A stretch of DNA of 64,000 nucleotides. Origin: a virus. The DNA lies in the IMG/VR virus record IMGVR_UViG_3300032236_001065, positions 17,524 to 81,523 of that record. One strand, written 5' to 3'. The stretch's first letter is position 1, and each line of letters starts with the position of its first letter. The notes below the pieces were generated by a model. That model did not search any database and was not told the DNA's origin. It saw only the letters and a list, made by a program, of their open reading frames with translations. Positions 1 through 64,000 of the stretch are shown here, piece after piece. Position numbers and translations under genes: made by a program.

Positions 1-2
1 CA

Positions 3-380
3 ACAACTGGCGTTGCAACAAGCAAGAAGGCTACTGCAGGAGTAGCAGCAACAGGAGCAGCGGTGGCGGGAACAACTGGAATGATGCATACAGGAACTAC
101 AACAACTACTGCAACTACAACAAAGCCAACTACAGTATTTATAGCCCCTCCATTTCCAACATCTCAAAATTCATTTAAATTGGGTCAAACAAATGATGCA
201 GTATTAACAATTCAGAAGGCATTAGTTAAGAAAACATTACTTGCTTCAAAATATGCCACTGGAACAATGAATACTCAAACACAGGCAGCATTGGCTAAAT
301 TTGATCAAAAGCTGGGAATTATTGTAAAAGGTGGAGCAGTTCCACAAATAGTTTATGATAATTTGAAGGGATCGCTATGA
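3..380 (+). CDS. Endolysin C-terminal part (Thr-rich linker plus peptidoglycan-binding domain), 5'-truncated
   Basis: Frame is open from the window start; FKLGQTNDAVLTIQKAL...ATGTMNTQTQAALAKF resembles a PG_binding_1 helix pattern. Confidence 0.7.
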   Translation, partial: TTGVATSKKATAGVAATGAAVAGTTGMMHTGTTTTTATTTKPTTVFIAPPFPTSQNSFKLGQTNDAVLTIQKALVKKTLLASKYATGTMNTQTQAALAKFDQKLGIIVKGGAVPQIVYDNLKGSL

Positions 381-748
381 GCTTAAAACACCACTTTAAA
401 TTTAATGTAGGAGAGGCAAAACAGCTCGGAATAGCCCTTATTAGTTCATATGGAATGTGGGCAGCTACAGGATTTCAGAAAAGTATAACAGGTTTAATTT
501 ATCCTATTATGGGCTTTATAACAGGAGGATTGGCATCTCATAACTCAACAGCATCACCCAATGTTATGCCACAATCCCACATAGAAACCCCGTATGTTAA
601 TAACATAAATGATAAGAGTTCTGATGTTCCACCGCCCCTACCGCCTACATCTATCCCTACGGCGGGGGTTACAGAGCAGCCACAACAGCAATTTCAGAAT
701 GTAAAAGTAATACCAAAATCAACAGAAGGAGGAAATAGCAGTTCATAA
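377..748 (+). CDS. Membrane protein, possible holin/lysis accessory
   Basis: Two hydrophobic N-terminal segments, Pro/Gln-rich tail, ATGA overlap with the lysin. Confidence 0.45.
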   Translation: MSLKHHFKFNVGEAKQLGIALISSYGMWAATGFQKSITGLIYPIMGFITGGLASHNSTASPNVMPQSHIETPYVNNINDKSSDVPPPLPPTSIPTAGVTEQPQQQFQNVKVIPKSTEGGNSSS

Positions 749-812
749 AATAAGTAAAAATTTCACCTAAAATTATGACTTATTTATAAAGCTTGCTATT
801 ATTTATTTACAT

Positions 813-2207
813 ATGGAACTACAAAAAACTTATTGGAATAACAGTGGCTCTTCTCTAGCCCTCTCATTCCCAATCGCCAAGGTTGATAGAGAAAAAAGAA
901 CCGTATCGGGATTTGCTTCCCTTGATAATGTTGACAAGCATGGAGACATTGTAACTGCTGAAGCAAGCAAAGCAGCTTTTGATAATTTCAGAGGAAACAT
1001 CCGTGAGATGCACGGACCTTCTGCAGTTGGCAAGATGCTTAACTTTAAGGAAGACTCTTTCTTTGATAAAGAGACTGGCAAGAAATATAGCGGAATTTAT
1101 GTAACAGCATATGTCTCCAAGGGTGCACAAGATGCATGGGAGAAGTGCTTAGATGGTACATATACAGGTTTCTCAATTGGTGGAAACATTGTAGATGCAA
1201 AAATGGAAAAGTCTGATGATGGATCAGAATCAAGGAGAGTTATTCACAAATATGAACTACACGAACTTAGTCTTGTGGATTCTCCAGCAAACCCACTTGC
1301 AAATATTTTTTCAATTCAAAAGATGGCAGAAGGCATTATAACAGAGAACGTATTCTGGTGCAGCACTGATGAAGTAGCATCAACCGCAACAGCAACAACA
1401 AAGAGTTGTGTTGTTTGCGATGGAGAGATGACAAACATTGGATGGGTTGAGCAAGCAGATGTTGAGAAGTTTGAAGCAATTGAAAAGGTAATTGATTCTT
1501 ATTTCAAGAAAGATGATGCTCCAACATCAGCACATGAAGCAACGGAGACAGCAGCTCCAGGTTTGGCGGGAAATGTAATTGATAGCACAACAGCTATTAA
1601 TCTCTATCCTGATCAAAACACAAAACAAAAAGTCACGTTTAACGACGGACTTAAGAAGAGTGAAGAAAATTCACTCAACGAAGGAGGTAACAAAATGGCA
1701 GAAGACACAGATGTAACAATTGAGAAGTCAATTGATGCAGAGACTCCAGCCGAAGAAGTTTCATCTGTAGATGAGACATCAGAAGTTACAGCAACAATTG
1801 AAAAGGCTGTAGAAATCTCTGAAGTTGAAGATACACTTGATTTTACAAAGATGGTCACTGACCTCAAGACCTTCTTTGGTGAGTCTATTGAAAAGAATTA
1901 TGCCCTACAATCAGCTACTATTGCAGATCTCCAGAAGGTTATTGATGTAACCACTGCTGAGCTTGCAAAGGTGAACAATTCATTTGAGGAAATGAAGAAG
2001 TCACACACAGAGCTTGTAGAAAAGCATGAAGCCCTACAAAAGTCAGTTACGGATATGTATGGAAAGATTGACTATGTTGATCACCAACTTAAGGGCTTTG
2101 AGTCCGCAACTGCAGTTAAGAAGTCCGTTGGGGTTTCCGAACAACCAATGGCTACAATCCAAAAAAGTATATGGCAAGGACACTTCCTCGGTGTTAATAA
2201 CCTATAA
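813..2207 (+). CDS. Prohead (capsid maturation) protease fused to acidic/coiled-coil scaffold
   Basis: HK97-type protease motifs VSGFASLDNVDKHGDIV, REMH, GFSIGG, ELSLVDSPANP; directly upstream of the major capsid gene. Confidence 0.92.
   Translation: MELQKTYWNNSGSSLALSFPIAKVDREKRTVSGFASLDNVDKHGDIVTAEASKAAFDNFRGNIREMHGPSAVGKMLNFKEDSFFDKETGKKYSGIYVTAYVSKGAQDAWEKCLDGTYTGFSIGGNIVDAKMEKSDDGSESRRVIHKYELHELSLVDSPANPLANIFSIQKMAEGIITENVFWCSTDEVASTATATTKSCVVCDGEMTNIGWVEQADVEKFEAIEKVIDSYFKKDDAPTSAHEATETAAPGLAGNVIDSTTAINLYPDQNTKQKVTFNDGLKKSEENSLNEGGNKMAEDTDVTIEKSIDAETPAEEVSSVDETSEVTATIEKAVEISEVEDTLDFTKMVTDLKTFFGESIEKNYALQSATIADLQKVIDVTTAELAKVNNSFEEMKKSHTELVEKHEALQKSVTDMYGKIDYVDHQLKGFESATAVKKSVGVSEQPMATIQKSIWQGHFLGVNNL
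1695..2207 (+). CDS. Nested in-frame scaffold protein from internal start
   Basis: Strong SD AAGGAGGT at 1681-1688 before in-frame ATG 1695 (MAEDTDV...); acidic then coiled-coil product. Confidence 0.6.
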   Translation: MAEDTDVTIEKSIDAETPAEEVSSVDETSEVTATIEKAVEISEVEDTLDFTKMVTDLKTFFGESIEKNYALQSATIADLQKVIDVTTAELAKVNNSFEEMKKSHTELVEKHEALQKSVTDMYGKIDYVDHQLKGFESATAVKKSVGVSEQPMATIQKSIWQGHFLGVNNL

Positions 2208-2220
2208 AAATCTAACAAAA

Positions 2221-2234
2221 AAATAAGGTGGTGA
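2221..2234 (+). promoter_or_regulatory. Shared leader/extended SD AAATAAGGTGGTGA (copy 1, major capsid gene)
   Basis: Same 14-mer occurs before the major tail gene and before ORF 51409. Confidence 0.7.
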
Positions 2235-2243
2235 AATAAATAA

Positions 2244-3404
2244 ATGAGTAATGAACTTCTACAAAAAGTAATTGATACTACGAACCTCGGTTCTTCAGCA
2301 GTCAATGCATCAGGCGACGCATCTAACCTTTCAGGTAATGGTCTCCTATATCCAGATCAGGCTAACCGCTTCCTGGATTACATGTGGGACGCTACGATTC
2401 TTGCTAAGGCAGCTCGTACAATCCGCATGCGTTCAAATACAACTGAAATTGATCGTGTTGCAGTTGGACAACGTATTATGACCGTTGCACAGGAAGAGAA
2501 TCCACGTAACTATGTTGCGTCTAACGATTCCTGGACTAACGCTAATTCTACTTCGTTCTCAAATGCAGCAGCACAATTCAACAAGGTATCCCTTACAACA
2601 CGTAAGCTACGTCTTGACTGGGAACTTTCAGCAGAATCTCTAGAAGATAACGTTGAGGGTCCAGATCTAGAAGATCACATTGCACGTTTGATGGCTACCC
2701 AGGCAGGTAACGATATTGAGGATGTTCTCATCAATGGTCTCGGAACTGGCTCAGGTTTGCTTTCAGCGTTCCAAGGTTTCCGTGCTCTCGCACTTAACAA
2801 CGCACACGTTGTTGATGCAAACGGTAACGGTCTAGACAAGACAATTTTCAACGCAGCAATCAAGGCATTGCCTCGTAAGTACAAGCAACGTCGTAACCAA
2901 CTTCGCTTCTTCACAGGATCTAACTTGGTACAAGACTACTTGTTCAACCTAACCGCAGAAACTAGCTCTGGCTTTACCCCATTTGATATCGCTTCAGGTA
3001 TCATTCGTGGTGATGTTGCAGCTAACGATGGTGGTCCAGGTACTGTAACTCCATTTGCTTTCGGTATCCCAGTTATCAACGTTCCGTTGATGGATGAGAC
3101 CCGTTCAGGCGACTACTCAGGTGCAGCTGGCCTTCATGGCGAGATTCACTTGACATTCCCTCAAAACTTCATTATTGGTATTAAGCGTGATGTAACAGTC
3201 TATCGCTTGTTCCAACCAAAGAAGGACACAATTGAGTACACACTCTTCATTCGTGTCGGTTGCGTAATGGAAAACTACGATGCACATGTTATCGTTAAGA
3301 ACGTCAAGGTTGCAGGTTCTGTTGGTGGAGCTCTCGGTTCCTTTACTAACGGTTCTGGTATTACTGGTGGCTCAAACGTCGCTGGCTTTACAACTTCATT
3401 CTAA
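2244..3404 (+). CDS. Major capsid protein (HK97 fold)
   Basis: GLLYPDQANRFLDY, KLRLDWELSAESLEDNVEG, GNDIEDVLING motifs; position after protease; strongly biased codon usage. Confidence 0.95.
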   Translation: MSNELLQKVIDTTNLGSSAVNASGDASNLSGNGLLYPDQANRFLDYMWDATILAKAARTIRMRSNTTEIDRVAVGQRIMTVAQEENPRNYVASNDSWTNANSTSFSNAAAQFNKVSLTTRKLRLDWELSAESLEDNVEGPDLEDHIARLMATQAGNDIEDVLINGLGTGSGLLSAFQGFRALALNNAHVVDANGNGLDKTIFNAAIKALPRKYKQRRNQLRFFTGSNLVQDYLFNLTAETSSGFTPFDIASGIIRGDVAANDGGPGTVTPFAFGIPVINVPLMDETRSGDYSGAAGLHGEIHLTFPQNFIIGIKRDVTVYRLFQPKKDTIEYTLFIRVGCVMENYDAHVIVKNVKVAGSVGGALGSFTNGSGITGGSNVAGFTTSF

Positions 3405-3428
3405 TTTAAATAATTAGATGCAAGATTG

Positions 3429-3452
3429 GGGGGATTACTTAGGTAGTCCCCT
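3429..3452 (+). terminator. Hairpin terminator after capsid gene
   Basis: GGGGGATTAC-TTAG-GTAGTCCCCT stem-loop. Confidence 0.65.
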
Positions 3453-3495
3453 TAATCATTTTCTGCTATAATAAACAATGACGAAAGGAAATTTA

Positions 3496-3894
3496 ATGTC
3501 ATTTACAGAATTAAAAGTTACAGAATTAAGAAAAGTTGCAGATTCATTTGGTGTAGATACCAGTGAATTAAAGACAAAACAAGAAATCATTGCTGCCATT
3601 GAAGAAGAAGGCATTACATATCAGATGTATGCTAAGTTTGACGGGGCAGAAAAGCAAGAAGTCAAAATCTCAGAAATGGAAAAGGTCCAAAGAGAAAAGA
3701 AGATTTTGAAGCCTACAAATTCAGTTTTAGTTAAGATGGAAAGAATGAATCACTCCTACCAGACTGGTGGATATACATTCTCTGAAGAACATCCTTTTGT
3801 TGCTATGTCAGAAGCAGACGCACAACGTATTTTTGACACACAAGATGGATTCCGCCTTGCGACTCCCCGAGAGGCTCAAGAGTACTACTCATAA
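3496..3894 (+). CDS. Head-associated protein with N-terminal Rho-N/HeH-like helix pair
   Basis: SFTELKVTELRKVADSFGV...KTKQEIIAAI; SD GAAAGG before ATG 3496. Confidence 0.6.
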   Translation: MSFTELKVTELRKVADSFGVDTSELKTKQEIIAAIEEEGITYQMYAKFDGAEKQEVKISEMEKVQREKKILKPTNSVLVKMERMNHSYQTGGYTFSEEHPFVAMSEADAQRIFDTQDGFRLATPREAQEYYS

Positions 3895-3911
3895 ATAAGG
3901 AGGCGATTTGA

Positions 3912-4862
3912 TTGCAGACAATAGCAAACAACAGCCAAGTAAAAATAAAGTTAGAAATCTTCAGCGATGGAGTTCTAACTCAAGCAGATAGCGATCCTAA
4001 AGTATCATTCTATGATGCTGATAATGATGCAAGCGTGATAACTGGCTTTTCAAATTTGTCTGTAATAGATGAGCAACCTAATGGTATATACTCATTTTTA
4101 TTGACCCCCGCAATTACTAGTGTTAACCGAGTCCTAGAGGTCAGATGGACCTACACTCTTGGTGGAGTAACTGCTACACAGACAGACTTCTATCGCGTAG
4201 AGTCTCCATATGCAACAGTTTCAGAAGTTATTGACTTCCTAGGATTTGGTTCAACACCAGCAGATTCAAATTATGTTGATCCAAAGCAGATTGCAAATGC
4301 TGAAAAAATGGCAAGAACAATCATTGAAGGTTATACGGGAGTAAAATTTTATACATACTACGGTTCACAAGAAGTCCGTGGAATAGGTGCAGACATTGTA
4401 GAACTAACAGAAAGAATTTTAACTATTGATAAAGTTCTTGAAAATGATTATGTAGTTATTGATACTACAATTCAACCATATTTAAATACATTTGGGTTTT
4501 CTGTTGAGATAACGCCAACAGCTAAAGGAGTTCGCATCATGAACCCTGGCTGGGATGTTCAATATGACAATCAAGTAGATCCAACCGTAATGTACTATGG
4601 TAAGTTTAAAGATGGTGCAAGATATACTTTTGTTGGGCAAATGGGATATAAGTATGTTCCAGAAGATATCAAACAAGCATCAATGCTTTTAATTCAAGAT
4701 CTTCTTGCAAATGATTATAATTGGAGAAACAAATACCTTCAAAAGGTTGACCTAAGTGAAATCTCTTTTGAGATGGCAAAGGGTGCATTTAACGGTACAG
4801 GCAATGTAACCGTAGATAACATCCTAGACCAATATCGCAACGTCAATATAGTGATTATCTAA
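3912..4862 (+). CDS. Head-to-tail adaptor
   Basis: YATVSEV, ARTIIEGYTG, GYKYVPEDIKQASMLL, VDNILDQYR; position after capsid. Confidence 0.8.
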   Translation: MQTIANNSQVKIKLEIFSDGVLTQADSDPKVSFYDADNDASVITGFSNLSVIDEQPNGIYSFLLTPAITSVNRVLEVRWTYTLGGVTATQTDFYRVESPYATVSEVIDFLGFGSTPADSNYVDPKQIANAEKMARTIIEGYTGVKFYTYYGSQEVRGIGADIVELTERILTIDKVLENDYVVIDTTIQPYLNTFGFSVEITPTAKGVRIMNPGWDVQYDNQVDPTVMYYGKFKDGARYTFVGQMGYKYVPEDIKQASMLLIQDLLANDYNWRNKYLQKVDLSEISFEMAKGAFNGTGNVTVDNILDQYRNVNIVII

Positions 4863-5314
4863 TGTTTAACGCATCCGTTATAGCCTCTATTATGAATATG
4901 AAGGCTGATATCTACAAGCAACAAAATGCACAAGATCCAAATACGGGAGCAGTTACTCGTCAATGGGTATATCAAAAAACAATTCAGTGCAAAGTAGAGC
5001 CAATTAAAGTAGGCGGGGCATCAACTAGGGGCGACAATAAAGTTTATGCAACAAATGTTGAAGGTGCTTATACAGAGAAGATGCAGTTAAAGCTAAAAGG
5101 TCTTGAGCTTATGTCCAAGCGTTGGAGAATAGAAAACATTCGTTCAAGTGATGGTAAGCAAGTATATGTTGAAATTGATAAGATTGATTCTCCAGATACT
5201 AAGTTTGAAGTAACTTCTTCACACGCCGTGTTAGACCCCTTTGGTAAAATTTCTTATTATGAATCTGTAGTCACAAGAGTCCAGGTGCAGGACGATGATC
5301 CAACTTCAAATTGA
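4862..5314 (+). CDS. Head-to-tail stopper / head closure protein
   Basis: Synteny; ADIYKQ...DPNTGAVTRQW pattern of gp16-like proteins. Confidence 0.65.
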   Translation: MFNASVIASIMNMKADIYKQQNAQDPNTGAVTRQWVYQKTIQCKVEPIKVGGASTRGDNKVYATNVEGAYTEKMQLKLKGLELMSKRWRIENIRSSDGKQVYVEIDKIDSPDTKFEVTSSHAVLDPFGKISYYESVVTRVQVQDDDPTSN

Positions 5315-6014
5315 TACAGGGGCTATGATTGCCGAACTTGACAATAAGATAGCGGGAATAAAAGAATTAACATCTCCTTCTGTATTAACAGAAATTGCAA
5401 AAGCTACATTTACAATTACAGGAAATAGATTTGTTACAGATCTTGACAATTATGCAAGACGTAATCCAAAGAAAATGCACCATGTTTATGAATGGGGTGG
5501 AATTGGAAAGCCACAGTCAAGACTTTTTGTTTTAGAAAGAGCTGCTGTGCTATATGGCGATTTAAATGTAAATACTAGATTCCTACCCTCAAAACTTCCA
5601 GTTCCGATTAGCCCAGCTCTATTAACACCAGGACCAACTGGTAAAGTAGTTTCAAAAAGAAGTATTTTTGCTGATAAGGCAACTGTTATGGAAAAAGGAA
5701 CAAAAGTAAGTTTTTCTGCAAAAAAAGTTTTGGCTTTTGCAGATGGACAAGGAATTGCTTTTATTGCAAAGGGCACAACAATCAATATTAATAACCCTGG
5801 GGGCATACAAACAAAAAATGCTTTTGCCACCTATATGCTAGATTGGTATACTAAGAACGGCAATGTAGTCATGGATGGATCAGGATTTTATGAAAAGATT
5901 CAGGCAGAAACTGAAGCAGTTCTAAATGCTAACGGTACTGGGGCTACACAGGTCAAACAAGCGGTTATGAGGGCAGCAGAAGCTGTTTCAGCAGGAAAGG
6001 TAGAGATTATATGA
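5295..6014 (+). CDS. Neck / tail completion protein
   Basis: Synteny between stopper and terminator; HHVYEW motif. Confidence 0.55.
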   Translation: MIQLQIDTGAMIAELDNKIAGIKELTSPSVLTEIAKATFTITGNRFVTDLDNYARRNPKKMHHVYEWGGIGKPQSRLFVLERAAVLYGDLNVNTRFLPSKLPVPISPALLTPGPTGKVVSKRSIFADKATVMEKGTKVSFSAKKVLAFADGQGIAFIAKGTTININNPGGIQTKNAFATYMLDWYTKNGNVVMDGSGFYEKIQAETEAVLNANGTGATQVKQAVMRAAEAVSAGKVEII

Positions 6015-6529
6015 CAACTGATTATACACACGTAGCAGCCTACGATATTCGCAATTTTATATGGGCGGAATTGCAAAGTTCAGGGCTTCTTAAGCCTAGT
6101 GATTATATAGCTGATGGTTTTTCAGAACCACTAATTCCTATTATTCCATCACAACAAGTTCCAGAATTTAACAATCTTTTGCCAGGTAAAACATATATTA
6201 CTTATAATGTATCTCAAAAGAACTATGGTGTTCAGTGGTGGGTCTCAGAAGAAAATTTCATCATGGAAGTAGTTTCCAGAAATAATGCTCAAATTCAGAC
6301 AATAATTAACTTCCTGATAGACCTTTTCAGAAGATACGACCTTTCGGCTGGCGATCTTAATGTTTCGCTAGTAGCTGGAAGCCCATTCAAATTTCTCTGG
6401 TTTAGACTTGATACTTCAGATCCAGTTCAGCCATTTGTTGATGAAGGCGGGTTCATGAGTGGAGACCTCTCCATAGTATATGGATATACCCGTGAGGTTG
6501 ATGTATCTGGCAATGGCCGAATGCTTTAA
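6011..6529 (+). CDS. Tail terminator
   Basis: Immediately upstream of major tail protein; typical size. Confidence 0.65.
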   Translation: MTTDYTHVAAYDIRNFIWAELQSSGLLKPSDYIADGFSEPLIPIIPSQQVPEFNNLLPGKTYITYNVSQKNYGVQWWVSEENFIMEVVSRNNAQIQTIINFLIDLFRRYDLSAGDLNVSLVAGSPFKFLWFRLDTSDPVQPFVDEGGFMSGDLSIVYGYTREVDVSGNGRML

Positions 6530-6606
6530 AATTTGAATTATTTCCCTTCAATGCTATAGTTTTACTTGAGGAAGTAAGTTGTCATCTTTTTTGTTTATTC
6601 TAAATA

Positions 6607-6620
6607 AAATAAGGTGGTGA
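6607..6620 (+). promoter_or_regulatory. Shared leader/extended SD AAATAAGGTGGTGA (copy 2, major tail gene)
   Basis: Identical to the capsid-gene leader. Confidence 0.7.
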
Positions 6621-6630
6621 AATATAAAAT

Positions 6631-7416
6631 ATGGCTACAAGTACAAAAAATATTCTCGTTGGTGCAGCATCTATTTTCGTAAGCGTTGGAAACAGCTCTA
6701 ACGATGCAGGTCGCCCAAACACAAAAGCATCAGATTTAGCAACACTCATGCCTTCACAGACATCAGCTCGTTCAGCTCTTCTTGGATCTTCAACATTCCG
6801 TGAGGTTGGTTACACAACTTCTGGACTAGAAGTTTCATACGAGCCAAACTATGGTGAAGTGATGGTTGATCAGCTTCTTGATGCAGCTCGTCTATTCAAG
6901 CAATCACTTAAGGTTATGCTTAAGACAGAACTCACAGAAGCAACTCTTGAAAACCTTCAGCTTTCATGGGGTCAACTTGATTATGTCTATGGAACAAACT
7001 CATCTGGTACAGCTACTCAATCAATTCCATTGTTGATTCCTAATGACTCAACAGTTACAACTGTTTCAGATAATCCAGCAGCAACCCTTAAGATGGCTGC
7101 AGGTGCACTTGGTGATGCTCCAGTAGAGCGTACACTTATTGCAGTTGGTAATGCACCAGCACAAATTGGTTCTTCTGTTGCAACAACAGACGCAGGAACT
7201 GCAATCGGTTCTGGAGTAACAACAGCTATTGCTCGTAACAAGGAGCGTGTATATGTTGCACGTCGTGTAGTATCAATTGATACAACCGCACATGCATTGA
7301 AGCGTGACACAGCAACTGTGTTCCCAGTTTCATTCCGTTGCCTACCAGATAGCGATCCAAGCTACTCAGGTATGGAATACGGCGTAGTTATTGACCGTGT
7401 ATTCGGTACATACTAA
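6631..7416 (+). CDS. Major tail tube protein
   Basis: NILVGAA, VGYTTSGLEVSYEP..EVMVDQLLD, TELTEATLENL, FPVSFRCLPD; biased codons. Confidence 0.9.
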   Translation: MATSTKNILVGAASIFVSVGNSSNDAGRPNTKASDLATLMPSQTSARSALLGSSTFREVGYTTSGLEVSYEPNYGEVMVDQLLDAARLFKQSLKVMLKTELTEATLENLQLSWGQLDYVYGTNSSGTATQSIPLLIPNDSTVTTVSDNPAATLKMAAGALGDAPVERTLIAVGNAPAQIGSSVATTDAGTAIGSGVTTAIARNKERVYVARRVVSIDTTAHALKRDTATVFPVSFRCLPDSDPSYSGMEYGVVIDRVFGTY

Positions 7417-7447
7417 TCTGTAAACAAAACTTAATATAGATTTCAGG

Positions 7448-7470
7448 CCCCCGTCAATAAAAGGCGGGGG
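7448..7470 (+). terminator. Hairpin terminator after major tail gene
   Basis: CCCCCGTC-AATAAAA-GGCGGGGG followed by TTCT. Confidence 0.65.
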
Positions 7471-7528
7471 TTCTGAATTTGTCTAAGCACAAAGTATTGG
7501 TATAATTTAACTAACAAAAGGAGCTATA

Positions 7529-7864
7529 ATGGCAACAACAGTATATGATGTAGTAGAAATTGAATTAAGTAACGGGGAGACTGTTACTCTAAAACCCCTG
7601 CCTATTAAGCAGTTGAAGAAGTTTATGGATATTGTCAAGGAAATGGAACTGCCAGAGAATGAATCTGAAGATGCAGCAATGGACGTATTCATTAAAGCAG
7701 CTATGGTGTGCTTGGAAGCATCAAAGTCCCCACTAGCAACAAATAAAGATTTGTTTGAGGAAACAGTTGAAGTTCCTACAATGATGAAGATTCTTGAAGT
7801 TTGCGGAGGTTTGAAACTTAACGACCCAAACCTACTGGGAGCAGCTCTAGTTGGGACGAACTAG
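7529..7864 (+). CDS. Tail assembly chaperone (gpG-like)
   Basis: Between major tail and tape measure genes; slippery site near the 3' end. Confidence 0.85.
   Translation: MATTVYDVVEIELSNGETVTLKPLPIKQLKKFMDIVKEMELPENESEDAAMDVFIKAAMVCLEASKSPLATNKDLFEETVEVPTMMKILEVCGGLKLNDPNLLGAALVGTN
7825..7831 (+). other. Programmed -1 frameshift heptamer C CCA AAC
   Basis: X XXY YYZ in the correct phase; -1 frame open to 8142. Confidence 0.75.
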
Positions 7865-8142
7865 ATCTAGCCTCCCTTGAGTCCGAAGTTTTCTTGCTCG
7901 GTCATTGGAAAAATTATGATGAGCTTGAAAGCAACCTGTCGCTAGATGAGTTGATGGCAACATTGAACGCAGCTAGAGATAGAGAACATCGTGAAAGGAA
8001 GTTCCTGGCAGCAATGCAGGGTATTGATCTGGAAGAAGATAAAGAACCAGAAGATATTACAGCGTTGGTAGATGTAAGAACTGCAAGAGACGAAGGCTTT
8101 GGTATAAACGAAGGACTTGGTTTCATGAGTCAGGAAGGGTGA
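7825..8142 (+). CDS. Tail assembly chaperone frameshift extension (gpT-like)
   Basis: -1 frame reads ...SWDELDLASLESEVFLLGHWKNYDELE...; the 7894 ORF has only a TTG start and no SD. Confidence 0.8.
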   Translation, partial: PKPTGSSSSWDELDLASLESEVFLLGHWKNYDELESNLSLDELMATLNAARDREHRERKFLAAMQGIDLEEDKEPEDITALVDVRTARDEGFGINEGLGFMSQEG

Positions 8143-8145
8143 TAA

Positions 8146-11100
8146 GTGGCTAATATTCAATTAAAGATTACCGCATTAGGTGATTTTTCAAGCGTTAACA
8201 ATCAACTTAAAGCCCTTCAAACACAGGTACAACTTCTTCAAAAAAGTATTGCTGGTGTCGGATTAGATGCCAGCTTAACAACACAACTTAAAAATGTTCA
8301 AAATGAGTTTAGTAATGCTTTAGTATCTAGCGGTAATTTTACAAAGCAAACAGTACAATTAACTTCTGAAACAGAAAAATTTGGAGCAGCACTTCAAGCT
8401 GGAAAGTTAAAGCTTGGAGATTATTTTAGTATTATTACTGGTCGCTCGGGTGCTGCTCAAAAATCCGTACAAGCACTTGCAGTAGAACAAGTTAAGCTTA
8501 ATAACTCTATTGTCCAACAAGATATTACTAAGCAGGGTGTATATAGTGTATACACACCTACAACCATTAATGCTACTGCAAAAGCAGTTGAACTAGCAGC
8601 CGCCAAACAAAATATATTTAATATTGCTGTTCAGCAAGGATCTCAAAAGCTTATTGATTTTGGTAAGAATACTCAGTGGGCAGGTCGTCAGCTTACTGTT
8701 GGTCTTTCTATGCCAGCCCTGCTTTTTGGTAGCCAAGCTGTTGCAGCTTTTAAGGCAGTAAATACAGAATTAACAAGATTGCAAAGACTTTATGGTGAAG
8801 GTCTTACACCCCCATCACAAGCACAATTAACACAGATCTCTGATCAAGTTATTAAATTGGGCGCACAAGTTGCAACTCAAATGGGTATTGCACAGTCAGA
8901 AACTGTTAAAGTAGCAGCAAACTTTGCAGCTATGGGTAAAGAAGGTCAGAATCTTCTTGATGTAACATATCAAGCACAAAGACTTTCTAAGCTCGGTGCT
9001 ATTGATGCAACACAAGCAACAAACACTATTGTTTCGCTACAAAACGTTTACAAGGTAAGCACTATGGATCTTGCCAACGCAGTTAACTTTATGTCATCTA
9101 TGCAGAAGCAAACCACCATGTCGCTTCAAGATATGACTGATGCAATTCCTCGTGTTGGACCTATCATGGCACAACTTGGTGGTTCATACAAAGACACAGC
9201 AGTTATGCTTCTTGCAATGCGTGAAGCTGGTGTACCAGCAGCCCAAGCCGCTAACGCACTTAAATCAGCATTTGCATCTATCATTGCACCAACTTCAGCC
9301 GCAACAAAAGAGTTTGCATCGTTCGGTATTAACCTAGATAAAATTAAATCATCTGGAACACCAGTACAAATGCTTATGGCTCTGCAGTCAGCTCTTGTAG
9401 GAATAGCTCCACTTGCAAGAGAGCAGTTAATTGAAAAGTTATTTGGTAAGTTCCAGTTTGCTCGTGTGTCAGCACTTCTTGATAACTTTGGAAAAGTAGG
9501 ATCTCAAACACAAAACGCTTTGAAGGTAGCTGGTGCAACAAATGCACAGCTTGCAACTTTGGCGGGACAAGAAATGGCTCAAGCTACAGCTTCTACTACA
9601 GCTAAATGGCAAAGAGCAATAGAAGGACTTAAAGCTTCACTATATCCAATTGGTCAAAAGATTCTTGAAGTAGGAACAAAGATTATGGACTTTGGCCAAA
9701 AGATTGCAGATTTCTTTAATAAGTTACCTGGCCCAATTAAATCAGGTTTAGGAATTTTGCTTACACTTGGAGTTATAGCTGGTCCAGTAATTATGATTAC
9801 TGGTTTGTTTGCTAACTTATTTGGACAAGTAGTAAAGGTTGGATACTCACTACTTGGTGTTATTGATGGAAGTAAAAAGTGGAGAGAATTAATGACTCCC
9901 GCTGGAATTGCTGCAAAGACAGCAACAGATGCATTTCAAACAGGGTTGCTTGAAAATGTTACTGCAGTAGATACCCTTAACGCCGCACTTCAAAGATTGA
10001 TTACAAGTCTTGAAGCAATCAATACTGCAATGAATATATCAACTGGTTCTGCAATAGTTAGTACTGTAGAGGCAGGATTAGCTGGCGGAAAGATACCATT
10101 CAAAGCACCAGGAATGGCTACAGGAGGAGTTGTTCCAGGAACAGGAAACTCAGATAGTTATCCTGCAATGCTCACTCCAGGCGAAGCGGTAATTCCAAAG
10201 AGTGCAGTAGCAGAACATGGACCACTAATCAATGCAATTATATCTGGAAGTTTGCCAGGATATAATGGCGGACTTAGAGCTAATGTAAGACAGCAATATG
10301 GTGGAAACTTTAATTATTTGTCTGAAAGCGGAAATATAAGAAGTTATGCAGATAGAGAAGTAGCACACCTTGATGCTCCAATAGATTTGCCAACAGGTGC
10401 AAGTGAAGAAAATGCAAAAGTTGCGATGTACCATAGAGAAATAAATCAAGGTACAAACAGTGGCATGTCAGCACAGGACTACTTAGATTATTTAAATGGA
10501 CAAACAATGTCTGTAGGCAATGGTGGCAGATTAATGCCAAAGCTAAGAGTCGTTGATGCTGCTGGCAATCCAGCTTCAAGATCAATTACTCATAGTCAAG
10601 AATTGGCATATGGACCAATGGCAACAACTGCAGGTATCACTGATCCAAAACAAAGACAAGCTTTTTATGATGAAATTGATAAAAGAATAAAGGCTTGGTT
10701 AGAGCCTTTGGCTAAAGCTAACAAGCAGATTAAAGATGTCGCAGGACCAGGACAAGAAAGTGCAACACAAGTTGGTCAAATTGTTAATGAAGTATTAAAA
10801 CAACAAAGCTTTGGACAAACTCAAGATGCAATTAGTACTTTGGAAGCACCTCTTGAAACAAGAACTACGGGTAAGGGAAGATCGGGAAGAACTAGAAGAT
10901 TTGTAGGTGGCGATACTAGAATATCTGGTATAGTGTCAAAGATACTAGCTGGAAAAACAGTAACTAAATCTCAAGAAGATACCTTGATGGCATCAGGACT
11001 TATTGATTCAGGAAACTTTTCTAAGCTTGATTCAGAAGCAAGAAAACAACTTGAGATAGAATCTCCTTCCAAAAAGGGAGAAGCTACAGGAAAATCATAT

Positions 11101-13701
11101 GTTTCTGGAGTACAAAAAGGTGTCAAAGAACAAGCACCTGAGTTATGGACTGAAGGCAAAAAAGTTGTTTCATCAATGCATGACGGAATTGAAGAAGGAC
11201 TTAATGGATCTGCAGGTCAATCAAAGATACAGTCAATATTTAGTAGAGCATTCGGTGCTAATTCTCGTCTAGGCGGAATGATGTCTAAATTCTCTGGTAT
11301 GGGAATGATGGGCCGTATGGGTGTTGGTATGGGCATAACAACAGTTTCACAGATGGCTTCACCGCTACTCAGCAAACTTCCTGGTGGTAATTTAATTACA
11401 GATGCAATGTCTGGTGCTGGAATGGGTGCAGGATTTGGACCTTGGGGTATGGCGGCGGGAGCCGCAATAAGCCTTGTAACAGGTGGCATAAAGTCATTAA
11501 TGGCTATGGAAAAACAACATGCTGCAGAATCTAAAGCAGACTTTACATCAAGTGCAGATGCAGTTCAATTCCTAGGTGGTAAAGTTGTTGATACAACATC
11601 TCATCTAAAAGACCTAAATATTGTACTTAATAATCCATCAAGCGGAACTTCAAATGCTGCTAAAGCTTTGGGTGCAAATATAGCATATACAAGCCAGCAG
11701 TTAGACAGCTTTGCTTCAATGGTAAAGAGTTTACCAAAAGATAACTCTCTAGCATTAGTAATTAAACAAGTAAAAGATGCAGGAGATTCAGGATCTGCAG
11801 CAAAAATAGCAGCTGAATTTGCAACACTTAATCAGGCTATTAATAATACAAGTCCTACACAAGCAAAGCAGCTTGAACAATTAATATTAACAGTTGGCGG
11901 TAAAGATGCAAGTGCGGCAAAGCCTCCAGTTGCAAACCAGCTAGATGCAATGAGAGCATCACTAAGTGCCGCATTGCCAAATGGAAAACAATTCTCACAA
12001 GTAATTGGACAAATTACAAGTGCAGCATTAAATGCTAACTCCCTAGATAGCATAAATCTAGCTATAAAAGCAATCGGTTCTTCATCGGCAACTGCCGAAC
12101 AACAAGTAGCGGGACTATTAGGGTACTTCACCCAGCTAGGAAATTCTGGAGCCATAAAGCTTATAACTGCAATGCAAGGACAGGGCGGGTTTAACGGAGG
12201 AGACATACTTAAAACCCTTGCAGCATATCAAGGCGGAGCTAATATTACTTTTGCAACATTGTCAAAAGACCTTAAGTCTGGAGCAATAGATAAAACACTT
12301 ACAGCACAAGAGGATAAAAGAAAGAAAAATGCTAAAGAAATTGCAGGTTTGCAAGATCAACTTAATAAACTGCAAAATGCAAATACATCTGGGCAAATAG
12401 CAAATACAGCTGCAACAAATGCAGGGCTTCCAGCATTAAATCAAAGACAAAAGCTTCTTGATGCAAATCTTAAAAAGCTTCAAGATTTGCAAAAAGCACA
12501 AACTCAAAATACAAATTATGCTACAACAAAAGAAGATCTTAAGAATCAAATTCTTATGGCTCAAGCCACAGGCGATAATCTTAAAGCCCAGTTATTACAG
12601 CAACAACTCATGGGTGCTACAAAAGACTTTAATTTACAAAACAGTGTAGATAAAGCACAACAAGCAGCAGATGCTAATAGATTAGCAATAGATCAAGCAA
12701 ATGCTCAAGCAACTACTTTGCAGACTACTGCACAAAATAATAATACTGCGGCAATAGATGCATTGACTAAAAAAATTGCTGCTTTACAAAATGGTCCGAA
12801 CCCAGGATCAATTAACATGGACTCAACGGCTGGACAAAAAGGCCCAGGTTTGTCAGCATCTGGTTTTGGATCATTAAGTGATTTAAATAAGTTTAAAATT
12901 TCTCCAAGCGTAGGTGCTACATTTACTGGGCAAGATGGAAAGCAATATAAGATTGCTGGTATAAATAAAAATCCAGGAAAAGGCCTTTTGCCAACATTCC
13001 AAGCATATCCAGTTTCAAAAGCAGATGGTGGACACATAACTGGACCAGGATCTTCAACATCTGATTCAATACCAGCAATGCTTTCAAACGGTGAATATGT
13101 AATCAATGCAGGTGCAGTATCACATTATGGTAAGGGAACATTTGATGCTCTTAATGCCCGCCATCTTGCTAAAGGCGGGGTAGCAAGAACTAACTCTTCT
13201 ATTACTTATCACCGTCAACACATGAATAGAATTTCTCGTCACTTTGCTAACGGCGGTATTGTTGATATGTTAATGGGTAATGCCATTGGTAATGCAGAAC
13301 ACCAAATGGGCAGTGCATTAAGTTTCTTGAGTAAAGAAGCCCTTGAAACAGTTGGAATTAGTCCAGCATTAAGATTGTTACAAGGTAAAAAACAAAGTAA
13401 TTGGGATTATTTAGGAGTTGCTTCAATGTTGGCTGGGCCAGCAAAAGGCTTGGGATTAATTCCAAAAGCACTCGGACCTTTGGCAGCTTTGTTAGAAGGC
13501 GCAGATCTTACTCAAAATACATTTGAAGCGGCGGGTAATTTGAAACAAAGTGCAGCTGGGTCAAATCACATATATAATGTAAATGTGAATGTAGCAAAGG
13601 TTGACTCAACAGTGGATATGGAAAAGGCAATTCATGATGCAATGTCCAAGATTGATGCAAAAGCAAAGATGAGTGGTAGAGTAAGCGTGGTGGGTGGATA
13701 A
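8146..13701 (+). CDS. Tape measure protein
   Basis: 1851 aa, Ala/Gly/Gln-rich; GKNTQWAGRQLTVG and TP901-type core; follows the chaperones. Confidence 0.95.
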   Translation: MANIQLKITALGDFSSVNNQLKALQTQVQLLQKSIAGVGLDASLTTQLKNVQNEFSNALVSSGNFTKQTVQLTSETEKFGAALQAGKLKLGDYFSIITGRSGAAQKSVQALAVEQVKLNNSIVQQDITKQGVYSVYTPTTINATAKAVELAAAKQNIFNIAVQQGSQKLIDFGKNTQWAGRQLTVGLSMPALLFGSQAVAAFKAVNTELTRLQRLYGEGLTPPSQAQLTQISDQVIKLGAQVATQMGIAQSETVKVAANFAAMGKEGQNLLDVTYQAQRLSKLGAIDATQATNTIVSLQNVYKVSTMDLANAVNFMSSMQKQTTMSLQDMTDAIPRVGPIMAQLGGSYKDTAVMLLAMREAGVPAAQAANALKSAFASIIAPTSAATKEFASFGINLDKIKSSGTPVQMLMALQSALVGIAPLAREQLIEKLFGKFQFARVSALLDNFGKVGSQTQNALKVAGATNAQLATLAGQEMAQATASTTAKWQRAIEGLKASLYPIGQKILEVGTKIMDFGQKIADFFNKLPGPIKSGLGILLTLGVIAGPVIMITGLFANLFGQVVKVGYSLLGVIDGSKKWRELMTPAGIAAKTATDAFQTGLLENVTAVDTLNAALQRLITSLEAINTAMNISTGSAIVSTVEAGLAGGKIPFKAPGMATGGVVPGTGNSDSYPAMLTPGEAVIPKSAVAEHGPLINAIISGSLPGYNGGLRANVRQQYGGNFNYLSESGNIRSYADREVAHLDAPIDLPTGASEENAKVAMYHREINQGTNSGMSAQDYLDYLNGQTMSVGNGGRLMPKLRVVDAAGNPASRSITHSQELAYGPMATTAGITDPKQRQAFYDEIDKRIKAWLEPLAKANKQIKDVAGPGQESATQVGQIVNEVLKQQSFGQTQDAISTLEAPLETRTTGKGRSGRTRRFVGGDTRISGIVSKILAGKTVTKSQEDTLMASGLIDSGNFSKLDSEARKQLEIESPSKKGEATGKSYVSGVQKGVKEQAPELWTEGKKVVSSMHDGIEEGLNGSAGQSKIQSIFSRAFGANSRLGGMMSKFSGMGMMGRMGVGMGITTVSQMASPLLSKLPGGNLITDAMSGAGMGAGFGPWGMAAGAAISLVTGGIKSLMAMEKQHAAESKADFTSSADAVQFLGGKVVDTTSHLKDLNIVLNNPSSGTSNAAKALGANIAYTSQQLDSFASMVKSLPKDNSLALVIKQVKDAGDSGSAAKIAAEFATLNQAINNTSPTQAKQLEQLILTVGGKDASAAKPPVANQLDAMRASLSAALPNGKQFSQVIGQITSAALNANSLDSINLAIKAIGSSSATAEQQVAGLLGYFTQLGNSGAIKLITAMQGQGGFNGGDILKTLAAYQGGANITFATLSKDLKSGAIDKTLTAQEDKRKKNAKEIAGLQDQLNKLQNANTSGQIANTAATNAGLPALNQRQKLLDANLKKLQDLQKAQTQNTNYATTKEDLKNQILMAQATGDNLKAQLLQQQLMGATKDFNLQNSVDKAQQAADANRLAIDQANAQATTLQTTAQNNNTAAIDALTKKIAALQNGPNPGSINMDSTAGQKGPGLSASGFGSLSDLNKFKISPSVGATFTGQDGKQYKIAGINKNPGKGLLPTFQAYPVSKADGGHITGPGSSTSDSIPAMLSNGEYVINAGAVSHYGKGTFDALNARHLAKGGVARTNSSITYHRQHMNRISRHFANGGIVDMLMGNAIGNAEHQMGSALSFLSKEALETVGISPALRLLQGKKQSNWDYLGVASMLAGPAKGLGLIPKALGPLAALLEGADLTQNTFEAAGNLKQSAAGSNHIYNVNVNVAKVDSTVDMEKAIHDAMSKIDAKAKMSGRVSVVGG

Positions 13702-14231
13702 TGTCATATATGCTGAATGCTGGAATTGAAATATCAATAGATAACTCTACTTGGTATAAATTAACTGATGATAATCGTCAACCCATTAAAGTTGCATATG
13801 AAGTTATTGAAAAGACTAACCGCATGGCAGACGGAACACTCCGCCGATATGTTATTGCAAGAAAACATAAAATAACTGCATCTTGGCAAAATGTCTGGAG
13901 CAAAACATCTTTATCTACAGATAAAAATTATGCGGGAGCATGGATGAAATCATTCTATGAAGCCAATGTCTTTATCCCAATTTATGTAAGATTAACAATA
14001 GCTTCTGCAAATACTCAGAATATAAATACTACAAACGGATTTATTCCTACAGAAACAATTGCAACAGCAGATGTATATACAAATGGAGATACATATGTGC
14101 CATCATATGTTGCAAATAGTTCTGGCAACATGACATACAACGTCTTTATAACATCATTTGATTATGAAGTTTTAAAGCGTAATAAAGATTTTGACTTGGT
14201 AAACATTAATATAGAGTTTACGGAGATCTAA
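13701..14231 (+). CDS. Distal tail / minor tail protein
   Basis: RMADGTLRRYVIARK motif; directly after tape measure. Confidence 0.75.
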   Translation: MSYMLNAGIEISIDNSTWYKLTDDNRQPIKVAYEVIEKTNRMADGTLRRYVIARKHKITASWQNVWSKTSLSTDKNYAGAWMKSFYEANVFIPIYVRLTIASANTQNINTTNGFIPTETIATADVYTNGDTYVPSYVANSSGNMTYNVFITSFDYEVLKRNKDFDLVNINIEFTEI

Positions 14232-17200
14232 TGCTAGGTACATCAACAATTCAACAATACTTCGCATCTGGAGATTCACATTATGTGCTCCCGCAAGTTT
14301 CACTTGAGTGGAACTATAATCTTTTCTATGCTCCATATGTCACAACAAACGGGGCGGGAACAACAATAGTTCCTACTGGAACATGGTCAAATGGACCATC
14401 AACATCTAATGCAGGTAGAATAACAACAGTATTTCAAGCAGATACATCACAGACTACCAGATCATGCTATCTGTTTAGTACAACATCAGGATCAAATTCA
14501 TCTACACTAACTATATCTAATTTAACAAACACAACCAATACATACAAGATTACTTTCTATGCAAAGGTTGATAGAGATGCAACTGTAAAGCTTTCAGCGT
14601 TAGCAATGATTGATTATCATAGAGCACACTCAGTATCACAAGATATTGATAGTGTTACATGGACTAAGTTTGAGGTTTACTTAAGTTCCCGCCCAACACA
14701 AACACCATATTCAAGCCCGACACTTTCTCTGCATCATTCAGCAACTGATGGTACATCTACTTATGGAATTTTGATTGATCAACTTGAAATGCATCAAACA
14801 ACAGACTTTGAATATCAGTATGGAAACCTATGGACTACATACTCTCCTTTTCATGCGTTTAGACCAGGAGAAAGCTTTGTTCCTTCGGGTAATGCTCTTG
14901 TTCAGCATCCATCAAACTTCAGACAAATAAAATATGATTTCCAGACCAGCTACTATGATTTTAATAATCAAACAATGCCAGTAAGTCCAGTTGTATATCA
15001 CCCAACTCTGCTGGCAACAGATACTTCAAATCCAGTATATAAAAACGGTTTCTTATCAGAATGGTCTCAGTATAAATATTTTGTAGCAGATTCAACAACC
15101 CCATCTTTGACTGGAATATATGATAAAACTCTTAATACAAATAAAATTGTAATAAAGTTTAATCTTTCATATGCAAACCCATCAAGCTTTACTGTAAATT
15201 TATCAAATAATACAAATTCAAGCGGAACATATACTAATAGCTATACAACAAGTGTTAACCTAACTAATGCAGATATTGATAGTTCAGGCACTTGCATTTT
15301 GTACCTTCAGGTTGACGGATCTTGGAAATCAGCCGCTGCTGGTGGATCATGGTCAGTTACACCACAGTTTGATTTTAATGGTGTAGTTAGATTTGGTGGT
15401 AATAACGGAGCTTCAGCTGTAAAACAAATTAATCAAATTACAGTGACGCAAAATTCAGCAAACTTAAATGCATACTATTCTTCAAAGTCGTCTTCAACAA
15501 ACGCTACCATTATAACTAACAATCCAGATAAAACAACAACCACAAACCCTGGAACAACGTTTGATGAAACTGCTCAAATGAAAAGAATGCAAGTCATTGA
15601 AGTATCTCCTAGACTAGAGATTGATGTTACATACTTCACCATGTCAGTTGATACGAATGCTCAGCTTGATAATAAAATGAACCCACTTCCAATTTCCGCT
15701 ATATCTTCAAATATGGCAACTATCACACTTTCAAATGTGCCTCTAACAGTAAGTAGCCAAGTTCTAACATTGTTTTCAAATAACTCATCAAGTTCAATAT
15801 TGAAAGGCTTGTTTAGAAATTATGTTAAATGCTATGTGAACTATGTTATTAAGGATACAGTTGCAGGAGCAACATCTTCAGATAAATTTATACCAGGCGG
15901 AGTATTCTATGTTGATACCTGGGATGGTAAAGATATTGAAAAAACTGTAATAACTGCATATGACAGCACAAAGTATTTGCAGCTTGCACAGCCTACAGAC
16001 TATGTTTCACAATCAGAAGATGCTTTTAGACTTATAAGTAACATACTAGATTTTGCAGGATTCACAGACTATAACTATGACGAGCTTAGAAGAGTGTGTA
16101 GATCAACCGTAAAGCTATCAGATGGAACTATAAAAAATAGTACAGCACCATTAAAGATGAGATATTTTTATGTTGATGGAACTCAGCAAAAGGTTTTTGA
16201 TGTGCTTAGAGAAATTTTTGAAGTCTATCAAATAGCCGCATATATAGATTCATATGGTGTAATGAGATTTATTAACGTTGATGGAATTTTTGATCCATCA
16301 AATAAGATTAATATGCTTCTACATGATAATAAAACTTCACAATCAATCAGCACCGCAAATGGATATGCAAATAACCTTACTGTTGATAGCAATATTGTAC
16401 AAGATACATATACTGAAACAGTTAAAACTAAAGTAGGAAAAGCAACACTTACCTATAAAACACCTCAAGTTGTTAAGACTTTAAAAGCAGATCAGTCACT
16501 TCTCAATGATAATCTTTATGTAAATGTTCCACCAACATATCAGACTTCAGCAAATGTTATTTGGGATTCAACTATTGATGAATCAACTACCTATAATCAC
16601 CTAGCAGAGACAATGGATCTAACTGCTACTAAATTTAGAGTGCCAGATAATGAAGCAACGGCAGCAACAGGTGCAGTGAATTTTAATTCATATGGAATAG
16701 ATCACGACGGATTTGGAATTATTGAAGGTGAGATTGTAAGCTTTAAATACAAAGAATTTTTGTTCTCTACACCAGCAGGAAATCAAATAAGATCAATTGC
16801 AAACTCTTCAGACTTTGCCGCCCAATTTGCAGAAGTAGTTGAGCAGACGGGAACTAATAGTGATATTACAGTTACAAGAACTGGGTACATCACAAACGTA
16901 GATAGAGGACTATTTAATACTCCCGTAAGAAATCACGTTAAGATGTCAACGCTAAACGATATACAGCAAAAATTTGATACTTCTGCTGCAACAGCTATCT
17001 CTATTCGCAACGGAGATTTGATGCTGACATCAAACTCTGGAGAAATATCAAAGATAACATGCTTAGACCCATATTCAACAAATGGATCACTTAATGATTA
17101 TAAAACTTTTTCAACTAAAATTTTGATGGGTGCTAATGCAGGATCTTCTGGGGTATATCCGACGGGAACTAAGATGGGTCTTGTCATGCACAATACTTCC

Positions 17201-18364
17201 AACCAGCCTAGTATGTATGTATCAATAACACAGCAAAAAGATTCAAAAGGAAATGATCAATATTTACTTTCAGCAACATCTGATGGAACTACAAACTTAC
17301 TTATTCCAACAATGCCACATGTAGATGTAACTAATATTATAAAAGCTCAAGGAACGCTTTATGATATCAATTCTCCATTCTCAGAATATAGTAAGTATAT
17401 TAATCTTAAAGTAGTTATAAAAGACCCTACACAATCTTCATCAAATCCTAATGCACTTTCACCAAATGCTTTTGAAATATTTATTAATAGATCAAGAGTG
17501 CCAATTCATACATCTATAACTACTCCGCCAAACACCAGTGGAAAATTTGGTGTATTTGTATCTGGAACTTCTGCAGCAGTAAAATTTGCTGAGGTTTATG
17601 CAACCCAAAGTTGCATAGATGATCAAAATATATTTTATCATTATCAATTGCCTTGGTTTGCTGAAAAGATTGCAAGTAATAAAAAGATTCTTGAAATTAG
17701 TTACATAGTACAGCCAAGCCCAGTAATTATTGGAATAAACTACTATGACATTAAAGATGCCCAAGCACCTTCCCTAGATGCATTCCCATTAAAACTTATG
17801 TACGATTGGTACTATATTGTTGATCCATCAGCTCCGCTTGTTGTAAATACAAATACAACAACACCTAATCTTCCTTCAATACAGGTTGATGAATATGCAC
17901 TTAATTATTCACCAGTCTACCATTCTGGGTTCAGAAGTAGATTTGCAATTGTTAACTGCTCCCCGTCCCAAGTCTGGATTAAAAAAGCAGCAGATACAAT
18001 TAATAAAATCAATGTTGATTTTAGCTTAGTTACCGATACTCTCATCACCTTGGGCCCAGATGTCACTATTGAAAAAGTTTTTGATGAGGCAAATATAAAT
18101 GAAGTGGTTGATATAACCTCAAGCTGGGTACAAGATAAAAATACTGCAACTTCAATTTTAAGAACTATATACCGTGCTTTGGACGGGTTTTCAAGAGACA
18201 CTACAATATCAATCTATGGAAACCCATTATTTGAAATTGGCGATATTGTAACCATTAATTATGGCCTAAAGAACATAACTGGGCAAAAATATTTTGTACA
18301 AGGCGTAGAGCAAATTTTTGATACAGGCTTAACAACATTGCTTACTTTAAATCAGATTGGCTGA
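14231..18364 (+). CDS. Large tail tip / baseplate hub protein with carbohydrate-binding-like insert
   Basis: C-terminal IYGNPLFEIGDIVTI hub motif; YKITFYAK...WTKFEV CBM-like segment. Confidence 0.8.
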   Translation: MLGTSTIQQYFASGDSHYVLPQVSLEWNYNLFYAPYVTTNGAGTTIVPTGTWSNGPSTSNAGRITTVFQADTSQTTRSCYLFSTTSGSNSSTLTISNLTNTTNTYKITFYAKVDRDATVKLSALAMIDYHRAHSVSQDIDSVTWTKFEVYLSSRPTQTPYSSPTLSLHHSATDGTSTYGILIDQLEMHQTTDFEYQYGNLWTTYSPFHAFRPGESFVPSGNALVQHPSNFRQIKYDFQTSYYDFNNQTMPVSPVVYHPTLLATDTSNPVYKNGFLSEWSQYKYFVADSTTPSLTGIYDKTLNTNKIVIKFNLSYANPSSFTVNLSNNTNSSGTYTNSYTTSVNLTNADIDSSGTCILYLQVDGSWKSAAAGGSWSVTPQFDFNGVVRFGGNNGASAVKQINQITVTQNSANLNAYYSSKSSSTNATIITNNPDKTTTTNPGTTFDETAQMKRMQVIEVSPRLEIDVTYFTMSVDTNAQLDNKMNPLPISAISSNMATITLSNVPLTVSSQVLTLFSNNSSSSILKGLFRNYVKCYVNYVIKDTVAGATSSDKFIPGGVFYVDTWDGKDIEKTVITAYDSTKYLQLAQPTDYVSQSEDAFRLISNILDFAGFTDYNYDELRRVCRSTVKLSDGTIKNSTAPLKMRYFYVDGTQQKVFDVLREIFEVYQIAAYIDSYGVMRFINVDGIFDPSNKINMLLHDNKTSQSISTANGYANNLTVDSNIVQDTYTETVKTKVGKATLTYKTPQVVKTLKADQSLLNDNLYVNVPPTYQTSANVIWDSTIDESTTYNHLAETMDLTATKFRVPDNEATAATGAVNFNSYGIDHDGFGIIEGEIVSFKYKEFLFSTPAGNQIRSIANSSDFAAQFAEVVEQTGTNSDITVTRTGYITNVDRGLFNTPVRNHVKMSTLNDIQQKFDTSAATAISIRNGDLMLTSNSGEISKITCLDPYSTNGSLNDYKTFSTKILMGANAGSSGVYPTGTKMGLVMHNTSNQPSMYVSITQQKDSKGNDQYLLSATSDGTTNLLIPTMPHVDVTNIIKAQGTLYDINSPFSEYSKYINLKVVIKDPTQSSSNPNALSPNAFEIFINRSRVPIHTSITTPPNTSGKFGVFVSGTSAAVKFAEVYATQSCIDDQNIFYHYQLPWFAEKIASNKKILEISYIVQPSPVIIGINYYDIKDAQAPSLDAFPLKLMYDWYYIVDPSAPLVVNTNTTTPNLPSIQVDEYALNYSPVYHSGFRSRFAIVNCSPSQVWIKKAADTINKINVDFSLVTDTLITLGPDVTIEKVFDEANINEVVDITSSWVQDKNTATSILRTIYRALDGFSRDTTISIYGNPLFEIGDIVTINYGLKNITGQKYFVQGVEQIFDTGLTTLLTLNQIG

Positions 18365-18402
18365 TTTATAGCTAAAATGCTATAATTTAAGTTAGGAGAA
18401 AT

Positions 18403-19530
18403 ATGGCGGGTTCAGTACAGAAAAGAACTACAGGTAAACCAGTCACTGGTACAGTTGCCGCTGCCATAAAGAAAAAGCCTGAAATTTGGATTGGTCCTAA
18501 TGACCCAAGAAATGATCCAGACTATATAAGAAACTATCCTGGGACTATTCATCAGCTTACAGCAGCTCAGTTCGCCGTATGGCTCAAAACACAATATTCT
18601 GAGGCGGGAGTGGCAGGAGTTGTTTCTTCAGCAGACCTATATGCAGGAGATATACCAGACTCCAGTCAAGTTAATGGACAACTTGACAACACCCTTTTAC
18701 CTCCATCAAATATAAAGTGGGATGGAACTTTTACAACAGTAAATACAGATATTGGAATTTTGCAGGATATAGAGATTACATTTGATCCAGCTCCAGAAGA
18801 TCCATTTGATGGAAGTTTTGTATATCATGTTTATTATGAAGCAGAGGGTTCTGTTGCAACACCTCCAACAGCTGCCACAGCTCCAGCCGCAAGTGCATCG
18901 GTAATTCAAACAGTTGCCAATAAAGCTATTGTTACGTCAACAACAACTCCTGTAAACGGAGTAGTTACCGCTGCTACTGGAAATGGAACTACAATTACTT
19001 ATACATGTGCAAATAATTTCTCAGCTGGTCAATCAGTAACAGTCACAGGCCTTGGAGTAAAATCTGGAGTATCATTAAATATTTCAGGATTAACTATTTT
19101 GACTGCAACAAGTACATATTTTACAGTAAGCAGCAACAAGGTCGGTGTGTCTTCAGGAAAGGGGTCTGCAACATCTACAGTAAAGAAGATTACAACTCCA
19201 GTTAAAACATCCAGCACACTTCAATTTAAATTTCCTGCAAAGACAAACGCATCTTCATATACCATTACAGTTACTGGATCAAATTTGCCAAACAGCTCTG
19301 GACAAACACAGATGACATATACAGGCATACCAGCTACAGGTGGATCAAAGGCTTACACATCTGGAACAGTACATGGTAGCTACGCTTTGGTAAAATCAGG
19401 CAGCAATATAACATTTACATTAACTCAAACAAACGGCAGATCGTACAGTGGTTCATATTCTGCTAAAATACAAGTACACTATGCAAAATCATCTTCCGTG
19501 GAGGTAATCAGTGAATCAGTCACAATTTAA
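18403..19530 (+). CDS. Minor tail protein, Thr/Ser-rich beta domains
   Basis: Tail module; TITYTCANNFSAGQSVTVTG beta-barrel motif. Confidence 0.65.
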   Translation: MAGSVQKRTTGKPVTGTVAAAIKKKPEIWIGPNDPRNDPDYIRNYPGTIHQLTAAQFAVWLKTQYSEAGVAGVVSSADLYAGDIPDSSQVNGQLDNTLLPPSNIKWDGTFTTVNTDIGILQDIEITFDPAPEDPFDGSFVYHVYYEAEGSVATPPTAATAPAASASVIQTVANKAIVTSTTTPVNGVVTAATGNGTTITYTCANNFSAGQSVTVTGLGVKSGVSLNISGLTILTATSTYFTVSSNKVGVSSGKGSATSTVKKITTPVKTSSTLQFKFPAKTNASSYTITVTGSNLPNSSGQTQMTYTGIPATGGSKAYTSGTVHGSYALVKSGSNITFTLTQTNGRSYSGSYSAKIQVHYAKSSSVEVISESVTI

Positions 19531-20446
19531 AGGTACATATGTTTTTAAGCAAAACGGTATTGAGATTGGAAGATCTTCAAATCTTATAACCAACAATGGA
19601 AGAAAGATGCTGATGCAATATTTGGCGGCTTCAAGAGTGGACTGGTCTGCAGATATAGCCATAGGTGCATTACCAACAACTCCTACAGCTACAGATACAC
19701 AACTTAACTTTGAAACAGGTAGATATCCAGTTATTTTAAAAAGCTATATAGCAGCTAATGCAACCACTGGAGATCCTGATCTTATTGTGATTAGAGGAAC
19801 AATTCCAGAAAATACATATGCCAACATATATGAAATTGGCACATATGCTACAACCAACAGAAATTCCCCGTCCTCAAATAAAAATAACTTGATTCTTACT
19901 GATATGTCAGATGTAGCCAATTGGACAACACCAGCGGGATCTATATCTACAAATGTCTTTACACCACAAGGTGCTGCATCTCCAAGAATTGGTCAATATT
20001 CAGTTACTATATCAAATAGCACTTTGTATCAGAATACAGGACTTGCTATACCATTCAGTAACTATAGCTCTATAGACTCTTTGCAGATACTTGTATACAA
20101 CACAGTAGCGGGTAATGTTTCAGTTACATTAACCGACGTAGCTGGATATACACAAACAATTAACTTTACACTAACCAATAACACAGGATATTCTGTTTTA
20201 TCAACTAATTTTGATACAAGTGTAGGCACGGGAACAGATAAAACAATATCTAACTTTAATTACATTTCATCAATAGCAATAAGAACTGATTCAACTGCAG
20301 CACTTACACTTGATGCAATTAAAACTTCAAGTGCAGCAGAAATATCTATGGAAGAATCAATAGTTAGTAAATCAGTGTTAACTACACCAATAGCAAAGCT
20401 TTATAACGTACCATTGGATATAGAATATTACGTTGAACTACTATAA
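19511..20446 (+). CDS. Minor tail protein
   Basis: NLITNNGR...IAIG...TPTATDTQL.FE N-terminal motif common to tail-fibre anchors. Confidence 0.7.
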   Translation: MNQSQFKGTYVFKQNGIEIGRSSNLITNNGRKMLMQYLAASRVDWSADIAIGALPTTPTATDTQLNFETGRYPVILKSYIAANATTGDPDLIVIRGTIPENTYANIYEIGTYATTNRNSPSSNKNNLILTDMSDVANWTTPAGSISTNVFTPQGAASPRIGQYSVTISNSTLYQNTGLAIPFSNYSSIDSLQILVYNTVAGNVSVTLTDVAGYTQTINFTLTNNTGYSVLSTNFDTSVGTGTDKTISNFNYISSIAIRTDSTAALTLDAIKTSSAAEISMEESIVSKSVLTTPIAKLYNVPLDIEYYVELL

Positions 20447-20463
20447 GATAGGAGGTTGAATAA

Positions 20464-21636
20464 ATGGCGGGTTCTCAGTCATTAATAGTAAAAGGCTTAC
20501 AGCCAAACACTATTTATAAATTACAAGTCTATGCAGTTAAAACTGTTAATGGAACTGTAACACATTCACCTTCTACTACAACAACAATTACAACTGGTGC
20601 AAATAGCACAGGTGGAAATAATTTTAAAGTTACAAATGGTGGAACCGATATGCAGCTTGCAGGCGGAACCATCTACGCTGGAACTTTTGATGATGGCCTA
20701 GGACAGCTAGACCCGTTGACTGGATCTTCAGATGGAGTTACTCCATCCGCATTAACGGCATCAAACTATGGAGTAGCATTAAATCAGTTTGGAATAATGG
20801 CTTATAATGGTGGAACTCCAGAGTTTTATATTGACTCAAGAACTGGCAATGCATTTTTTGCAGGCACACTTACAATTGGATCTATTACTGATGCAGGCGG
20901 GGCTACACAAAGCTCTGTAGATAGTTTAAGTGGCTCTATAAGCAGTATATCTAGTTCATTGTCAAACTATATATTACAAAGTGGATATACTCCACAAACA
21001 TTTACATCCATAGGTCATGGAACAGTAAATACTGGAACTTTATATTCAAATAACCTTACAGTTCCATTGACTGGAACATATGTATATTCCACAACTGGAT
21101 CATATATTGATTTATCAACAGGTGCAATTATTACTCCAAGTCTTGCCATATGGCCACCCGCAGTAGATTCTACAACTCCGACTGGACCAAATCACGATAC
21201 AAATAACTGGTCCGCATATTTTGCAGGAACACTGATGAACTCTTTAGATGGACAAAATGGAATTGTTATACAAAGCTACACTAATCCTCCATCTAATATA
21301 AGTGGTGGAACACCTATCGGTGGTACGGATGCGGCATATTCTATTAACTTTAATAAAGCTGGAACAACATATGCAAGTATGGGTTTATTCGGAACTAATA
21401 ATTTTTCAATTTCTTTGGCAAATTCCAGCGGAGCTGTTGCGGGTTATTTAGATCTTGGTGTTTACGCCACAGCAATTGGAGGATACAATAGTATTCAGCT
21501 AAACGGATCAGATAATAGAATATGGCTACAAAGTTCTACTCCATATAATCAAAGCGGCTTAAGAAATATAATTGCTGTATCATCAACAGCAAGTGCACCT
21601 TCAGGCAATAATGGTGATATTTATGTTACATACTAG
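20464..21636 (+). CDS. Minor tail protein with N-terminal FN3-like segment
   Basis: VKGLQPNTIYKLQVYAV; FYIDSRTGNAFFAGTL; C-terminal APSGNNGDIYVTY. Confidence 0.7.
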   Translation: MAGSQSLIVKGLQPNTIYKLQVYAVKTVNGTVTHSPSTTTTITTGANSTGGNNFKVTNGGTDMQLAGGTIYAGTFDDGLGQLDPLTGSSDGVTPSALTASNYGVALNQFGIMAYNGGTPEFYIDSRTGNAFFAGTLTIGSITDAGGATQSSVDSLSGSISSISSSLSNYILQSGYTPQTFTSIGHGTVNTGTLYSNNLTVPLTGTYVYSTTGSYIDLSTGAIITPSLAIWPPAVDSTTPTGPNHDTNNWSAYFAGTLMNSLDGQNGIVIQSYTNPPSNISGGTPIGGTDAAYSINFNKAGTTYASMGLFGTNNFSISLANSSGAVAGYLDLGVYATAIGGYNSIQLNGSDNRIWLQSSTPYNQSGLRNIIAVSSTASAPSGNNGDIYVTY

Positions 21637-21644
21637 GAAATAAA

Positions 21645-23348
21645 ATGGCAATAAAAATAAAAGTTGGAAGTACATGGACTTCATTAAAAGGCATGTTTAT
21701 AAAAAAATCAGATAATTTGTGGTATCCAATAAAAAAGGGCTATATATACTTTAATAGTGGATGGAATTTGTTTTTTTCTTCATATAGTGGACCAACTCAG
21801 CTCACCTCTCCAACCTTGTCTGGAACAGGTGCTGCTTTGACAAATTTAACTGGCACTTCAGGAACCTATCAATCTGGCACTTATATTTCAAAGATATCTT
21901 ATGTTGGAGCAATACTACAACAGTATATACCATCTGGCGGAGTTGTTAACGGATTAACAACTTCAAGCCTTGGAGATGCTGGTAATTCTCCATATACAAT
22001 TACACAGTCTGATGCCACAAATCCATCATATTATTTTTATTATGTTGATGCCGTAACTGGAAATGATTCTCAAGTTTATTATTATTATAGTGCTTCTATA
22101 AAAGCATATATACCTACTGTAACTGACAATTTTAATAGATCCGTATCAAGCGGCCTAGGAACAATGTCAAGTGGATTCACATATGGATTAAACAACCTAG
22201 ACTCACACTGGAAGACACAACAAATAAGTGGTAGTAATTATGGAGCAATTGTTTCAGCATTGCCAGCATCTAATGCTACTCCTTCAAATTATCCGCTTGA
22301 AGCAATTGAACTTACAGGTAAAACTGATATTACGGCACAAATTGATATACCGTATCAAGGAACAGGTCCAGGTATTGCTTTTTGGGCCGCAAGCGGTTCA
22401 CAATGGTGGGCAGCATCAACAAGTCAAAGTTCGTCCAGTGGTACGGCTTATACGTGTAGTCCAGGGACATATACATATTATAATTGTGGAACTTCAGGCA
22501 CAACTACAGTAACAGATTGTTTTGGAACAACTTTGCTTTGGAATGGAACTACTCAAACTCAAGCACACAATATTGCATATTCAAATTGTGGAAGCGGGTC
22601 ATGTACCATTACAGATTTAGGTTGTTCACCTGTCACAAACTATGTATGTGATATTTCTAACTCGTATGGATATACGGGATCACAAACTACATATTCTGCA
22701 ACTGCAGCAAACGTAGGCAAGCCATGTGCACTAGATTATTCAGCATATCCAACATTTTATTATTATCGTGTAGCTGCTCAAACAACTACAAATTGTCAAT
22801 CATCTTGTACATATGAAACTTATTCTGCATCAACTTGTAGTGGTAGTGCAAGTTATTCTAATAACACAACTACAGGAACATGTGGATGTAGTTCTGCACA
22901 AACTGGTTCAAATTGTAGTGGATCAACAATAAATACAGATTCTGGCGGGACAGGTTGTGGTTCTTGTGCGGTTGCCACTGGAACGGTAACTACATACTAT
23001 ACTGATATAGTTATATATTCTGCAAGCGGATCTGCAGTCACATTAATGTGTAGTTCACCTTCAGCAAATGGTACTAGCTGCATCTCATCTTCAGGTTCAA
23101 CACACATGTCTTCAAGTAATAATTCATATGCCACAATTGCTCCAGGCAGGATTAAGGTTGTAACATCGGGGAATAGTGTTGTAGTATCTGCATATGATAG
23201 TACTTTGACTAATTCACTAGGCACATTAACATACAATGCAACGTCTCCAACAAAAGCAGATGCTAATGGTTCAAGCTATGCGGGAATCATAATGACACCG
23301 AGTACGACAAACTATGACCTTTGGGCAGATAATCTTTCTATACAGTAG
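21645..23348 (+). CDS. Tail fibre / receptor-binding protein with Cys-rich insert
   Basis: IKIKVGSTW...W...IKKGYIYFNSGW adhesin-type N-terminus; TDNFNR motif; 18 Cys in the central part. Confidence 0.65.
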   Translation: MAIKIKVGSTWTSLKGMFIKKSDNLWYPIKKGYIYFNSGWNLFFSSYSGPTQLTSPTLSGTGAALTNLTGTSGTYQSGTYISKISYVGAILQQYIPSGGVVNGLTTSSLGDAGNSPYTITQSDATNPSYYFYYVDAVTGNDSQVYYYYSASIKAYIPTVTDNFNRSVSSGLGTMSSGFTYGLNNLDSHWKTQQISGSNYGAIVSALPASNATPSNYPLEAIELTGKTDITAQIDIPYQGTGPGIAFWAASGSQWWAASTSQSSSSGTAYTCSPGTYTYYNCGTSGTTTVTDCFGTTLLWNGTTQTQAHNIAYSNCGSGSCTITDLGCSPVTNYVCDISNSYGYTGSQTTYSATAANVGKPCALDYSAYPTFYYYRVAAQTTTNCQSSCTYETYSASTCSGSASYSNNTTTGTCGCSSAQTGSNCSGSTINTDSGGTGCGSCAVATGTVTTYYTDIVIYSASGSAVTLMCSSPSANGTSCISSSGSTHMSSSNNSYATIAPGRIKVVTSGNSVVVSAYDSTLTNSLGTLTYNATSPTKADANGSSYAGIIMTPSTTNYDLWADNLSIQ

Positions 23349-23392
23349 ACAGAAAAAGCCATATGGTGTATAATAAATAAAAAGGAGAATAA

Positions 23393-23632
23393 ATGACCGA
23401 TAATGCTTCACAAAATAATTTAACACCTATCAAGGTTGCTTATATTCTTGATGGAGAAGTTGTTGAACTTTTACATACAGATGAAAGACTTTCTGCAATT
23501 TTTTTAAGTAATCCAATTGTTCTTGATGTTACTAAGCAGTTTAATGACGATCCTTCATCAGTAAGAATTGGCATGTCTTATGACGCAGCCACTGGCACTT
23601 TTTCAGAGCCAGCAACAATTGTGGGAGCTTAA
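23393..23632 (+). CDS. Small protein, possible tail fibre assembly factor
   Basis: VRIGMSYDAATGTFSEP resembles tail-fibre chaperone C-termini; SD AGGAG. Confidence 0.5.
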   Translation: MTDNASQNNLTPIKVAYILDGEVVELLHTDERLSAIFLSNPIVLDVTKQFNDDPSSVRIGMSYDAATGTFSEPATIVGA

Positions 23633-23635
23633 TAA

Positions 23636-23923
23636 ATGTCAGAAAAATCACCGTGGCAAATATGGAAAGAAAAAAATGAAGGTGATTCTGTAAGACCTTG
23701 GGATTTAATTAATCCAAATATTAATAATGTTCCAGAAGACACATTTAATCATAGATTTGAAATATGCAAAAATTGTCCATCTTTAATTAAACTAACAAAT
23801 CAGTGTAAAAAGTGTGGTTGTTTTATGAATGCAAAAGCTAAGCTTCCACATGCTACATGCCCAATTGGAAAGTGGGGAGCTTACCATGAAGTTCCAGATC
23901 TCGTGGAAGAACAGGGGGAATAA
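23636..23923 (+). CDS. Six-Cys metal-binding protein (DUF6171-like)
   Basis: RFEICKNC...QCKKCGCF..AKAKL..ATCPIGKW. Confidence 0.7.
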   Translation: MSEKSPWQIWKEKNEGDSVRPWDLINPNINNVPEDTFNHRFEICKNCPSLIKLTNQCKKCGCFMNAKAKLPHATCPIGKWGAYHEVPDLVEEQGE

Positions 23924-24136
23924 ATGGAATTGACTAAAGAGGAAAAGATAGATATAATTAATCAACATTATAAGGCTTCTGTTGAAAATGCTTTTGATAT
24001 TCAATTAAATTTGATTCAGGAAAAAGCTATAGCAAATCCAAATCAAGATGTAATAGATGCTTTAAATAACAATCTTGAAATAGAAAAAGCTAAACAACAA
24101 GCATTAAATGCACAAATAGATTTGCTTAATCAATAA
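23924..24136 (+). CDS. Hypothetical coiled-coil protein
   Basis: ORF in operon context, heptad pattern. Confidence 0.65.
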   Translation: MELTKEEKIDIINQHYKASVENAFDIQLNLIQEKAIANPNQDVIDALNNNLEIEKAKQQALNAQIDLLNQ

Positions 24137-24150
24137 AAAAGGATGTAAAA

Positions 24151-24339
24151 ATGGATAAGGCAGAATTAATCATTACTGCTCTAAAACAACGTATTGGTCA
24201 AATGGCAGCAGATCATGCTATTGAGGTTGCACTTTTGAGATCAGAATTGACGGAGCTAACAGATGCTATTACTGAATATAAGGAAAAAGAAAAGGCTCGT
24301 GATGAATATTCTAAAGGTATTTCAGAAATCGCCAAGTAA
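24151..24339 (+). CDS. Hypothetical coiled-coil protein
   Basis: SD AAGGA; operon context. Confidence 0.65.
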   Translation: MDKAELIITALKQRIGQMAADHAIEVALLRSELTELTDAITEYKEKEKARDEYSKGISEIAK

Positions 24340-24691
24340 AAATTACAGCCCTTCGGTTCCAAGCGGTCTAATTGCCCAAACTGAAAAAGGTTATTTTTAT
24401 ATAAAAGGGTCAAAGAAATTTAAATTTGTATCTGATAGAGCTATGTTGTCATGGACATTGCCAGTTATAAAAACAACAGATGACAAGATTTCAGGTATCC
24501 CTACAAGCGGCTTGCTGGGCTTTAGAGACGGTACTTTGGTCAAGAACATAGCAGATGGTAAAATATATCTTATAAGCGATTCAAAACGCCGTCACATAAC
24601 TGATCCAGATGTGCTAGAATGGCTTGATACAGAGATTGTACGGGCGGGAGAGAAAGAAATTTCTATCCATCCAGAAGGAGATAAACTATGA
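24302..24691 (+). CDS. Hypothetical protein with two internal beta repeats
   Basis: GLIAQTEKGYFYIKGSKKFKF / GTLVKNIADGKIYLISDSKRRHI. Confidence 0.65.
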   Translation: MNILKVFQKSPSKNYSPSVPSGLIAQTEKGYFYIKGSKKFKFVSDRAMLSWTLPVIKTTDDKISGIPTSGLLGFRDGTLVKNIADGKIYLISDSKRRHITDPDVLEWLDTEIVRAGEKEISIHPEGDKL

Positions 24692-25104
24692 CAAGCTTAG
24701 TATTACCTACAGATAATGCGGTTATTGACTATAGCCTTATTTCTCAAATGATGACTGCAATCAATAATCTTCAAACACAGGTTAACAAGCTTACGCCTCC
24801 ACAGACTGTTGATACAAATTCTAAGACCCCTGTCACCCCGAGACTTGCATACAAGGTTATTACAATTGGAGATGCAGGTTTTCCTGCAGGATCTAATATC
24901 ACTGTTAATGCAACTGACCTAGGCCTTACAACAATTCTTTCAATCACTGGAACTCCATATACAGCGGGCGGTACACAGAGATACTGTTGGCTATCATCAT
25001 TTAATGGATCAAAAGCAGTATTTACTTTGAATGCAGCAACAACTGCAGCAAGTGGTAGCAATTCAATTAAATTTCAACTATATGTAATAGCAGTAGGGTA
25101 TTAA
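24688..25104 (+). CDS. Small tail-associated protein (coiled coil plus beta C-terminal domain)
   Basis: ISQMMTAINNLQTQVNKL then domain ending LYVIAVGY, typical of fibre tip domains. Confidence 0.55.
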   Translation: MTSLVLPTDNAVIDYSLISQMMTAINNLQTQVNKLTPPQTVDTNSKTPVTPRLAYKVITIGDAGFPAGSNITVNATDLGLTTILSITGTPYTAGGTQRYCWLSSFNGSKAVFTLNAATTAASGSNSIKFQLYVIAVGY

Positions 25105-25364
25105 TGTACAACCCTATCCAAGCTTGGCATAGGAGAGAAAAAAAGATTAGTAAAGAAGGGTATGTTTTGGTAAAAGTGCCAGAGCATCCAAAAAACTTCA
25201 AAGGCTGGTATTATGAGCATAGACTCATAATAGAAAAACAATTAAATAGACTTATTAATGATTGGGAAACCATTCATCATATAAATGAAGATAAAACTGA
25301 TAATAGATTAGTTAATCTTTTTTTATGTTCAAGATTAGAGCATAATAAAGCTCATGTAGCTTGA
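25104..25364 (+). CDS. HNH endonuclease
   Basis: YEHRLIIE...IHHINEDKTDNRLVNL...EHNKAH. Confidence 0.85.
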   Translation: MYNPIQAWHRREKKISKEGYVLVKVPEHPKNFKGWYYEHRLIIEKQLNRLINDWETIHHINEDKTDNRLVNLFLCSRLEHNKAHVA

Positions 25365-25390
25365 CAAAAAACAATATCTAACGGTACAAT
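25361..25390 (+). promoter_or_regulatory. Sigma70-type promoter TTGACA-N18-TACAAT
   Basis: Hexamers at 25361-66 and 25385-90. Confidence 0.75.
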
Positions 25391-25415
25391 TAACTAAACC
25401 TAGACAAAGGATTAT

Positions 25416-26171
25416 ATGGCTAACGACTTAAAATGGATGATGGTGTCAGATGTACACTTTCCCCGCCACGATGAACGCAAGGTAGAATTATTTTTAAAAG
25501 TTATGAAATGGTGGAAGCCAGATGCAGTTGATCTGCTTGGTGACATTGATGATGCTGATTCAACAAGCCGCTGGGCTGATGGATTACCCGATGAGGGCGT
25601 TTCAATTATGGACGGCGGAGTTACAGGAACCCGTCAGTTCCTAGCAGACATTAGAGCAATTGTTCCAGATGCAGAATGTCATTTCCATGATGGTAATCAT
25701 GGCTGGACAAGACATGGAGACTATATTGCAAAGAAAGCTCCAACACTACTAGATTTCGTTACACCAGATTCACTCTATGAATATAATAAGCATGGCTTTA
25801 ACTGGCATCATTATAATGAACCGCCAGTCAAGCGTTTTGGTGATATGTATGGTCATCATGGCGAGTCCATTTCCAAGCACTCTGGAGAATCTGTTCGTAA
25901 CGATGTCAACAACTGGGGTATCTCTCTAGTTCGTGGACATTCTCACCGCATGGGTGCTTATTATCAGACATACAATCTAAGTGGTCAAGAACTACGAGGA
26001 TATGAAATCGGACACCTATGTGATGAAGAAAAAATGGATTATTCAATCCAAAAGAATTGGCAGGCAGGATTTGCAGTGGCACATGTTGTCAATGATTATC
26101 CACATATGCAGCTAATACAAATTACACGAGATTATACTTGTGTAGTAGACGGTAAAATTTTTACCGCTTAA
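25416..26171 (+). CDS. Calcineurin-like metallophosphoesterase
   Basis: SDVH, GDIDD, GNH, HHGE, GHSH motifs. Confidence 0.9.
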   Translation: MANDLKWMMVSDVHFPRHDERKVELFLKVMKWWKPDAVDLLGDIDDADSTSRWADGLPDEGVSIMDGGVTGTRQFLADIRAIVPDAECHFHDGNHGWTRHGDYIAKKAPTLLDFVTPDSLYEYNKHGFNWHHYNEPPVKRFGDMYGHHGESISKHSGESVRNDVNNWGISLVRGHSHRMGAYYQTYNLSGQELRGYEIGHLCDEEKMDYSIQKNWQAGFAVAHVVNDYPHMQLIQITRDYTCVVDGKIFTA

Positions 26172-26187
26172 CCTATAAGGAGAAATA

Positions 26188-26367
26188 ATGAACGCAAAGC
26201 GTAAGGCTCTTGTTGAGCACTATGTATATGCAACTGCTGCAGCAGCAGTGGCAATTTGGCAGGGTGGAAACCACGATGTCAAGAAGGTAGCATGGGCAGC
26301 ACTTGTTGGTGTACTTGGTCCAGTTCTAAAGGCTACTATTGATCACTTCAACGCACCAGCAAAGTAA
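26188..26367 (+). CDS. Small two-TM protein, putative holin (not in ORF track)
   Basis: MNAKRKALVEHYVYATAAAAVAIWQGGNHDVKKVAWAALVGVLGPVLKATIDHFNAPAK; SD AAGGAG. Confidence 0.65.
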   Translation: MNAKRKALVEHYVYATAAAAVAIWQGGNHDVKKVAWAALVGVLGPVLKATIDHFNAPAK

Positions 26368-26389
26368 GTTAGTATAAGAAAACTTAATA

Positions 26390-26575
26390 ATGTTGAATTG
26401 TAAAAAGTGTGCAGGACGAGTATTCGTTGATAGGGTTTATTCCCAGAACCTAAGAGTTGAATTGTTCTGCATACTCTGTGGGAAAAGATGGATGGTCAAA
26501 AGGGAAAATAGGTTCGCTTCATGGGTAGCAAAAAAAGAGGAAGCTCTGCAGCACGGTTACGGTATTTCTATCTAA
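26390..26575 (+). CDS. Zn-ribbon protein
   Basis: CKKC...CILCG. Confidence 0.7.
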   Translation: MLNCKKCAGRVFVDRVYSQNLRVELFCILCGKRWMVKRENRFASWVAKKEEALQHGYGISI

Positions 26576-27036
26576 ACGGTAAGTTGCATAAAGTTCTTCG
26601 TCGTTCACGAGGTGAAGACCTATTGGTTGCTTGGGACTACCAGTTGGGTAAGCGTGTTGCTTACAGCTTGACGGATGTCAATAAAAATAAGCAACATGCC
26701 TATCCTATATCTGAAGTGGTCAAAATTATAGGCAAGCATGAAGACACAATAAAACTACATATTTATAGGGGAAGCCTTAAAGCCCCACAACAAGCTTACT
26801 CTCTTAATGGAAATAAAACTCCAGGCAAGTATTATTGGAGTGAAGATGATATTAGAGAGATGCATGATTTCTTTAAGACAGTTCACAGGGGCAGGCCAAG
26901 AGGCGATGGTAAGATCACTATTGGAGATATGCCAAGTAGAGCAGAGATAGAAGCTATGATGAAACAAGAAAACATTTTATATGTCAAGAATAACGATGGG
27001 GAGTTTGTCCCAGTTTGGAAAGCACCAGAATGGTAA
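26521..27036 (+). CDS. MerR-like HTH DNA-binding protein
   Basis: YPISEVVKIIGKHEDTIKLHIYRG...YYWSEDDI. Confidence 0.7.
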   Translation: MGSKKRGSSAARLRYFYLNGKLHKVLRRSRGEDLLVAWDYQLGKRVAYSLTDVNKNKQHAYPISEVVKIIGKHEDTIKLHIYRGSLKAPQQAYSLNGNKTPGKYYWSEDDIREMHDFFKTVHRGRPRGDGKITIGDMPSRAEIEAMMKQENILYVKNNDGEFVPVWKAPEW

Positions 27037-27263
27037 ATAAGTCTGACAAAGATGCCAAGCATGTCTTGCATCAAGCACTTCGTGTGTTAGAATTCACAAT
27101 GGAATTAGCACAAGAGAAGGGCGATATTGATGCTATGATAGGTATCTCAGATCGCTTGATGATGTTATATCAACATTTATCAGAAGGTAGTGTTAAAAAG
27201 TTTAAGCCAGGATTTGCATTTGCAGCAGATAAGGAAGAAAAGGTAGAACATGAATCAGACTAA
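27030..27263 (+). CDS. Hypothetical protein
   Basis: Operon-coupled ORF. Confidence 0.6.
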   Translation: MVNKSDKDAKHVLHQALRVLEFTMELAQEKGDIDAMIGISDRLMMLYQHLSEGSVKKFKPGFAFAADKEEKVEHESD

Positions 27264-27465
27264 CGTTAAGGTTGAACTTCAGTTTACCCGTAACTTGGGT
27301 AATTATGAAAGCCTAAAGATCGGTATTGGTATTGAAGATTTTCAGAGAGATGGCGAGAATATTGACGAAGCCACCAATAGGGTGTATACTTTCGTTGAGA
27401 AGAAGTTGATGGAGAAAGTCAACGAAGTTGAACAAGAGCTGAATTCTAACAAAGGTAAAAAATGA
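27250..27465 (+). CDS. Conserved phage hypothetical protein
   Basis: FTRNLGNYESLKI motif seen in many phage replication modules. Confidence 0.7.
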   Translation: MNQTNVKVELQFTRNLGNYESLKIGIGIEDFQRDGENIDEATNRVYTFVEKKLMEKVNEVEQELNSNKGKK

Positions 27466-27794
27466 CAAAAGATGAAGCAAAGCTGGCATACGGCTTAGTT
27501 TCACTTTACTGTGCTTTATACAAAGAGCATTACAAGAAGCCCGCCGTTGTAAACAAGTACAGAGAAAAGTGGGCTATGCAAGATGTTATTGATAGCGTTG
27601 GATACGAGAGAGCCAGAATACTCCTAGAGTATTATTTTAAGATTACAAAGAGTGGACACCCGCTTACTTGGTTCTTTTATAACTTTGAAAAGCTTGACCT
27701 TACATTACAACAAATTGAAGAAGATAAAACTCGTCGTGAGCTAATAAGAGCTAAGACAAAATATATGGTTGAAGAAAGAGATAATGAACACTGA
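27462..27794 (+). CDS. Hypothetical protein, possible helicase loader
   Basis: Overlaps the dnaB start; function inferred from position only. Confidence 0.55.
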   Translation: MTKDEAKLAYGLVSLYCALYKEHYKKPAVVNKYREKWAMQDVIDSVGYERARILLEYYFKITKSGHPLTWFFYNFEKLDLTLQQIEEDKTRRELIRAKTKYMVEERDNEH

Positions 27795-29010
27795 ATCAGC
27801 AGTTATAACAGCGGTTTGTCACAATAAAGATATTGCTACAGTCCTTGCTGAGAACATTGATGAAGTATTTACTTCGCACAGAGATGTATGGGAAGGTCTT
27901 AAGTCTTACTATTTAAAGTTTAAAGCAGTACCAGATGTATCAGTGCTTACAGATAAGTTTAAAGATTTTGAGCCAGTAAAGGTCAAGGGCGAGACAGCCT
28001 ACTATCTTGACCAATTGAAGAATGAATACTTGGCGGGAAGAGTAAGAAATCTTCTGCTATCTTCTGGGGCAAGTTTAAAGACAGAGGCATCATCAAGAGT
28101 TATCTTAGAGATGCAAAAAGAATTAAATACACTTGGAAAGCTTACTGCAAATGTCCGAGATGTTGACCTTACAGATTTTAAATTGGCAGAGCAGCACTTT
28201 GAGTCTGTGAAAAACCGTTCTGATGCAATGGGCGGTAGTCCAGGAATCATGACTGGCTTTAAGGCTATTGACTATGCATATCCCACAGGAATGGCTCCAG
28301 GACACCTTATCGTCATGATTGGTTGGCCAGGTAGGGGTAAGACTTGGTTCTCCTCTTATTTGGCTTGTAAGGCTTGGGAACAGGGCTTTAAGCCCATGAT
28401 TATATCCCTTGAGATGACACCAGAGAATATGCGTGACCGTATCTATACTATGATGGGGTCGGGACTGTTCAAGGCTTCAGACTTCTCTAGAGGTAATATT
28501 GATATAGATCAATTTGATGAATGGGGTACAAAGAAATTTGCCAATAAGAACCAATTCATTCTTGTATCAAATGAAGGTACAGGTCAAGTTACACCGAATA
28601 CGGTGCAAGCTAAAATTGACCAGCATAAGCCCGATATTGTAATTCTTGATTATCACCAATTGTTTAATGATTCATCTGGAGCAAAGTCAGAAGTTGAAAG
28701 AAATAGAAATATTTCTCGTGACTTTAAATTGTTGGCAGTTCGCAATAATATTCCTATCATTGATATTACTGCTGCAACTATGGATGATGTTTCAGACCAA
28801 GATGCCCCGCCACTACTTTCACAAGTAGCTTGGTCAAAGGCTATTGAATATGATGCTGATATGGCTATCGCCGTACACAAGCAACCTGATTCAAATGTTA
28901 TGGAAATTGTAAGCCGTAAGAATCGCCACGGTACTGAGTTCGGATTCTATTTGGACTGGGACTTGAACCGAGGAATCATTACGGAGTTGTACGATAAGGG
29001 TATAGCATAA
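27784..29010 (+). CDS. dnaB: DnaB-like replicative helicase
   Basis: GWPGRGKT Walker A, ISLEM, ILDYHQL, IEYDAD, KNRHG. Confidence 0.95.
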   Translation: MNTESAVITAVCHNKDIATVLAENIDEVFTSHRDVWEGLKSYYLKFKAVPDVSVLTDKFKDFEPVKVKGETAYYLDQLKNEYLAGRVRNLLLSSGASLKTEASSRVILEMQKELNTLGKLTANVRDVDLTDFKLAEQHFESVKNRSDAMGGSPGIMTGFKAIDYAYPTGMAPGHLIVMIGWPGRGKTWFSSYLACKAWEQGFKPMIISLEMTPENMRDRIYTMMGSGLFKASDFSRGNIDIDQFDEWGTKKFANKNQFILVSNEGTGQVTPNTVQAKIDQHKPDIVILDYHQLFNDSSGAKSEVERNRNISRDFKLLAVRNNIPIIDITAATMDDVSDQDAPPLLSQVAWSKAIEYDADMAIAVHKQPDSNVMEIVSRKNRHGTEFGFYLDWDLNRGIITELYDKGIA

Positions 29011-29062
29011 TTTATGTAATCAAAGTCTAACTTGATATAATTATCAAGAAAGATTGGTGATC

Positions 29063-29347
29063 ATGTACCCAAGAAAAATACATGACTTCTGGATGAATGG
29101 AATTATCAAAGATGATTCTATCTTTCAGAGCTCAAGGGAGAACTATGAAAGACTTTTGGTCCAGCAGATGCGAGACAAAGGTTACGTTCCTGTCCTTGAC
29201 ATGCAACCCCAGTTTAATGTAAAATATAACGAGAGCAAGGATCACTACTCTTTCAATCTTGTAATGTACGGCATTTACATTGGTAAAGCTAAGGCATTAA
29301 AGTATGAAGGGTTCTCTGGTCAGAGTTTAATACCTAAAGGAAAATAA
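29063..29347 (+). CDS. Hypothetical protein
   Basis: ORF between helicase and primase; GGTGATC SD-like before ATG. Confidence 0.65.
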   Translation: MYPRKIHDFWMNGIIKDDSIFQSSRENYERLLVQQMRDKGYVPVLDMQPQFNVKYNESKDHYSFNLVMYGIYIGKAKALKYEGFSGQSLIPKGK

Positions 29348-30307
29348 ATGTCAGATGCATATACTAAAGCGGACCTCCGCTCTATTTTGCAATCTTGTGG
29401 CATTGAAATAATTTCAGAGACAGGCACAGACTTTCTGTGCCTTTGTCCATTCCACCACAATACAGATTCTCCAGCGTTTGCGGTCAGCTACTCTAAAGGT
29501 TTGTACATTTGTTACAATCAGAACTGCAACTCGGCGGGAACTGTGCTGGAACTTGTTAAAATATTAACTAACCGCAATGACTATGAAGCAATGAGATTCA
29601 TATCGTCAAACAAACTTTCTGATGCTGAGATATTTGAAGAAAGCCTTAAAGAGGCATTAGATGATAAGCCAGATTTTGTGGAGTTCCCACAACCTACGCT
29701 AGATAAACTTTATGAAGATATTGTAAATACACCAAAGGCAATAGATTATTTTAGAACTCGCAAGATTTTAACAGAAGCAGTTGATTACTTTAAGCTTGGC
29801 TATTCAGAAAAGCAGAGCATGGTTACAGTTCCTTTGCACAGCCCAGAAGGTTTGCCAGTTGGCGTTATTGGAAGATCAATTGAAGGCAAAGCATTTAAGA
29901 ACAGTCCAAACCTGCCACGCAATAAAACAATGTTTAACCTGCACAGAGCAAAGCGTGAGGGTGGAACAATTATAGTCGTAGAGTCTAGCTTTGATGCTAT
30001 ACGCTTATGGCAGGCGGGATATCCAAATGCAGTAGCCACTTTGGGTGGTAGTATTTCAGACACTAATATTCAACACTTAAATAAGTATGCATCTACAGTT
30101 ATTATTATGACAGATAATGACAGTGCTGGGCGGGCATTAGGAAATACAATCGCTAATAAACTAAAGAATAAAAATGTATTATGGGCTAAATATAACCATG
30201 ATTGTGTATATCCCCACATGGCAAAAGATGTGGGCGATCTCACAGATGAAGAAATAAAACAGTGTGTAAAGAATGCAATTCCGCATTTTGAATACGCTGT
30301 AATGTGA
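29348..30307 (+). CDS. dnaG: DNA primase (CHC2 Zn finger plus TOPRIM)
   Basis: CPFHH...CYNQNC; VVESSFDAI; DNDSAG. Confidence 0.93.
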   Translation: MSDAYTKADLRSILQSCGIEIISETGTDFLCLCPFHHNTDSPAFAVSYSKGLYICYNQNCNSAGTVLELVKILTNRNDYEAMRFISSNKLSDAEIFEESLKEALDDKPDFVEFPQPTLDKLYEDIVNTPKAIDYFRTRKILTEAVDYFKLGYSEKQSMVTVPLHSPEGLPVGVIGRSIEGKAFKNSPNLPRNKTMFNLHRAKREGGTIIVVESSFDAIRLWQAGYPNAVATLGGSISDTNIQHLNKYASTVIIMTDNDSAGRALGNTIANKLKNKNVLWAKYNHDCVYPHMAKDVGDLTDEEIKQCVKNAIPHFEYAVM

Positions 30308-30358
30308 TATACTAGAGGAACAGGGCATTAAACAGCCCTTATACTAAGGAGAAATAAT

Positions 30359-31036
30359 ATGGGTATCGTAACAGGTCTAAAGGCTATGAATGAACAAATG
30401 GAACAAAAGTCTCATTCTGGCGACACACAAAAAGGAAGATGGCTACAACTTAAAGATGGCCAATCACTAAAAATCCGCTTCATGCAAGAAATTGATCCAG
30501 ACTCAAAGAATTATATTGAGAAGGCTGGTCTTGCTTTCATTGCAGTAGAGCACACTAACCCAAAGGATTACAAGCGTAAGGCTCTTTGTACAATTGAAGA
30601 CCAAGGTCGCTGCTATGGTTGCGAAATGCACCGCCGTGATCCAAAGGCTGGTTGGAAGGGTCGTTCACGTTTCTATGCAAACGTGCTTGTTGATGATGGT
30701 TCAGAAGAGCCATATGTCGCAATCTTTTCACAAGGTGCAGGTCCAAAGTCTGCAACACCTGAAATCATTAACTATGCAGGAGAGACTGGAAGTATTTCCA
30801 ATCTTACTTGGAAGCTAAAGCGTACAGGTACTGCTACTGACACAAACTATTCAATCATTCCTTTGCCTACAGCAGATGTAGCAGCAATTGATTTTGATAA
30901 GTATGAATTGTTTGACCTTCAAAAGACTGCAGTTCGTGATGTTCAGTATGATGAGCAAGAAGCATTCTATCTCGGAATTACTTCTGATTCATCAGAGGAA
31001 TCATTGCAATCAACTTCATCCGCCGTTGAGTGGTAA
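30359..31036 (+). CDS. gp32-type single-stranded DNA-binding protein
   Basis: LKDGQSLKIRF, C..C..C, WKLKRTG..TDTNY, acidic tail ending W. Confidence 0.75.
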   Translation: MGIVTGLKAMNEQMEQKSHSGDTQKGRWLQLKDGQSLKIRFMQEIDPDSKNYIEKAGLAFIAVEHTNPKDYKRKALCTIEDQGRCYGCEMHRRDPKAGWKGRSRFYANVLVDDGSEEPYVAIFSQGAGPKSATPEIINYAGETGSISNLTWKLKRTGTATDTNYSIIPLPTADVAAIDFDKYELFDLQKTAVRDVQYDEQEAFYLGITSDSSEESLQSTSSAVEW

Positions 31037-31060
31037 TTAATAACTAACAGAAAGCTAAAC

Positions 31061-34000
31061 ATGTCTGACTTTGTTCATTTGCATGTCCATTCGCACTATT
31101 CGCTTATGGATGGTTTAAACACACCTCATGAATTACTTGAGGCTGCAAAAAATCAAGGTCAGGCATCTTTAGCCATTACAGACCACGGCTCTCTCGCATC
31201 CCATAGAGATATGCAGATTGCTGCCAAAGAACTAGGCATGAAGCCAATCTTGGGTCTTGAGGCGTACATATCTTCAACAGATAGATTTGACAAGAGAGCG
31301 GTTGCAAAGCGTGACGACAACACTTCTTTGTACAATCATATTATCCTGTTAGCAAAAGATGATTTAGGTCTAAAGAACTTACAAAAGCTTTCACAAATTG
31401 CTTGGACTGAAGGATACTATCACAAGCCCCGTATTGATATTGATGCACTTTGGGAATTTGGTGACGGTATAATTGTAGTGTCTGGTTGTATGAATGGACT
31501 TATCTCTAAGGCAATTGAGCGTGGGGATAATGAAAAAGCAAGAGAATATGTCAAGATGTTTAAGAATCGTTTTGGCAAAGACTTTTATATTGAAGTTCAA
31601 GCACATAACCCAGGGAGTTTAAATACAGCTCTGCTTGCGTTAGCAGATGAATTTGGAGTAAAGCCAGTTGCTACGGGAGATTGTCATTTTGCAAAGAAAG
31701 AGGAGAGGGATCTGGAAGAACTCCTCCTTATCCTATCAACTAAGCCCACGCAAAACAAAGAAGCAGACTATGCAAGTGGTCGCTCTTACACTAATGTTAT
31801 TGATAGATTTGACCACCTATATCCTGACCGCCCAATTAGTTTCTCTGAGATTAATGTATATATTCAATCCTACAAAGAAATCAAGGCGGACTTTGAGAAG
31901 GCGGGGATTACACGCAAGGATATCTACGAATCATCAGTAGAGATTGCAGACAAGGTTGAAGTCTATGACTTCCATGAGAATCTTGATTTGCTACCAGTAC
32001 CAAAAAAGAATGCATTAAAAACAGTAAAAGAGTTGTGCGAAAAGTCTCTAGTAGAAAAGGGTTTAGACAATGAGACATACAGAGAAAGACTCCAAGAAGA
32101 ACTTCAAGTCATTGCTGACAAAAACTTTGCTAGTTACTTCCTTGTTGTTGGCGATATGGTGGGTTGGGCGAAAGAAAACCAAATCATGGTTGGCCCAGGT
32201 AGAGGATCCGCTGCAGGAAGTTTAGTATGTTACTTAATGGGTATTACAGAAGTAGACCCAATTAAGTTTGACCTATTGTTCTTCCGATTTATTAATCCAG
32301 AGCGTAATGACTTCCCCGATATTGATACGGACTTTATGGACCGCCGTCGTGGTGAAGTAAAAGAGTATCTACGTAAAAAGTTTAAGCATGTAGCTTCTAT
32401 TTCTACATACCAATACTTCAAGGATAAGGGTGTTGTGCGGGATGTGGCGAGAGCTTTCCTAGTACCACTTGGAGAAGTTAATAAAGCACTAAAGGGTGTT
32501 GAGACATTTGAAGAGTATGAATCAAGCCAAAGCACAGAAGAATTCAGAAAGAAATATCCAGAGGTAACTAAGTATGCCTCTATGTTGCGTGGCAAGATTC
32601 GTGGTAATGGAATGCATGCCGCTGGTGTAGTTGTAGCAAGAGATGATATTAGTAAGTATGTTCCAATTGAAACTCGCAAAGACCCAAATGATTCAGTATC
32701 TGGTCGTATTCCTGTAGTTGCATATGATATGGATCAAACTGCAGACCTAGGTCTTATTAAGCTTGATGTATTGGGACTTAAAACATTATCTGTTATTGAT
32801 GATACTTTGCGTACCATTGAACATATTAAGAAGAAGAAGATTGATCTTAAATCAATTAAGCTTAATGACCCCAAAGTATTTGAAATGCTTTCAGGCGGTT
32901 TTACAAAGGGCGTATTCCAAGCTGAAGCAACACCTTATACAAACTTGTTGATGAAAATGGGTGTAAGCACATTTGAAGATCTTGCAGCATCAAACGCATT
33001 GGTACGTCCAGGTGCTATGAATACTGTGGGTGGCTCGTATATTCGCCGTAAAAAAGGTGAAGAGATGGTTACTTATGCTCATCCAATTATGCATGAGTTT
33101 ACCGAAAGAACATATGGTGTTATTATATATCAAGAGCAGGTAATGCAAGCCTGCGTTTATCTTGGCGGTATGTCTTGGGCGGATGCTGATAAGGTCCGTA
33201 AGATTATCGGTAAGAAAAAGGATGCGAGTGAATTTGATGCTTACAAAGACCAGTTTGTTCAAGGTGCGAGTAAGCATATTACAAGCGAGGATGCAATCAA
33301 ACTATGGCATGACTTTGAAGCTCATGCGGGCTATTCCTTTAACCGTTCTCACGCTATTGCTTACTCTATGCTGTCTTATTACACTGCTTGGCTTAAATAT
33401 TATTACCCTCTTGAGTTTATGTTTGCCGTTCTCAAAAATGAAAAAGACAAGGATGCCAGGACGGATTATCTACTTGAGGCTAAGCGGTTGGGCATTAAAG
33501 TACTACTCCCGCATATTAACGAATCTGAACTAGATTTCAGTATTCAAGGTAACTCAATTCGCTTTGGATTATCTAATATCAAGTATATTTCAGATAACAT
33601 TGGTAGCAAGATTACTCAGCTTCGCCCATTTAAATCCTACAAGGACTTTACAGAGAAGGCGGGAGTTAAGGGTAGTGGTATCAACTCCAGAGCTATAGAA
33701 TCCCTTAATATGATTGGTGCAGCAGCATTTGATGATAATAAGCGTAAGGGTACAGAGAATGAAAATCTATATGAATACCTTGGAATTCCAAAGTTTGATA
33801 CTGGCAAGTTAAGTCCTGCTATTAAAGCACAGGTTAATCCACTTGAAGAGTTTCTTGAAGAAGGTTGCTTTGTCCTACTAGCAATGGTCAAGTCCATTAA
33901 GAAAGGTCTTACATGGGCTCGTGTGGAGCTTGTAGACGATACAGGTTCAGTGGGTATCTTCCATGAAGTAAATACAAAGATTGAGCCAGGCATGATGTAC

Positions 34001-34336
34001 TTCTTCTTGGTAGGAGATAACCGCATTCACAAGTATGTGACAATTGATGATGTAGTCAATAAGGTTGATGACCCATTCGTACATTGGCTATACAAGGATA
34101 AGTTAAAGATTGATAATGGAAAGATGCTTGTTTTAGATTTTACACATTATAAGACTAAAGCAAACAAGATGATGGCACATATTATTTTGTCTGATGCAGA
34201 TAAAAAGCTTGAGAGAGTAATTGCTTTCCCGAAGCTTTATGCAAAGGCACTTGGAAAGATGCAGGCGGGAATGATTTGTGACCCCGCAATTGCACAGATG
34301 GATGATGGAACTTTGTTTGTTAAGGAGGTGAACTAA
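31061..34336 (+). CDS. dnaE: DNA polymerase III alpha subunit
   Basis: HLHVHSHYSLMDG PHP, GRGSAAGSLV, PDIDTDF, KLDVLGL, YSFNRSHA. Confidence 0.97.
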   Translation: MSDFVHLHVHSHYSLMDGLNTPHELLEAAKNQGQASLAITDHGSLASHRDMQIAAKELGMKPILGLEAYISSTDRFDKRAVAKRDDNTSLYNHIILLAKDDLGLKNLQKLSQIAWTEGYYHKPRIDIDALWEFGDGIIVVSGCMNGLISKAIERGDNEKAREYVKMFKNRFGKDFYIEVQAHNPGSLNTALLALADEFGVKPVATGDCHFAKKEERDLEELLLILSTKPTQNKEADYASGRSYTNVIDRFDHLYPDRPISFSEINVYIQSYKEIKADFEKAGITRKDIYESSVEIADKVEVYDFHENLDLLPVPKKNALKTVKELCEKSLVEKGLDNETYRERLQEELQVIADKNFASYFLVVGDMVGWAKENQIMVGPGRGSAAGSLVCYLMGITEVDPIKFDLLFFRFINPERNDFPDIDTDFMDRRRGEVKEYLRKKFKHVASISTYQYFKDKGVVRDVARAFLVPLGEVNKALKGVETFEEYESSQSTEEFRKKYPEVTKYASMLRGKIRGNGMHAAGVVVARDDISKYVPIETRKDPNDSVSGRIPVVAYDMDQTADLGLIKLDVLGLKTLSVIDDTLRTIEHIKKKKIDLKSIKLNDPKVFEMLSGGFTKGVFQAEATPYTNLLMKMGVSTFEDLAASNALVRPGAMNTVGGSYIRRKKGEEMVTYAHPIMHEFTERTYGVIIYQEQVMQACVYLGGMSWADADKVRKIIGKKKDASEFDAYKDQFVQGASKHITSEDAIKLWHDFEAHAGYSFNRSHAIAYSMLSYYTAWLKYYYPLEFMFAVLKNEKDKDARTDYLLEAKRLGIKVLLPHINESELDFSIQGNSIRFGLSNIKYISDNIGSKITQLRPFKSYKDFTEKAGVKGSGINSRAIESLNMIGAAAFDDNKRKGTENENLYEYLGIPKFDTGKLSPAIKAQVNPLEEFLEEGCFVLLAMVKSIKKGLTWARVELVDDTGSVGIFHEVNTKIEPGMMYFFLVGDNRIHKYVTIDDVVNKVDDPFVHWLYKDKLKIDNGKMLVLDFTHYKTKANKMMAHIILSDADKKLERVIAFPKLYAKALGKMQAGMICDPAIAQMDDGTLFVKEVN

Positions 34337-34536
34337 TGGAAAATCAAGATGTAGCTAACGCTAATATATCCCTAGAACAAATTTTGGCAGCAATCATTAA
34401 TAAGTTTGGTTCAATTGATATTGATATCAAGGACTTGCTAACAAATTATTCAGCTAAAAGTATTTCAGTAACTCAAGATCCAGATAACAAAGTTGTTACT
34501 TTTGAGCTTGTTGAGAGTCCAACAGAAACCGAATAA
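34336..34536 (+). CDS. Hypothetical protein
   Basis: SD AAGGAGGTG; coupled to dnaE stop. Confidence 0.65.
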   Translation: MENQDVANANISLEQILAAIINKFGSIDIDIKDLLTNYSAKSISVTQDPDNKVVTFELVESPTETE

Positions 34537-34556
34537 ATAGTGTATAATATAAGTAT

Positions 34557-34811
34557 ATGGCTCAGTCCTACATACTTAAAGGTACGGAGAACGAGTTCTT
34601 GCTAGTAATTAGAGCAGAGGACGAAAAAGCAATCTATAACATTATAGATTTTTTAGCGACTAGTCGTAATGAACAGATTAAAGAGTTAGCAATAGAATTA
34701 GAAAAGAGTTTACATGATAACGGAAGAGATTCTAGCAAAACTAGATCCAAAAACAAGGTCAAGGCTTCAACTAGCAACAACAGTAAGCGTAGAAAAACAA
34801 AAGACACCTAG
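34557..34811 (+). CDS. Hypothetical protein overlapping recA start
   Basis: TATAAT at 34543-48 just before ATG. Confidence 0.55.
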   Translation: MAQSYILKGTENEFLLVIRAEDEKAIYNIIDFLATSRNEQIKELAIELEKSLHDNGRDSSKTRSKNKVKASTSNNSKRRKTKDT

Positions 34812-35712
34812 CATTGCTTTGACAATGGGTCTCAAAGGAGGCTTGGGCTTTGGTCGTCAAGTTCTTATTTGGGGAAATAAATCTGCTGGTAAATCATCAT
34901 TCTGTTTACAAATGATTGGTCAGGCACAGAAAGAAGGTAAGACTTGTGCTTGGATTGATGCAGAGGCATCATATGACCCAGCATGGGCAGCCCGCTTGGG
35001 TGTTGATTCAGAATCTCTTATCTATTCACCAGCCAAATCTATCAATGACATGGTGGATGTTGCACAGCAACTTATGGAAGCGGGAGTAGATATTATTGTT
35101 GTAGATTCTATCTCAGCTTTACTTCCCGCCATTTATTTTGAGAAAGATAGTTCTGATCTCAAGAAACTTGAAGACACCAAGCAGATTGGTGCAGAAGCAA
35201 AGGATATGACACATGCAGTCAAAATGCTTAACTATGCCAATAAGAATACATTACTCGTGCTTATTTCTCAACAGAGAAATCAATTCGGTAGCATGCATGC
35301 ATCGCACATCCCTACAGGCGGAATGGCAGTTAAGTTTTTTAGCAGTACCGTCATTAAACTTTGGGCATCGGAAGCTGATGCGAATGCTATTAAGGCTGGA
35401 ATCCAAGTTGGTGACAAGATTATTGAACAAAAAGTTGGTAGACCAGTCAATTGGATTATTGACTACAACAAAACTGGGCCAATGGGTTTATCAGGCCAGT
35501 ACGACTTTTATTTTCAAGGTGATAAAGTTGGAGTTGACGTTGTTGGCGAGATCCTAGATACTGCAGAAATGATGGGCATTGTACAAAAAGGCGGTGCTTG
35601 GTACACTGTTAATGAAGAACGTTTTCAGGGTCGTGCAAAAGCCGTAGAATATTTGCGGGAAAATCCAGATGTAGCTGAAAAGATTAAGGGAGAAATATAT
35701 GACAAGTCTTGA
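34714..35712 (+). CDS. recA: RecA/UvsX-like recombinase
   Basis: GNKSAGKS Walker A, WIDAE, IVVDSISAL, TGGMAVKFFSS, GAWY...FQGR. Confidence 0.95.
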   Translation: MITEEILAKLDPKTRSRLQLATTVSVEKQKTPSIALTMGLKGGLGFGRQVLIWGNKSAGKSSFCLQMIGQAQKEGKTCAWIDAEASYDPAWAARLGVDSESLIYSPAKSINDMVDVAQQLMEAGVDIIVVDSISALLPAIYFEKDSSDLKKLEDTKQIGAEAKDMTHAVKMLNYANKNTLLVLISQQRNQFGSMHASHIPTGGMAVKFFSSTVIKLWASEADANAIKAGIQVGDKIIEQKVGRPVNWIIDYNKTGPMGLSGQYDFYFQGDKVGVDVVGEILDTAEMMGIVQKGGAWYTVNEERFQGRAKAVEYLRENPDVAEKIKGEIYDKS

Positions 35713-35890
35713 GCAGTTTCTTAATAAAGATACAAAAACAAAGCACAAGAGAGTTGAACCAGCAAGCGGTTCATTTGCTTGTCAAAGTCAAGATTGCAAA
35801 GAAATTGTCTTTGAAGGTTTTGTTGATAAAGAAGAAAATCGTCTCTACTGGATATGCAGTCAGAACCATGAATCAAGTGTGGTATTTTAA
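35699..35890 (+). CDS. Small Zn-binding protein
   Basis: CQSQDC...WICSQNH. Confidence 0.6.
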   Translation: MTSLEQFLNKDTKTKHKRVEPASGSFACQSQDCKEIVFEGFVDKEENRLYWICSQNHESSVVF

Positions 35891-36198
35891 TGTCAGAGCG
35901 TGGAGAAATCAAGCGTGATGGAGCAAAAGGACAAAAAAATTCTGGTCGTGGCGATTACCAAAAGGGAGACGCTCAATGGCATAATTTTGTGGTTGATTAT
36001 AAAGAGTATGAGAAGTCAATCTCTATATCAAAAGCTATTTGGGCTAAAATTTGTACGGACACCTTTAAGGTGGATAGGAATAAGAGTCCAGTTCTCAAGC
36101 TTATCCTTGGTGGAGAAGGCTCTAAAACTAGACTTGCAGTAATTGAATGGGCTTTGTTGGAACAACTAATTGAGTGTTGGGAGACACATAATGATTGA
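35890..36198 (+). CDS. PD-(D/E)xK nuclease, Holliday junction resolvase-like
   Basis: E...NSG....KGD....FVVDYK pattern. Confidence 0.7.
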   Translation: MSERGEIKRDGAKGQKNSGRGDYQKGDAQWHNFVVDYKEYEKSISISKAIWAKICTDTFKVDRNKSPVLKLILGGEGSKTRLAVIEWALLEQLIECWETHND

Positions 36199-36373
36199 TG
36201 ATACTAACCTAGATGAGTTTCAAATCTGGTTTCAAAATGGTGTAGAGCGTGGATGGATTTCAGATGTTTTCTGTGCAACCCACGATGGAGTACCATCTAT
36301 TTCTGAGGAAGAAGAAAAGGAATGGGAAGAAGGCGGAGACCCATGCCAGTTCTGCGTTAGGATTCTTGAATGA
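36191..36373 (+). CDS. Hypothetical protein (C..HDG...DPC)
   Basis: GWISDVFCATHDG...EEGGDPC. Confidence 0.65.
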   Translation: MIDDTNLDEFQIWFQNGVERGWISDVFCATHDGVPSISEEEEKEWEEGGDPCQFCVRILE

Positions 36374-36696
36374 CAGAAAAGCCAGTTATTGAATTAATCA
36401 GCGAACTTACAGAGTTCAATGATATGAAGCAATTCATGAGTGACCCAGATCTTGACTATGCTCTTGATTTGATTATTAAGCTTATTGCAAAGCCAGATGT
36501 TCCATCATCAAAGGCTCCCGATCTTATTGTAAAGATGCAGGCTTTGTCTGCTAAGTTTGCTATGATGTCACGCTATTACACCACCTTTGAAAAAGGCGGG
36601 GAGAACAGCAAGAAGAAGAACGTGTATTACACAGCTGAAGAAGCAATCAATAGATTAGTAGATGCTCTAAAGTATTCTGCAAAGTATGGAGCATAA
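36370..36696 (+). CDS. Helical hypothetical protein, possible recombination mediator
   Basis: Operon context between recA and cas4. Confidence 0.6.
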   Translation: MTEKPVIELISELTEFNDMKQFMSDPDLDYALDLIIKLIAKPDVPSSKAPDLIVKMQALSAKFAMMSRYYTTFEKGGENSKKKNVYYTAEEAINRLVDALKYSAKYGA

Positions 36697-36812
36697 TGAA
36701 TTTTTTAAGAAGACTTTTCCATAAGCATGTTTCAACAGATATAGCATGCCCTTTTACTGGAAAGACATACATAATGTGCTCTGAATGTGGTAAAAGGATT
36801 GGTGTCAGATAA
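36696..36812 (+). CDS. 38-aa Cys/His peptide (not in ORF track)
   Basis: MNFLRRLFHKH...CPFTGKTYIMCSECGKR; TAATG coupling at both ends. Confidence 0.55.
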   Translation: MNFLRRLFHKHVSTDIACPFTGKTYIMCSECGKRIGVR

Positions 36813-37597
36813 TGGGAAGAGATTTAATAGCTAATTTAAAGTTTCAAAAGGTATCAGACCCAGAAGGCTTTGATCCAATTAAATTTGCAGAAATGTATGA
36901 GGAGGCAGTATTAAGTGGAAAAAGACCAAACGAATTCACGCAGAAGAAAACTTTTAGCCCTAGCACTGTTGGTTATGGTAATGGTAACTGCCCTAGATAT
37001 TGGTTCATTGCTTTTACTGGTGCTGAGTTTGAAAATGAAACTGATGCTATGGGTGTCGTTAACATGGATAATGGTACGTATGTTCATGATCGCATTCAGA
37101 AAGTCATGGCTAAAACTCCAGTATTCAAGGCAAATGAAACAGAAGTTACCCATGATGATCCTCCAATTAGAGGATTTGCAGACACTTTTATTGAATGGAA
37201 CGGAAAAGAAGTAGTAGGCGAAATCAAGTCTGCCAAAGAAGAAATATTTGCAATCAGACAAGCTGAGATGCAAGGGCTTCCATACCATAAAGTTCAGCTA
37301 TTAACTTATATGAAAATACGTGGAGCAAAGCAAGGTTTCTTTTTCTATGAAAATAAAAATGATAATTCATTTTTAATTATTCCAATTAACATGGATGAAA
37401 AGAATGCCAAGCTTGTTGACGGTGTATGGGACTGGATGCGTAAAGTATACGGTGCATATGAGGATGGAACTTTGCCAGAAAGAACATTTACCAAATCAAC
37501 ATGGGCATGTAAGGGTTGTCCAGTTAAGAAGGTATGTTGGGCTGAGAAGAAAGATCTCGGTGAGGTTTACATAGAACCGTTGGTGCTTGAAAAATGA
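36812..37597 (+). CDS. Solo Cas4-family (Fe-S PD-(D/E)xK) exonuclease
   Basis: CPRYW, GTYVH, GFAD, EIKS, QLLTY, CKGCPVKKVC. Confidence 0.88.
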   Translation: MGRDLIANLKFQKVSDPEGFDPIKFAEMYEEAVLSGKRPNEFTQKKTFSPSTVGYGNGNCPRYWFIAFTGAEFENETDAMGVVNMDNGTYVHDRIQKVMAKTPVFKANETEVTHDDPPIRGFADTFIEWNGKEVVGEIKSAKEEIFAIRQAEMQGLPYHKVQLLTYMKIRGAKQGFFFYENKNDNSFLIIPINMDEKNAKLVDGVWDWMRKVYGAYEDGTLPERTFTKSTWACKGCPVKKVCWAEKKDLGEVYIEPLVLEK

Positions 37598-37881
37598 AAT
37601 GTGCCTATGATGAATGTAAAAAAGAATTTACTCCTAAAACACACAATCAGAAATATTGCTCTGATGAATGTTGCCGAATAGCAACTAATCAAAAATTAAA
37701 AGAAGCTTACTATGAGAAGAAGGCAAGACTTGCGGGCAAGCAAAGGATTTGTAAAACTAAAGGCTGCAATGTAATTTTGAGTAGATATAATGAATCAAGC
37801 ATATGTGATAAGTGTGTCAGCTCTTCTAAAGAAAATGATAGAAAAGCCCTAATAGAAATGATAGAAAATGTCATTGGCTAA
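37594..37881 (+). CDS. Cys-rich Zn-finger protein
   Basis: CAYDEC...KYCSDEC...CKTKGC...CDKC. Confidence 0.7.
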   Translation: MKCAYDECKKEFTPKTHNQKYCSDECCRIATNQKLKEAYYEKKARLAGKQRICKTKGCNVILSRYNESSICDKCVSSSKENDRKALIEMIENVIG

Positions 37882-38425
37882 GCTTGTAAAGCCCAGAGGT
37901 ACTAAAGTGCTAGGCATAGATGCCAGCACTAATAGCCTTGCATTTTGCTTGATGAATGGAAAAGAGGCGGTTAAATGGGGAGAGATCACATTTGACGGGG
38001 CAGATGTATACGAAAGAATACTTGATGCCAAAAGAAAGATTAAATCATTTAAGAATCAGCTAGATACTGATTTTGTTGTTATAGAGGCTGCTATATCAGT
38101 TAAGTCAGTGCACACGGGAATGAAAATGGCATACGTATTTGGTGCTATAATGGGAGAGTTGCTTAGTAATAATGTTGAGGTAGTGGAGGTTCACCCCATA
38201 ACCTGGCAGTCATACCTTGGAAACAAGAATTATACTAAGGCAGAGAAAGAGGCGATTAAACTTGAATTCCCAGGAAAATCAGATAACTGGATTAAAGCAA
38301 AAATCAGAGAAAGAAGAAAACAAAGGACGATTGACTTTGTTAGAAATATGGGCGTTAAAACTGAGTCCGATAATGTCGCTGATGCGGCGGGAATAGCGTG
38401 GTATGCAGTAAATGAAATTATATGA
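37868..38425 (+). CDS. RuvC-like Holliday junction resolvase
   Basis: VLGIDAS, VVIE, DNVADAAGIA RNase H-fold acidic residues. Confidence 0.88.
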   Translation: MSLAKLVKPRGTKVLGIDASTNSLAFCLMNGKEAVKWGEITFDGADVYERILDAKRKIKSFKNQLDTDFVVIEAAISVKSVHTGMKMAYVFGAIMGELLSNNVEVVEVHPITWQSYLGNKNYTKAEKEAIKLEFPGKSDNWIKAKIRERRKQRTIDFVRNMGVKTESDNVADAAGIAWYAVNEII

Positions 38426-38573
38426 CTCTAAAGAGTGGTGCTATAAAAGATATGTAGTAGAAAAGAAAAAAATTGTTGATATGGCTATGGAAGCTAAATG
38501 CTCACATATGACAATTCAGCGATCACTAGAAAGATTTGGATTTATCAAGAAACCTAGAAAGTGGACTAAATAA
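38412..38573 (+). CDS. Small HTH DNA-binding protein (not in ORF track)
   Basis: MKLYDSKEWCYKRYVVEKKKIVDMAMEAKCSHMTIQRSLERFG. Confidence 0.65.
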   Translation: MKLYDSKEWCYKRYVVEKKKIVDMAMEAKCSHMTIQRSLERFGFIKKPRKWTK

Positions 38574-38887
38574 TGGCAAAAAACTATGACGACCTATATT
38601 TGCATGCAGTAAATGCTCCATCTGGACATAGAATCCTTGACAAGTGTATGAATATAGCACAAATGCTTATTGATAAAAATATATCCTATGGCGACTCCGC
38701 CCTGTCTCCAAAAAGAATATTTTCAACTTCAGATAATGTAGAGCAGCTTAAAGTAAGAATTGATGATAAGTTAAATCGTATTGCAAATGCTCAAGGATAC
38801 CCAGGCGATAATGATATTGATGATATGATTGGTTATTTAATCTTACTTAAAATTGCTATTGACAAGAACCGACAAGATGGAGTATAA
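38573..38887 (+). CDS. Nucleotide modification-associated domain protein (DUF1599-like, all-alpha NTP pyrophosphatase fold)
   Basis: KNISYGDS...VRIDDKLNRI...DMIGY. Confidence 0.75.
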   Translation: MAKNYDDLYLHAVNAPSGHRILDKCMNIAQMLIDKNISYGDSALSPKRIFSTSDNVEQLKVRIDDKLNRIANAQGYPGDNDIDDMIGYLILLKIAIDKNRQDGV

Positions 38888-38888
38888 T
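38859..38888 (+). promoter_or_regulatory. Promoter TTGACA-N18-TATAAT, leaderless transcript
   Basis: Perfect consensus; ATG at 38894 five nt after the -10. Confidence 0.85.
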
Positions 38889-38893
38889 TAAGT

Positions 38894-39073
38894 ATGCCAA
38901 CATATCCATATGCTTGTGTAAATTGCGATACAAGTGAAGAAGTGACTAGAAAATTTAATGACCCAGAAGTAATTCCGCCATGCCCAACTTGTGGGTATAA
39001 AATGGCAAGAGTATATACCCCCGCAGGAATCCAATTTAAGGGTTCTGGTTTTTACAAAACAGATAATGGATAA
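38894..39073 (+). CDS. FmdB-family Zn-ribbon protein (not in ORF track)
   Basis: MPTYPYACVNC...CPTCG...IQFKGSGFYKTD. Confidence 0.88.
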   Translation: MPTYPYACVNCDTSEEVTRKFNDPEVIPPCPTCGYKMARVYTPAGIQFKGSGFYKTDNG

Positions 39074-39074
39074 A

Positions 39075-39809
39075 ATGGAAAATCAAGAAGATTTTGAAAA
39101 ACATGAAAGAATATTTTATTTAAAAAAACAATTAGAAATTTTTGAAGCAGCTGATGTAGAATATTCCAGGTTCGGCAGCACAAATGATGGTGGATACATT
39201 CTTGTAAATGATCTGGTTAATGATGATTATTTGCTTTCAATGGGTGTTGAAGGAAACGTAGACTTTGAAAAAGATTTATCTAAAATAATTTCAGGTATGG
39301 ACTTGTACGATTTTTCTGTTTCAGATTTACCTGAACCAATAAATAATTCAATTTTTTTTCAAGAAAAAATTGGTTTAAAGGAAAATGGCGATACAGACTT
39401 GTCAGCCTGCCTAGAAAGAATTAGTTTGACTACAGACTTAATTTGGAAGATGGATATAGAGGGCGGGGAGTTAGATATTTTGCCTTATGTTACAGAAGAT
39501 CAACTAAATAGGTTTAGACAAATAGTCATTGAATTCCATGATATGGATAGACTTGAATCAGACATGGAATATTATAATAAGGTTTTATCTTCGCTTATTA
39601 GTATAAGGAGAACACATACGCCAGTTCTTGTTCATCCTAATAACAATATACATTTAATAGTAATAGGAAATTCTCCAGTACCGCCAGTTTTTGAAGTATT
39701 GTATTTAAGAAATTCAAGCTATTCTTTTAAAAACAAAATAGATCCGTTTAAAAATTTGATTGCTAGAAATAATTTAATTAAGCCAGAGATAGGATTGACA
39801 TTTCCATGA
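39075..39809 (+). CDS. FkbM-like SAM-dependent methyltransferase
   Basis: RFGSTNDGGY, SMGV, KMDIEGGE, QIVIEFH, HPNN. Confidence 0.85.
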   Translation: MENQEDFEKHERIFYLKKQLEIFEAADVEYSRFGSTNDGGYILVNDLVNDDYLLSMGVEGNVDFEKDLSKIISGMDLYDFSVSDLPEPINNSIFFQEKIGLKENGDTDLSACLERISLTTDLIWKMDIEGGELDILPYVTEDQLNRFRQIVIEFHDMDRLESDMEYYNKVLSSLISIRRTHTPVLVHPNNNIHLIVIGNSPVPPVFEVLYLRNSSYSFKNKIDPFKNLIARNNLIKPEIGLTFP

Positions 39810-40567
39810 AAAAGAAAATACTCATTTATTGTCTTTTCAGAGACTCGTCATATTATATAAAATTTCATTATAAAATGATGAAGCAAATTGTTGAAACTTT
39901 TCCAGAAATAGAATTTTATTATTCAGCATATGAAAATGATTCAATTGATAGTACGCCAGAGTTACTTCAGAATTTGAACTGGTCATTTTTTAAAGATTAT
40001 TCAATAGTTACTGAAAAACTAGATACAAAAAAGTATGGTCCAGTAATGGCAGAAGACAGGGTAAAAAATCTTTCCATAGCAAGAAACAAAGCTGTTGAAG
40101 CAAAAGATTTTTATAAAGATGTTGATTATATAATGATGTTTGAATCAGACATTGTTTTTGATATTTCAACTGTAAAAAAGATTATTAATTTTGATATAGT
40201 TGAGCCAGAGTTTGATATAGTTTCTGGCTTTACTTCTTTCATGAGAGATCCAATATTAATATATGATACTTGGGCTACCCGAACGACCAATAGATACGAC
40301 AATGATTTGCATCCAATTGATTTAAAACCAGATTGGCAGAATACCTATTACGACACTTACTATACAACATCAAATGGAATTTGTTTGATGAAGGCCGAGC
40401 CATTTAAAAAAGGTGTGCGATACGATTATATAAATAAAAGTTATGGAAAATTTGACTGTGAAACAGCAGTACTATGCAAAAACTTTAGGGATCATAATTA
40501 CAACAATATTTATATAATTCATAAAGCTCTTATATATCATGGAGTGGCACTAAATGATTCCGATTAA
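39806..40567 (+). CDS. GT-A glycosyltransferase
   Basis: YENDSIDST, LSIARN, ESD, YDTWA, DCE motifs. Confidence 0.8.
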   Translation: MKKKILIYCLFRDSSYYIKFHYKMMKQIVETFPEIEFYYSAYENDSIDSTPELLQNLNWSFFKDYSIVTEKLDTKKYGPVMAEDRVKNLSIARNKAVEAKDFYKDVDYIMMFESDIVFDISTVKKIINFDIVEPEFDIVSGFTSFMRDPILIYDTWATRTTNRYDNDLHPIDLKPDWQNTYYDTYYTTSNGICLMKAEPFKKGVRYDYINKSYGKFDCETAVLCKNFRDHNYNNIYIIHKALIYHGVALNDSD

Positions 40568-40895
40568 AGAAAACAGACCGTGGGGATTTTACAGATCCCT
40601 GGAAGAGTCAGAGAACTATAAGGTTAAATATATTTGGGTAGACTCTGGTCATAAACTATCTTATCAAACCCACAAATATAGAAGTGAACATTGGTTCATT
40701 GTCTCTGGTGTAGCATTGGTTACTATAAATGATGAGCAAAATGTAATGTATGGCGGGGACAGTGTGGATATTCCAGTTGGCACACCACATAGAATAGAAG
40801 CTTTAAATACACCAGTAGAGTTTATAGAGGTCCAGTCTGGCACATATTTTGGTGAAGATGACATAGTTAGAATAGAGGATGCATATGGCAGATAA
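40554..40895 (+). CDS. Mannose-6-phosphate isomerase type II-like cupin
   Basis: RPWG, LSYQTH..RSEHW, HRI, IEVQSG.YFGEDDIVRIEDAYGR. Confidence 0.9.
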   Translation: MIPIKENRPWGFYRSLEESENYKVKYIWVDSGHKLSYQTHKYRSEHWFIVSGVALVTINDEQNVMYGGDSVDIPVGTPHRIEALNTPVEFIEVQSGTYFGEDDIVRIEDAYGR

Positions 40896-41415
40896 TGAGA
40901 TTGAATTAGCTGGTCAATTTGATCAAATGAATAAGGTTATTGAAGAGTTGCTAAAAGGTAATTCTCCAGCACAGATAGCCCGCTCTTTAGACCTTACCCG
41001 TGTTCAAGTAGAAAACTATATTGATGCATGGAAGGGCTTTGTCCATGACAATAAAGCTATACGTGAACGTGCAAAAGAAGCTTTAGCGGGAGCGGATGAG
41101 CATTACAATATGCTTATCAAAGAAGCTTGGGTTACATTAAACCAAGCAGATGCACAGGATGCACCTAATATTAAAGCACAAGTAATTAAGCTTATTGCTG
41201 ACATTGAAGCAAAGCGTATTGATATGTTAAACAAGGCGGGAGTTCTAGAAGATACTTCTATGGCTGACCAGATCCTAGAATCAGAAAGAAAACAAGATAT
41301 TCTTGTTGGTATTCTTAGAGATGTAACTTCATCTTGTGAACATTGCAAGTGGGAAGTATCAAGAAGATTGTCAGAAGTAACTGGACAAGTAGAGGCAGTT
41401 GTTATAAGTGACTGA
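40885..41415 (+). CDS. HTH protein, probable terminase small subunit
   Basis: N-terminal HTH (LKGNSPAQIARSL); overlaps terminase large gene. Confidence 0.6.
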   Translation: MADNEIELAGQFDQMNKVIEELLKGNSPAQIARSLDLTRVQVENYIDAWKGFVHDNKAIRERAKEALAGADEHYNMLIKEAWVTLNQADAQDAPNIKAQVIKLIADIEAKRIDMLNKAGVLEDTSMADQILESERKQDILVGILRDVTSSCEHCKWEVSRRLSEVTGQVEAVVISD

Positions 41416-43249
41416 TTTTAATGTATTCCTTGATGCACTTGAGGGAGATGAGTTTTCTGAAAAACCTGCATCTCTTGAGGAGTTTGTAACAAGCAAGGAT
41501 TACCTTGGTTTGCCACCATTGTCGCAATACCAGTATCAAATGATTAGGGCTTCAACACAAATTTATAAGCGTGAAACTTTGCGTAAACTTTATGGCGAAG
41601 AAGAAGGCGAAAAGATTTGGAAGCAAACTTGTTCTGAAGTTATTTTACAGCTAGGTAAAGGTTCTGGAAAAGACTATACATCTACTATTGCTTGTGCCTA
41701 CATGGTACATTTGCTTTTATGCCTAACTGATCCAGCAAGATATTATGGAAAGCCACCAGGCGATGCTATTGATATTATCAATATTGCTATTAACGCTATT
41801 CAAGCCAACCGAGTATTCTTTAAAGGATTTACACAGCGTATTGAAAAGTCACCCTGGTTTCAAGGAAAGTATATTGCTAAAGCAAATATGGTTGAATTTG
41901 ATAAAGCTGTAACAGTTCACTCAGGCCACTCTGAACGTGAAGCATGGGAAGGTTATAACGTTCTTGTAGTTATCCTTGATGAAATTTCAGGCTTTGAATT
42001 GGAATCAACTTCTGGCCATGAACAAGCGAAGACTGCATCATCAATTTATAAGATGTACCGTGCATCTGTAAACTCTCGTTTTCCAGATTTTGGTAAAGTA
42101 ATTCTACTTTCATTTCCACGTTTTAAGAACGATTATATCCAACAAAAGTATAACGAGGCGGTGGCTGAGAAGGAAGTAGTTCTTAGACATCATAAGTTTA
42201 AGGTAGACCCAGATCTTCCAGATGGCACAGAAGGTAATGAATTTGAAATGGAATGGGAAGAAGATCACATTATTTCATACAAAGTGCCTAGAATGTATGC
42301 TTTAAAAAGACCAACATGGGAAATTAATCCTACCAGAACTATTGATGATTTTACTATTGACTTTTATACAGACCCTACAGATGCTCTTTCTCGCTTTGCA
42401 TGTATGCCTCCAGATGCCACAGATGCGTTCTTTAAAAACCGTGCGGTTATTGAAAAAGCATTTAGTAATCCAAATTTAAATGTAGATTCTTATGGAAGAT
42501 TTGATGATTCATTCAAGCCTAAAGATAACATTAAATATTTTATGCATGTTGACTTAGCCCAAAAGCATGACCACTGTGCCGTAGCTTTAGCACATGTTGA
42601 CGGCTGGGTGACAATGAAAATTGGTGACAAATATAAAGAAGCAGCACCCAGAGTTGTAGTGGATGCCGTAAGATATTGGACTCCAACAGCATCAAAGTCA
42701 GTTGATTTTACAGAAGTTAAAGATTATATTACAAGCGTCAGAGATCGTGGTTTTAATCTTAAAATGGTTACATTTGACCGATGGAACTCTCACGACATGA
42801 TGCAACAATTAAATGTTCACGGGATTAAAACTGAAGTCTTATCAGTTGCAAAGAAACATTATGAGGATATGTCTCTAACTTTAACTGAAGAAAGATTGCA
42901 TGGACCAAAAATCCAATTGCTTATAGATGAATTGCTACAACTTCGTATTGTTAAAGATAAAGTTGATCACCCTAGAAAAGGTTCTAAAGACCTTTCAGAT
43001 GCTGTTTGTGGTTCAATATATAATGCTATTGCAATGACCCCACCAGATTCAGATAAAGAAGTTGAAATCTATTCTTATTCTGGTGTATTTGCAGATGAAT
43101 TAGCAAAACTTAAAGAAGAGTCAGATGCCAGATTAAAGACTGTTATTAAAATGCCTGAAAAACCTGATATGCCATCAAATTTGCGGGATTTCATGGGGCT
43201 TGATGAAGATGAAGACAATATCCCTATTGACAGCTTTAGAATACTATAG
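41408..43249 (+). CDS. Terminase large subunit
   Basis: GKGSGKD Walker A, VILDE Walker B, MHVDLA, TFDRWNS, KDLSDA. Confidence 0.93.
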   Translation: MTDFNVFLDALEGDEFSEKPASLEEFVTSKDYLGLPPLSQYQYQMIRASTQIYKRETLRKLYGEEEGEKIWKQTCSEVILQLGKGSGKDYTSTIACAYMVHLLLCLTDPARYYGKPPGDAIDIINIAINAIQANRVFFKGFTQRIEKSPWFQGKYIAKANMVEFDKAVTVHSGHSEREAWEGYNVLVVILDEISGFELESTSGHEQAKTASSIYKMYRASVNSRFPDFGKVILLSFPRFKNDYIQQKYNEAVAEKEVVLRHHKFKVDPDLPDGTEGNEFEMEWEEDHIISYKVPRMYALKRPTWEINPTRTIDDFTIDFYTDPTDALSRFACMPPDATDAFFKNRAVIEKAFSNPNLNVDSYGRFDDSFKPKDNIKYFMHVDLAQKHDHCAVALAHVDGWVTMKIGDKYKEAAPRVVVDAVRYWTPTASKSVDFTEVKDYITSVRDRGFNLKMVTFDRWNSHDMMQQLNVHGIKTEVLSVAKKHYEDMSLTLTEERLHGPKIQLLIDELLQLRIVKDKVDHPRKGSKDLSDAVCGSIYNAIAMTPPDSDKEVEIYSYSGVFADELAKLKEESDARLKTVIKMPEKPDMPSNLRDFMGLDEDEDNIPIDSFRIL

Positions 43250-43255
43250 TAGAAT
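43227..43255 (+). promoter_or_regulatory. Promoter TTGACA-N17-TAGAAT
   Basis: Upstream of ORF 43286 and the tRNA cluster. Confidence 0.65.
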
Positions 43256-43285
43256 ACACCTACAACAACAAACAAAGGATAATAA

Positions 43286-43561
43286 ATGTTAGCGAATGGA
43301 ACGATTAAAACAATTGAAGACGATGAAGATATCTATATTAGTTTAACTTCACTTTGTGAATATTTTACACAATCATCAGTAAATATGAAGAAAGAAATTG
43401 AAGGTGTAGAAACACGTAATAAGAGATATGCATTGGGATTATATGATATGATGCATACTATTGCACAAGAAATTGTAGAGTTGGGCAAGTTTGAAGCACA
43501 GCGTAGAATGATTGATACTCCTCAAGATATTCTTGATATCGCTGAAAAGTTTAAGAAGTAA
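43286..43561 (+). CDS. Hypothetical protein
   Basis: SD AAGGA; ORF track. Confidence 0.65.
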   Translation: MLANGTIKTIEDDEDIYISLTSLCEYFTQSSVNMKKEIEGVETRNKRYALGLYDMMHTIAQEIVELGKFEAQRRMIDTPQDILDIAEKFKK

Positions 43562-43571
43562 ATTTTAAAAT

Positions 43572-43645
43572 TGGTCTGTAGCTCAATTGGCAGTAGCGTC
43601 CGACTGTTAATCGGAAGGTTGTAGGATCGTGCCCTACCAGACCAG
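43572..43645 (+). tRNA. tRNA-Asn(GTT)
   Basis: Acceptor TGGTCTG/CAGACCA; anticodon arm TCCGA-CTGTTAA-TCGGA; T arm GTAGG/CCTAC. Confidence 0.92.
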
Positions 43646-43680
43646 CAAATTATTAACCAACTAATAGAGAGAGTATAATT

Positions 43681-43929
43681 ATGAATATGATGGCAGAAAA
43701 GACAGAGGAAGTAATTGATGATAAAGAGTTTGTACTTGGTCCTAGCAATCGCTGTGATTCTTGTTCTGCTGAGGCGTTAGTTTGGGTTAAAGGTGTTGCG
43801 GGAGAATTAATGTTTTGCGGACACCATTATTCAAAAAATGAAAATGCTCTGAAAGAATTTGCGTTTGAGATCATTGATGAAAGAGAAAAGTTAATACAGA
43901 ATAAATTAATTGGTGAAGCACACGCCTAA
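43681..43929 (+). CDS. Small Zn-binding actinobacterial-type protein
   Basis: RCDSCSAEA...ELMFCGHH. Confidence 0.7.
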   Translation: MNMMAEKTEEVIDDKEFVLGPSNRCDSCSAEALVWVKGVAGELMFCGHHYSKNENALKEFAFEIIDEREKLIQNKLIGEAHA

Positions 43930-43936
43930 TCAATAA

Positions 43937-44010
43937 GGAGCAATAGCTCAGTTGGTTAGAGCCCCCGACTCATAATCGGGTCGTCGTAGGTTCAAGTCCT
44001 ACTTGCTCCA
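43937..44010 (+). tRNA. tRNA with CAT anticodon (elongator Met or Ile2)
   Basis: GGAGCAA/TTGCTCC acceptor; CCCGA-CTCATAA-TCGGG; GGTTCAAGTCC. Confidence 0.92.
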
Positions 44011-44014
44011 CTAA

Positions 44015-44086
44015 TTCCCGTTCGTCCAATTGGCAGGACAATGGCCTTTGAAGCCATGAATCGTGGTCCGAATCCACGGCGGGAAG
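44015..44086 (+). tRNA. tRNA-Gln(TTG)
   Basis: TTCCCGT/GCGGGAA acceptor; ATGGC-CTTTGAA-GCCAT. Confidence 0.9.
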
Positions 44087-44087
44087 C

Positions 44088-44207
44088 GAGGCTACAGATG
44101 GCACACCTTAGTATGGATATAGTTACACATAAACATGTACCCGAGTGTAAGAGTTCGGGGAGATAGGGCAGCGTCATTCGGTGCTGGAATATCCATCTGT
44201 AGTCCTC
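44088..44207 (+). ncRNA. Candidate structured non-coding RNA of unknown class
   Basis: 14-bp closing helix GAGGCTACAGATGG/CCATCTGTAG(T)CCTC, internal hairpins and possible pseudoknot. Confidence 0.65.
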
Positions 44208-44235
44208 ATCTAAATGATGTTATAATTAAACTATC

Positions 44236-44778
44236 ATGACAGATGCCCACGATCAAAAAATGACTTTCACTGTTCTGGCTCATATACCAGAACATGACCC
44301 CAGGGAATCTGATCCAAATTACAAATATTTTAATGCAGCCAAAAAACGCATAAAAAAGGCGGGACTTTGGAAATGTGCCATAAATGATGATTTATGCGGT
44401 GGACAAATGGAATTACACCATACACACATAGAATTTAGCCAGATACCTAATGCTGATAAGGTTAAAGTAGAGGCATATTTTGGGTTAAATTTCAAGGATG
44501 ATCAAGAGTTTCAAGTGTGGCTAGAAAGTCCAGGAAATCTTGAGGTATTGTGTACTAATCACCATAGGACACATTATGGGATTCACACCCTGCCCCACGC
44601 TCTTTGGGAAGCCCTGCGTTTTAGAAAAAATGGTACTTTGCCTTCTGCAGAAGTAATACCAAATGCTAAAAAGAAAAAGTTTGATATCAAAGAAGCTTTG
44701 GGTTCAAAACCAAATGCTGATATAATTAAGGCGGAGGAAACAAACAATGGCAATCAATCATCAAATAGTAACAGTTGA
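44236..44778 (+). CDS. HNH-like nuclease
   Basis: CAINDDLC...ELHH...NLEVLCTNHHR. Confidence 0.6.
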   Translation: MTDAHDQKMTFTVLAHIPEHDPRESDPNYKYFNAAKKRIKKAGLWKCAINDDLCGGQMELHHTHIEFSQIPNADKVKVEAYFGLNFKDDQEFQVWLESPGNLEVLCTNHHRTHYGIHTLPHALWEALRFRKNGTLPSAEVIPNAKKKKFDIKEALGSKPNADIIKAEETNNGNQSSNSNS

Positions 44779-45040
44779 CAATAGCGGAACTTCCCTTGTC
44801 AGCATTCCACAAGCAAATGCAATTCCTTATGAGAATAAGGTTTCAATTTCAATTCAGAATTTAGATTCAAACAATACTGTTTACTTGGGAGCAGCTGGAG
44901 TCAGTGGCTCAGTTTATGGCTACGCTCTTGCAGCAGGTACAACATTTGCAATTGACCTACTTCCTGGCGATAAGCTTTTTGGAACAACAGGAACAAATGG
45001 TTTAACAGCACAAATTGCAGTTCTAGCAGCAGAGGTTTAA
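44747..45040 (+). CDS. Small beta-sandwich protein, possible virion decoration
   Basis: ISIQNL..NTVYLG..GV....GYALAAG pattern; own TGATATAAT -10 and SD GGAGG. Confidence 0.55.
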   Translation: MAINHQIVTVDNSGTSLVSIPQANAIPYENKVSISIQNLDSNNTVYLGAAGVSGSVYGYALAAGTTFAIDLLPGDKLFGTTGTNGLTAQIAVLAAEV

Positions 45041-45041
45041 T

Positions 45042-48000
45042 ATGGCTATAAGACTAAACTTAGGATCTTTATCAAACAAGATTACTTTGCCTGGTCTTTT
45101 TCGCAATTTTTCAATATTAAGTGGTGGAACAACAACTTCTGATTCAATTTATTATTATACAACTTTTAACAGCACTGGAACTTTTAGTATTTCTAATGCA
45201 CCATTAAAAGCAGATATTCTTGTTGTCGCTGGTGGCGGTGGCGGAGGATATCAACAGTCAGGCGGTGGTGGAGCTGGAGGATATCAATCTTTATCTTATA
45301 AGCTGCCTGTAGGAACATATACTGTAACTATCGGCGGCGGTGGTTATGGTGGATATGAAAATGTAAAAGGTGGTCAAGGAGCAAGCTCTTCTTTTGGTAG
45401 TTTAATTACTTCAGTTGGCGGCGGTGGCGGAGGCTCTTGGGGCCGTGGTGCAACAGGTGGAGTAACAAATGTTGGTGGAGATGGAGGTTCTGGTGGTGGT
45501 AATGGAATCGGAACTGGAAACCCAACTGGTGGACACGGAATTGCTGGGCAAGGACATGATGGCGGAACAAGTGCTTTCAATGGCGGTGGCGGCGGAGCAG
45601 GACAAATTGGGCAACAAGGAGATGCAGTAAATGGATCTTATGGCGGTGCTGGCGGAAATGGTTTAACTTGGTTTAATGGTCAAACATATGCAGGCGGCGG
45701 CGGCGGAGGAGCATTCCAACCAGCCAATACTGTAGGAGGTGCTGGCGGTGCTGGCGGAGGCGGAGCTGGAAAATCTGGAAATATAAACGGAGATCCTGGC
45801 TCAACAAATACTGGCGGCGGCGGCGGTGCTGGAGGGCAATATTCAAGTTCTTTCCCATTTGGAAGTGGCGGAACGGGCGGTTCTGGAATTGTTATTCTTC
45901 GTTATCCTAAATCTATAGTAGCTTCAAATGATTCATCCCTTACATATATTACAATTAATGGAACAAGATATTCAATATCAGACCTAGCTGGAATTAGCAA
46001 CACAATTAATTTACCATATGGAACAACATCTGCAACAGTATCAGCAACCCAGTCAAACAAGTATGCAAAAATTAATATATCTAGTACTTCAGGTTTTTCA
46101 ACAGGAGATAATACATGTACCATAACAGTAACAGCTCAAGATCAAACAACAACCGCTTATACATTAAATCTTCATGTTATTGCAGCATCAACAGATACTA
46201 GAATAGGTACAGTTACAATAAATGGAACAACATATTCTGCAGATGATTTATCTGCAATTTCAGGCATTATTTCATTGCCATATGGAACAACTTCAGTAAC
46301 AGTATCTGCAACTGCCCTAGATCAATTTGCAAGAATTGGTACTATAACTGGTAGTACAGATTTGTCTGTAGGAGATAATACACTTCATATAGCTGTAATA
46401 TCACAATCTGGTTTAATAGGATTTTATAATATTAATCTTGCAGTTGCAGCACCCGCAACAGATTCATCTTTATCATCAGTAGTAATAGCTGGAACAACAT
46501 ATTCTTTGTCCGATCTAGCTGCAATAAATAATACTGTTCAACTGGCTAATAGTCCAACTTCAGTAACAGTATCTGCAACCCCAACAAATCAATATGCTAC
46601 AGTAACATCTATTACTGGCAATACAAATCTTTCTCAAGGAACACAAACTTTGACTATTGTAGTTACAGCACAAGATTCAAGCACAACTACTTATACATAT
46701 ACTCTTTATATTCCTTCAACTGTATTAGTTTCTGGAGGAACAAAATATTCTGATTCAACACATTATTATCGTGTATTTACCTCTTCTGACACACTTACTG
46801 TTTCTAATGGTCCACTTAATATTGAAGTAATGACCGTTGGTGCTGGTGGAGGCGGTGCTGGTGGAGGTGGCAATAACTACGGTGGTGGCGGTGCTGGTGG
46901 AATGTCAATTGCATCATTAAATGTACAGCCAAACTCATATTCTGTAACTGTAGGTGCTGGTGGTGGTGGTGTTGGAGTAGCTTGGTATGCTTTTAGTGAT
47001 CGCAACGGTGGGGATGGTTCTATTTCAACTTTTAATTTATCATCTACTGTGTTAACACAATCAGATTACGGAAAAGGTGGACATTATGTTTATGGAGGCA
47101 ATGCTGGAGCTGATGTTAACGGAGTAGTCCATACGGCTGGAAATGGAATGAATGTACAGGGCGGAGGCGGCGGTACTGGAGGAGCTGGTCTTGGAGCAAA
47201 TACTGGAGATATAACTGGCGGCCCATTTTATTTTAGTGCTTTCTATGGCTCAGTTGCTGGAGGAGATGGTACAAATCAACCATCAGATTGGATTTCTGGA
47301 GCTAATATTGGTTCAAACGGATATATTGGCGGCGGCGGTGCTGGTGTAGGATATAATTTTGGAACAGCAGCTGGTGGTGCTGGTGGTGGTGGAAATAGCG
47401 GACGCTATGGAAGCGGAGGTTCAAGTGGTGCAGCAAACACTGGTTCAGGCGGAGGTGCAGAAAATACTTCATACTATTATTCAACATCAGGAAGTGGCGG
47501 TTCTGGAGTAGTAGTAGTTCGTTATAATAAACTTGATGTAGCTCCTATGCCTACAATAAATGGAGGAACTCTTTCTTCAGATTCAACATATTATTACAGA
47601 ACATTTACTGATAGTGATACCTTTACTACAACAGGAACATTGAGTGCAGATATGTTGTTAATTGGTGCTGGTGGAGGTGCTGGTGGTTACGGTGGTGGCG
47701 GTGGAGCTGGTGCAGTAATTAATTTCTCATCAGTAACTTTAAATCCTGGAACACATTATGCATTTGTAGGTGCTGGAGGCGCTGGTGGATCAGCTTGGTC
47801 AGACCCTGCGAGTGGAAATCCAACAGTAATGGGAAATCTATTTGCACCTGGCGGAGGCTACGGTGCTGGCTATGCCCCATTTGAAGGATATTATCCAACT
47901 TATGCTGTTTTTGGTGGAGCTTCTGGTGGAGGAGCAAACTGGGCTACTGGTTCTGCTGGAGTTGCAATTTCTGACAATGGACACATTGGCTTTAATGGTG

Positions 48001-48428
48001 GATATGGATATCAAGATTTTGGTGGCGGTGCTCCTAGAACTGGCGGCGGCGGCGGCGGTGCTGGCGGAAATGCAATTCCTGGCGGTACTGGAGGTGCTGG
48101 TGCTGGTGGTCCAGGAACTTCAGATTACTCTTCATGGTTGTCTGCAATATCTTCAAGTATGTCTTCGGTTTCTGGATGGAACGATGCAACATCAAGTGGA
48201 TATATTGCAGGTGGCGGTGGCGGTGCAGCTGGTTACGCTTTAGGCGGTGGCGGTGGCGGTGCTGGAGGAGTTGGCGGTGGTGGAGCAGGATCTGGTTCAC
48301 AACAAACTGCACAACCTGGAACAGTAAATACTGGTTCTGGTGCTGGAAGTAATGGAACTGATGTAAATGGACTAAATGGTGGTTCAGGATTAATAATTTT
48401 AAGATATACTAAATCGCAGGTGGAGTGA
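45042..48428 (+). CDS. Glycine-rich virion appendage protein with three cadherin-like beta-sandwich repeats
   Basis: Three Gly-rich domains (LVVAGGGGGG...GGSGIVILRY) and three ~88-aa repeats (LPYGTTS.TVSAT...GDNT..ITVTAQD). Confidence 0.8.
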   Translation: MAIRLNLGSLSNKITLPGLFRNFSILSGGTTTSDSIYYYTTFNSTGTFSISNAPLKADILVVAGGGGGGYQQSGGGGAGGYQSLSYKLPVGTYTVTIGGGGYGGYENVKGGQGASSSFGSLITSVGGGGGGSWGRGATGGVTNVGGDGGSGGGNGIGTGNPTGGHGIAGQGHDGGTSAFNGGGGGAGQIGQQGDAVNGSYGGAGGNGLTWFNGQTYAGGGGGGAFQPANTVGGAGGAGGGGAGKSGNINGDPGSTNTGGGGGAGGQYSSSFPFGSGGTGGSGIVILRYPKSIVASNDSSLTYITINGTRYSISDLAGISNTINLPYGTTSATVSATQSNKYAKINISSTSGFSTGDNTCTITVTAQDQTTTAYTLNLHVIAASTDTRIGTVTINGTTYSADDLSAISGIISLPYGTTSVTVSATALDQFARIGTITGSTDLSVGDNTLHIAVISQSGLIGFYNINLAVAAPATDSSLSSVVIAGTTYSLSDLAAINNTVQLANSPTSVTVSATPTNQYATVTSITGNTNLSQGTQTLTIVVTAQDSSTTTYTYTLYIPSTVLVSGGTKYSDSTHYYRVFTSSDTLTVSNGPLNIEVMTVGAGGGGAGGGGNNYGGGGAGGMSIASLNVQPNSYSVTVGAGGGGVGVAWYAFSDRNGGDGSISTFNLSSTVLTQSDYGKGGHYVYGGNAGADVNGVVHTAGNGMNVQGGGGGTGGAGLGANTGDITGGPFYFSAFYGSVAGGDGTNQPSDWISGANIGSNGYIGGGGAGVGYNFGTAAGGAGGGGNSGRYGSGGSSGAANTGSGGGAENTSYYYSTSGSGGSGVVVVRYNKLDVAPMPTINGGTLSSDSTYYYRTFTDSDTFTTTGTLSADMLLIGAGGGAGGYGGGGGAGAVINFSSVTLNPGTHYAFVGAGGAGGSAWSDPASGNPTVMGNLFAPGGGYGAGYAPFEGYYPTYAVFGGASGGGANWATGSAGVAISDNGHIGFNGGYGYQDFGGGAPRTGGGGGGAGGNAIPGGTGGAGAGGPGTSDYSSWLSAISSSMSSVSGWNDATSSGYIAGGGGGAAGYALGGGGGGAGGVGGGGAGSGSQQTAQPGTVNTGSGAGSNGTDVNGLNGGSGLIILRYTKSQVE

Positions 48429-48430
48429 TA

Positions 48431-49459
48431 ATGCCATATAAAATTGTACAACACGGAAATAAGTTTTCAGTAGTAGCTGAAAATACTGGTCATGTAGCTG
48501 GAACACATGAATCAAAGAAACAAGCACAAGCACAAATGGCTGCGTTATATGCAAATGAACCAGAAGCAACCAAAAAGTGCATGACTTGTGGATGTGATGA
48601 TTTAGGAAATGATCACCATTATATTTCAGATACAGAAAAATGTGCATCATGCATTAATAAAGGTCAAGGACCATGTTGGGATGGATATGCATATGCAGGA
48701 ACTAAAGAAGATGAGCATGGAAAGACTGTGCCTAATTGCATTCCCGTCAAAAAAGGTGATGGCGGATATCAACCAACTGCAGGTATGAAGTCTGCAGCAG
48801 CTAAAGCAATTAAATGGAAAGAAGAAGGCAAGGCAAACGGTGCAGGAACAAATGTTGGTTGGACTCGTGCACATCAAATTGTAAGCGGTGAATCGTTATC
48901 TCTTGATACAGTAAAGCGTATGTATTCGTTCTTTTCTCGTCACGAAGTTGATAAAAAGGGCAAGGAATGGGACAAGCCATCACATGGTAAAGTTATGTGG
49001 TACGCATGGGGCGGAGATGCAGGATACTCTTGGTCTCGTGCAATTGTTGAAAGAGAAAGCAATATGAAGAAAGAATCAGCGGGAGCAGAACGGCTCTCTG
49101 GTGGACCAGGATTTAAAATTGAATTTAATGTTCCAGATTGCCAAGGCGGTTACGCTGTTATGAAGGCGGGATCTGGACAAGTAATTGGTTGCTATACAAC
49201 TAAAGAGCATGCACAAGCAGCTATGGACGCTATAGCAGTAAATGAACCAGATTTAACTAAATCTGATCAAACTAAGCAAAATGAACAAGATGGTATTGGT
49301 TCATTGAATTTTTGGAATGGTTCTTTTGCACCAGTTCTTGGATTGCAGGGCGGGGACAATGGATGGAAATCCACATACAATTCTCCTCCACAAAATGATG
49401 GTAAGCCAAATGTAGGTTACGGTAATTCTTCTAGCCCTAAAGGTAGAAGTAATCAATAA
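48431..49459 (+). CDS. Modular protein, putative internal head / capsid cargo polyprotein
   Basis: Short modules (MPYKI...AQMAALYANE-type twice; CWDGY..GTK...VPNC; TVKRMYSFFSRH...AWGGDAG) separated by x-x-K linkers; FWNGSFAP motif. Confidence 0.7.
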   Translation: MPYKIVQHGNKFSVVAENTGHVAGTHESKKQAQAQMAALYANEPEATKKCMTCGCDDLGNDHHYISDTEKCASCINKGQGPCWDGYAYAGTKEDEHGKTVPNCIPVKKGDGGYQPTAGMKSAAAKAIKWKEEGKANGAGTNVGWTRAHQIVSGESLSLDTVKRMYSFFSRHEVDKKGKEWDKPSHGKVMWYAWGGDAGYSWSRAIVERESNMKKESAGAERLSGGPGFKIEFNVPDCQGGYAVMKAGSGQVIGCYTTKEHAQAAMDAIAVNEPDLTKSDQTKQNEQDGIGSLNFWNGSFAPVLGLQGGDNGWKSTYNSPPQNDGKPNVGYGNSSSPKGRSNQ

Positions 49460-49479
49460 AATCTGATATAATATATATA

Positions 49480-49535
49480 CAGGATGCCGTAAGGGTCCTG
49501 AATTTAACTAACTTGCTGAAAAGGAGCTAAGTATG
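49480..49535 (+). promoter_or_regulatory. Structured 5' UTR of hsp20 with ROSE-like SD-sequestering hairpin
   Basis: CAGGATGCC-GTAA-GGGTCCTG hairpin then CTTGCT-GAAA-AGGAG. Confidence 0.7.
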
Positions 49536-49970
49536 ACAAACCTAACATATAAAACAAATCCATTTGCACAAATTGAAACTATTTTTAATGACCCGTTTTT
49601 TCTAGGGTTTAATGATCAATTTGTAAGATGGGAAACAAATAAGAAGACAACATCTTCATTTCCCCCATATAATGTAAAGAAAGTTGACGAAGACAACTAT
49701 GTTGTTGAGTTGGCAGTTGCGGGATATGACCGTGAAGATATTGATGTAACAGTAGATAAAGACACATTGATTATCAAGAGTGAACGTGAAAATGATGATA
49801 AAGCTGATTACCTACACAAGGGTATTGCTGGACGTAATTTCACACAGACATTCACCCTTGGTGAGTATATGATTGTTAAGTCTGCTTCACTTGAAAATGG
49901 ATTGCTTTCCGTCAAAATTGAACGGGAAATTCCAGACGAGGCTAAGCCTAGACAAATCAAGATCAAGTAA
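49533..49970 (+). CDS. Small heat-shock protein Hsp20 (IbpA-like)
   Basis: FPPYNV, ELAVAG, YLHKGIAGRNF, ENGLL, PRQIKIK. Confidence 0.95.
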   Translation: MTNLTYKTNPFAQIETIFNDPFFLGFNDQFVRWETNKKTTSSFPPYNVKKVDEDNYVVELAVAGYDREDIDVTVDKDTLIIKSERENDDKADYLHKGIAGRNFTQTFTLGEYMIVKSASLENGLLSVKIEREIPDEAKPRQIKIK

Positions 49971-49984
49971 GGTATAATTAAAGG

Positions 49985-50010
49985 ACCCCGCTCATACTGG
50001 GCGGGGTTTC
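49985..50010 (+). terminator. Hairpin after hsp20
   Basis: ACCCCGCTCA-TAC-TGGGCGGGGT-TTC. Confidence 0.6.
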
Positions 50011-50025
50011 TAACAAAGGATAAAT

Positions 50026-50157
50026 ATGGGAAGCAAGCATAACCAAGAAAAGATTAAGAAAGCTTTAGAAATTCGCATTAAAAATATGGAACCAGGCACA
50101 AAGAAGCCAGGCTCAATGAATAAGAAAAAGACAGGATACGCTAAAGTATCAAAGTAA
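50026..50157 (+). CDS. 43-aa basic peptide (not in ORF track)
   Basis: SD AAAGGA; MGSKHNQEKIKKALEIRIKNMEPGTKKPGSMNKKKTGYAKVSK. Confidence 0.55.
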   Translation: MGSKHNQEKIKKALEIRIKNMEPGTKKPGSMNKKKTGYAKVSK

Positions 50158-50172
50158 TGTATAATTAGATAT

Positions 50173-50460
50173 ATGAACAAAATTATAAATCATATATCTT
50201 TTTATGTAGACAAATACCCAGCCAGAATGTCTGGATATATGTCAGCGATAATTCTTAATGTATCTCATATGTGGGTAAATTTTCCAATTGGTTTGTTTAT
50301 TCCAGTTGCCATGTTGCTTATTATGATGGGCGAGGGATCACAGAGAAAAGAAGACGAAAAGACTTTGAAAGCTTTGTATACAGACAATGATAAGGAAAAG
50401 CCAGATTCTGATATACTATTAGATATGGTGTCAGAGTTACACAAGAAAGAGAGCAAGTAA
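50173..50460 (+). CDS. Two-TM membrane protein
   Basis: Two hydrophobic segments; TATAAT just upstream. Confidence 0.6.
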   Translation: MNKIINHISFYVDKYPARMSGYMSAIILNVSHMWVNFPIGLFIPVAMLLIMMGEGSQRKEDEKTLKALYTDNDKEKPDSDILLDMVSELHKKESK

Positions 50461-50897
50461 TGGAAGAATTAAATCAATTATTGATCAAGCTACAATCTAT
50501 GGTGGTCAAGATGTATGGACAATCACACGGCTATCACTGGAATATTGAAGGTCGCACATTCAAGCAAGATCACGCATTTTTGCTAGAAATTTATGAGGAT
50601 GTATTTGACTCTATTGACACATATTCAGAAAACCTCCGCAGATTAGGATATAAAGCACCATTTGGAGTAAAGTCATGGGATGCTAACAGCGAATTAGAGA
50701 TTAATGATTCCCTAGACCTAGACTCAAAAACAATGTTTCAAGAATTATCTAAAACTAATTTAATTGTCTTGGCAATGATTCGCAGGACATTTGACAAAGC
50801 TGCAGAATTAGATGAGCAAGGACTTTGTAACTTCTTGGCAGAAAGAGAAGATAAACATAAGTTCTGGCAATGGCAGTTGACAGCAACCCTTAAATAA
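50460..50897 (+). CDS. dps: Dps-family ferritin-like protein
   Basis: HGYHWNIEG..F...H...EIYE....IDTYSENLR.LG; HKFWQWQL. Confidence 0.92.
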   Translation: MEELNQLLIKLQSMVVKMYGQSHGYHWNIEGRTFKQDHAFLLEIYEDVFDSIDTYSENLRRLGYKAPFGVKSWDANSELEINDSLDLDSKTMFQELSKTNLIVLAMIRRTFDKAAELDEQGLCNFLAEREDKHKFWQWQLTATLK

Positions 50898-50922
50898 TAT
50901 AGAATACAGATATTGATGTACA

Positions 50923-50944
50923 AGGGTCACGAAAGTGACCTTTT
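50923..50944 (+). terminator. Intrinsic terminator after dps
   Basis: AGGGTCAC-GAAA-GTGACCTT-TT. Confidence 0.7.
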
Positions 50945-50950
50945 GTATTT

Positions 50951-51023
50951 GCCCCTGTAGTTCAGTGGATAGAACAATGGACTTCTAAGCCATGTGTCGC
51001 AGGTTCAATTCCTGCTAGGGGCA
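50951..51023 (+). tRNA. tRNA-Arg(TCT)
   Basis: GCCCCTG/TAGGGGC acceptor; loop CTTCTAA; GGTTCAATTCC. Confidence 0.92.
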
Positions 51024-51058
51024 CAACTGATGTATAATAGTACCGAGGAAGTGGTAAA

Positions 51059-51385
51059 TTGGAATACGATCCTTCAAATGAAGAACACCAAGAGTTAATG
51101 GACTATCTGGTAGCAGAAGGTGCAGCAAGTCTTGATGGGATAGCAGATGATGGAGAACCAGTTTATAAGTTTGATATGGAAATCTTGGAAGAGGTTATGC
51201 CAGAACTCCATCAAGCAATGCTAGATGATATGGACCAAGTTTTACTTGATTTATATCAAAAAGGTTTGATTGAAGTCTCTTATGACGAAGATCTAAACGC
51301 TCAAATTGCAGTATCTGAAGAAGGTAGAAATGCTCTTATTCAAGCTGGATTTGATATGGATTCTTTTGACGAAGAAACTTACTAA
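51059..51385 (+). CDS. Very acidic hypothetical protein
   Basis: TTG start; high D/E content. Confidence 0.65.
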   Translation: MEYDPSNEEHQELMDYLVAEGAASLDGIADDGEPVYKFDMEILEEVMPELHQAMLDDMDQVLLDLYQKGLIEVSYDEDLNAQIAVSEEGRNALIQAGFDMDSFDEETY

Positions 51386-51387
51386 TA

Positions 51388-51401
51388 AAATAAGGTGGTG
51401 A
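51388..51401 (+). promoter_or_regulatory. Shared leader/extended SD AAATAAGGTGGTGA (copy 3)
   Basis: Identical to capsid and major tail leaders. Confidence 0.7.
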
Positions 51402-51408
51402 TTTAAAT

Positions 51409-51645
51409 ATGGATAACAACCAACAAGGTAAAGAAGGTGGCGTACAACAACCAGCTTCAGCAACTCCAGTAACGGAGGCAGCAGGCCCACAGGCAGGTCT
51501 TGCATCAGATGCAAAGACTGATCTAGGTGTAAACAACCCAGGTTCAATGAATGTCGGAAGCCCTTTCACGGGGCGTGATGTTTCAATGACCACTCCACAA
51601 TACGCTGGAGGAAATATCACGACAACAGAGGCGGGGTCAAGATAA
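51409..51645 (+). CDS. Small disordered protein, probably abundant late product
   Basis: Capsid-type leader; Gly/Pro/Thr/Gln-rich. Confidence 0.65.
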   Translation: MDNNQQGKEGGVQQPASATPVTEAAGPQAGLASDAKTDLGVNNPGSMNVGSPFTGRDVSMTTPQYAGGNITTTEAGSR

Positions 51646-52452
51646 ATGGATTTTGTACAAAAAAGAGAATTTTCAGATGAAAAGCGTAAGCAAATGGCAT
51701 CAGCAGGTCACGCTATGCCAGATGGTTCTTTTCCTATTGAGAATGTAACTGATTTGCACAATGCAATCCAATCAGTAGGTCGCTCAAGTAATTATGCTAA
51801 AGCTAAGGCTCACATTATTCAAAGAGCAAAAGACTTAGAAGCAACAAACATCCTTCCAGATGATTGGAAGGTTAAAAAGTTTATTGATGATGTTAAGGAT
51901 GCATTTGAAAAGGCAATCGGTACATCTTCTTCAGTAGACCAAGAGCGTGACGAAAGAAGCGTTGAAAACTACGTTAGACAAAGTGCTAACACAGACACAA
52001 AATCTCAGATAGGAGGTACAATAATGTCAAACACAACAGAGCCAGATCCACAGGGATCTATTGCAGTACAAAAGGATTTGCCTAACGCAGATCGTGCAGC
52101 ATCACCAGCAATTGTTGATCAAGAGACTCGCCCAGAAGGTGATGTTTCTCCATCAGCAGCAGCACACAATGTTCCAGATGTTTCAACAGGTGGAGCAGGT
52201 GTCTATAAGGCTGGAATGACTTGCCCAGATTGCGGTCAGGCAGTATCACACAAGTGTGCAGCTGATTCAGCTGCAGACGATGAGTCAAAGGTTGAGAAGT
52301 CAGCAACAGATGATGAGGTTACAGAAACAGTTGAAAAAGCTGCAGATGAGCCAGAGTCTAAGGAAGAAGCTGCTAAGGAAACAGCCGAAGACGAGAAGGC
52401 GGAAATGAAGAAGTCCCTTTGGGGCGGAGCATTTGCACCATTAAAGCCATAA
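51646..52452 (+). CDS. Putative capsid cargo / scaffold-like protein
   Basis: N-terminal AMPDGSFPI.N..DL.NAI domain (DUF6582-like, seen on phage head proteases), VEKS/VEKA repeats, C-terminal KKSLWGGAF; internal SD AGGAGGT plus ATG 52024. Confidence 0.75.
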   Translation: MDFVQKREFSDEKRKQMASAGHAMPDGSFPIENVTDLHNAIQSVGRSSNYAKAKAHIIQRAKDLEATNILPDDWKVKKFIDDVKDAFEKAIGTSSSVDQERDERSVENYVRQSANTDTKSQIGGTIMSNTTEPDPQGSIAVQKDLPNADRAASPAIVDQETRPEGDVSPSAAAHNVPDVSTGGAGVYKAGMTCPDCGQAVSHKCAADSAADDESKVEKSATDDEVTETVEKAADEPESKEEAAKETAEDEKAEMKKSLWGGAFAPLKP

Positions 52453-52478
52453 GTTAATTATATATACGTATATATGTG

Positions 52479-52509
52479 CATAAGGACGGGAAACCGTCCT
52501 TGTGTATTT
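52479..52509 (+). terminator. Hairpin terminator
   Basis: CATAAGGACGG-GAAA-CCGTCCTTGTG-TATTT. Confidence 0.7.
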
Positions 52510-52518
52510 AGAAAGGAA

Positions 52519-52890
52519 ATGATGAGAGTATTAGTTTTTGGAGACAAAAATTGGCGGGATTATAATGATGTTATCCGCCAACTTACAGTATTAATTGATG
52601 ACCGTAAACACTTCTATCCAGATGATAAAGAATATGTATTTGTACATAAAGGTCTTCAGGGTGCAGAAAATATGGTAACAGAATATATTGGAAAAACCGA
52701 GAGATTCCTTAGACAAAAAGGCTATAAGATCAAAGAAGAATTAGTTAGAGATCGGACATCATATTCTGATGTCACTATGATTGAATCTATGCCAGATTTT
52801 GCTCTCATATTCGGGGATTGTCCAAGAAATAGACAATGCATTAAGTTGCTTGAAGCATATCAAATCCCGTTCAGAAATATCAAAGAATAA
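52519..52890 (+). CDS. SLOG-like (DUF2493/YspA-type) protein
   Basis: RVLVFGDKNWRDY...VHKG..GAE; SD GAAAGGA. Confidence 0.6.
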   Translation: MMRVLVFGDKNWRDYNDVIRQLTVLIDDRKHFYPDDKEYVFVHKGLQGAENMVTEYIGKTERFLRQKGYKIKEELVRDRTSYSDVTMIESMPDFALIFGDCPRNRQCIKLLEAYQIPFRNIKE

Positions 52891-52892
52891 GC

Positions 52893-52922
52893 TTGACACA
52901 AGCTCTATAAAACTGATACAAT
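52893..52922 (+). promoter_or_regulatory. Promoter TTGACA-N18-TACAAT
   Basis: Upstream of groES-like gene. Confidence 0.75.
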
Positions 52923-52954
52923 AGTATTAATGTACCTACTAACAAAGGAAATGA

Positions 52955-53260
52955 ATGACAAATATTGACCCACTAGGTGGTCTAATTCTAGTCAAAGAAA
53001 TAGAACAACAAGATAAACGCACAAAATCTGGTCTGGTTATTGCTGCAACCGCACAAGAATCAGAACTTAAGCGTGGAGAAATTGTAAAGCTTGGCCCAGG
53101 TGAGCGGGATCAAGAAGGAAAGATACATACAATCCCACTTGAAATCGGACAAATTATAATTTATAATGAAGGAAATGCAACAGAAGTTACAGATGCATTA
53201 AGCGAAAAATATCAATTTATCAATTGGCGACACCTACTAGGAGTAGAAAATAATGGCTAA
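52955..53260 (+). CDS. groES: GroES-like co-chaperonin
   Basis: PLGGLILV...TKSGLVI...GEIVKLGPG. Confidence 0.9.
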   Translation: MTNIDPLGGLILVKEIEQQDKRTKSGLVIAATAQESELKRGEIVKLGPGERDQEGKIHTIPLEIGQIIIYNEGNATEVTDALSEKYQFINWRHLLGVENNG

Positions 53261-53483
53261 GTTAACATTAGATTACGATTCAGCACACAAGTTTGTTGAA
53301 AAGAATAAGGATCAAGGCTTCTTTTGGGATGGCTTTACAATTGTAAAGTGGTCCCCTAGCAACAATGGTTTTATGCAACCAAATGGTTTATATAGAAACG
53401 GCAAGTGGGGATATTCAAATCGTTATGATTTGAAGTCAAACGGCACTTGGGATATAAGCGAGAAGTATGCCAAGTTCGTTTAA
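53253..53483 (+). CDS. Hypothetical protein
   Basis: FFWDGFTIVKW...GLYRNGKWG; coupled ORF. Confidence 0.65.
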   Translation: MAKLTLDYDSAHKFVEKNKDQGFFWDGFTIVKWSPSNNGFMQPNGLYRNGKWGYSNRYDLKSNGTWDISEKYAKFV

Positions 53484-53805
53484 TTTCTTAGGCATAGACA
53501 AGGAAGACCTTCAATGGTATCACCTTGCTGTATGCAATGGTATGACAACTAGACCAGACTTTGATTGGTTCTATGACTTGTATGAAGCTGACAAAGAAGC
53601 TGCAAAACAAGTTGATGAAATGTGTTTGTCATGTCCAGTTATTAAGATTTGTTACGAACAGGGCGTTAAGAATAAAGAAAAAGGCGTGTGGGGCGGGGTT
53701 TACATGGATCTTGGCAGACAAGATAAACAACATAACTCACACAAAACTCCTGAAACATGGAAGAAGTTAAAGAAGATTCATGGCACAAATAAAATACACG
53801 GTTGA
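53467..53805 (+). CDS. whiB: WhiB-family transcription factor
   Basis: W...AVC...CLSCPV...C....GVWGG. Confidence 0.9.
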   Translation: MPSSFNFLGIDKEDLQWYHLAVCNGMTTRPDFDWFYDLYEADKEAAKQVDEMCLSCPVIKICYEQGVKNKEKGVWGGVYMDLGRQDKQHNSHKTPETWKKLKKIHGTNKIHG

Positions 53806-54034
53806 AATGGCTAAAAAAATACGGGAAATAAAATGTCCCGTAAAAAATTTAGTAATGGATGTTAGGGCAAGACCTAATTATCTGGCTTTAACTGTGTATG
53901 AAGAAAATGTCATGGAGTATAACGAGTCTCAAAGAATGCAATTGATGGAATACCTATTATTGGTAAGACAATTAATTCAATCTTATGGGACACCATGTGA
54001 GCTGGAGGGAATCCAAGGCAATGTCAGATCATGA
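53780..54034 (+). CDS. Hypothetical protein
   Basis: Operon-coupled ORF. Confidence 0.65.
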   Translation: MAQIKYTVEMAKKIREIKCPVKNLVMDVRARPNYLALTVYEENVMEYNESQRMQLMEYLLLVRQLIQSYGTPCELEGIQGNVRS

Positions 54035-54230
54035 GGAAACAATAGAGTTTGTATATATCCCAGATGAGGGTATCTACGGAACTATTATCCAATACGGTGC
54101 TTGGTCATCATTAATTGAATATTATGATGGCGGAATTAAATACACCATTGAAATCCCCAACGATGAATATATTGTTGTAGATGAAATCGGTGTCGGATAT
54201 ATTGATGAAACGGAAGAAGATAACGAATGA
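54021..54230 (+). CDS. Acidic hypothetical protein
   Basis: Operon-coupled ORF. Confidence 0.6.
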   Translation: MSDHEETIEFVYIPDEGIYGTIIQYGAWSSLIEYYDGGIKYTIEIPNDEYIVVDEIGVGYIDETEEDNE

Positions 54231-54457
54231 ATTGTTACTCTTGTAATAAACAAAAGGCAGGCCTTGAGCCTACTAGATCATCTCTTATTCCAGGTATCAC
54301 ATTATTTTTGTGTGCTACTTGCATTGAAGAGAAAATGGAGCCACGTTGGGTTGTTATCTTGGCGGGGCGTCAAAACGGACCTGAATATGTAAGAGATTGT
54401 GTATTAAAGAGACGTTATTTTGGACATACAATTACAGCGGAGGAATTAATTGCTTAA
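54227..54457 (+). CDS. Zn-finger protein
   Basis: CYSC...CATC. Confidence 0.65.
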   Translation: MNCYSCNKQKAGLEPTRSSLIPGITLFLCATCIEEKMEPRWVVILAGRQNGPEYVRDCVLKRRYFGHTITAEELIA

Positions 54458-54746
54458 GATTACAGATGATGTAAAAGAGTTTCAGGCTGAAGATGAATGT
54501 GTAGTTTATTTTACAGCAGCTTGGTGTAATCCATGTAAGCAATTAAAGCCACATTATGGAAAAGTCTCAGTAATAGACGCTGAAACTAACTATTATATGG
54601 TTGATGTTGACAAGATACCCTCAGATACGGTAGAATATTATGGTATCAAAAGCATTCCCCAAATTTTTCTTATGCAAAAGGGGAAGATTGTTGAACGAAT
54701 TGAATCCCGTACAGCCGAAGCTATCTTGGAGGAATTAGGTAAGTGA
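54450..54746 (+). CDS. Thioredoxin
   Basis: FTAAWCNPCKQL, VDVD, IKSIP. Confidence 0.92.
   Translation: MLKITDDVKEFQAEDECVVYFTAAWCNPCKQLKPHYGKVSVIDAETNYYMVDVDKIPSDTVEYYGIKSIPQIFLMQKGKIVERIESRTAEAILEELGK
54607..54636 (+). promoter_or_regulatory. Internal promoter TTGACA-N18-TAGAAT
   Basis: Inside thioredoxin gene, upstream of HslV-like gene. Confidence 0.6.
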
Positions 54747-55288
54747 CAACAATCGTAGCAGTATGTAAAAATGGAAATGTTACTATTGGTTCAGACTCTC
54801 AAGTTACCGATAATGCACGTCCAAATATGCATCCATCTATGCAAAAAGTTACCAAAAATAATGGTTGGCTAGTTGCGGGTAGTGGTGATTCGCAGCCATG
54901 CGACATATTGCAACATGTATTTGTTCCACCAATTCCTACAGTAAAAGAAAGAGAAAATCTTTATCGTTTTATGGTTGTTAAATTTATTCCTGCAATGAAA
55001 GAATGTCTAGAGGAATATGGTTGGAAAGAAGATCAAAACGACAAAGATTCTGGATTCAATATGCTATTTGCATTTGATGGAGAAGTATTTGATATTGGAA
55101 ATGATTTTAGTGTTATGCTGAATAGCGACGGCATTTATGGTGTTGGCTCAGGCTCACCATTCGCTATTGGTGCGTTGTACGCTGGGGCAAGTATAGAGAA
55201 GGCTCTTGAAATTGCTGCTAACAATGATATTTATACATCTGGACCATTCCATATTGTAAAACAACAGAAACAATCAAAGAAGGCTTGA
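54743..55288 (+). CDS. HslV/proteasome-beta-like Ntn peptidase
   Basis: N-terminal (M)TTIVAV, GSDSQ, K, GVGSGS.FA.GAL, DIYTSG. Confidence 0.88.
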   Translation: MTTIVAVCKNGNVTIGSDSQVTDNARPNMHPSMQKVTKNNGWLVAGSGDSQPCDILQHVFVPPIPTVKERENLYRFMVVKFIPAMKECLEEYGWKEDQNDKDSGFNMLFAFDGEVFDIGNDFSVMLNSDGIYGVGSGSPFAIGALYAGASIEKALEIAANNDIYTSGPFHIVKQQKQSKKA

Positions 55289-55314
55289 CAAAAACTATAA
55301 CAATAAGTTATAAT
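55285..55314 (+). promoter_or_regulatory. Promoter TTGACA-N18-TATAAT
   Basis: Perfect consensus upstream of ORF 55377. Confidence 0.85.
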
Positions 55315-55376
55315 CAAAGTATTGGCTGCATCCGCAGCCATTATCCTGTACAGGGATACTAACTAGATAGGAAACT

Positions 55377-56456
55377 ATGAAGACAAATAAGAAGATCGCT
55401 CTTGCAACCGCTGCAGCTCTTGCAATCGTGGGCATCTCTGCTTCAGCACACGCAGCACCGCTTGCGGTAACAGTGGCTGGGTCAGCAAACACAACAACTT
55501 CTGCAGCACCAGCAACAGTGGCCGTACCTGCATCTAACGTAATTGATTCAGGTCATTCTATTGCTCTTGCAGCAACAGCAGATACCAATACTGTAGTAAC
55601 ATTTACTGCAACAGGTTCTGTTAAGCTTGCATCAGCATTGAACACTACACTAGCACCAGTTAGCACTGCTTCTGGTGTAACATCTGCTTCTGTAACCTCA
55701 CAGGGTACAGCAGTAACAGAATATGCTTATACAACAAGCACATCAGTTGGCTCTGTAACCATTACAAATGGTGCATATTCAACAATCATTTACATTCAAG
55801 GTACAGCGGGAGTAGCATCAAATGTTGCAGTTTCAGTACCAGCATCAGCCGCAATTAATACTGCACCAACAATTTCTGTTTCAGCAACAGACGTTTTTGG
55901 AAACGCAGTTGGTGGAGAAACCGTATCAGTAACACTTATCGGAGCAACATTCTCTGATCTTAGTGTAACCAAGTCCCTAGTTACATCAACCGCAGCAAAT
56001 GTTCTTGCTGATAATACCCTTACTTTGGGTTCAAAGTCTGCTACTTTGGCTGCAGTTTCTGCAGGTACAGTAACAGCAGTTGCTACAGATACTTCAATTG
56101 GTTCAGCAGTCACAGGATTGCCAGTCCCAGTTAAGTCAACTGCAGCATCATTTACTGTATCAGACCTAAACGCTTCAATCTCAGCATTGCAAGCACAGGT
56201 GTCTAGCCTAAGCAATACTATTGCATCTCTGCAAGCACAACTTGCAACTGCAAATGCAACTATTGCATCAAACAAGACTGCATCTGATTCAGCAACTGCT
56301 ACAGTACAGGCTTCATTTAATTCTGTACAAAAGTCATTCACTGCAGAGCAAGCAGCACACGCTGCTGATAAGATTTCTGCAGCAGCAAAGTATGCAGCAC
56401 TTGTTGCCAAGTACAACGCTATGGCTAAGAAGTACCACTTCTCAGCAACTAAGTAA
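55377..56456 (+). CDS. Secreted Ala/Thr/Ser-rich surface-layer-like protein (Ig-like domains plus coiled coil)
   Basis: Signal peptide KKIALATAAALAIVGISASAHA; ATDVFGNAV Big-domain motif; basic C-terminal helix. Confidence 0.75.
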   Translation: MKTNKKIALATAAALAIVGISASAHAAPLAVTVAGSANTTTSAAPATVAVPASNVIDSGHSIALAATADTNTVVTFTATGSVKLASALNTTLAPVSTASGVTSASVTSQGTAVTEYAYTTSTSVGSVTITNGAYSTIIYIQGTAGVASNVAVSVPASAAINTAPTISVSATDVFGNAVGGETVSVTLIGATFSDLSVTKSLVTSTAANVLADNTLTLGSKSATLAAVSAGTVTAVATDTSIGSAVTGLPVPVKSTAASFTVSDLNASISALQAQVSSLSNTIASLQAQLATANATIASNKTASDSATATVQASFNSVQKSFTAEQAAHAADKISAAAKYAALVAKYNAMAKKYHFSATK

Positions 56457-56470
56457 ATAACTTACCGATT

Positions 56471-56498
56471 GGGCGGGTTGAATAAACCCGCCCTTTTT
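56471..56498 (+). terminator. Intrinsic terminator
   Basis: GGGCGGGTT-GAATA-AACCCGCCC-TTTTT. Confidence 0.85.
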
Positions 56499-56524
56499 GG
56501 TAGAATAGAATAAAGGAGATATAA

Positions 56525-56806
56525 ATGGCTTGGTGGGTATCATGGGCACTTTCAGTATTAGGTGTCATAGGTATTTATTTGACGGGTAAGAAAAAATGGT
56601 ACGGGTTTGCAGTAGGAATTGCAAACGAATGTGCTTGGGTAATCTACTCTATAAATACAAAGCAATGGGGATTCATATTTGGATCAACAATTTATATCAC
56701 AGTTTATTCCTTTAATATAAACAAATGGCTTTCAGATGAAAGAAAGAATAAAATTAGAAATATGTTTCATATTAATCCTATGAACTATAGTAGAAAGAGT
56801 AAGTAA
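56525..56806 (+). CDS. PnuC-like / SemiSWEET-like three-TM protein
   Basis: SWALSVLGVIGIYLTGKKKWYGF...W.IY...KQWGF. Confidence 0.65.
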   Translation: MAWWVSWALSVLGVIGIYLTGKKKWYGFAVGIANECAWVIYSINTKQWGFIFGSTIYITVYSFNINKWLSDERKNKIRNMFHINPMNYSRKSK

Positions 56807-57027
56807 TGTCTAGCATACCACTATCAATGAAACAGCTTGAAGATATCGCAACGTCAGTAGCAAGAGATTTGCTAGAGAACTGGGCTTTGAACGATAGATT
56901 CACAGAGGAAGAACTTGAACAAGCAACGCAACACGCAGTAGACGATACAATTTTTGTAATCAACAACTTCATGGAGCATTTTAACGAATACATGATGTTT
57001 GAAGCAGAGAAGAAGAAGCTTAATTAA
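56806..57027 (+). CDS. Hypothetical protein
   Basis: Coupled ORF. Confidence 0.6.
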   Translation: MSSIPLSMKQLEDIATSVARDLLENWALNDRFTEEELEQATQHAVDDTIFVINNFMEHFNEYMMFEAEKKKLN

Positions 57028-57055
57028 ATAAAGATAATGGTATAATAGTTTTACC

Positions 57056-57436
57056 ATGAAAAAATTCTTGCTTAAAGTCAGACATTTATTCCTTCACTTT
57101 GAAAAAAGAATAGAAGAGCTGTCAGACTGGACGGCAGAAATATCAGCCAGCCCTTGGTTCCTTATAGCACACGCTATTTGGTGGGCATGCTGGATTATAT
57201 TTAAGGTAGAACCGTTCCCATACGGCCTTCTGACCATGATTCTGAGCCTAGAGGCAATTGTATTATCAGCCTTGCTTTTATCTTCAAGCAACCGTGAAGG
57301 AGATGTAGAAAAAAAGATCGCCCGTAAAGATTTATCTATATCTAAAGAAACAAATTGGATGGTAGAAGAAATCCATGAAATTGTGCGGGACTTGCAAGAA
57401 GATGTTAGACTCCTTAGAGATGAGGAGGAAGAGTAA
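57056..57436 (+). CDS. DUF1003-family membrane protein
   Basis: SPWFL..H..WW..W...EPFPYGLLTMILSLEAI.LS..LL.S.NR. Confidence 0.85.
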   Translation: MKKFLLKVRHLFLHFEKRIEELSDWTAEISASPWFLIAHAIWWACWIIFKVEPFPYGLLTMILSLEAIVLSALLLSSSNREGDVEKKIARKDLSISKETNWMVEEIHEIVRDLQEDVRLLRDEEEE

Positions 57437-57537
57437 TGGAATGCTTTTTGTTGTATGTTAGTATGTTGGTAATCATTGGTTTGTCTTTTAAGAACCATAA
57501 CGCCAATAAGCATAAGAAATAATAGATAGGATATAAG

Positions 57538-57840
57538 ATGGATTTAGAGGCAGCCGAAAATGCTTGGCGTGACCCTAGAGATCAAATTCAATATAAGTCT
57601 TTAAATAAAGTTCCATGTCCTTGCAATATGTGTGCCAGATCCCGTAAATTTGAAAGGGATGAAATTATAGAGGCACTTGAAGATCATAAATTAACTTATC
57701 AAAAATACCGTGGCTCATCATTTGATGCAGATGGAAATATTCTATGGATGAAAGATGATGTGCAGTCTTATACAGATGCTGTAAACGCCGTCCTAGACTT
57801 TATAAAAGGGCGGGAACCAAAGAAAGAGCCACGCAAATGA
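57538..57840 (+). CDS. Hypothetical protein
   Basis: ORF track; CPCNMC. Confidence 0.6.
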   Translation: MDLEAAENAWRDPRDQIQYKSLNKVPCPCNMCARSRKFERDEIIEALEDHKLTYQKYRGSSFDADGNILWMKDDVQSYTDAVNAVLDFIKGREPKKEPRK

Positions 57841-58139
57841 TAACAGAACCAATATATAAAACTAAAATAATTCCATTAAGATGGTTTGCAAATATGTGTA
57901 ATCATTTAGCTATGTATCCATTTGGCAAAGCATTAAGACAATCAGATATTGCTGAAGATAATGGATGGGAAGATGTAAAACTAATTGGACATATATGGTG
58001 GAATTTACATAAAATAATTAATTACCCATACGAAAAATGGGGAACGACATACAGAGTTGTCAGCTGGGAATTTGATGGAGAAGAAGGCTGGACTTATTTT
58101 GGAATAAATACGATAGAAGATTGGGATACTATTGACTAA
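57837..58139 (+). CDS. Hypothetical protein, paralogous to 60330..60518
   Basis: ANMCNHLA..P...PYEKWGTTY. Confidence 0.6.
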   Translation: MITEPIYKTKIIPLRWFANMCNHLAMYPFGKALRQSDIAEDNGWEDVKLIGHIWWNLHKIINYPYEKWGTTYRVVSWEFDGEEGWTYFGINTIEDWDTID

Positions 58140-58161
58140 TGTCAGTGGTGCGTGGTAGACT
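58132..58161 (+). promoter_or_regulatory. Promoter TTGACT-N18-TAGACT, leaderless transcript
   Basis: ATG 58168 six nt after -10, no SD. Confidence 0.7.
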
Positions 58162-58167
58162 AACGTC

Positions 58168-58650
58168 ATGCAAACATTCCTTCCTTCAGGTGATTACACC
58201 TACTCAGCCATGTATCTTGACAGCAAGCGTCTTAATAAGCAGATTCTAGAAGGATATCAAATCCTTAAAGTTCTATCCACCAACGGCAAAGCTTGGCGTA
58301 ACCACCCAGCAGTATTAATGTGGGAAGGTCATGAGTTTGAGCTTCTAAAGTATATCAATCGCATGATTGATGAAGCCAAGTCTCGTGGTATCAAGACTGA
58401 CAAGAATTACGATAATGTTCGTGACCTAGTTGCTAACCACAGTGCCTATTGGGGTAAATCACAACCCGATTGGATGCGGGACAAAGAAAAGCTTGGTCGT
58501 ATTGTAGCAACACATAGAGCTAATCTATATCGCAAAGACCCTATTTACTATGCAGAATATGCAAAGGCAGTTGATCATAAACTAAATAAGCCATGTTGCG
58601 ACAAGTGTTTGTACTATTGGCCTACCCACCCACTACGAAAGGTAAAGTAA
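58168..58650 (+). CDS. Pyrimidine dimer DNA glycosylase (DenV) superfamily, MSMEG_6728-like
   Basis: MQTFLP...LD.KRL.KQ..E..QIL...W.NHPAV.MW.G...HRANL.RKDP..Y...Y.WP. Confidence 0.85.
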   Translation: MQTFLPSGDYTYSAMYLDSKRLNKQILEGYQILKVLSTNGKAWRNHPAVLMWEGHEFELLKYINRMIDEAKSRGIKTDKNYDNVRDLVANHSAYWGKSQPDWMRDKEKLGRIVATHRANLYRKDPIYYAEYAKAVDHKLNKPCCDKCLYYWPTHPLRKVK

Positions 58651-58853
58651 TGAAGAAAAAGATAGCAATAGCAGTAGCAATTTTATTAACTCTAGGCATA
58701 GCGACAAGTTATGCTGGAGAAAAATACTGGATTAAGGTAATGAATAACGCATCAGGTGGTTCTGGATTATCTAAATGGTGCGACAATCACAATCTTATTT
58801 ATTTATATGTGGGGATGAATGACGCTCTTGCCGTCGTCCCTAAAGGATGCTAG
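58650..58853 (+). CDS. Small exported protein
   Basis: MKKKIAIAVAILLTLGIA signal; C...C pair. Confidence 0.6.
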   Translation: MKKKIAIAVAILLTLGIATSYAGEKYWIKVMNNASGGSGLSKWCDNHNLIYLYVGMNDALAVVPKGC

Positions 58854-59258
58854 ATGACCCAGAATGAGTTAAGACTAAAAATATGGCGTGAGCCTGCACT
58901 TGGTGTTTATTATTATGAAATTGCCAATGCTGATGGTGTAGTTTATATTGAAGGAACAGACCCAAATCCTTATGGAGTAATAGACACTTTAGCTAATGAG
59001 ATGTGTGAACTAGGGTGGAGAGATGCCGATGAATTGTTAAAGTACATAAATGAAAAACTATCTTGGGAAAATAATACTGAAGCAGGTGCTGCTTACTCAG
59101 CCCTTCGTGCAGTGCTAGAACATCTCAAAGGTTGGCGGGATTGGGAATCAAGATGGAAAGGCCATATGTCTATGACTATTCTTGCAGATGAAGAAAGAAA
59201 TGCTAGATATAAACTTGTAAAAGAACTTACTGCTATTATTGAGAAGGAATTAGGATGA
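58854..59258 (+). CDS. Hypothetical protein, MTHDELL family C-terminal half
   Basis: DELL...ALRAV.E...IEKELG. Confidence 0.65.
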   Translation: MTQNELRLKIWREPALGVYYYEIANADGVVYIEGTDPNPYGVIDTLANEMCELGWRDADELLKYINEKLSWENNTEAGAAYSALRAVLEHLKGWRDWESRWKGHMSMTILADEERNARYKLVKELTAIIEKELG

Positions 59259-59479
59259 CTCACGATGAATTGCTGGCAGACATAAATGAAGCAATCCAAT
59301 ATGAAGAAGATAAGCAAGTATGGAAAGCCCTTCGTGCAGTAGTGGAATGGCACAGAGAGTCATACAACCCTAATATTATGGACAATAGAAGTGTCTGCCA
59401 GCAATGCACTACGGGCCTGGAAAATATTGTCCACTATCCATGCCCTACTATCCAAGTCATTGAGAAGGAGTTGACATGA
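59255..59479 (+). CDS. MTHDELL-family Zn-binding protein
   Basis: ALRAVVEWH...CQQC...YPCPTIQVIEKEL. Confidence 0.7.
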   Translation: MTHDELLADINEAIQYEEDKQVWKALRAVVEWHRESYNPNIMDNRSVCQQCTTGLENIVHYPCPTIQVIEKELT

Positions 59480-59727
59480 CACACGATGAACTATTAGAAG
59501 ATATTAAAACAGAGGCGGGTAAAGAGTTAGTTTCATATATGAATAATAACTATGGATCATCAATATGGGGTAAAGTCAAAGAGTCTGTAATAGCCATTGA
59601 AAAAGAATTATGCAAGCATGAAAACACAACATGGGACGGAATTACATGTGAGCAGTGCGGGGATTCTGATGAAACTTGTGATGATTGTGGTAAGTTTTTA
59701 AGTCATTTAGGAGATTGGTATGAGTAA
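59476..59727 (+). CDS. MTHDELL-family protein with C-terminal Zn ribbon
   Basis: MTHDELL...IEKELCKH...CEQC...CDDC. Confidence 0.65.
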   Translation: MTHDELLEDIKTEAGKELVSYMNNNYGSSIWGKVKESVIAIEKELCKHENTTWDGITCEQCGDSDETCDDCGKFLSHLGDWYE

Positions 59728-59935
59728 TTTAAATCCAGTTTATGACAGTTCAGGTCGTGGGATAATTGCAGTTGATGGCTGGGACAATGGAAAACCAGTT
59801 AGATTTGTACCTGAATACCAACTACGTCAACAAATAGCCAAAGATATTGAGGCATTGATGGAAGAAAGCAGTGTCAATACTGCAGTTTTTGCATTATTGT
59901 GGATCAAAAAATGTGCTGATAGAGCAAGAGGGTAA
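59720..59935 (+). CDS. Hypothetical protein
   Basis: LRQQIAKDIE...ARG motif; SD AGGAG. Confidence 0.6.
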   Translation: MSNLNPVYDSSGRGIIAVDGWDNGKPVRFVPEYQLRQQIAKDIEALMEESSVNTAVFALLWIKKCADRARG

Positions 59936-59948
59936 AGGAGCATAAATA

Positions 59949-60203
59949 ATGCCTAAGAAAGAAAAACCATTATATCGTGTTGTAGTAGAGCCAGGAGGCG
60001 GTCACGGTCAATACCCAAAGTATGAAAAGTTTTGGTATATTGAAAAATGGGATAGTAAGAGTAAACGTTATTTCAGAACTGGCAACGATGGACTGCATGT
60101 TATCAAATGGTTTATGTGGCGGGCAATCAGAAAAGAATTAAAGAAACTCAACGCAGGATATCAATCAGAACATTACACCATTAACGGAGTAAAAATTGAC
60201 TAA
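59949..60203 (+). CDS. Basic hypothetical protein
   Basis: SD AAGGAG. Confidence 0.6.
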   Translation: MPKKEKPLYRVVVEPGGGHGQYPKYEKFWYIEKWDSKSKRYFRTGNDGLHVIKWFMWRAIRKELKKLNAGYQSEHYTINGVKID

Positions 60204-60333
60204 CGAGGAGAAACAAGAGCTTATAAACCGTATGGTAGGATTGGTCACAAAGACTGACGGCGGGCTCGTAGACTCCCTTATAGCCCGTTTATGGGTCAAT
60301 AAATGCATAGAGATAGTGGACCAATACGAATGA
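60196..60333 (+). CDS. Small hypothetical protein (TTG start, not in ORF track)
   Basis: SD GGAG; fills gap with overlaps at both ends; ARLWVNKC resembles ALLWIKKC of ORF 59720. Confidence 0.5.
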   Translation: MTNEEKQELINRMVGLVTKTDGGLVDSLIARLWVNKCIEIVDQYE

Positions 60334-60518
60334 AATATGACTGGGAGAACCCAAAGCGAGTAAACCACAGCAGCAACTGGATCTTAAACAAGATAGGCAA
60401 TCTTTGTGAACTAATGGCAAGACCACTAATGTCTCTGTACTACAGATGGGGAACCTTCTGGTCAATAGGAGAACTAAATTTTACAGAAGATATTGATGCA
60501 CAATTGGAAGAAGAATGA
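60330..60518 (+). CDS. Hypothetical protein, paralogous to 57837..58139
   Basis: GNLCELMARP...YYRWGTFW. Confidence 0.6.
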   Translation: MKYDWENPKRVNHSSNWILNKIGNLCELMARPLMSLYYRWGTFWSIGELNFTEDIDAQLEEE

Positions 60519-60871
60519 GCGAAAATCAGGAAGTAAATATTAGAATTTTTAAACTCTACGATATGTGGAGATATGAAATTAAGTCGGGCAAAAGAACATA
60601 TCTTGGATCTGGCAATGATTTTGATGATGCAGAAAAGCGGGCATTTGAAAAAGCTAAAGACTTTAAAGGAACTATTCATATTTGGTATGAGGGCGGGAAA
60701 GCAGTAGAACCAGTAACAGGAACATTTGCTGATGCTCTAGTAAATGAAGGATTTAAAAAAGTATTGGATGATCCAAAAACACAAAAAGTGTTAGATAAAC
60801 TTGGATCAGATTATGATGCAGAAGGCAAAGCATATTGGGATAAATGGGATAATGATTTTGGAAACCCTTGA
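60515..60871 (+). CDS. Hypothetical protein
   Basis: Coupled ORF. Confidence 0.6.
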   Translation: MSENQEVNIRIFKLYDMWRYEIKSGKRTYLGSGNDFDDAEKRAFEKAKDFKGTIHIWYEGGKAVEPVTGTFADALVNEGFKKVLDDPKTQKVLDKLGSDYDAEGKAYWDKWDNDFGNP

Positions 60872-60897
60872 CAGATTCCAATGTGGCATGCTACAAT
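60868..60897 (+). promoter_or_regulatory. Promoter TTGACA-N18-TACAAT (TG-extended)
   Basis: Upstream of ssb. Confidence 0.8.
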
Positions 60898-60970
60898 AAG
60901 ATTCAAGCCCGCAAGGACTTGATTACGATAACTAACCCCACGAAAGTGGATACGAGAAAAGGAGAAATAC

Positions 60971-61369
60971 ATGCCAAATCCAGAGATTACTCTGAAAGGC
61001 AACTTGGCTTCACAGCCAGAACTAAAGAAACTATCAACAGGTTCATTACTCAAATTCCGAGTAATTACCAATGATTGGGTAAAGGATCAAAGCGGTAATT
61101 GGTCCAACAAGGATACTTCAGGCTGGAATATTGAAGTCTGGGGAGAAAAGGCTGATAAGCTCAGCAAGCACCTCAAGAAAGGCTCAGGCGTAATGGTCAT
61201 GGGTAAGATGCGAGAGCGTCTATTTGAGGACAAGGACGGCAATAAGCGTTCAGTCGTAGAGGTCAAAGCAGATAGCGTTGCTCTAGATATTAGCTCAATT
61301 GAAAAGGATTCTGGCACTAGCTGGGATGGCGATTCAACTTGGAACGCCACAGGGGATACACCCTTCTAA
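60971..61369 (+). CDS. ssb: Bacterial-type single-stranded DNA-binding protein
   Basis: ITLKGNLASQPEL, LKKGSGVMVMG, C-terminal DTPF. Confidence 0.93.
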   Translation: MPNPEITLKGNLASQPELKKLSTGSLLKFRVITNDWVKDQSGNWSNKDTSGWNIEVWGEKADKLSKHLKKGSGVMVMGKMRERLFEDKDGNKRSVVEVKADSVALDISSIEKDSGTSWDGDSTWNATGDTPF

Positions 61370-61474
61370 ACACAAATGGTCGTAGGCAGGTAAGAATGTG
61401 TGGGGGGTACTGGTCCAAAGTACCGTGTTCTCTGCCCCACACATCACCACAAACAACTAACAGGAAACGGGATT

Positions 61475-61663
61475 ATGAGAAAGATTACTGAACTACCAAA
61501 GAAAGATGCAACACAATGCTTTACCTATAAGGTTGAAATGATTATTCAGGTATTGGCAAAGGACGAAGAGACCGCAAAGAATAACTTAGACACAAATGGT
61601 GGATATGTATCACACCGTGAAGTTATACTATTAGATAGTGTGCAATTAAAGAGCGAGAAGTAA
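61475..61663 (+). CDS. Hypothetical protein
   Basis: YKVEMIIQVLAKDEETA...GGYVS.REV. Confidence 0.6.
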   Translation: MRKITELPKKDATQCFTYKVEMIIQVLAKDEETAKNNLDTNGGYVSHREVILLDSVQLKSEK

Positions 61664-61785
61664 TTGAGCGAAAAACAGGAAGACAATGTAATTGATTTCC
61701 CGCAAGCGGGAGTATCAGATGAAGATTTCAATATCTTCATGCAGGCCTTCTTAGGCCCATATAAGGGTGGAGGATATAACCCAGA

Positions 61786-61971
61786 ATGAAGAAGAATAAC
61801 AAGGCAGTTTCACAAAGAGGATTAAAGCGTGACGCTAAGAATAAAAAGCGTGTCAAAAGATCCACAGAACTTAAAGATTTTAATAATTTAGTCGGAACAT
61901 TTAAGTTTATGCAAGAATATATACGAAATGCGAAAAAGCAAGATGCAAATCAAGACACTCAGACTAAATAG
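61786..61971 (+). CDS. Basic hypothetical protein
   Basis: SD GGAGG; K/R-rich. Confidence 0.5.
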
Positions 61972-62386
61972 TGACGCCAAACTCCCCGCCTATGCAAAAG
62001 TAGGAGATGCGGGAGCTGACTTATGTGCAGCATATGCAATGACACTATTACCAGGGGAATTTAAACTTGTACCAACAGGTATCGCACTTGCAATTCCACT
62101 TGGCTATGTAGGATTAATTCATCCTAGATCTGGCCTTGCAGCCAAGCACGGTATCACCGTGCTTAACACACCAGGCACAGTAGATGCGGGGTATCGGGGA
62201 GAAATCAAGGTTATCCTCATCAATCACAGCAAAGAAGTGTATAATATAGAGCGTGGCGAGAGAATCGCCCAATTGGTTATTCAAAAGGTTGAAGGAGCAT
62301 TCTTTGACCCAGTAGATGAACTGGATGCCACGGAACGTGGCAATGGTGGATTTGGATCAACAGGAAAAGGCGGGGCATGGGGATGA
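61943..62386 (+). CDS. dut: Trimeric dUTPase
   Basis: [37 protein letters not shown]. Confidence 0.96.
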
Positions 62387-62877
62387 ATATCACAGTAACT
62401 TGGTTTACTATAATCATAGGGGGATATACACTTATCTGCCTATTTGGAATCAATTTCTATGAGAGTAAGCTTACAGACTCATTTAGAACATCAATGGATT
62501 ATAAGCGGGCATTAGATTTGGCTCAAGGTTCAAAACAGCATCATTCTGCCCATTATACTTGGCTACAAATGGAAGTGGGCAAACTCAATGCAGAAAATGA
62601 AGCTTTACAGGCTCAGATCAAATCTATCAAGGATGAAAATTCTGCCCTTCGTAATGGTATAAATCCATCAATTTGGAGTGTTAGACCAGTTACAGATAGT
62701 GCTGTATATGTGGCGGGGGAGTCCAAGGATATGCATTATGAGTCTAGTACATATAAGACAGATAGATTTGAATCAGCATATGAGAATAGTAAATACAATG
62801 GATATAGCCTATATGCCAATCAAATAGAACTAGAACTAGAGCATCCATATGTCAGACAATATGGATATAAGCCCTAA
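62383..62877 (+). CDS. Membrane-anchored coiled-coil protein
   Basis: N-terminal TM segment, central heptads. Confidence 0.55.
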
Positions 62878-62988
62878 ATGGTAGATAAGCATCACTTGAA
62901 GAGTATAGAGCCAGAATGTAAACACAAACTCACACTAGAAGGTCAAAGACTCATATGTGAATATTGTGGAGAGACATTTAAGCTCTAA
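62878..62988 (+). CDS. 36-aa Zn-ribbon peptide (not in ORF track)
   Basis: ECKHKL...LICEYCGETF. Confidence 0.45.
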   Translation: MVDKHHLKSIEPECKHKLTLEGQRLICEYCGETFKL

Positions 62989-62989
62989 A

Positions 62990-63520
62990 AGATATACTCG
63001 CTACGCTCGTATCTCCTAAATCCCGCCCATTTTATGTGGCATATTGTGGAGTAATGTGGAGCAAAGTGGAGAATAATATCTCACCATATGATATTAATAT
63101 CAGTTTATATTTAGATAGAGATTGTTACAAGTTATAGAGCATAACATATTGCCCATAGTAATGTCAAATTTTGGCCATATGATAAATATCACATATAAAA
63201 ATAGCGGATTTTTGGCCATATTTTGGACAATTTTGATCTATTTTGTACAATATATCTCACATTTTGATACAATACTGTGTGAATTTGATCACAAATTATA
63301 ATAGTCCAAATAAAAATACATTTATAAGATCATTTCACACAACTTCCAGAGAATTTTGGATCAGTTCGTAATGTCTATTCTAGCTATATTGGATATGTCT
63401 AATAAAAATTAGATCTTCTAGGATCTCCCGCCCAACTTCGGGAGATTTTTTGATCCGTTCGTAATGTCAAAAATGGAAAAATGGCGTGGCACGCAAAATA
63501 GGACAAATCGGACATATGGA
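62990..63520. repeat. AT-rich non-coding region with short direct repeats and hairpins (possible origin / genome-end region)
   Basis: GTGGAG x3, TTTTGGCCATAT x2, GATC.GTTCGTAATGTC x2; strand switch follows. Confidence 0.6.
63423..63451 (+). terminator. Hairpin with T-tract
   Basis: ATCTCCCG-CCCAACTT-CGGGAGAT-TTTTT. Confidence 0.55.
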
Positions 63521-63522
63521 AT

Positions 63523-63564
63523 AAAAAGAAAGAAGCCCCCACGACCCAACTCGTGGAGGCTTCT
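63523..63564 (-). terminator. Terminator of the minus-strand operon
   Basis: AGAAGCCCCCACGA/TCGTGGAGGCTTCT stem with A-tract on its left (T-tract on minus strand). Confidence 0.7.
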
Positions 63565-63590
63565 ATGGCTTTAGTGTAGCAGCCTATATG

Positions 63591-63875
63591 TTATACCTGT
63601 AGATATTCGTTACGGGGCTCCTGAACTCTACCTACAGTTCCCGTCAGGCCCAACTCCTGCAGGGATGTATAAAGAACTTTGCATTGATTATGAACTTCTT
63701 CTAAATGAAGCGGGATTACTGGATGTGTTGCCATTAATATAATATAATTAACAGCATATTGTAGGACCGATTCATTAACATACCTAGATTCATGTAACAT
63801 TTTATATGCCATAGCCGCAGGTGATACATCAGCATGTCCAAAACCTTTGGCAATTTGTTTATGTAATTTATCCAT
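63591..63875 (-). CDS. Hypothetical protein
   Basis: SD GAGGAGG on minus strand; followed by terminator. Confidence 0.7.
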   Translation of the reverse strand: MDKLHKQIAKGFGHADVSPAAMAYKMLHESRYVNESVLQYAVNYIILMATHPVIPLHLEEVHNQCKVLYTSLQELGLTGTVGRVQEPRNEYLQV

Positions 63876-63999
63876 TATCTTCCTCCTCTTCCCACTCGGT
63901 TACTAGTTCTTGGGCAACCAGCCATTCTAGCACATCATACTCTTCTACGTCAACTCCGCCCCAAGGCTTGGCCCAGAATGCATCCCAGACTTGTTTTAA
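63868..63999 (-). CDS. 3' end of a hypothetical acidic protein starting beyond the window
   Basis: Open frame LKQVWDAFWAKPWGGVDVEEYDVLEW...EEEEDNG*. Confidence 0.6.
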   Translation of the reverse strand, partial: LKQVWDAFWAKPWGGVDVEEYDVLEWLVAQELVTEWEEEEDNG

Positions 64000-64000
64000 A

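Follow-up and report, generated by a model that had tools for sequence, protein, structure and literature searches.

The hexamer GGCGGG is a DNA-level word that selection or a directed process holds at about one copy per kilobase in the genome of a freshwater, WhiB-encoding phage of Actinobacteria related to the Streptomyces Stanwilliamsviridae phages. On both strands it is about tenfold more frequent than the encoded proteins and codon habits demand, so something must read it on DNA. We give a probability of roughly 0.3 to the reading that GGCGGG acts like Chi, as a word that controls a helicase-nuclease processing DNA ends.

GGCGGG is enriched beyond coding and compositional expectation

We analysed a window of 64,000 nt, part of an 81.5-kb contig whose 96 non-Gly-rich genes were used for gene-level tests. 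Exact counting in the window gave 48 GGCGGG and 10 CCCGCC (Table 1), the approximate numbers that an initial annotation had obtained by eye, and all the positions it listed match. It had also noted about 30 more copies of (A/T)GCGGG; the pentamer GCGGG occurs 79 times, 31 of them without a preceding G, and CGCGGG is absent from the tested genes. The "handful" of hexamers expected amounts to 4.5 copies in the window by base composition and 4.0 by a first-order Markov model.

Three codon-aware null models left the excess in place. For the 96 genes, against 48 observed copies, a synonymous shuffle predicted 3.0 and a shuffle also forbidding the four avoided restriction words predicted 3.8. A shuffle that preserved the proteins, their codon usage and all dinucleotide counts gave 7.0 ± 2.4 expected copies (maximum 11 in 60 shuffles), and the enrichment thus persists under the dinucleotide- or dicodon-type shuffle by which the initial annotation had proposed to judge it. 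GGCGGG ranks first of all 4096 hexamers (z 26.5) and occupies 46 of the 226 positions at which the protein sequence permits it. The core of the word is GCGGG and the best 7-mers are GGCGGGA and GGCGGGG; the inner CGG is invariable, and the outer positions are tolerant, with one-letter variants there enriched 2-3 fold. There is one copy per 1.1-1.3 kb, spaced slightly more evenly than random (CV 0.78-0.88, P about 0.06-0.2), with no clustering along the 81.5 kb.

By codon phase, 24 of the 48 window copies read as Ala-Gly in phase 2 and 13 as Gly-Gly in phase 0; a further 5 are in phase 1, and the other 6 lie outside protein genes. The phases earlier assigned to the copies at 65, 6446 and 59134 are correct. 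The codons used are indeed rare (GCG 140/2081 Ala, GGG 122/2576 Gly, CGG 25/754 Arg). As had been remarked, the Gly-rich gene 45042-48428 has no GGCGGG, with 54 copies of GGCGG. Gly-rich genes pair GGC with GGT, GGA or GGC, not with GGG, and such runs inflate GGCGG in the window (n=134), so the signal is carried by the hexamer and GCGGG only. The proposal that GGCGGG is a DNA signal under selection, superimposed on genes, is therefore supported by the three nulls, the rare codons, the use of all three phases and the antisense copies in relatives described below.

We also considered that GGCGGG might have no reader and be a by-product of Gly-Gly and Ala-Gly coding, of the avoidance of CpG or restriction sites, or of mutation or repair that is biased by sequence context, for example very-short-patch repair. 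CpG is strongly depleted (observed/expected 0.52) with CA and TG in excess; TCGA and CCGG have zero copies in the genome and GCGC and CGCG nearly zero, so that the remaining CpGs fall in other contexts. A duplex mutation process would also treat both strands alike, as we see, and across 78 related loci word density correlates with TCGA (rho -0.53) and GCGC (rho -0.61), with optimistic p-values. However, the count is ten times the base-composition expectation, so escape from CpG loss alone cannot yield it, and the nulls that fix dinucleotides or forbid the four words fall far under 48. The deamination neighbour GGTGGG shows no marked depletion (5 observed vs 7.0 expected), unlike a residue of very-short-patch repair, and the glycine pairs of Gly-rich genes do not use GGC-GGG. 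Neither protein sequence, codon usage, dinucleotides nor restriction-site avoidance explains the word; an origin without a reader is largely refuted and very improbable.

Table 1 Positions of GGCGGG, of its reverse complement and of relevant genes in the window. Rows labelled CCCGCC are copies of GGCGGG on the minus strand, which read CCCGCC on the plus strand. Phase 0, GGC GGG; phase 1, xGG CGG Gxx; phase 2, xxG GCG GGx.
Feature	Position	Strand	Context
GGCGGG	65-70	+	phase 2, ORF 3-380
GGCGGG	661-666	+	phase 2, ORF 377-748
GGCGGG	1565-1570	+	phase 2, prohead protease/scaffold
GGCGGG	5012-5017	+	phase 0, ORF 4862-5314
GGCGGG	6446-6451	+	phase 0, ORF 6011-6529
GGCGGG	7463-7468	+	non-coding, 3' arm of GC-rich terminator-like hairpin
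GGCGGG	9561-9566	+	phase 2, tape measure
GGCGGG	11454-11459	+	phase 2, tape measure
GGCGGG	12184-12189	+	phase 0, tape measure
GGCGGG	13174-13179	+	phase 0, tape measure
GGCGGG	13530-13535	+	phase 2, tape measure
GGCGGG	14353-14358	+	phase 2, ORF 14231-18364
GGCGGG	18405-18410	+	phase 2, ORF 18403-19530, right after start codon (ATG GCG GG)
GGCGGG	18603-18608	+	phase 2, ORF 18403-19530
GGCGGG	20466-20471	+	phase 2, ORF 20464-21636, right after start codon
GGCGGG	20896-20901	+	phase 0, ORF 20464-21636
GGCGGG	22944-22949	+	phase 0, ORF 21645-23348
GGCGGG	24643-24648	+	phase 2, ORF 24263-24691
GGCGGG	28032-28037	+	phase 2, DnaB-like helicase
GGCGGG	29533-29538	+	phase 2, primase
GGCGGG	30013-30018	+	phase 2, primase
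GGCGGG	30129-30134	+	phase 1, primase
GGCGGG	31900-31905	+	phase 2, DnaE
GGCGGG	33658-33663	+	phase 2, DnaE
GGCGGG	34264-34269	+	phase 2, DnaE
GGCGGG	36595-36600	+	phase 0, ORF 36370-36696
GGCGGG	38386-38391	+	phase 2, ORF 37868-38425
GGCGGG	39462-39467	+	phase 0, ORF 38991-39809
GGCGGG	40752-40757	+	phase 0, ORF 40554-40895
GGCGGG	41235-41240	+	phase 2, ORF 40879-41415
GGCGGG	44078-44083	+	within tRNA-Gln; structural RNA, outside coding phenomenon
GGCGGG	44358-44363	+	phase 2, ORF 44236-44778
GGCGGG	49165-49170	+	phase 2, ORF 48425-49459
GGCGGG	49349-49354	+	phase 0, ORF 48425-49459
GGCGGG	50000-50005	+	non-coding, 3' arm of 12-bp GC-rich hairpin
GGCGGG	51630-51635	+	non-coding, without strong hairpin
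GGCGGG	52553-52558	+	phase 1, ORF 52474-52890
GGCGGG	53692-53697	+	phase 0, WhiB-like gene
GGCGGG	54361-54366	+	phase 2, ORF 54227-54457
GGCGGG	56472-56477	+	non-coding, 5' arm of terminator-like hairpin; 3' arm is CCCGCC 56487, then TTTTT
GGCGGG	57809-57814	+	phase 1, ORF 57538-57840
GGCGGG	59134-59139	+	phase 1, ORF 58854-59258
GGCGGG	59514-59519	+	phase 2, ORF 59476-59727
GGCGGG	60118-60123	+	phase 1, ORF 59949-60203
GGCGGG	60259-60264	+	non-coding, inside predicted hairpin
GGCGGG	60692-60697	+	phase 0, ORF 60515-60871
GGCGGG	62369-62374	+	phase 0, ORF 61928-62386
GGCGGG	62712-62717	+	phase 2, ORF 62377-62877
CCCGCC	13157-13162	-	antisense, tape measure
CCCGCC	14688-14693	-	antisense, ORF 14231-18364
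CCCGCC	25462-25467	-	antisense, ORF 25416-26171
CCCGCC	27540-27545	-	antisense, ORF 27462-27794
CCCGCC	28806-28811	-	antisense, DnaB-like gene
CCCGCC	35125-35130	-	antisense, RecA
CCCGCC	56487-56492	-	3' arm of terminator-like hairpin, paired with 56472
CCCGCC	61985-61990	-	antisense, ORF 61928-62386
CCCGCC	63022-63027	-	non-coding, past last + strand gene
CCCGCC	63427-63432	-	non-coding, inside hairpin, then TTTTTT
Prohead protease/scaffold gene	813-2207	+	
Tape measure gene	8146-13701	+	
DnaB-like helicase gene	27769-29010	+	
DnaG-type primase (CHC2 zinc ribbon and Toprim)	29348-30307	+	candidate reader; PF01807 7.5e-10, PF13155 9.2e-16
DnaE gene	31061-34336	+	
Phage RecA	34714-35712	+	recombination module; PF00154 8.6e-37
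Cas4/RecB-family nuclease-like gene	36812-37597	+	weak Pfam match (PF01930, E 7.5e-4) that did not pass the cut-off
Methyltransferase-like and glycosyltransferase-like genes	38991-40567		
tRNA-Gln	44015-44087		
WhiB-like gene	53467-53805	+	

Both orientations are enriched

The initial annotation had described a strong strand bias as a property of the signal, and this did not hold up. In the 96 genes CCCGCC occurs 9 times against 0.7 expected, and the fold enrichment is similar for the two orientations (16x for GGCGGG, 13x for CCCGCC); the observed 5:1 ratio compares with 4:1 expected because the coding strand is purine-rich. The bias is thus mostly coding composition. Any leftover polarity is at most 2-4 fold with a sign that depends on the baseline chosen, and under an opportunity baseline one DNA strand is favoured about 2-fold whatever the gene direction (19.4%, 18.7% vs 8.0%, 13.5%). 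Where relatives carry a block of genes transcribed in the opposite direction, there are 137 antisense and 106 sense copies, with 12.2 antisense copies expected within those genes, and enrichment by orientation is 7.0x/9.3x and 6.3x/11.2x. These antisense copies exclude mRNA and protein as the cause.

The trait is widespread yet facultative among relatives

A host search returned phage relatives only. Among relatives, Streptomyces phage BillNye (53% GC) has 26+9 copies in 47 kb of genes, whereas G010, with a primase 76% identical to that of the source phage, has 2 in 42 kb. G007, G008 and G011 are likewise poor, and the word is not enriched in Paradiddles (1 observed vs 3.6 expected), whose primase belongs to the same family. 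Individual sites turn over, with 34/149 kept, no better than the rate of about 0.22 for background hexamers, and density is maintained; upkeep acts on word density and not on individual sites.

A Chi-like control word is a possible explanation and the one we favour

GGCGGG is short, G-rich and contains GCGG, and in this it may resemble the Chi words that AddAB-type enzymes read in Bacillus and Staphylococcus. We know of no Chi word for Actinobacteria or AdnAB, and our literature search gave none among the matches listed. We hypothesize that a helicase-nuclease, either a host enzyme of AdnAB/RecBCD type or a phage enzyme built around a RecB-family nuclease, might enter the linear phage DNA at its ends or where it is broken. 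At GGCGGG it would halt degradation and pass the 3' strand to the phage-encoded RecA, which would protect the DNA and supply recombination that makes concatemers. Because ends and breaks would be entered from either side, both orientations would be useful. We counted for this reading that word density follows the restriction-avoidance profile, our proxy for host, together with the phage RecA and the long terminal repeats of cultured relatives (Paradiddles; repeated gene sets). The syntenic counterpart of the nuclease-like gene in Streptomyces phages is annotated as a RecB exonuclease.

In Zheng et al. 2025 (PMC12315714), the Chi-rich phages LLS and P1 of E. coli carry one Chi per 1.9 kb, the next commonest octamers of LLS, P1 and Pseudomonas phage MD8 match Chi in 7 letters, Chi sites come and go, and some lambdoid phages are Chi-rich while many have none. 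Our phage is similar in having a G-rich word far above codon-based expectation, the commonest of its length, at about one per 1-2 kb, with near-cognates raised, sites that turn over and a trait that varies among relatives. In the same paper Chi is strongly co-oriented (20:3 in LLS, 32:0 in MD8) and terminally clustered, and the Chi-rich lambdoids are without recombination modules. In contrast, GGCGGG occurs in both orientations with similar fold and unclustered in the contig, and the source phage has RecA and the nuclease-like gene.

Other candidate readers

A possible but doubtful alternative is that GGCGGG is a binding word for another reader of duplex DNA in some clade members or hosts, such as an accessory phage protein that binds or coats DNA or counters defences, a modification enzyme, or a system with a DUS/USS-type self-recognition word. 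This predicts the similar fold in both orientations, and the graded tolerance of the outer positions also speaks for it; the facultative trait would fit an accessory gene or host factor. The phage also has unassigned methyltransferase-like and glycosyltransferase-like genes. We know of nothing that makes extra sites useful to a modification enzyme. DNA uptake sequences often form terminators as inverted pairs, and the pair 56472/56487 makes one; GGCGGG is like them also in its orientation-independent density of about one per kb and its presence inside genes. However, the DUS/USS of Neisseria and Haemophilus are 9-12 letters long and their reader is a bacterial competence receptor, whereas GGCGGG, in a phage, is short at six letters, and to our knowledge it has no uptake or packaging receptor in this phage. 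No candidate duplex reader was found, and the 2-fold preference for one DNA strand is not what a protein reading only duplex DNA would be expected to produce. The KOPS/SRS words that orient FtsK are likewise G-rich and scattered along genomes, and FtsK-like proteins occur in cultured relatives, Paradiddles among them; but KOPS have 8 letters and are strongly polar, the polarity of GGCGGG is weak after coding correction, and a search of the 81.5 kb (record 76% complete) gave no FtsK domain.

It is unlikely, though arguable from gene content, that GGCGGG is the start site of the phage's own DnaG-type primase, whose gene adjoins those of DnaB and DnaE and which was present in 5/5 further relatives tested. 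The zinc ribbon would read CCCGCC (or GGCGGG) on the single-stranded template, the GC-rich primer made would be stable in an AT-rich genome, and as the lineage grew AT-rich selection would have retained enough sites on both strands. Both strands need priming, the slightly even spacing is of Okazaki-fragment order, and the density of BillNye is similar in absolute terms. The invariable CGG with tolerant flanks resembles a core triplet, but known DnaG-type primases read three letters with weak flanks and T7 gp4 reads (G/T)(G/T)GTC; against such sites of 3-5 letters, GGCGGG is a hexamer enriched 7-16 fold. We used T7 as a control: of its three major primase pentamers, two exceed expectation in the genome (TGGTC 71 vs 45, GTGTC 33 vs 19, GGGTC 31 vs 27, observed vs expected), with an excess of just 1.2-1.7 fold rather than the 10-16 fold of GGCGGG. 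Also against this reading are the relatives that lack the word despite a conserved primase, Paradiddles included, and L038, in which no replacement word stood out. G/C-only initiation does exist: the sites are CCC, GCC and CGC for Aquifex DnaG (PMC2532735), each contained in CCCGCC, and (G/C)GGA for AtTwinkle (PMC5737085), which matches the end of GGCGGGA.

As a separate observation, the SSRP peptide of ORF 14231-18364, noted for the antisense copy at 14688-14693, recurs in three paralogous upstream genes.

GGCGGG is over-represented in ordinary genes of the phage

GGCGGG occurs 48 times in the window and its antisense form CCCGCC 10 times, exactly as counted in the initial annotation, whereas base composition alone would give 4.5 copies of the hexamer; the exact counts for the core are 79 GCGGG and 24 CCCGC. 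The shorter GGCGG (288 copies in the whole 81.5-kb record, hereafter the contig) is misleading because its copies accumulate in Gly-rich genes, as GGC-GGT, GGC-GGA or GGC-GGC. In ordinary genes, nearly every GGCGG is extended by another G. For the null models we used 96 + strand genes of the contig (62,061 bp), with 9 genes of >15% Gly set aside. These 96 genes hold 48 GGCGGG and 9 CCCGCC. Shuffling synonymous codons with protein and codon usage fixed gave 3.0 ± 1.6 GGCGGG (maximum 11 in 300 shuffles) and 0.7 CCCGCC, and the excess also outlasts swaps between codons with the same neighbours, which additionally fix all dinucleotide counts (7.0 ± 2.4, maximum 11 of 60; CCCGCC 1.8). Among all hexamers GGCGGG ranks first in over-representation (z 26.5), followed by its own sub-words, and it thus shares with Chi an excess over codon-aware expectation. 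Expressed against opportunity, the word is present in 46 of the 226 places that the proteins permit, and the antisense word in 9 of 111. That the word has no reader at all is largely excluded.

A Gly-Gly artefact, which had already been discounted from the sequence, is ruled out, as the hexamer excess stands in the 96 genes that are not Gly-rich. A by-product of restriction-site avoidance is likewise ruled out: a shuffle barred from creating TCGA, CCGG, GCGC or CGCG yielded 3.8 ± 1.7 GGCGGG (maximum 8 of 40) and 0.9 CCCGCC. Very-short-patch-like repair is unsupported, with GGTGGG observed 5 times against 7.0 expected. Avoidance itself is pronounced in the contig, where CpG 4-bp palindromes are almost entirely missing (TCGA 0, CCGG 0, CGCG 1, GCGC 7), ACGT is found 80 times against 282 expected, and CpG stands at 0.52 of expectation, CA and TG being over-represented. 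The subset avoided differs among relatives: most avoid CCGG, some TCGA, GCGC or CGCG, and a few ACGT, a pattern that looks like host-specific restriction pressure. Other words also exceed codon shuffles, namely CCTAG(A) (CCTAGA 26 vs 7.6) and AGCGTG (22 vs 6.2), and a maximal-order Markov model applied window-wide picks out GGAAC (106 vs 66.7) and GGTTC (67 vs 46).

Copies in the contig fall in every codon phase (xxG GCG GGx 30, GGC GGG 21, xGG CGG Gxx 7, with 8 outside + strand genes) and use the rarest codons, GCG being 7% of Ala, GGG 5% of Gly and CGG 3% of Arg. One-letter variants at positions 1, 2 and 6 are enriched 2-3 fold on both strands, and those at positions 3-5 are not; beyond the hexamer there is a mild preference for A/G 3' of the word and no other added specificity. 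Six copies in the window lie outside protein genes, one of them in a tRNA-Gln, and their use of GC-rich words is ordinary and distinct. Upstream of the window, contig positions 6529-11997 hold five Gly-rich paralogues in tandem (23-33% Gly); four of the five end in Val-Gly-Gly-stop, written GGCGGGTAA, and three share the peptide SSRP, encoded with CCCGCC.

Coordinates in the window of selected genes and of word copies outside protein genes
Feature	Position	Strand	Basis or context
DnaG-type primase	29348-30307	+	PF01807 CHC2 zinc ribbon and Toprim (Pfam)
RecA	34714-35712	+	Pfam
Cas4/RecB-like nuclease	36812-37597	+	Weak Pfam match
WhiB	53467-53805	+	
Word copy	7463		Strong GC-rich terminator-like hairpin
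Word copy	50000		Strong GC-rich terminator-like hairpin
Word copy	56472		Strong GC-rich terminator-like hairpin
Inverted pair of copies	56472/56487		The two form one hairpin
Word copy	60259		Weaker predicted hairpin
Word copy	51630		No strong hairpin

Both orientations of the word are enriched

The strong strand bias originally ascribed to the signal proved to be mostly coding composition. Despite the raw ratio of 48:10, fold enrichment in the contig is alike for the two forms (GGCGGG 16x, CCCGCC 13x), and the purine richness of the coding strand makes codon shuffles alone give a 4:1 ratio. In a genome coded on one strand, an apparent 5:1 bias of a G-rich word towards that strand is thus to be read with caution.

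The contig ends just past the strand switch, and beyond 62.9 kb it has only two copies, both non-coding and on the minus strand. Past the switch, relatives continue with 16 kb or more of oppositely transcribed DNA (the inverted block), and we compared the two orientations in 44 loci with <10% shared 16-mers, relatives not being independent samples. Main-orientation genes of these loci hold 80 sense copies (11.3 expected) and 20 antisense copies (2.2 expected), or 7.0x and 9.3x; the inverted block holds 106 sense (16.8 expected) and 137 antisense (12.2 expected), or 6.3x and 11.2x. In inverted-block ORFs of at least 200 aa only, there are 43 antisense and 21 sense copies, and the inverted-block genes of a single locus, L087, have 7 and 2. 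Similarly, a 110-kb relative (contig 31 of G006) has 37 copies on its main coding strand against 9 on the opposite strand, and in its oppositely transcribed 20 kb the same two strands have 15 and 5. The antisense enrichment in oppositely transcribed genes rules out an mRNA or translation signal, and therefore the GGCGGG signal is on DNA, not RNA. A DNA signal could be a Chi-like control word, discussed below, or a site for a duplex DNA reader of another kind, a possibility that we rate slightly lower.

Whether one strand is preferred depends on the baseline. Relative to codon shuffles, antisense is slightly more enriched than sense in both blocks; relative to synonymous opportunity, the DNA strand that is sense in the main block carries the word at 19.4% and 18.7% of the available places, against 8.0% and 13.5% for the opposite strand, which gives about 2-fold for one DNA strand. 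Both orientations, we conclude, are strongly enriched, and true polarity, if any, is 2-4 fold at most. A polarity switch at 62-67 kb of the related record G003 was ruled out, the word staying on the coding strand there. The word does not cluster terminally in the 81.5-kb contig; in the distant contig 31 of G006 (C31), 20 of 46 copies are within the first 20 kb, and regularity of spacing is a weak trend only. A KOPS-like translocase guide found no support, as polarity is weak once normalised and no FtsK/SpoIIIE-type translocase was matched (PF01580, 0 matches in 81.5 kb of a record that is 76% complete).

The phage resembles Streptomyces phages of Stanwilliamsviridae

The contig is an IMG/VR virus record of 81,523 bp, of which the window covers bases 17524-81523; CheckV estimates it to be 76% complete, with about a quarter of the genome, inverted block included, outside it. 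The window has 38.2% G+C, and its + strand holds nearly all genes, which we called as the longest non-overlapping ORFs with a heuristic of our own. Other Pfam domains in the window are those of a prohead protease, a capsid protein, a tape measure protein, a DnaB-like helicase at 27769-29010 and DnaE. The capsid protein, DnaE, RecA and WhiB are 44-57% identical to those of Streptomyces phages of Stanwilliamsviridae, and gene order is the same. WhiB is described as a marker of phages of Actinobacteria in PMC10202952, a source that also describes isolated Planktophila phages. On this marker and the likeness to Stanwilliamsviridae, we place the phage as a freshwater, low-GC relative of the Streptomyces group.

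In the protein search, cultured-phage matches to WhiB came only from Streptomyces, Rhodococcus, Mycobacterium, Gordonia and Arthrobacter phages. Among the matches listed, searches for a host with the WhiB and RecA proteins gave phage relatives only, and a WhiB scan of genome contigs gave two apparently misbinned phage contigs. Contig 31 of G006 (109,918 bp; L171-L176), from a cyanobacterial MAG bin, is a relative of the phage with the same layout and a WhiB 66% identical, and is almost certainly viral DNA placed in the wrong bin. Misbinning is also probable for a 2.2-kb contig assigned to a Bacteroidetes MAG. The inverted block of relatives (L090 10001-11041 and neighbours) encodes a DUF932 protein (E 1.3e-56), together with 2OG-Fe(II) oxygenases, a glycosyltransferase and a protein resembling NlpC/P60. 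DUF932 occurs in leading regions of conjugative plasmids, and its presence here fits a first-entering early region. In the non-coding DNA of the strand switch, TTCGTAATGT is found twice in the window (63300-63460) and once in L087 (~2176, just after CCCGCC), and could belong to early promoters or operators.

The word is facultative among relatives

Of 126 related loci that are 10 kb or longer, 80 have GGCGGG as their most frequent XYCGGG word. Its median density, both strands counted, is 0.37 per kb across 46 capsid loci, compared with 0.59 per kb across 78 inverted-block loci. Whole-record counts of the two forms in five long relatives are 41/9, 18/4, 87/38, 37/10 and 49/24. Other relatives are poor in the word: G010, the record behind locus L038 (capsid 85% and primase 76% identical), has 2+0 copies in 42 kb, G007 has 6+0 in 45.5 kb, G008 has 1+11 in 57 kb and a further relative has 2 in 25.8 kb. 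The trait is thus facultative. Its sites also move, as the word was kept in 34 of 149 site-by-relative comparisons, about the rate of background hexamers, and showed no positional conservation beyond it. Density is higher where relatives avoid TCGA and GCGC; the loci are related, and this correlation may reflect shared ancestry or a shared host.

These distributions bear on the proposal that GGCGGG is the start site for the phage's own primase. The proposal has its appeal, as the enzyme carries a sequence-reading zinc-binding domain and G/C-only primase sites exist according to PMC2532735 and PMC5737085. However, the primase is present in 5 of 5 records tested (52-76% identity) and some relatives are nonetheless word-poor, so the word does not accompany the primase throughout. 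In addition, our control count in T7 found true primase sites only slightly in excess. We therefore regard a primase start site as unlikely.

Relatives that tolerate CCGG show TCCCGG instead (in L068, for example, 7 observed vs 0.6 expected, with its reverse complement at 1 vs 0.7). It is the top hexamer in loci L068, L059, L066, L077 and L065, often as TCCCGGT or TCCCGGA, and could be a sister of GGCGGGA, the two having CGGGA in common. In cultured phages of the same kinship, a homologous word is weak or absent. Streptomyces phage Paradiddles has GGCCGG in place of GGCGGG (25 vs 5.3 expected), which flips with gene direction (4 vs 9 in the minus-gene block), and in Streptomyces phage BillNye GGCGGG is enriched 2.5x only; given these patterns, we do not treat them as the same phenomenon. 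Both Paradiddles (L081-L085) and BillNye (L082) have 0 GATC in 50 kb, and in Paradiddles there are also genes for an FtsK-like and an Lsr2-like protein and for 40+ tRNAs.

A Chi-like control word as a tentative reading

Because the word is enriched on both strands at steady density, at sites that move, is read on DNA and is dispensable in some close relatives, a conditional benefit linked to host or accessory machinery would fit its behaviour best. Our leading, though tentative, reading is that GGCGGG may be a Chi-like control word for an end-processing helicase-nuclease (probability roughly 0.3); weak polarity, the lack of terminal clustering in this contig and the phage RecA module hold it at this level. 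GGCGGG may resemble AddAB Chi words, and Chi sites are active in one orientation only. We know of no Chi, nor any control word, for AdnAB. It is conceivable, if rather speculative, that a DNA-end-processing or defence-related machine of freshwater Actinobacteria or their phages has its first recognition word in GGCGGG, in which case the reader could be AdnAB.

The best-documented precedent is Chi enrichment in phages that rely on a host helicase-nuclease for recombination-dependent growth (PMC12315714, Zheng et al. 2025). As that source describes them, these Chi-rich phages resemble ours in density, near-cognate variants, site turnover and patchy spread among relatives. In contrast, their sites are co-oriented and clustered near one end (PMC12315714), whereas polarity is weak here and this contig has no such clustering. 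They also form a class without a phage recombination module in the account of PMC12315714, unlike our phage with its RecA and Cas4/RecB-like genes. The 5.4-Mb cyanobacterial MAG that holds the misbinned relative, and is not the host, has no excess of the word (366+356 vs 415+433 for the control).

A Chi-like reading would make GGCGGG an orientation-tolerant self word, written into genes by an abundant lake phage family, that would let the phage escape degradation and drive recombination. The GGCGGG word is undescribed in the literature that we covered on phages, Chi/AdnAB, freshwater actinophages, Stanwilliamsviridae and over-represented words or primase (supplementary genome statistics lying outside this scope), and would possibly be the first Chi-like word for Actinobacteria. 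Its retention at about one copy per kb, despite strong AT pressure, CpG loss and the need for rare codons, points to a DNA transaction that is important and so far undescribed, and the reader, once found, could reveal how these phages protect or replicate their DNA. Low-GC freshwater Actinobacteria, the likely hosts, rank with the most abundant bacteria of fresh water and are hard to study. The phage family itself is very common in lakes, with >596 related capsid loci in IMG/VR and, among the matches listed, at least 120 RecA clusters of at least 87% identity.

What the first reader, a model, noticed from the sequence alone, without database searches (positions are those of the whole stretch)
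48431..52452. Putative capsid cargo-addressing system: distant ORFs carry the scaffold's C-terminal W-x-G-x-F tag and its protease-site repeats
Seen: the protease/scaffold (813..2207) ends QKSIWQGHFLG (2163-2186). ORF 51646 ends MKKSLWGGAFAP (52411-52440) and ORF 48431 has SLNFWNGSFAP near its end (49301-49333). All three are punctuated by hydrophobic-x-K motifs (scaffold: LQK, IQK, LKKS, IEKS, IEKA, MKKS, LQKS, VKKS, IQKS; 51646: VQK, FEKA, VQKD, VYKA, VEKS, VEKA, MKKS; 48431: INKG, VKKG, MKKE, LTKS), and the capsid protein begins MSNELLQK-V. Known: HK97-family proteases use short terminal peptides to enter proheads, T4 internal proteins use a capsid-targeting sequence and are cut by gp21, and encapsulins load cargo through C-terminal peptides. 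Inference: this phage appends a portable W-x-G-x-F address to unrelated, dispersed genes so that they are co-assembled into the prohead and cut after Lys into small modules, which may be kept in the head or delivered to the host.
Basis: partly seen in the sequence, partly recalled or inferred. Interest (0 to 1): 0.88.

Follow-up and report, generated by a model that had tools for sequence, protein, structure and literature searches.

The report
Shared capsid-address tag on phage proteins
An uncultured phage of about 100 kb, and many relatives, put the short peptide that ends their head-scaffold protein onto several unrelated small proteins, which most likely loads those proteins into the capsid; nobody has tested this at the bench.

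Summary
The protease/scaffold (813..2207), ORF 48431 and ORF 51646 share a core S-h-W-x-G-x-F-(A/L)-(P/G) (h = hydrophobic residue).

- **Conservation:** the core is present in 116 of 120 homologues of each ORF. It lies near the C-terminus in 108 of 150 diverse protease/scaffold representatives, including Streptomyces phages at 41% identity.
- **Portability:** modules around the tag are shuffled. Where ORF 48431 is split into two genes, each keeps its own tag. Further families carry it.
- **Co-occurrence:** all 13 contigs long enough to show both a tagged accessory protein and the scaffold have a tagged scaffold.
- **Fusions elsewhere:** the tagged proteins' domains occur fused to proteases, portals or capsid proteins in other phages.

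Best reading: a scaffold-mimicking procapsid address, usually just after a hydrophobic-x-Lys site.

It is a new variant of a known kind (T4 capsid-targeting sequence, HK97 protease tail, 80alpha SP/CpmB, encapsulin peptides). First readers of this scan noted the same tag in other genomes, without follow-up.

The parts
813..2207 (+). Prohead protease (S78) fused to a scaffold, 464 aa
   Evidence: Pfam Peptidase_S78_2 and Peptidase_S78, plus a weak GPO scaffold match below cut-off. phrog_9427 head maturation protease, full length, E 8.5e-111. h-x-K 24 against 10.5 expected.
1681..1697 (+). AAGGAGGT plus ATG (M295) inside the protease gene, in frame: likely nested start for a 170-aa scaffold-only product
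   Evidence: Read from the sequence. Expression not tested.
2163..2204 (+). Scaffold C-terminal tag KS-IWQGHF-LGVNNL (W454..F458 = 2172..2186)
   Evidence: W.G.F within 30 aa of the end in 108 of 150 family representatives; 133 of 150 with a looser pattern. 68 of 69 close relatives. BoomerJR ends SKWGGHFLSVSDISR.
2244..3404 (+). HK97-fold major capsid protein without delta domain; N-terminus MSNELLQK (2244..2267) conserved
   Evidence: Pfam Phage_capsid; phrog_1623. M1..T13 invariant in 36 sequences. MSNELLEK in distant clades. MSNDEMIEK in BoomerJR.
48431..49459 (+). Tagged accessory protein 1, 342 aa. String of modules: DUF2188-like (res 1-45), Cys-rich CWxGY..VPNC (res 50-107), FFSRHEVDK domain = phrog_2859 (res 113-210), DUF2188 (res 234-272), tag, tail
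   Evidence: Module order permuted among 44 homologues. Starts 3 nt after the stop of the Gly-rich fibre-like gene 45042..48428.
49301..49333 (+). Tag SLNFWNGSFAP in a variable linker
   Evidence: W295 and G297 invariant, F299 and P301 at least 90% conserved, in 44 sequences. W.G.F in 116 of 120 homologues.
49334..49456 (+). Conserved tail after the tag (STYNSPPQxDGxPxVGYGN...), function unknown
   Evidence: D323, G324, G329, Y330, N332 and S334 invariant. The tag sits 42-51 aa from the end in most homologues.
51646..52452 (+). Tagged accessory protein 2, 268 aa: N-terminal DUF6582-like domain (res 5-75), conserved core, CxxC..HxC (res 193-204), acidic linker with VEK-S / VEK-A sites, tag
   Evidence: No Pfam or PHROG hit. 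N-terminal domain matches ORFs annotated capsid maturation protease or portal in actinophages. ESM Atlas structural neighbours carry Peptidase_S78, DUF6582 or CLP_protease. K218 and K231 at least 90% conserved.
52010..52026 (+). TAGGAGGT plus ATG (M127), in frame inside ORF 51646: possible nested start
   Evidence: The GG residues before M127 are invariant in 60 homologues (G123, G124).
52405..52449 (+). MKK-S-LWGGAF-APLKP: h-x-K site followed by the C-terminal tag (W259..F263 = 52420..52434)
   Evidence: W259, G261 and F263 invariant in 60 sequences while the linker varies. 116 of 120 homologues keep W.G.F 4-8 aa from the end.

Best explanation
The peptide S-h-W-x-G-x-F-(A/L)-(P/G) is the part of the protease/scaffold that holds it to the inside of the assembling capsid shell. 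The same peptide has been copied onto unrelated accessory proteins, so they are co-assembled into the procapsid in competition with the scaffold.

**Shown:**
- The motif is shared, strongly conserved and modular.
- It sits where scaffold proteins carry their capsid-binding determinant.
- Tagged accessory proteins were found only alongside a tagged scaffold.

**Inferred:**
1. The tag binds the capsid protein or the scaffold core.
2. The S78 protease cuts at the hydrophobic-x-Lys sites. One such site usually lies 1-3 residues before the Trp. Others lie between modules. Cutting would free the modules from the shell-bound tag, much as the scaffold itself is released.
3. The small modules (DUF2188, FFSRHEVDK, DUF6582-like and Cys-rich) stay in the head and may enter the host with the DNA.
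For: **Conservation**
- 116 of 120 homologues of ORF 51646 and 116 of 120 of ORF 48431 keep W.G.F.
- 108 of 150 protease/scaffold representatives, each from a cluster at 50% identity, have it within 30 aa of the end; 133 of 150 with a looser pattern.
- W, G and F are invariant while the flanking linkers vary and carry indels.

**Portability**
- Module order is permuted.
- In L131 and L132 the ORF 48431 counterpart is two genes. One ends EKEIWNGAFSP..KNK. The next has its tag 43 aa from the end.
- The G002 homologue has two tags.
- Further tagged proteins: a 108-aa Cys protein (L132:9765-10088) and a 329-337-aa polyprotein joining DUF2188 and DUF6582-like modules (L159, L169).
- In a distant clade the tag is 2 aa from the end: KKSIWDGTFIK.

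**Counts in IMG/VR loci**
- 24 of 24 ORFs of the ORF 51646 family carry the tag.
- 39 of 56 FFSRHE-domain ORFs carry it exactly, and about 12 more carry near-variants.

**Co-occurrence**
- All 13 contigs long enough to show both have a tagged scaffold: own contig, G001, G002, G006-G010, G016-G020.

**Negative controls**
- Three cultured phages carry the FFSRHE domain fused into other head proteins. None shows a tag, exact or loose, on the FFSRHE-bearing protein. The exact-pattern scan of their genomes gave no tag-like hit in two; Vibrio phage 1.112.O has one unexamined C-terminal W-N-G-E-F in another ORF.

**Fusion evidence**
- The FFSRHE domain opens the protease-capsid polyproteins of Roseobacter phage CRP-821 and Synechococcus phage S-CBS1.
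- It also lies in ORFs annotated prohead protease, capsid maturation protease or portal.
- The ORF 51646 N-terminal domain lies in ORFs annotated capsid maturation protease or portal.
- Eight of the 10 longest protease/scaffold representatives carry inserted Hva1_TUDOR, DUF5824 or DUF6582 modules. One has a DUF2188-like stretch 51% identical to ORF 48431.

**Lys sites**
- Enrichment in the scaffold and ORF 51646.
- Conserved K at module boundaries.
- K within 8 residues before the Trp in 116 of 116 (ORF 51646 family) and 97 of 108 (scaffolds).

**Precedent**
- 80alpha scaffold and SaPI1 CpmB share a C-terminal motif that binds the capsid N-arm (PMC5644958, passages).
Against: - No binding, packaging or cleavage was observed or modelled.
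- Scaffold tags mostly read F-L-(G/S), whereas accessory tags mostly read F-(A/S)-P.
- In a third clade the scaffold keeps W-G-G-R-F-L. Most accessory tags there carry one extra residue (W-x-G-S-x-F), so the tags do not co-vary.
- In most of the ORF 48431 family the tag is internal, with a conserved tail of 42-51 aa behind it, and only 44 of 116 have a Lys within 8 residues before the Trp.
- h-x-K is not enriched in ORF 48431.
- 17 of 56 FFSRHE-domain ORFs lack the exact motif, and about 5 have no recognisable tag.
- BoomerJR has the tag on its scaffold only.
- The two genes lie 46-50 kb from the head module, next to Hsp20, Dps-like and WhiB-like genes.
Confidence: 0.58

Rival explanations
1. 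The tag binds the procapsid as proposed, but ORF 51646 (and perhaps ORF 48431) is an assembly factor rather than cargo. It could be a second scaffold, a core or a size-determining protein, as CpmB is for 80alpha capsids. It would be degraded and expelled like the scaffold.
For: ORF 51646 is acidic and largely disordered (ESM Atlas model, mean pLDDT 0.52). It is as rich in h-x-K-[SA] sites as the scaffold. It has a scaffold-like nested SD+ATG. It shares T-x-T-(I/V)-E-K-(A/S) strings with the scaffold. The CpmB precedent applies.
Against: Its N-terminal domain and the ORF 48431 modules are small globular domains that recur in many phage contexts, unlike coiled-coil scaffolds. BLAST between ORF 51646 and the scaffold is not significant (best E 0.29). 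Streptomyces relatives assemble without such genes.
Confidence: 0.17
2. The motif is a docking or recognition element for the S78 protease itself. It marks substrates for processing without holding them to the shell.
For: The motif usually follows a h-x-K site directly. All its carriers are rich in such sites or have them at module boundaries.
Against: The protease is fused to the same scaffold that carries the tag, so a self-docking tail 290 residues away has no obvious use. Scaffold C-termini are the usual capsid-binding ends (PMC12749128 section 15; PMC5644958). The capsid protein, also a presumed substrate, has no such motif.
Confidence: 0.1
3. The shared peptide binds some other partner (portal, DNA, a host factor), or is a convergent structural motif with no common function.
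For: Unrelated W.G.F motifs do exist in these genomes: WhiB-like GVWGG(V/I)F and the NlpC/P60 catalytic PWCGSF. Scaffold and accessory tags differ after the Phe, and in spacing in one clade.
Against: Those unrelated motifs sit inside folded domains, not in variable linkers or at C-termini. Convergence would not explain one tag per gene after gene splits, or 13 of 13 co-occurrence with a tagged scaffold.
Confidence: 0.08

Closest known systems
80alpha scaffolding protein and SaPI1 CpmB (shared C-terminal RIIK helix-and-hook motif)
   Same: Two otherwise different proteins share the scaffold's C-terminal peptide and bind the same site on the capsid protein N-arm (PMC5644958, passages read).
   Different: The motif differs (RIIK after an amphipathic helix, against W-x-G-x-F). 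CpmB comes from a satellite and redirects capsid size. Here the phage itself tags several small globular modules. The protease there is a host enzyme (recalled).
HK97 gp4 protease C-terminal tail (Duda, Oh and Hendrix 2013)
   Same: An S78-family protease is taken into the prohead by its C-terminal tail, and that tail can carry foreign proteins in. This is recalled: the paper is not held. Only its title was seen, in reference lists.
   Different: HK97's scaffold is the delta domain of the capsid protein. Here the scaffold is fused to the protease and the capsid protein has no delta domain. No natural extra cargo with the gp4 tail is known to me.
Phage T4 capsid targeting sequence on IPI-III and Alt; P1 DarB N-terminal signal
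   Same: A short portable peptide loads unrelated proteins into the prohead. In T4 the head protease then clips it off, and the proteins are injected (PMC9024508, passages).
   Different: Those signals are N-terminal. T4 uses the S77 protease gp21 cutting after Glu (recalled). Here the tag is C-terminal or in a linker, the protease is S78, and the candidate sites end in Lys.
Herpesvirus UL26/UL26.5 and lambda C/Nu3 nested protease-scaffold genes
   Same: Protease fused to scaffold, an in-frame internal start for a scaffold-only product, a C-terminal capsid-binding tail, and a cleavage site just before it (recalled knowledge). The matching gene layout here was read.
   Different: No further proteins are known to carry those tails.
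Encapsulin cargo-loading peptides
   Same: Short C-terminal peptides on unrelated cargo bind the inner face of an HK97-fold shell (recalled).
   Different: Encapsulins have no portal, scaffold, protease or DNA. The consensus differs.
Polyvalent proteins (Iyer et al. 2017, PMC5512222)
   Same: Strings of small conflict-related domains predicted to be packaged in capsids and processed (passages read).
   Different: In the term search of that paper, 'scaffold', 'DUF2188', 'HK97' and 'DUF2945' gave no hit in the main text. The proteins here are much smaller and lack MuF.

Membership tests
T4-type capsid targeting sequence system | Tag is an N-terminal leader of about 10 residues | tested here: not met
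   Tags are C-terminal or in linkers near the C-terminus.
T4-type capsid targeting sequence system | Head protease of family S77 (gp21) cutting after Glu | tested here: not met
   The protease matches Peptidase_S78 and S78_2. Candidate sites end in Lys.
HK97-type (S78) prohead protease with a C-terminal targeting tail | S78 protease domain | tested here: met
   PF04586 at 27.8 bits (cut-off 21) and PF14550 at 30.1 bits (cut-off 24).
HK97-type (S78) prohead protease with a C-terminal targeting tail | C-terminal tail sufficient for encapsidation | not testable with these tools
Nested protease-scaffold gene (lambda C/Nu3, herpes UL26/UL26.5 type) | Protease and scaffold in one frame, with an internal in-frame start for a scaffold-only product | tested here: inconclusive
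   The fusion is shown. AAGGAGGT lies 6 nt before ATG 1695. Translation was not tested.
Shared scaffold C-terminal motif (80alpha SP / CpmB type) | A second protein carries the scaffold's C-terminal capsid-binding motif | tested here: met
   The motif is shared at sequence level and conserved. Binding itself was not tested.
Shared scaffold C-terminal motif (80alpha SP / CpmB type) | RIIK helix-and-hook motif | tested here: not met
   The consensus here is K-S-h-W-x-G-x-F-L/A-G/P.
Encapsulin cargo-loading system | HK97-fold shell without portal, scaffold or packaged genome | tested here: not met
   This is a phage contig with a protease/scaffold, a capsid protein and tail-like genes. A 529-aa ORF just upstream is a presumed portal by position only.
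Polyvalent proteins | Two to 15 conflict-related domains in one polypeptide in a portal-terminase phage | tested here: inconclusive
   ORF 48431 has four small modules. Only DUF2188 is linked to conflict systems in print (10.1101/2022.04.27.489752, passages). No MuF or enzyme domain was found.

The most novel reading that the evidence does not exclude
The W-x-G-x-F peptide is a general capsid-address code that can be read from sequence. It would apply across the large family of phages with S78 protease/scaffold fusions (3780 hits at E <= 0.001). Any protein carrying it, terminally or between modules, would be loaded into the procapsid, freed by Lys-specific cuts, and injected with the DNA as a set of small anti-defence or takeover modules. 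The packaged proteome of uncultured phages could then be predicted from sequence, and the tag could be used to load foreign proteins into HK97-type capsids.
Probability: 0.3. Interest if true: 0.8.

Novelty: new variant of a known kind. Interest (0 to 1): 0.62.

Why it matters
Proteins packed into phage heads and injected with the DNA include anti-restriction factors and polymerases. They are hard to recognise from sequence outside T4-like phages.

A conserved C-terminal tag shared with the scaffold would give a simple marker for such proteins in a very common group of aquatic phages. It would link several domains of unknown function (DUF2188, DUF6582, the phrog_2859 domain, Hva1_TUDOR, DUF5824) to the capsid interior. 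It would also offer a short handle for loading foreign proteins into HK97-type capsids.

It would be a second natural case, after 80alpha SP and CpmB, of other proteins copying the scaffold's capsid-binding end, here by the phage itself.

Tried and rejected
- **Complex and structure prediction.** No binding or fold evidence exists.
- **Solved structures by sequence.** Profiles A1 and A3 found nothing in the PDB at E <= 1. A2 found only chance zinc-finger matches to protein kinase C C1 domains, E 0.03 and worse.
- **ESM Atlas.** It gave leads for ORF 51646. The second call, on part of ORF 48431, failed.
- **Wrong label, corrected.** I first called the central domain of ORF 48431 DUF5872. PF19197 in fact maps to a different module that follows the tag in P0180, P0146 and P0169. 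The central domain matches only phrog_2859. My script label 'DUF5872 protein' means FFSRHE-domain protein.
- **Co-variation of scaffold and accessory tags.** Not found. The first attempt at the third clade hit fragments lacking the head module: 0 of 5 records had a protease match.
- **Other tagged ORFs in cultured relatives.** BoomerJR (131 kb) has only the protease. A C-terminal-looking WQGVF lies out of frame inside gene 9.
- **False positives set aside.** WhiB-like GVWGG(V/I)F, 12 hits. NlpC/P60 PWCGSF, 44 hits. Seven others. With the looser pattern, a small zinc-ribbon family ending GIQFKGSGFYKTDNG (the name 'FmdB-type' is recalled).
- **Not followed up.** WNGEF lies 7 aa from the end of a 255-aa ORF of Vibrio phage 1.112.O.
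- **Promoter and terminator scan, 44000-53500.** At chance level: 32 against 26.7 +/- 4.7, and 9 against 6.4 +/- 2.6. It says nothing about timing of expression.
- **Literature.** Searches found no paper in the held library on this motif or on tagged accessory proteins in S78 protease/scaffold phages. The motif strings gave four unrelated papers. Subscription journals are mostly not held. Supplements were not opened.

Full report
**What is in the window.** The window is bases 17524-81523 of an 81.5-kb phage contig, 39% G+C, with nearly all genes on the + strand.
- Gene 813..2207 encodes a 464-aa fusion of an S78 prohead protease with a scaffold (Pfam PF14550 and PF04586; phrog_9427 over its full length).
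- An HK97-fold capsid protein without a delta domain follows at 2244..3404.
- The protease/scaffold ends IQKSIWQGHFLGVNNL.
- ORF 51646..52452 (268 aa, no Pfam or PHROG match) ends MKKSLWGGAFAPLKP.
- ORF 48431..49459 (342 aa) has SLNFWNGSFAP 43 residues before its end.

W.G.F occurs only four times in all six-frame segments of 50 aa or more in the window. Composition predicts 0.29 occurrences in the last 60 residues of the 110 ORFs; three are seen. The fourth hit (18391..19530) is mid-protein, and I saw no counterpart in related contigs.

**Conservation.**
- Of the 120 best homologues of ORF 51646, 116 keep W.G.F 4-8 residues from the end. Three of the four misses come from contigs under 900 bases, and one reads WGNAF.
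- In a 60-sequence alignment with mean column identity 47%, W259, G261 and F263 are invariant, and A262 and P265 are at least 90% conserved. The acidic linker before them varies in length and sequence.
- Of the 120 best homologues of ORF 48431, 116 keep W.G.F, nearly always followed by x-P. W295 and G297 are invariant in 44 sequences.
- An exhaustive HMMER search with the protease/scaffold gave 3780 hits at E <= 0.001.
- Of the 150 best cluster representatives, 108 have W.G.F within 30 residues of the end. With a looser pattern the count is 133. Several of the 17 misses are shorter than full length (235-372 aa, against about 400-470) and may be fragments.
- Streptomyces phage BoomerJR, 41% identical, ends SKWGGHFLSVSDISR.
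- Consensus: scaffold K-S-h-W-(G/N)-G-x-F-L-(G/S); ORF 51646 family M-K-K-S-h-W-G-G-A-F-A-P; ORF 48431 family S-(I/F)-W-(D/N)-G-x-F-(A/S)-P.

**The tag is portable.**
- ORF 48431 is a string of small modules: DUF2188-like, a Cys-rich CWxGY..VPNC piece, the FFSRHEVDK domain (phrog_2859) and a second DUF2188. Their order and number differ among homologues, while the tag and a conserved tail stay at the end.
- In loci L131 and L132 the counterpart is two adjacent genes. A 228-aa gene ends EKEIWNGAFSP..KNK. A 132-aa gene has its own tag 43 residues from the end.
- The homologue in G002 is fused and keeps both tags.
- L132 and L133 have a further 108-aa Cys-containing protein ending DISWGGSFAPIKKI.
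- A third clade has a 329-337-aa protein that joins DUF2188 with the DUF6582-like domain of ORF 51646. It ends GMTGW(S/G)G(T/S)(V/I)FDLNPF.
- In a clade whose protease is 43-52% identical, the FFSRHE-domain protein ends KKSIWDGTFIK, two residues from the stop.
- Across 79 IMG/VR loci, 24 of 24 ORFs of the ORF 51646 family carry the exact motif. So do 39 of 56 FFSRHE-domain ORFs with a visible C-terminus. Of the other 17, nine read W-x-G-S-x-F and three read F-x-G-x-F at the same place. About five have no tag.

**Co-occurrence and controls.**
- Every contig long enough to hold both a tagged accessory protein and the head module has a scaffold with the tag: the own contig, G001, G002, G006-G010 and G016-G020, 13 of 13.
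- Three further related contigs (51-77% complete) show the tagged scaffold only. By my estimate from the window's spacing (the accessory genes lie about 46-50 kb after the scaffold gene), the accessory region would fall beyond the end of at least G003.
- The complete genome of BoomerJR has the tag on the scaffold only. The scaffold use is therefore primary, and tagging of other proteins is specific to some lineages.
- In three cultured phages the FFSRHE domain is built into other head proteins: Vibrio phage 1.112.O gp26, Roseobacter phage CRP-821 gp39 and Synechococcus phage S-CBS1 gp04. None of these proteins has a tag.
- A pattern scan of those genomes gave no tag-like in-frame hit in CRP-821 or S-CBS1. 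Vibrio phage 1.112.O has one unexamined C-terminal WNGEF in another ORF.
- Unrelated W.G.F motifs in these genomes sit inside folded domains (WhiB-like GVWGG, NlpC/P60 PWCGSF).

**The tagged proteins' domains belong to head proteins elsewhere.**
- The FFSRHE domain opens the 975-aa and 836-aa protease-capsid polyproteins of CRP-821 and S-CBS1.
- It also lies under ORFs annotated prohead protease (Halogranum virus HGTV-1), capsid maturation protease (Actinomycetia phage DSL-LC01) or portal/head morphogenesis (HRTV-28).
- The N-terminal domain of ORF 51646 matches ORFs annotated capsid maturation protease in Gordonia and Microbacterium phages, and portal in GX15bay.
- Its ESM Atlas structural neighbours include clusters with Peptidase_S78, DUF6582 and CLP_protease. 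All have TM below 0.5, so these are leads only.
- Eight of the ten longest protease/scaffold representatives carry inserted Hva1_TUDOR (5), DUF5824 (2) or DUF6582 (1) modules after the protease domain. Two have none.
- P0264 has a stretch 51% identical to the second DUF2188 of ORF 48431.
- So such modules reach the procapsid covalently in many phages. Here they are free-standing and carry the scaffold's end instead.

**Lys sites.**
- Against 2000 shuffles, h-x-K is over-represented in the scaffold (24 against 10.5; none reach it). h-x-K-[SA] is over-represented in ORF 51646 (5 against 0.91; three reach it). Neither is over-represented in the capsid protein or ORF 48431.
- In ORF 51646, K218 and K231 (VEK-S, VEK-A) are at least 90% conserved inside a variable acidic stretch.
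- In ORF 48431, K108 and K214 are invariant and K49 is at least 90% conserved. All three lie at module boundaries.
- A Lys lies within 8 residues before the Trp in 116 of 116 tags of the ORF 51646 family, 97 of 108 scaffold tags and 44 of 116 tags of the ORF 48431 family.
- 134 of 150 scaffolds also keep an A-(V/I)-K-K-S site about 25 residues upstream.
- That HK97's S78 protease cuts its capsid protein between Lys103 and Ser104 is recalled, not checked here.
- The capsid N-terminus MSNELLQK-V is invariant in 36 relatives. It reads MSNELLEK in distant clades and MSNDEMIEK in BoomerJR. It may be a cut site or part of the N-arm that scaffolds usually contact. I cannot tell which.

**Gene design.** Both the protease/scaffold gene and ORF 51646 contain a strong Shine-Dalgarno sequence followed by an in-frame ATG: AAGGAGGT before M295 at 1695, and TAGGAGGT before M127 at 52024. 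This fits nested shorter products, as in lambda C/Nu3 (recalled). ORF 48431 starts 3 nt after the stop of a Gly-rich fibre-like gene. Its counterpart in L131 likewise abuts a collagen-like gene. This hints at late expression. The promoter and terminator scan was at chance level.

**Most likely mechanism.** The tag is the scaffold's capsid-binding end, copied onto accessory proteins so that they are built into the procapsid. The S78 protease then cuts at h-x-K sites. This frees the modules from the bound tag, as it frees the scaffold. Sharing, conservation, portability and co-occurrence are shown. Binding, cleavage and the fate of the modules are inferred.

Points against a single common binding geometry:
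- Scaffolds read F-L-G/S whereas accessory tags read F-A/S-P.
- A one-residue insertion occurs in the accessory tags of one clade, whose scaffolds stay canonical.
- The tag is internal in most of the ORF 48431 family.

**Comparison with known systems.**
- The nearest precedent is 80alpha SP and SaPI1 CpmB. They share a C-terminal helix-and-hook with an RIIK motif that binds the capsid N-arm (PMC5644958).
- Scaffold C-termini contacting the N-arm helix are described as a general theme (PMC12749128, section 15).
- T4 and P1 use N-terminal targeting signals (PMC9024508).
- HK97 gp4's C-terminal tail and encapsulin loading peptides are recalled analogues.
- The system here fails the defining features of the T4 system (tag position, protease family) and of the 80alpha motif. 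It works like them but is not a member.
- Searches of the held library found no description of this motif or of tagged accessory proteins in this phage group.
- First readers of this scan noted the same tag in three other genomes, and the Lys sites in a fourth, without follow-up. Follow-up agents described N-terminal scaffold-mimic tags in T4-like phages.

**Verdict.** It is a new variant of a known kind, of moderate to high interest.

Noticed in passing
window 1681-1697 and 52010-52026: Strong Shine-Dalgarno sequences (AAGGAGGT, TAGGAGGT) followed by in-frame ATG codons inside the protease/scaffold gene (M295) and ORF 51646 (M127). This suggests nested shorter products, as in lambda C/Nu3.
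   Followed up: partly
window 49334-49456: The 41-residue tail after the tag of ORF 48431 (STYNSPPQxDGxPxVGYGN...) has six invariant residues in 44 homologues. The tag sits 42-51 aa from the end in most homologues. This may be a second linear motif of unknown function.
   Followed up: partly
window 2244-2267: The capsid N-terminus MSNELLQK is invariant in 36 relatives and recognisable in 41%-identical Streptomyces phages (MSNDEMIEK). It is either a Lys cut site or the N-arm contact for the scaffold tail.
   Followed up: partly
window 53467-53805: A WhiB-like small protein with GVWGGVY. In relatives it reads GVWGG(V/I)F and turns up as a false positive for the tag pattern.
   Followed up: yes
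window about 38888-39070 (own contig segment starting at 56411): A small zinc-ribbon ORF (about 60 aa) ends GIQFKGSGFYKTDNG and is present in nearly all related loci. It is a false positive for the loosened tag pattern. I did not examine whether the resemblance means anything.
   Followed up: no
L132:9765-10088 and L159:2724-3713, L169:6111-7124: Further tagged proteins in relatives that the window lacks: a 108-aa Cys protein ending DISWGGSFAPIKKI, and a 329-337-aa polyprotein (DUF2188, Tudor-like stretch, DUF5872-like, DUF6582-like) ending GMTGWxGxxFDLNPF.
   Followed up: partly
L180 ORF from 9980 (371 aa): An FFSRHE-domain protein whose C-terminus is a DUF6582-like domain (..NAIRSWGRGG..IPENWK) with no tag. 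It joins the domains of the window's two tagged proteins in one chain.
   Followed up: no
L131 and L132, between the two tagged genes: Relatives carry a secreted subtilisin-like (S8) peptidase and an NlpC/P60 hydrolase between the Dps-like gene and the ORF 51646 counterpart. The ORF list of window 46000-55000 shows no counterparts there.
   Followed up: no
L108 record (Vibrio phage 1.112.O), about 41786: A 255-aa ORF ends ..MKADWNGEFTHKKDLV, a tag-like C-terminus in a phage with a different head module. It may be chance.
   Followed up: no
P0180, P0146, P0169: Pfam DUF5872 (PF19197) maps to a module that follows the tag in some homologues, not to the FFSRHEVDK domain. The latter has no Pfam match at E <= 0.1 in this copy.
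   Followed up: yes
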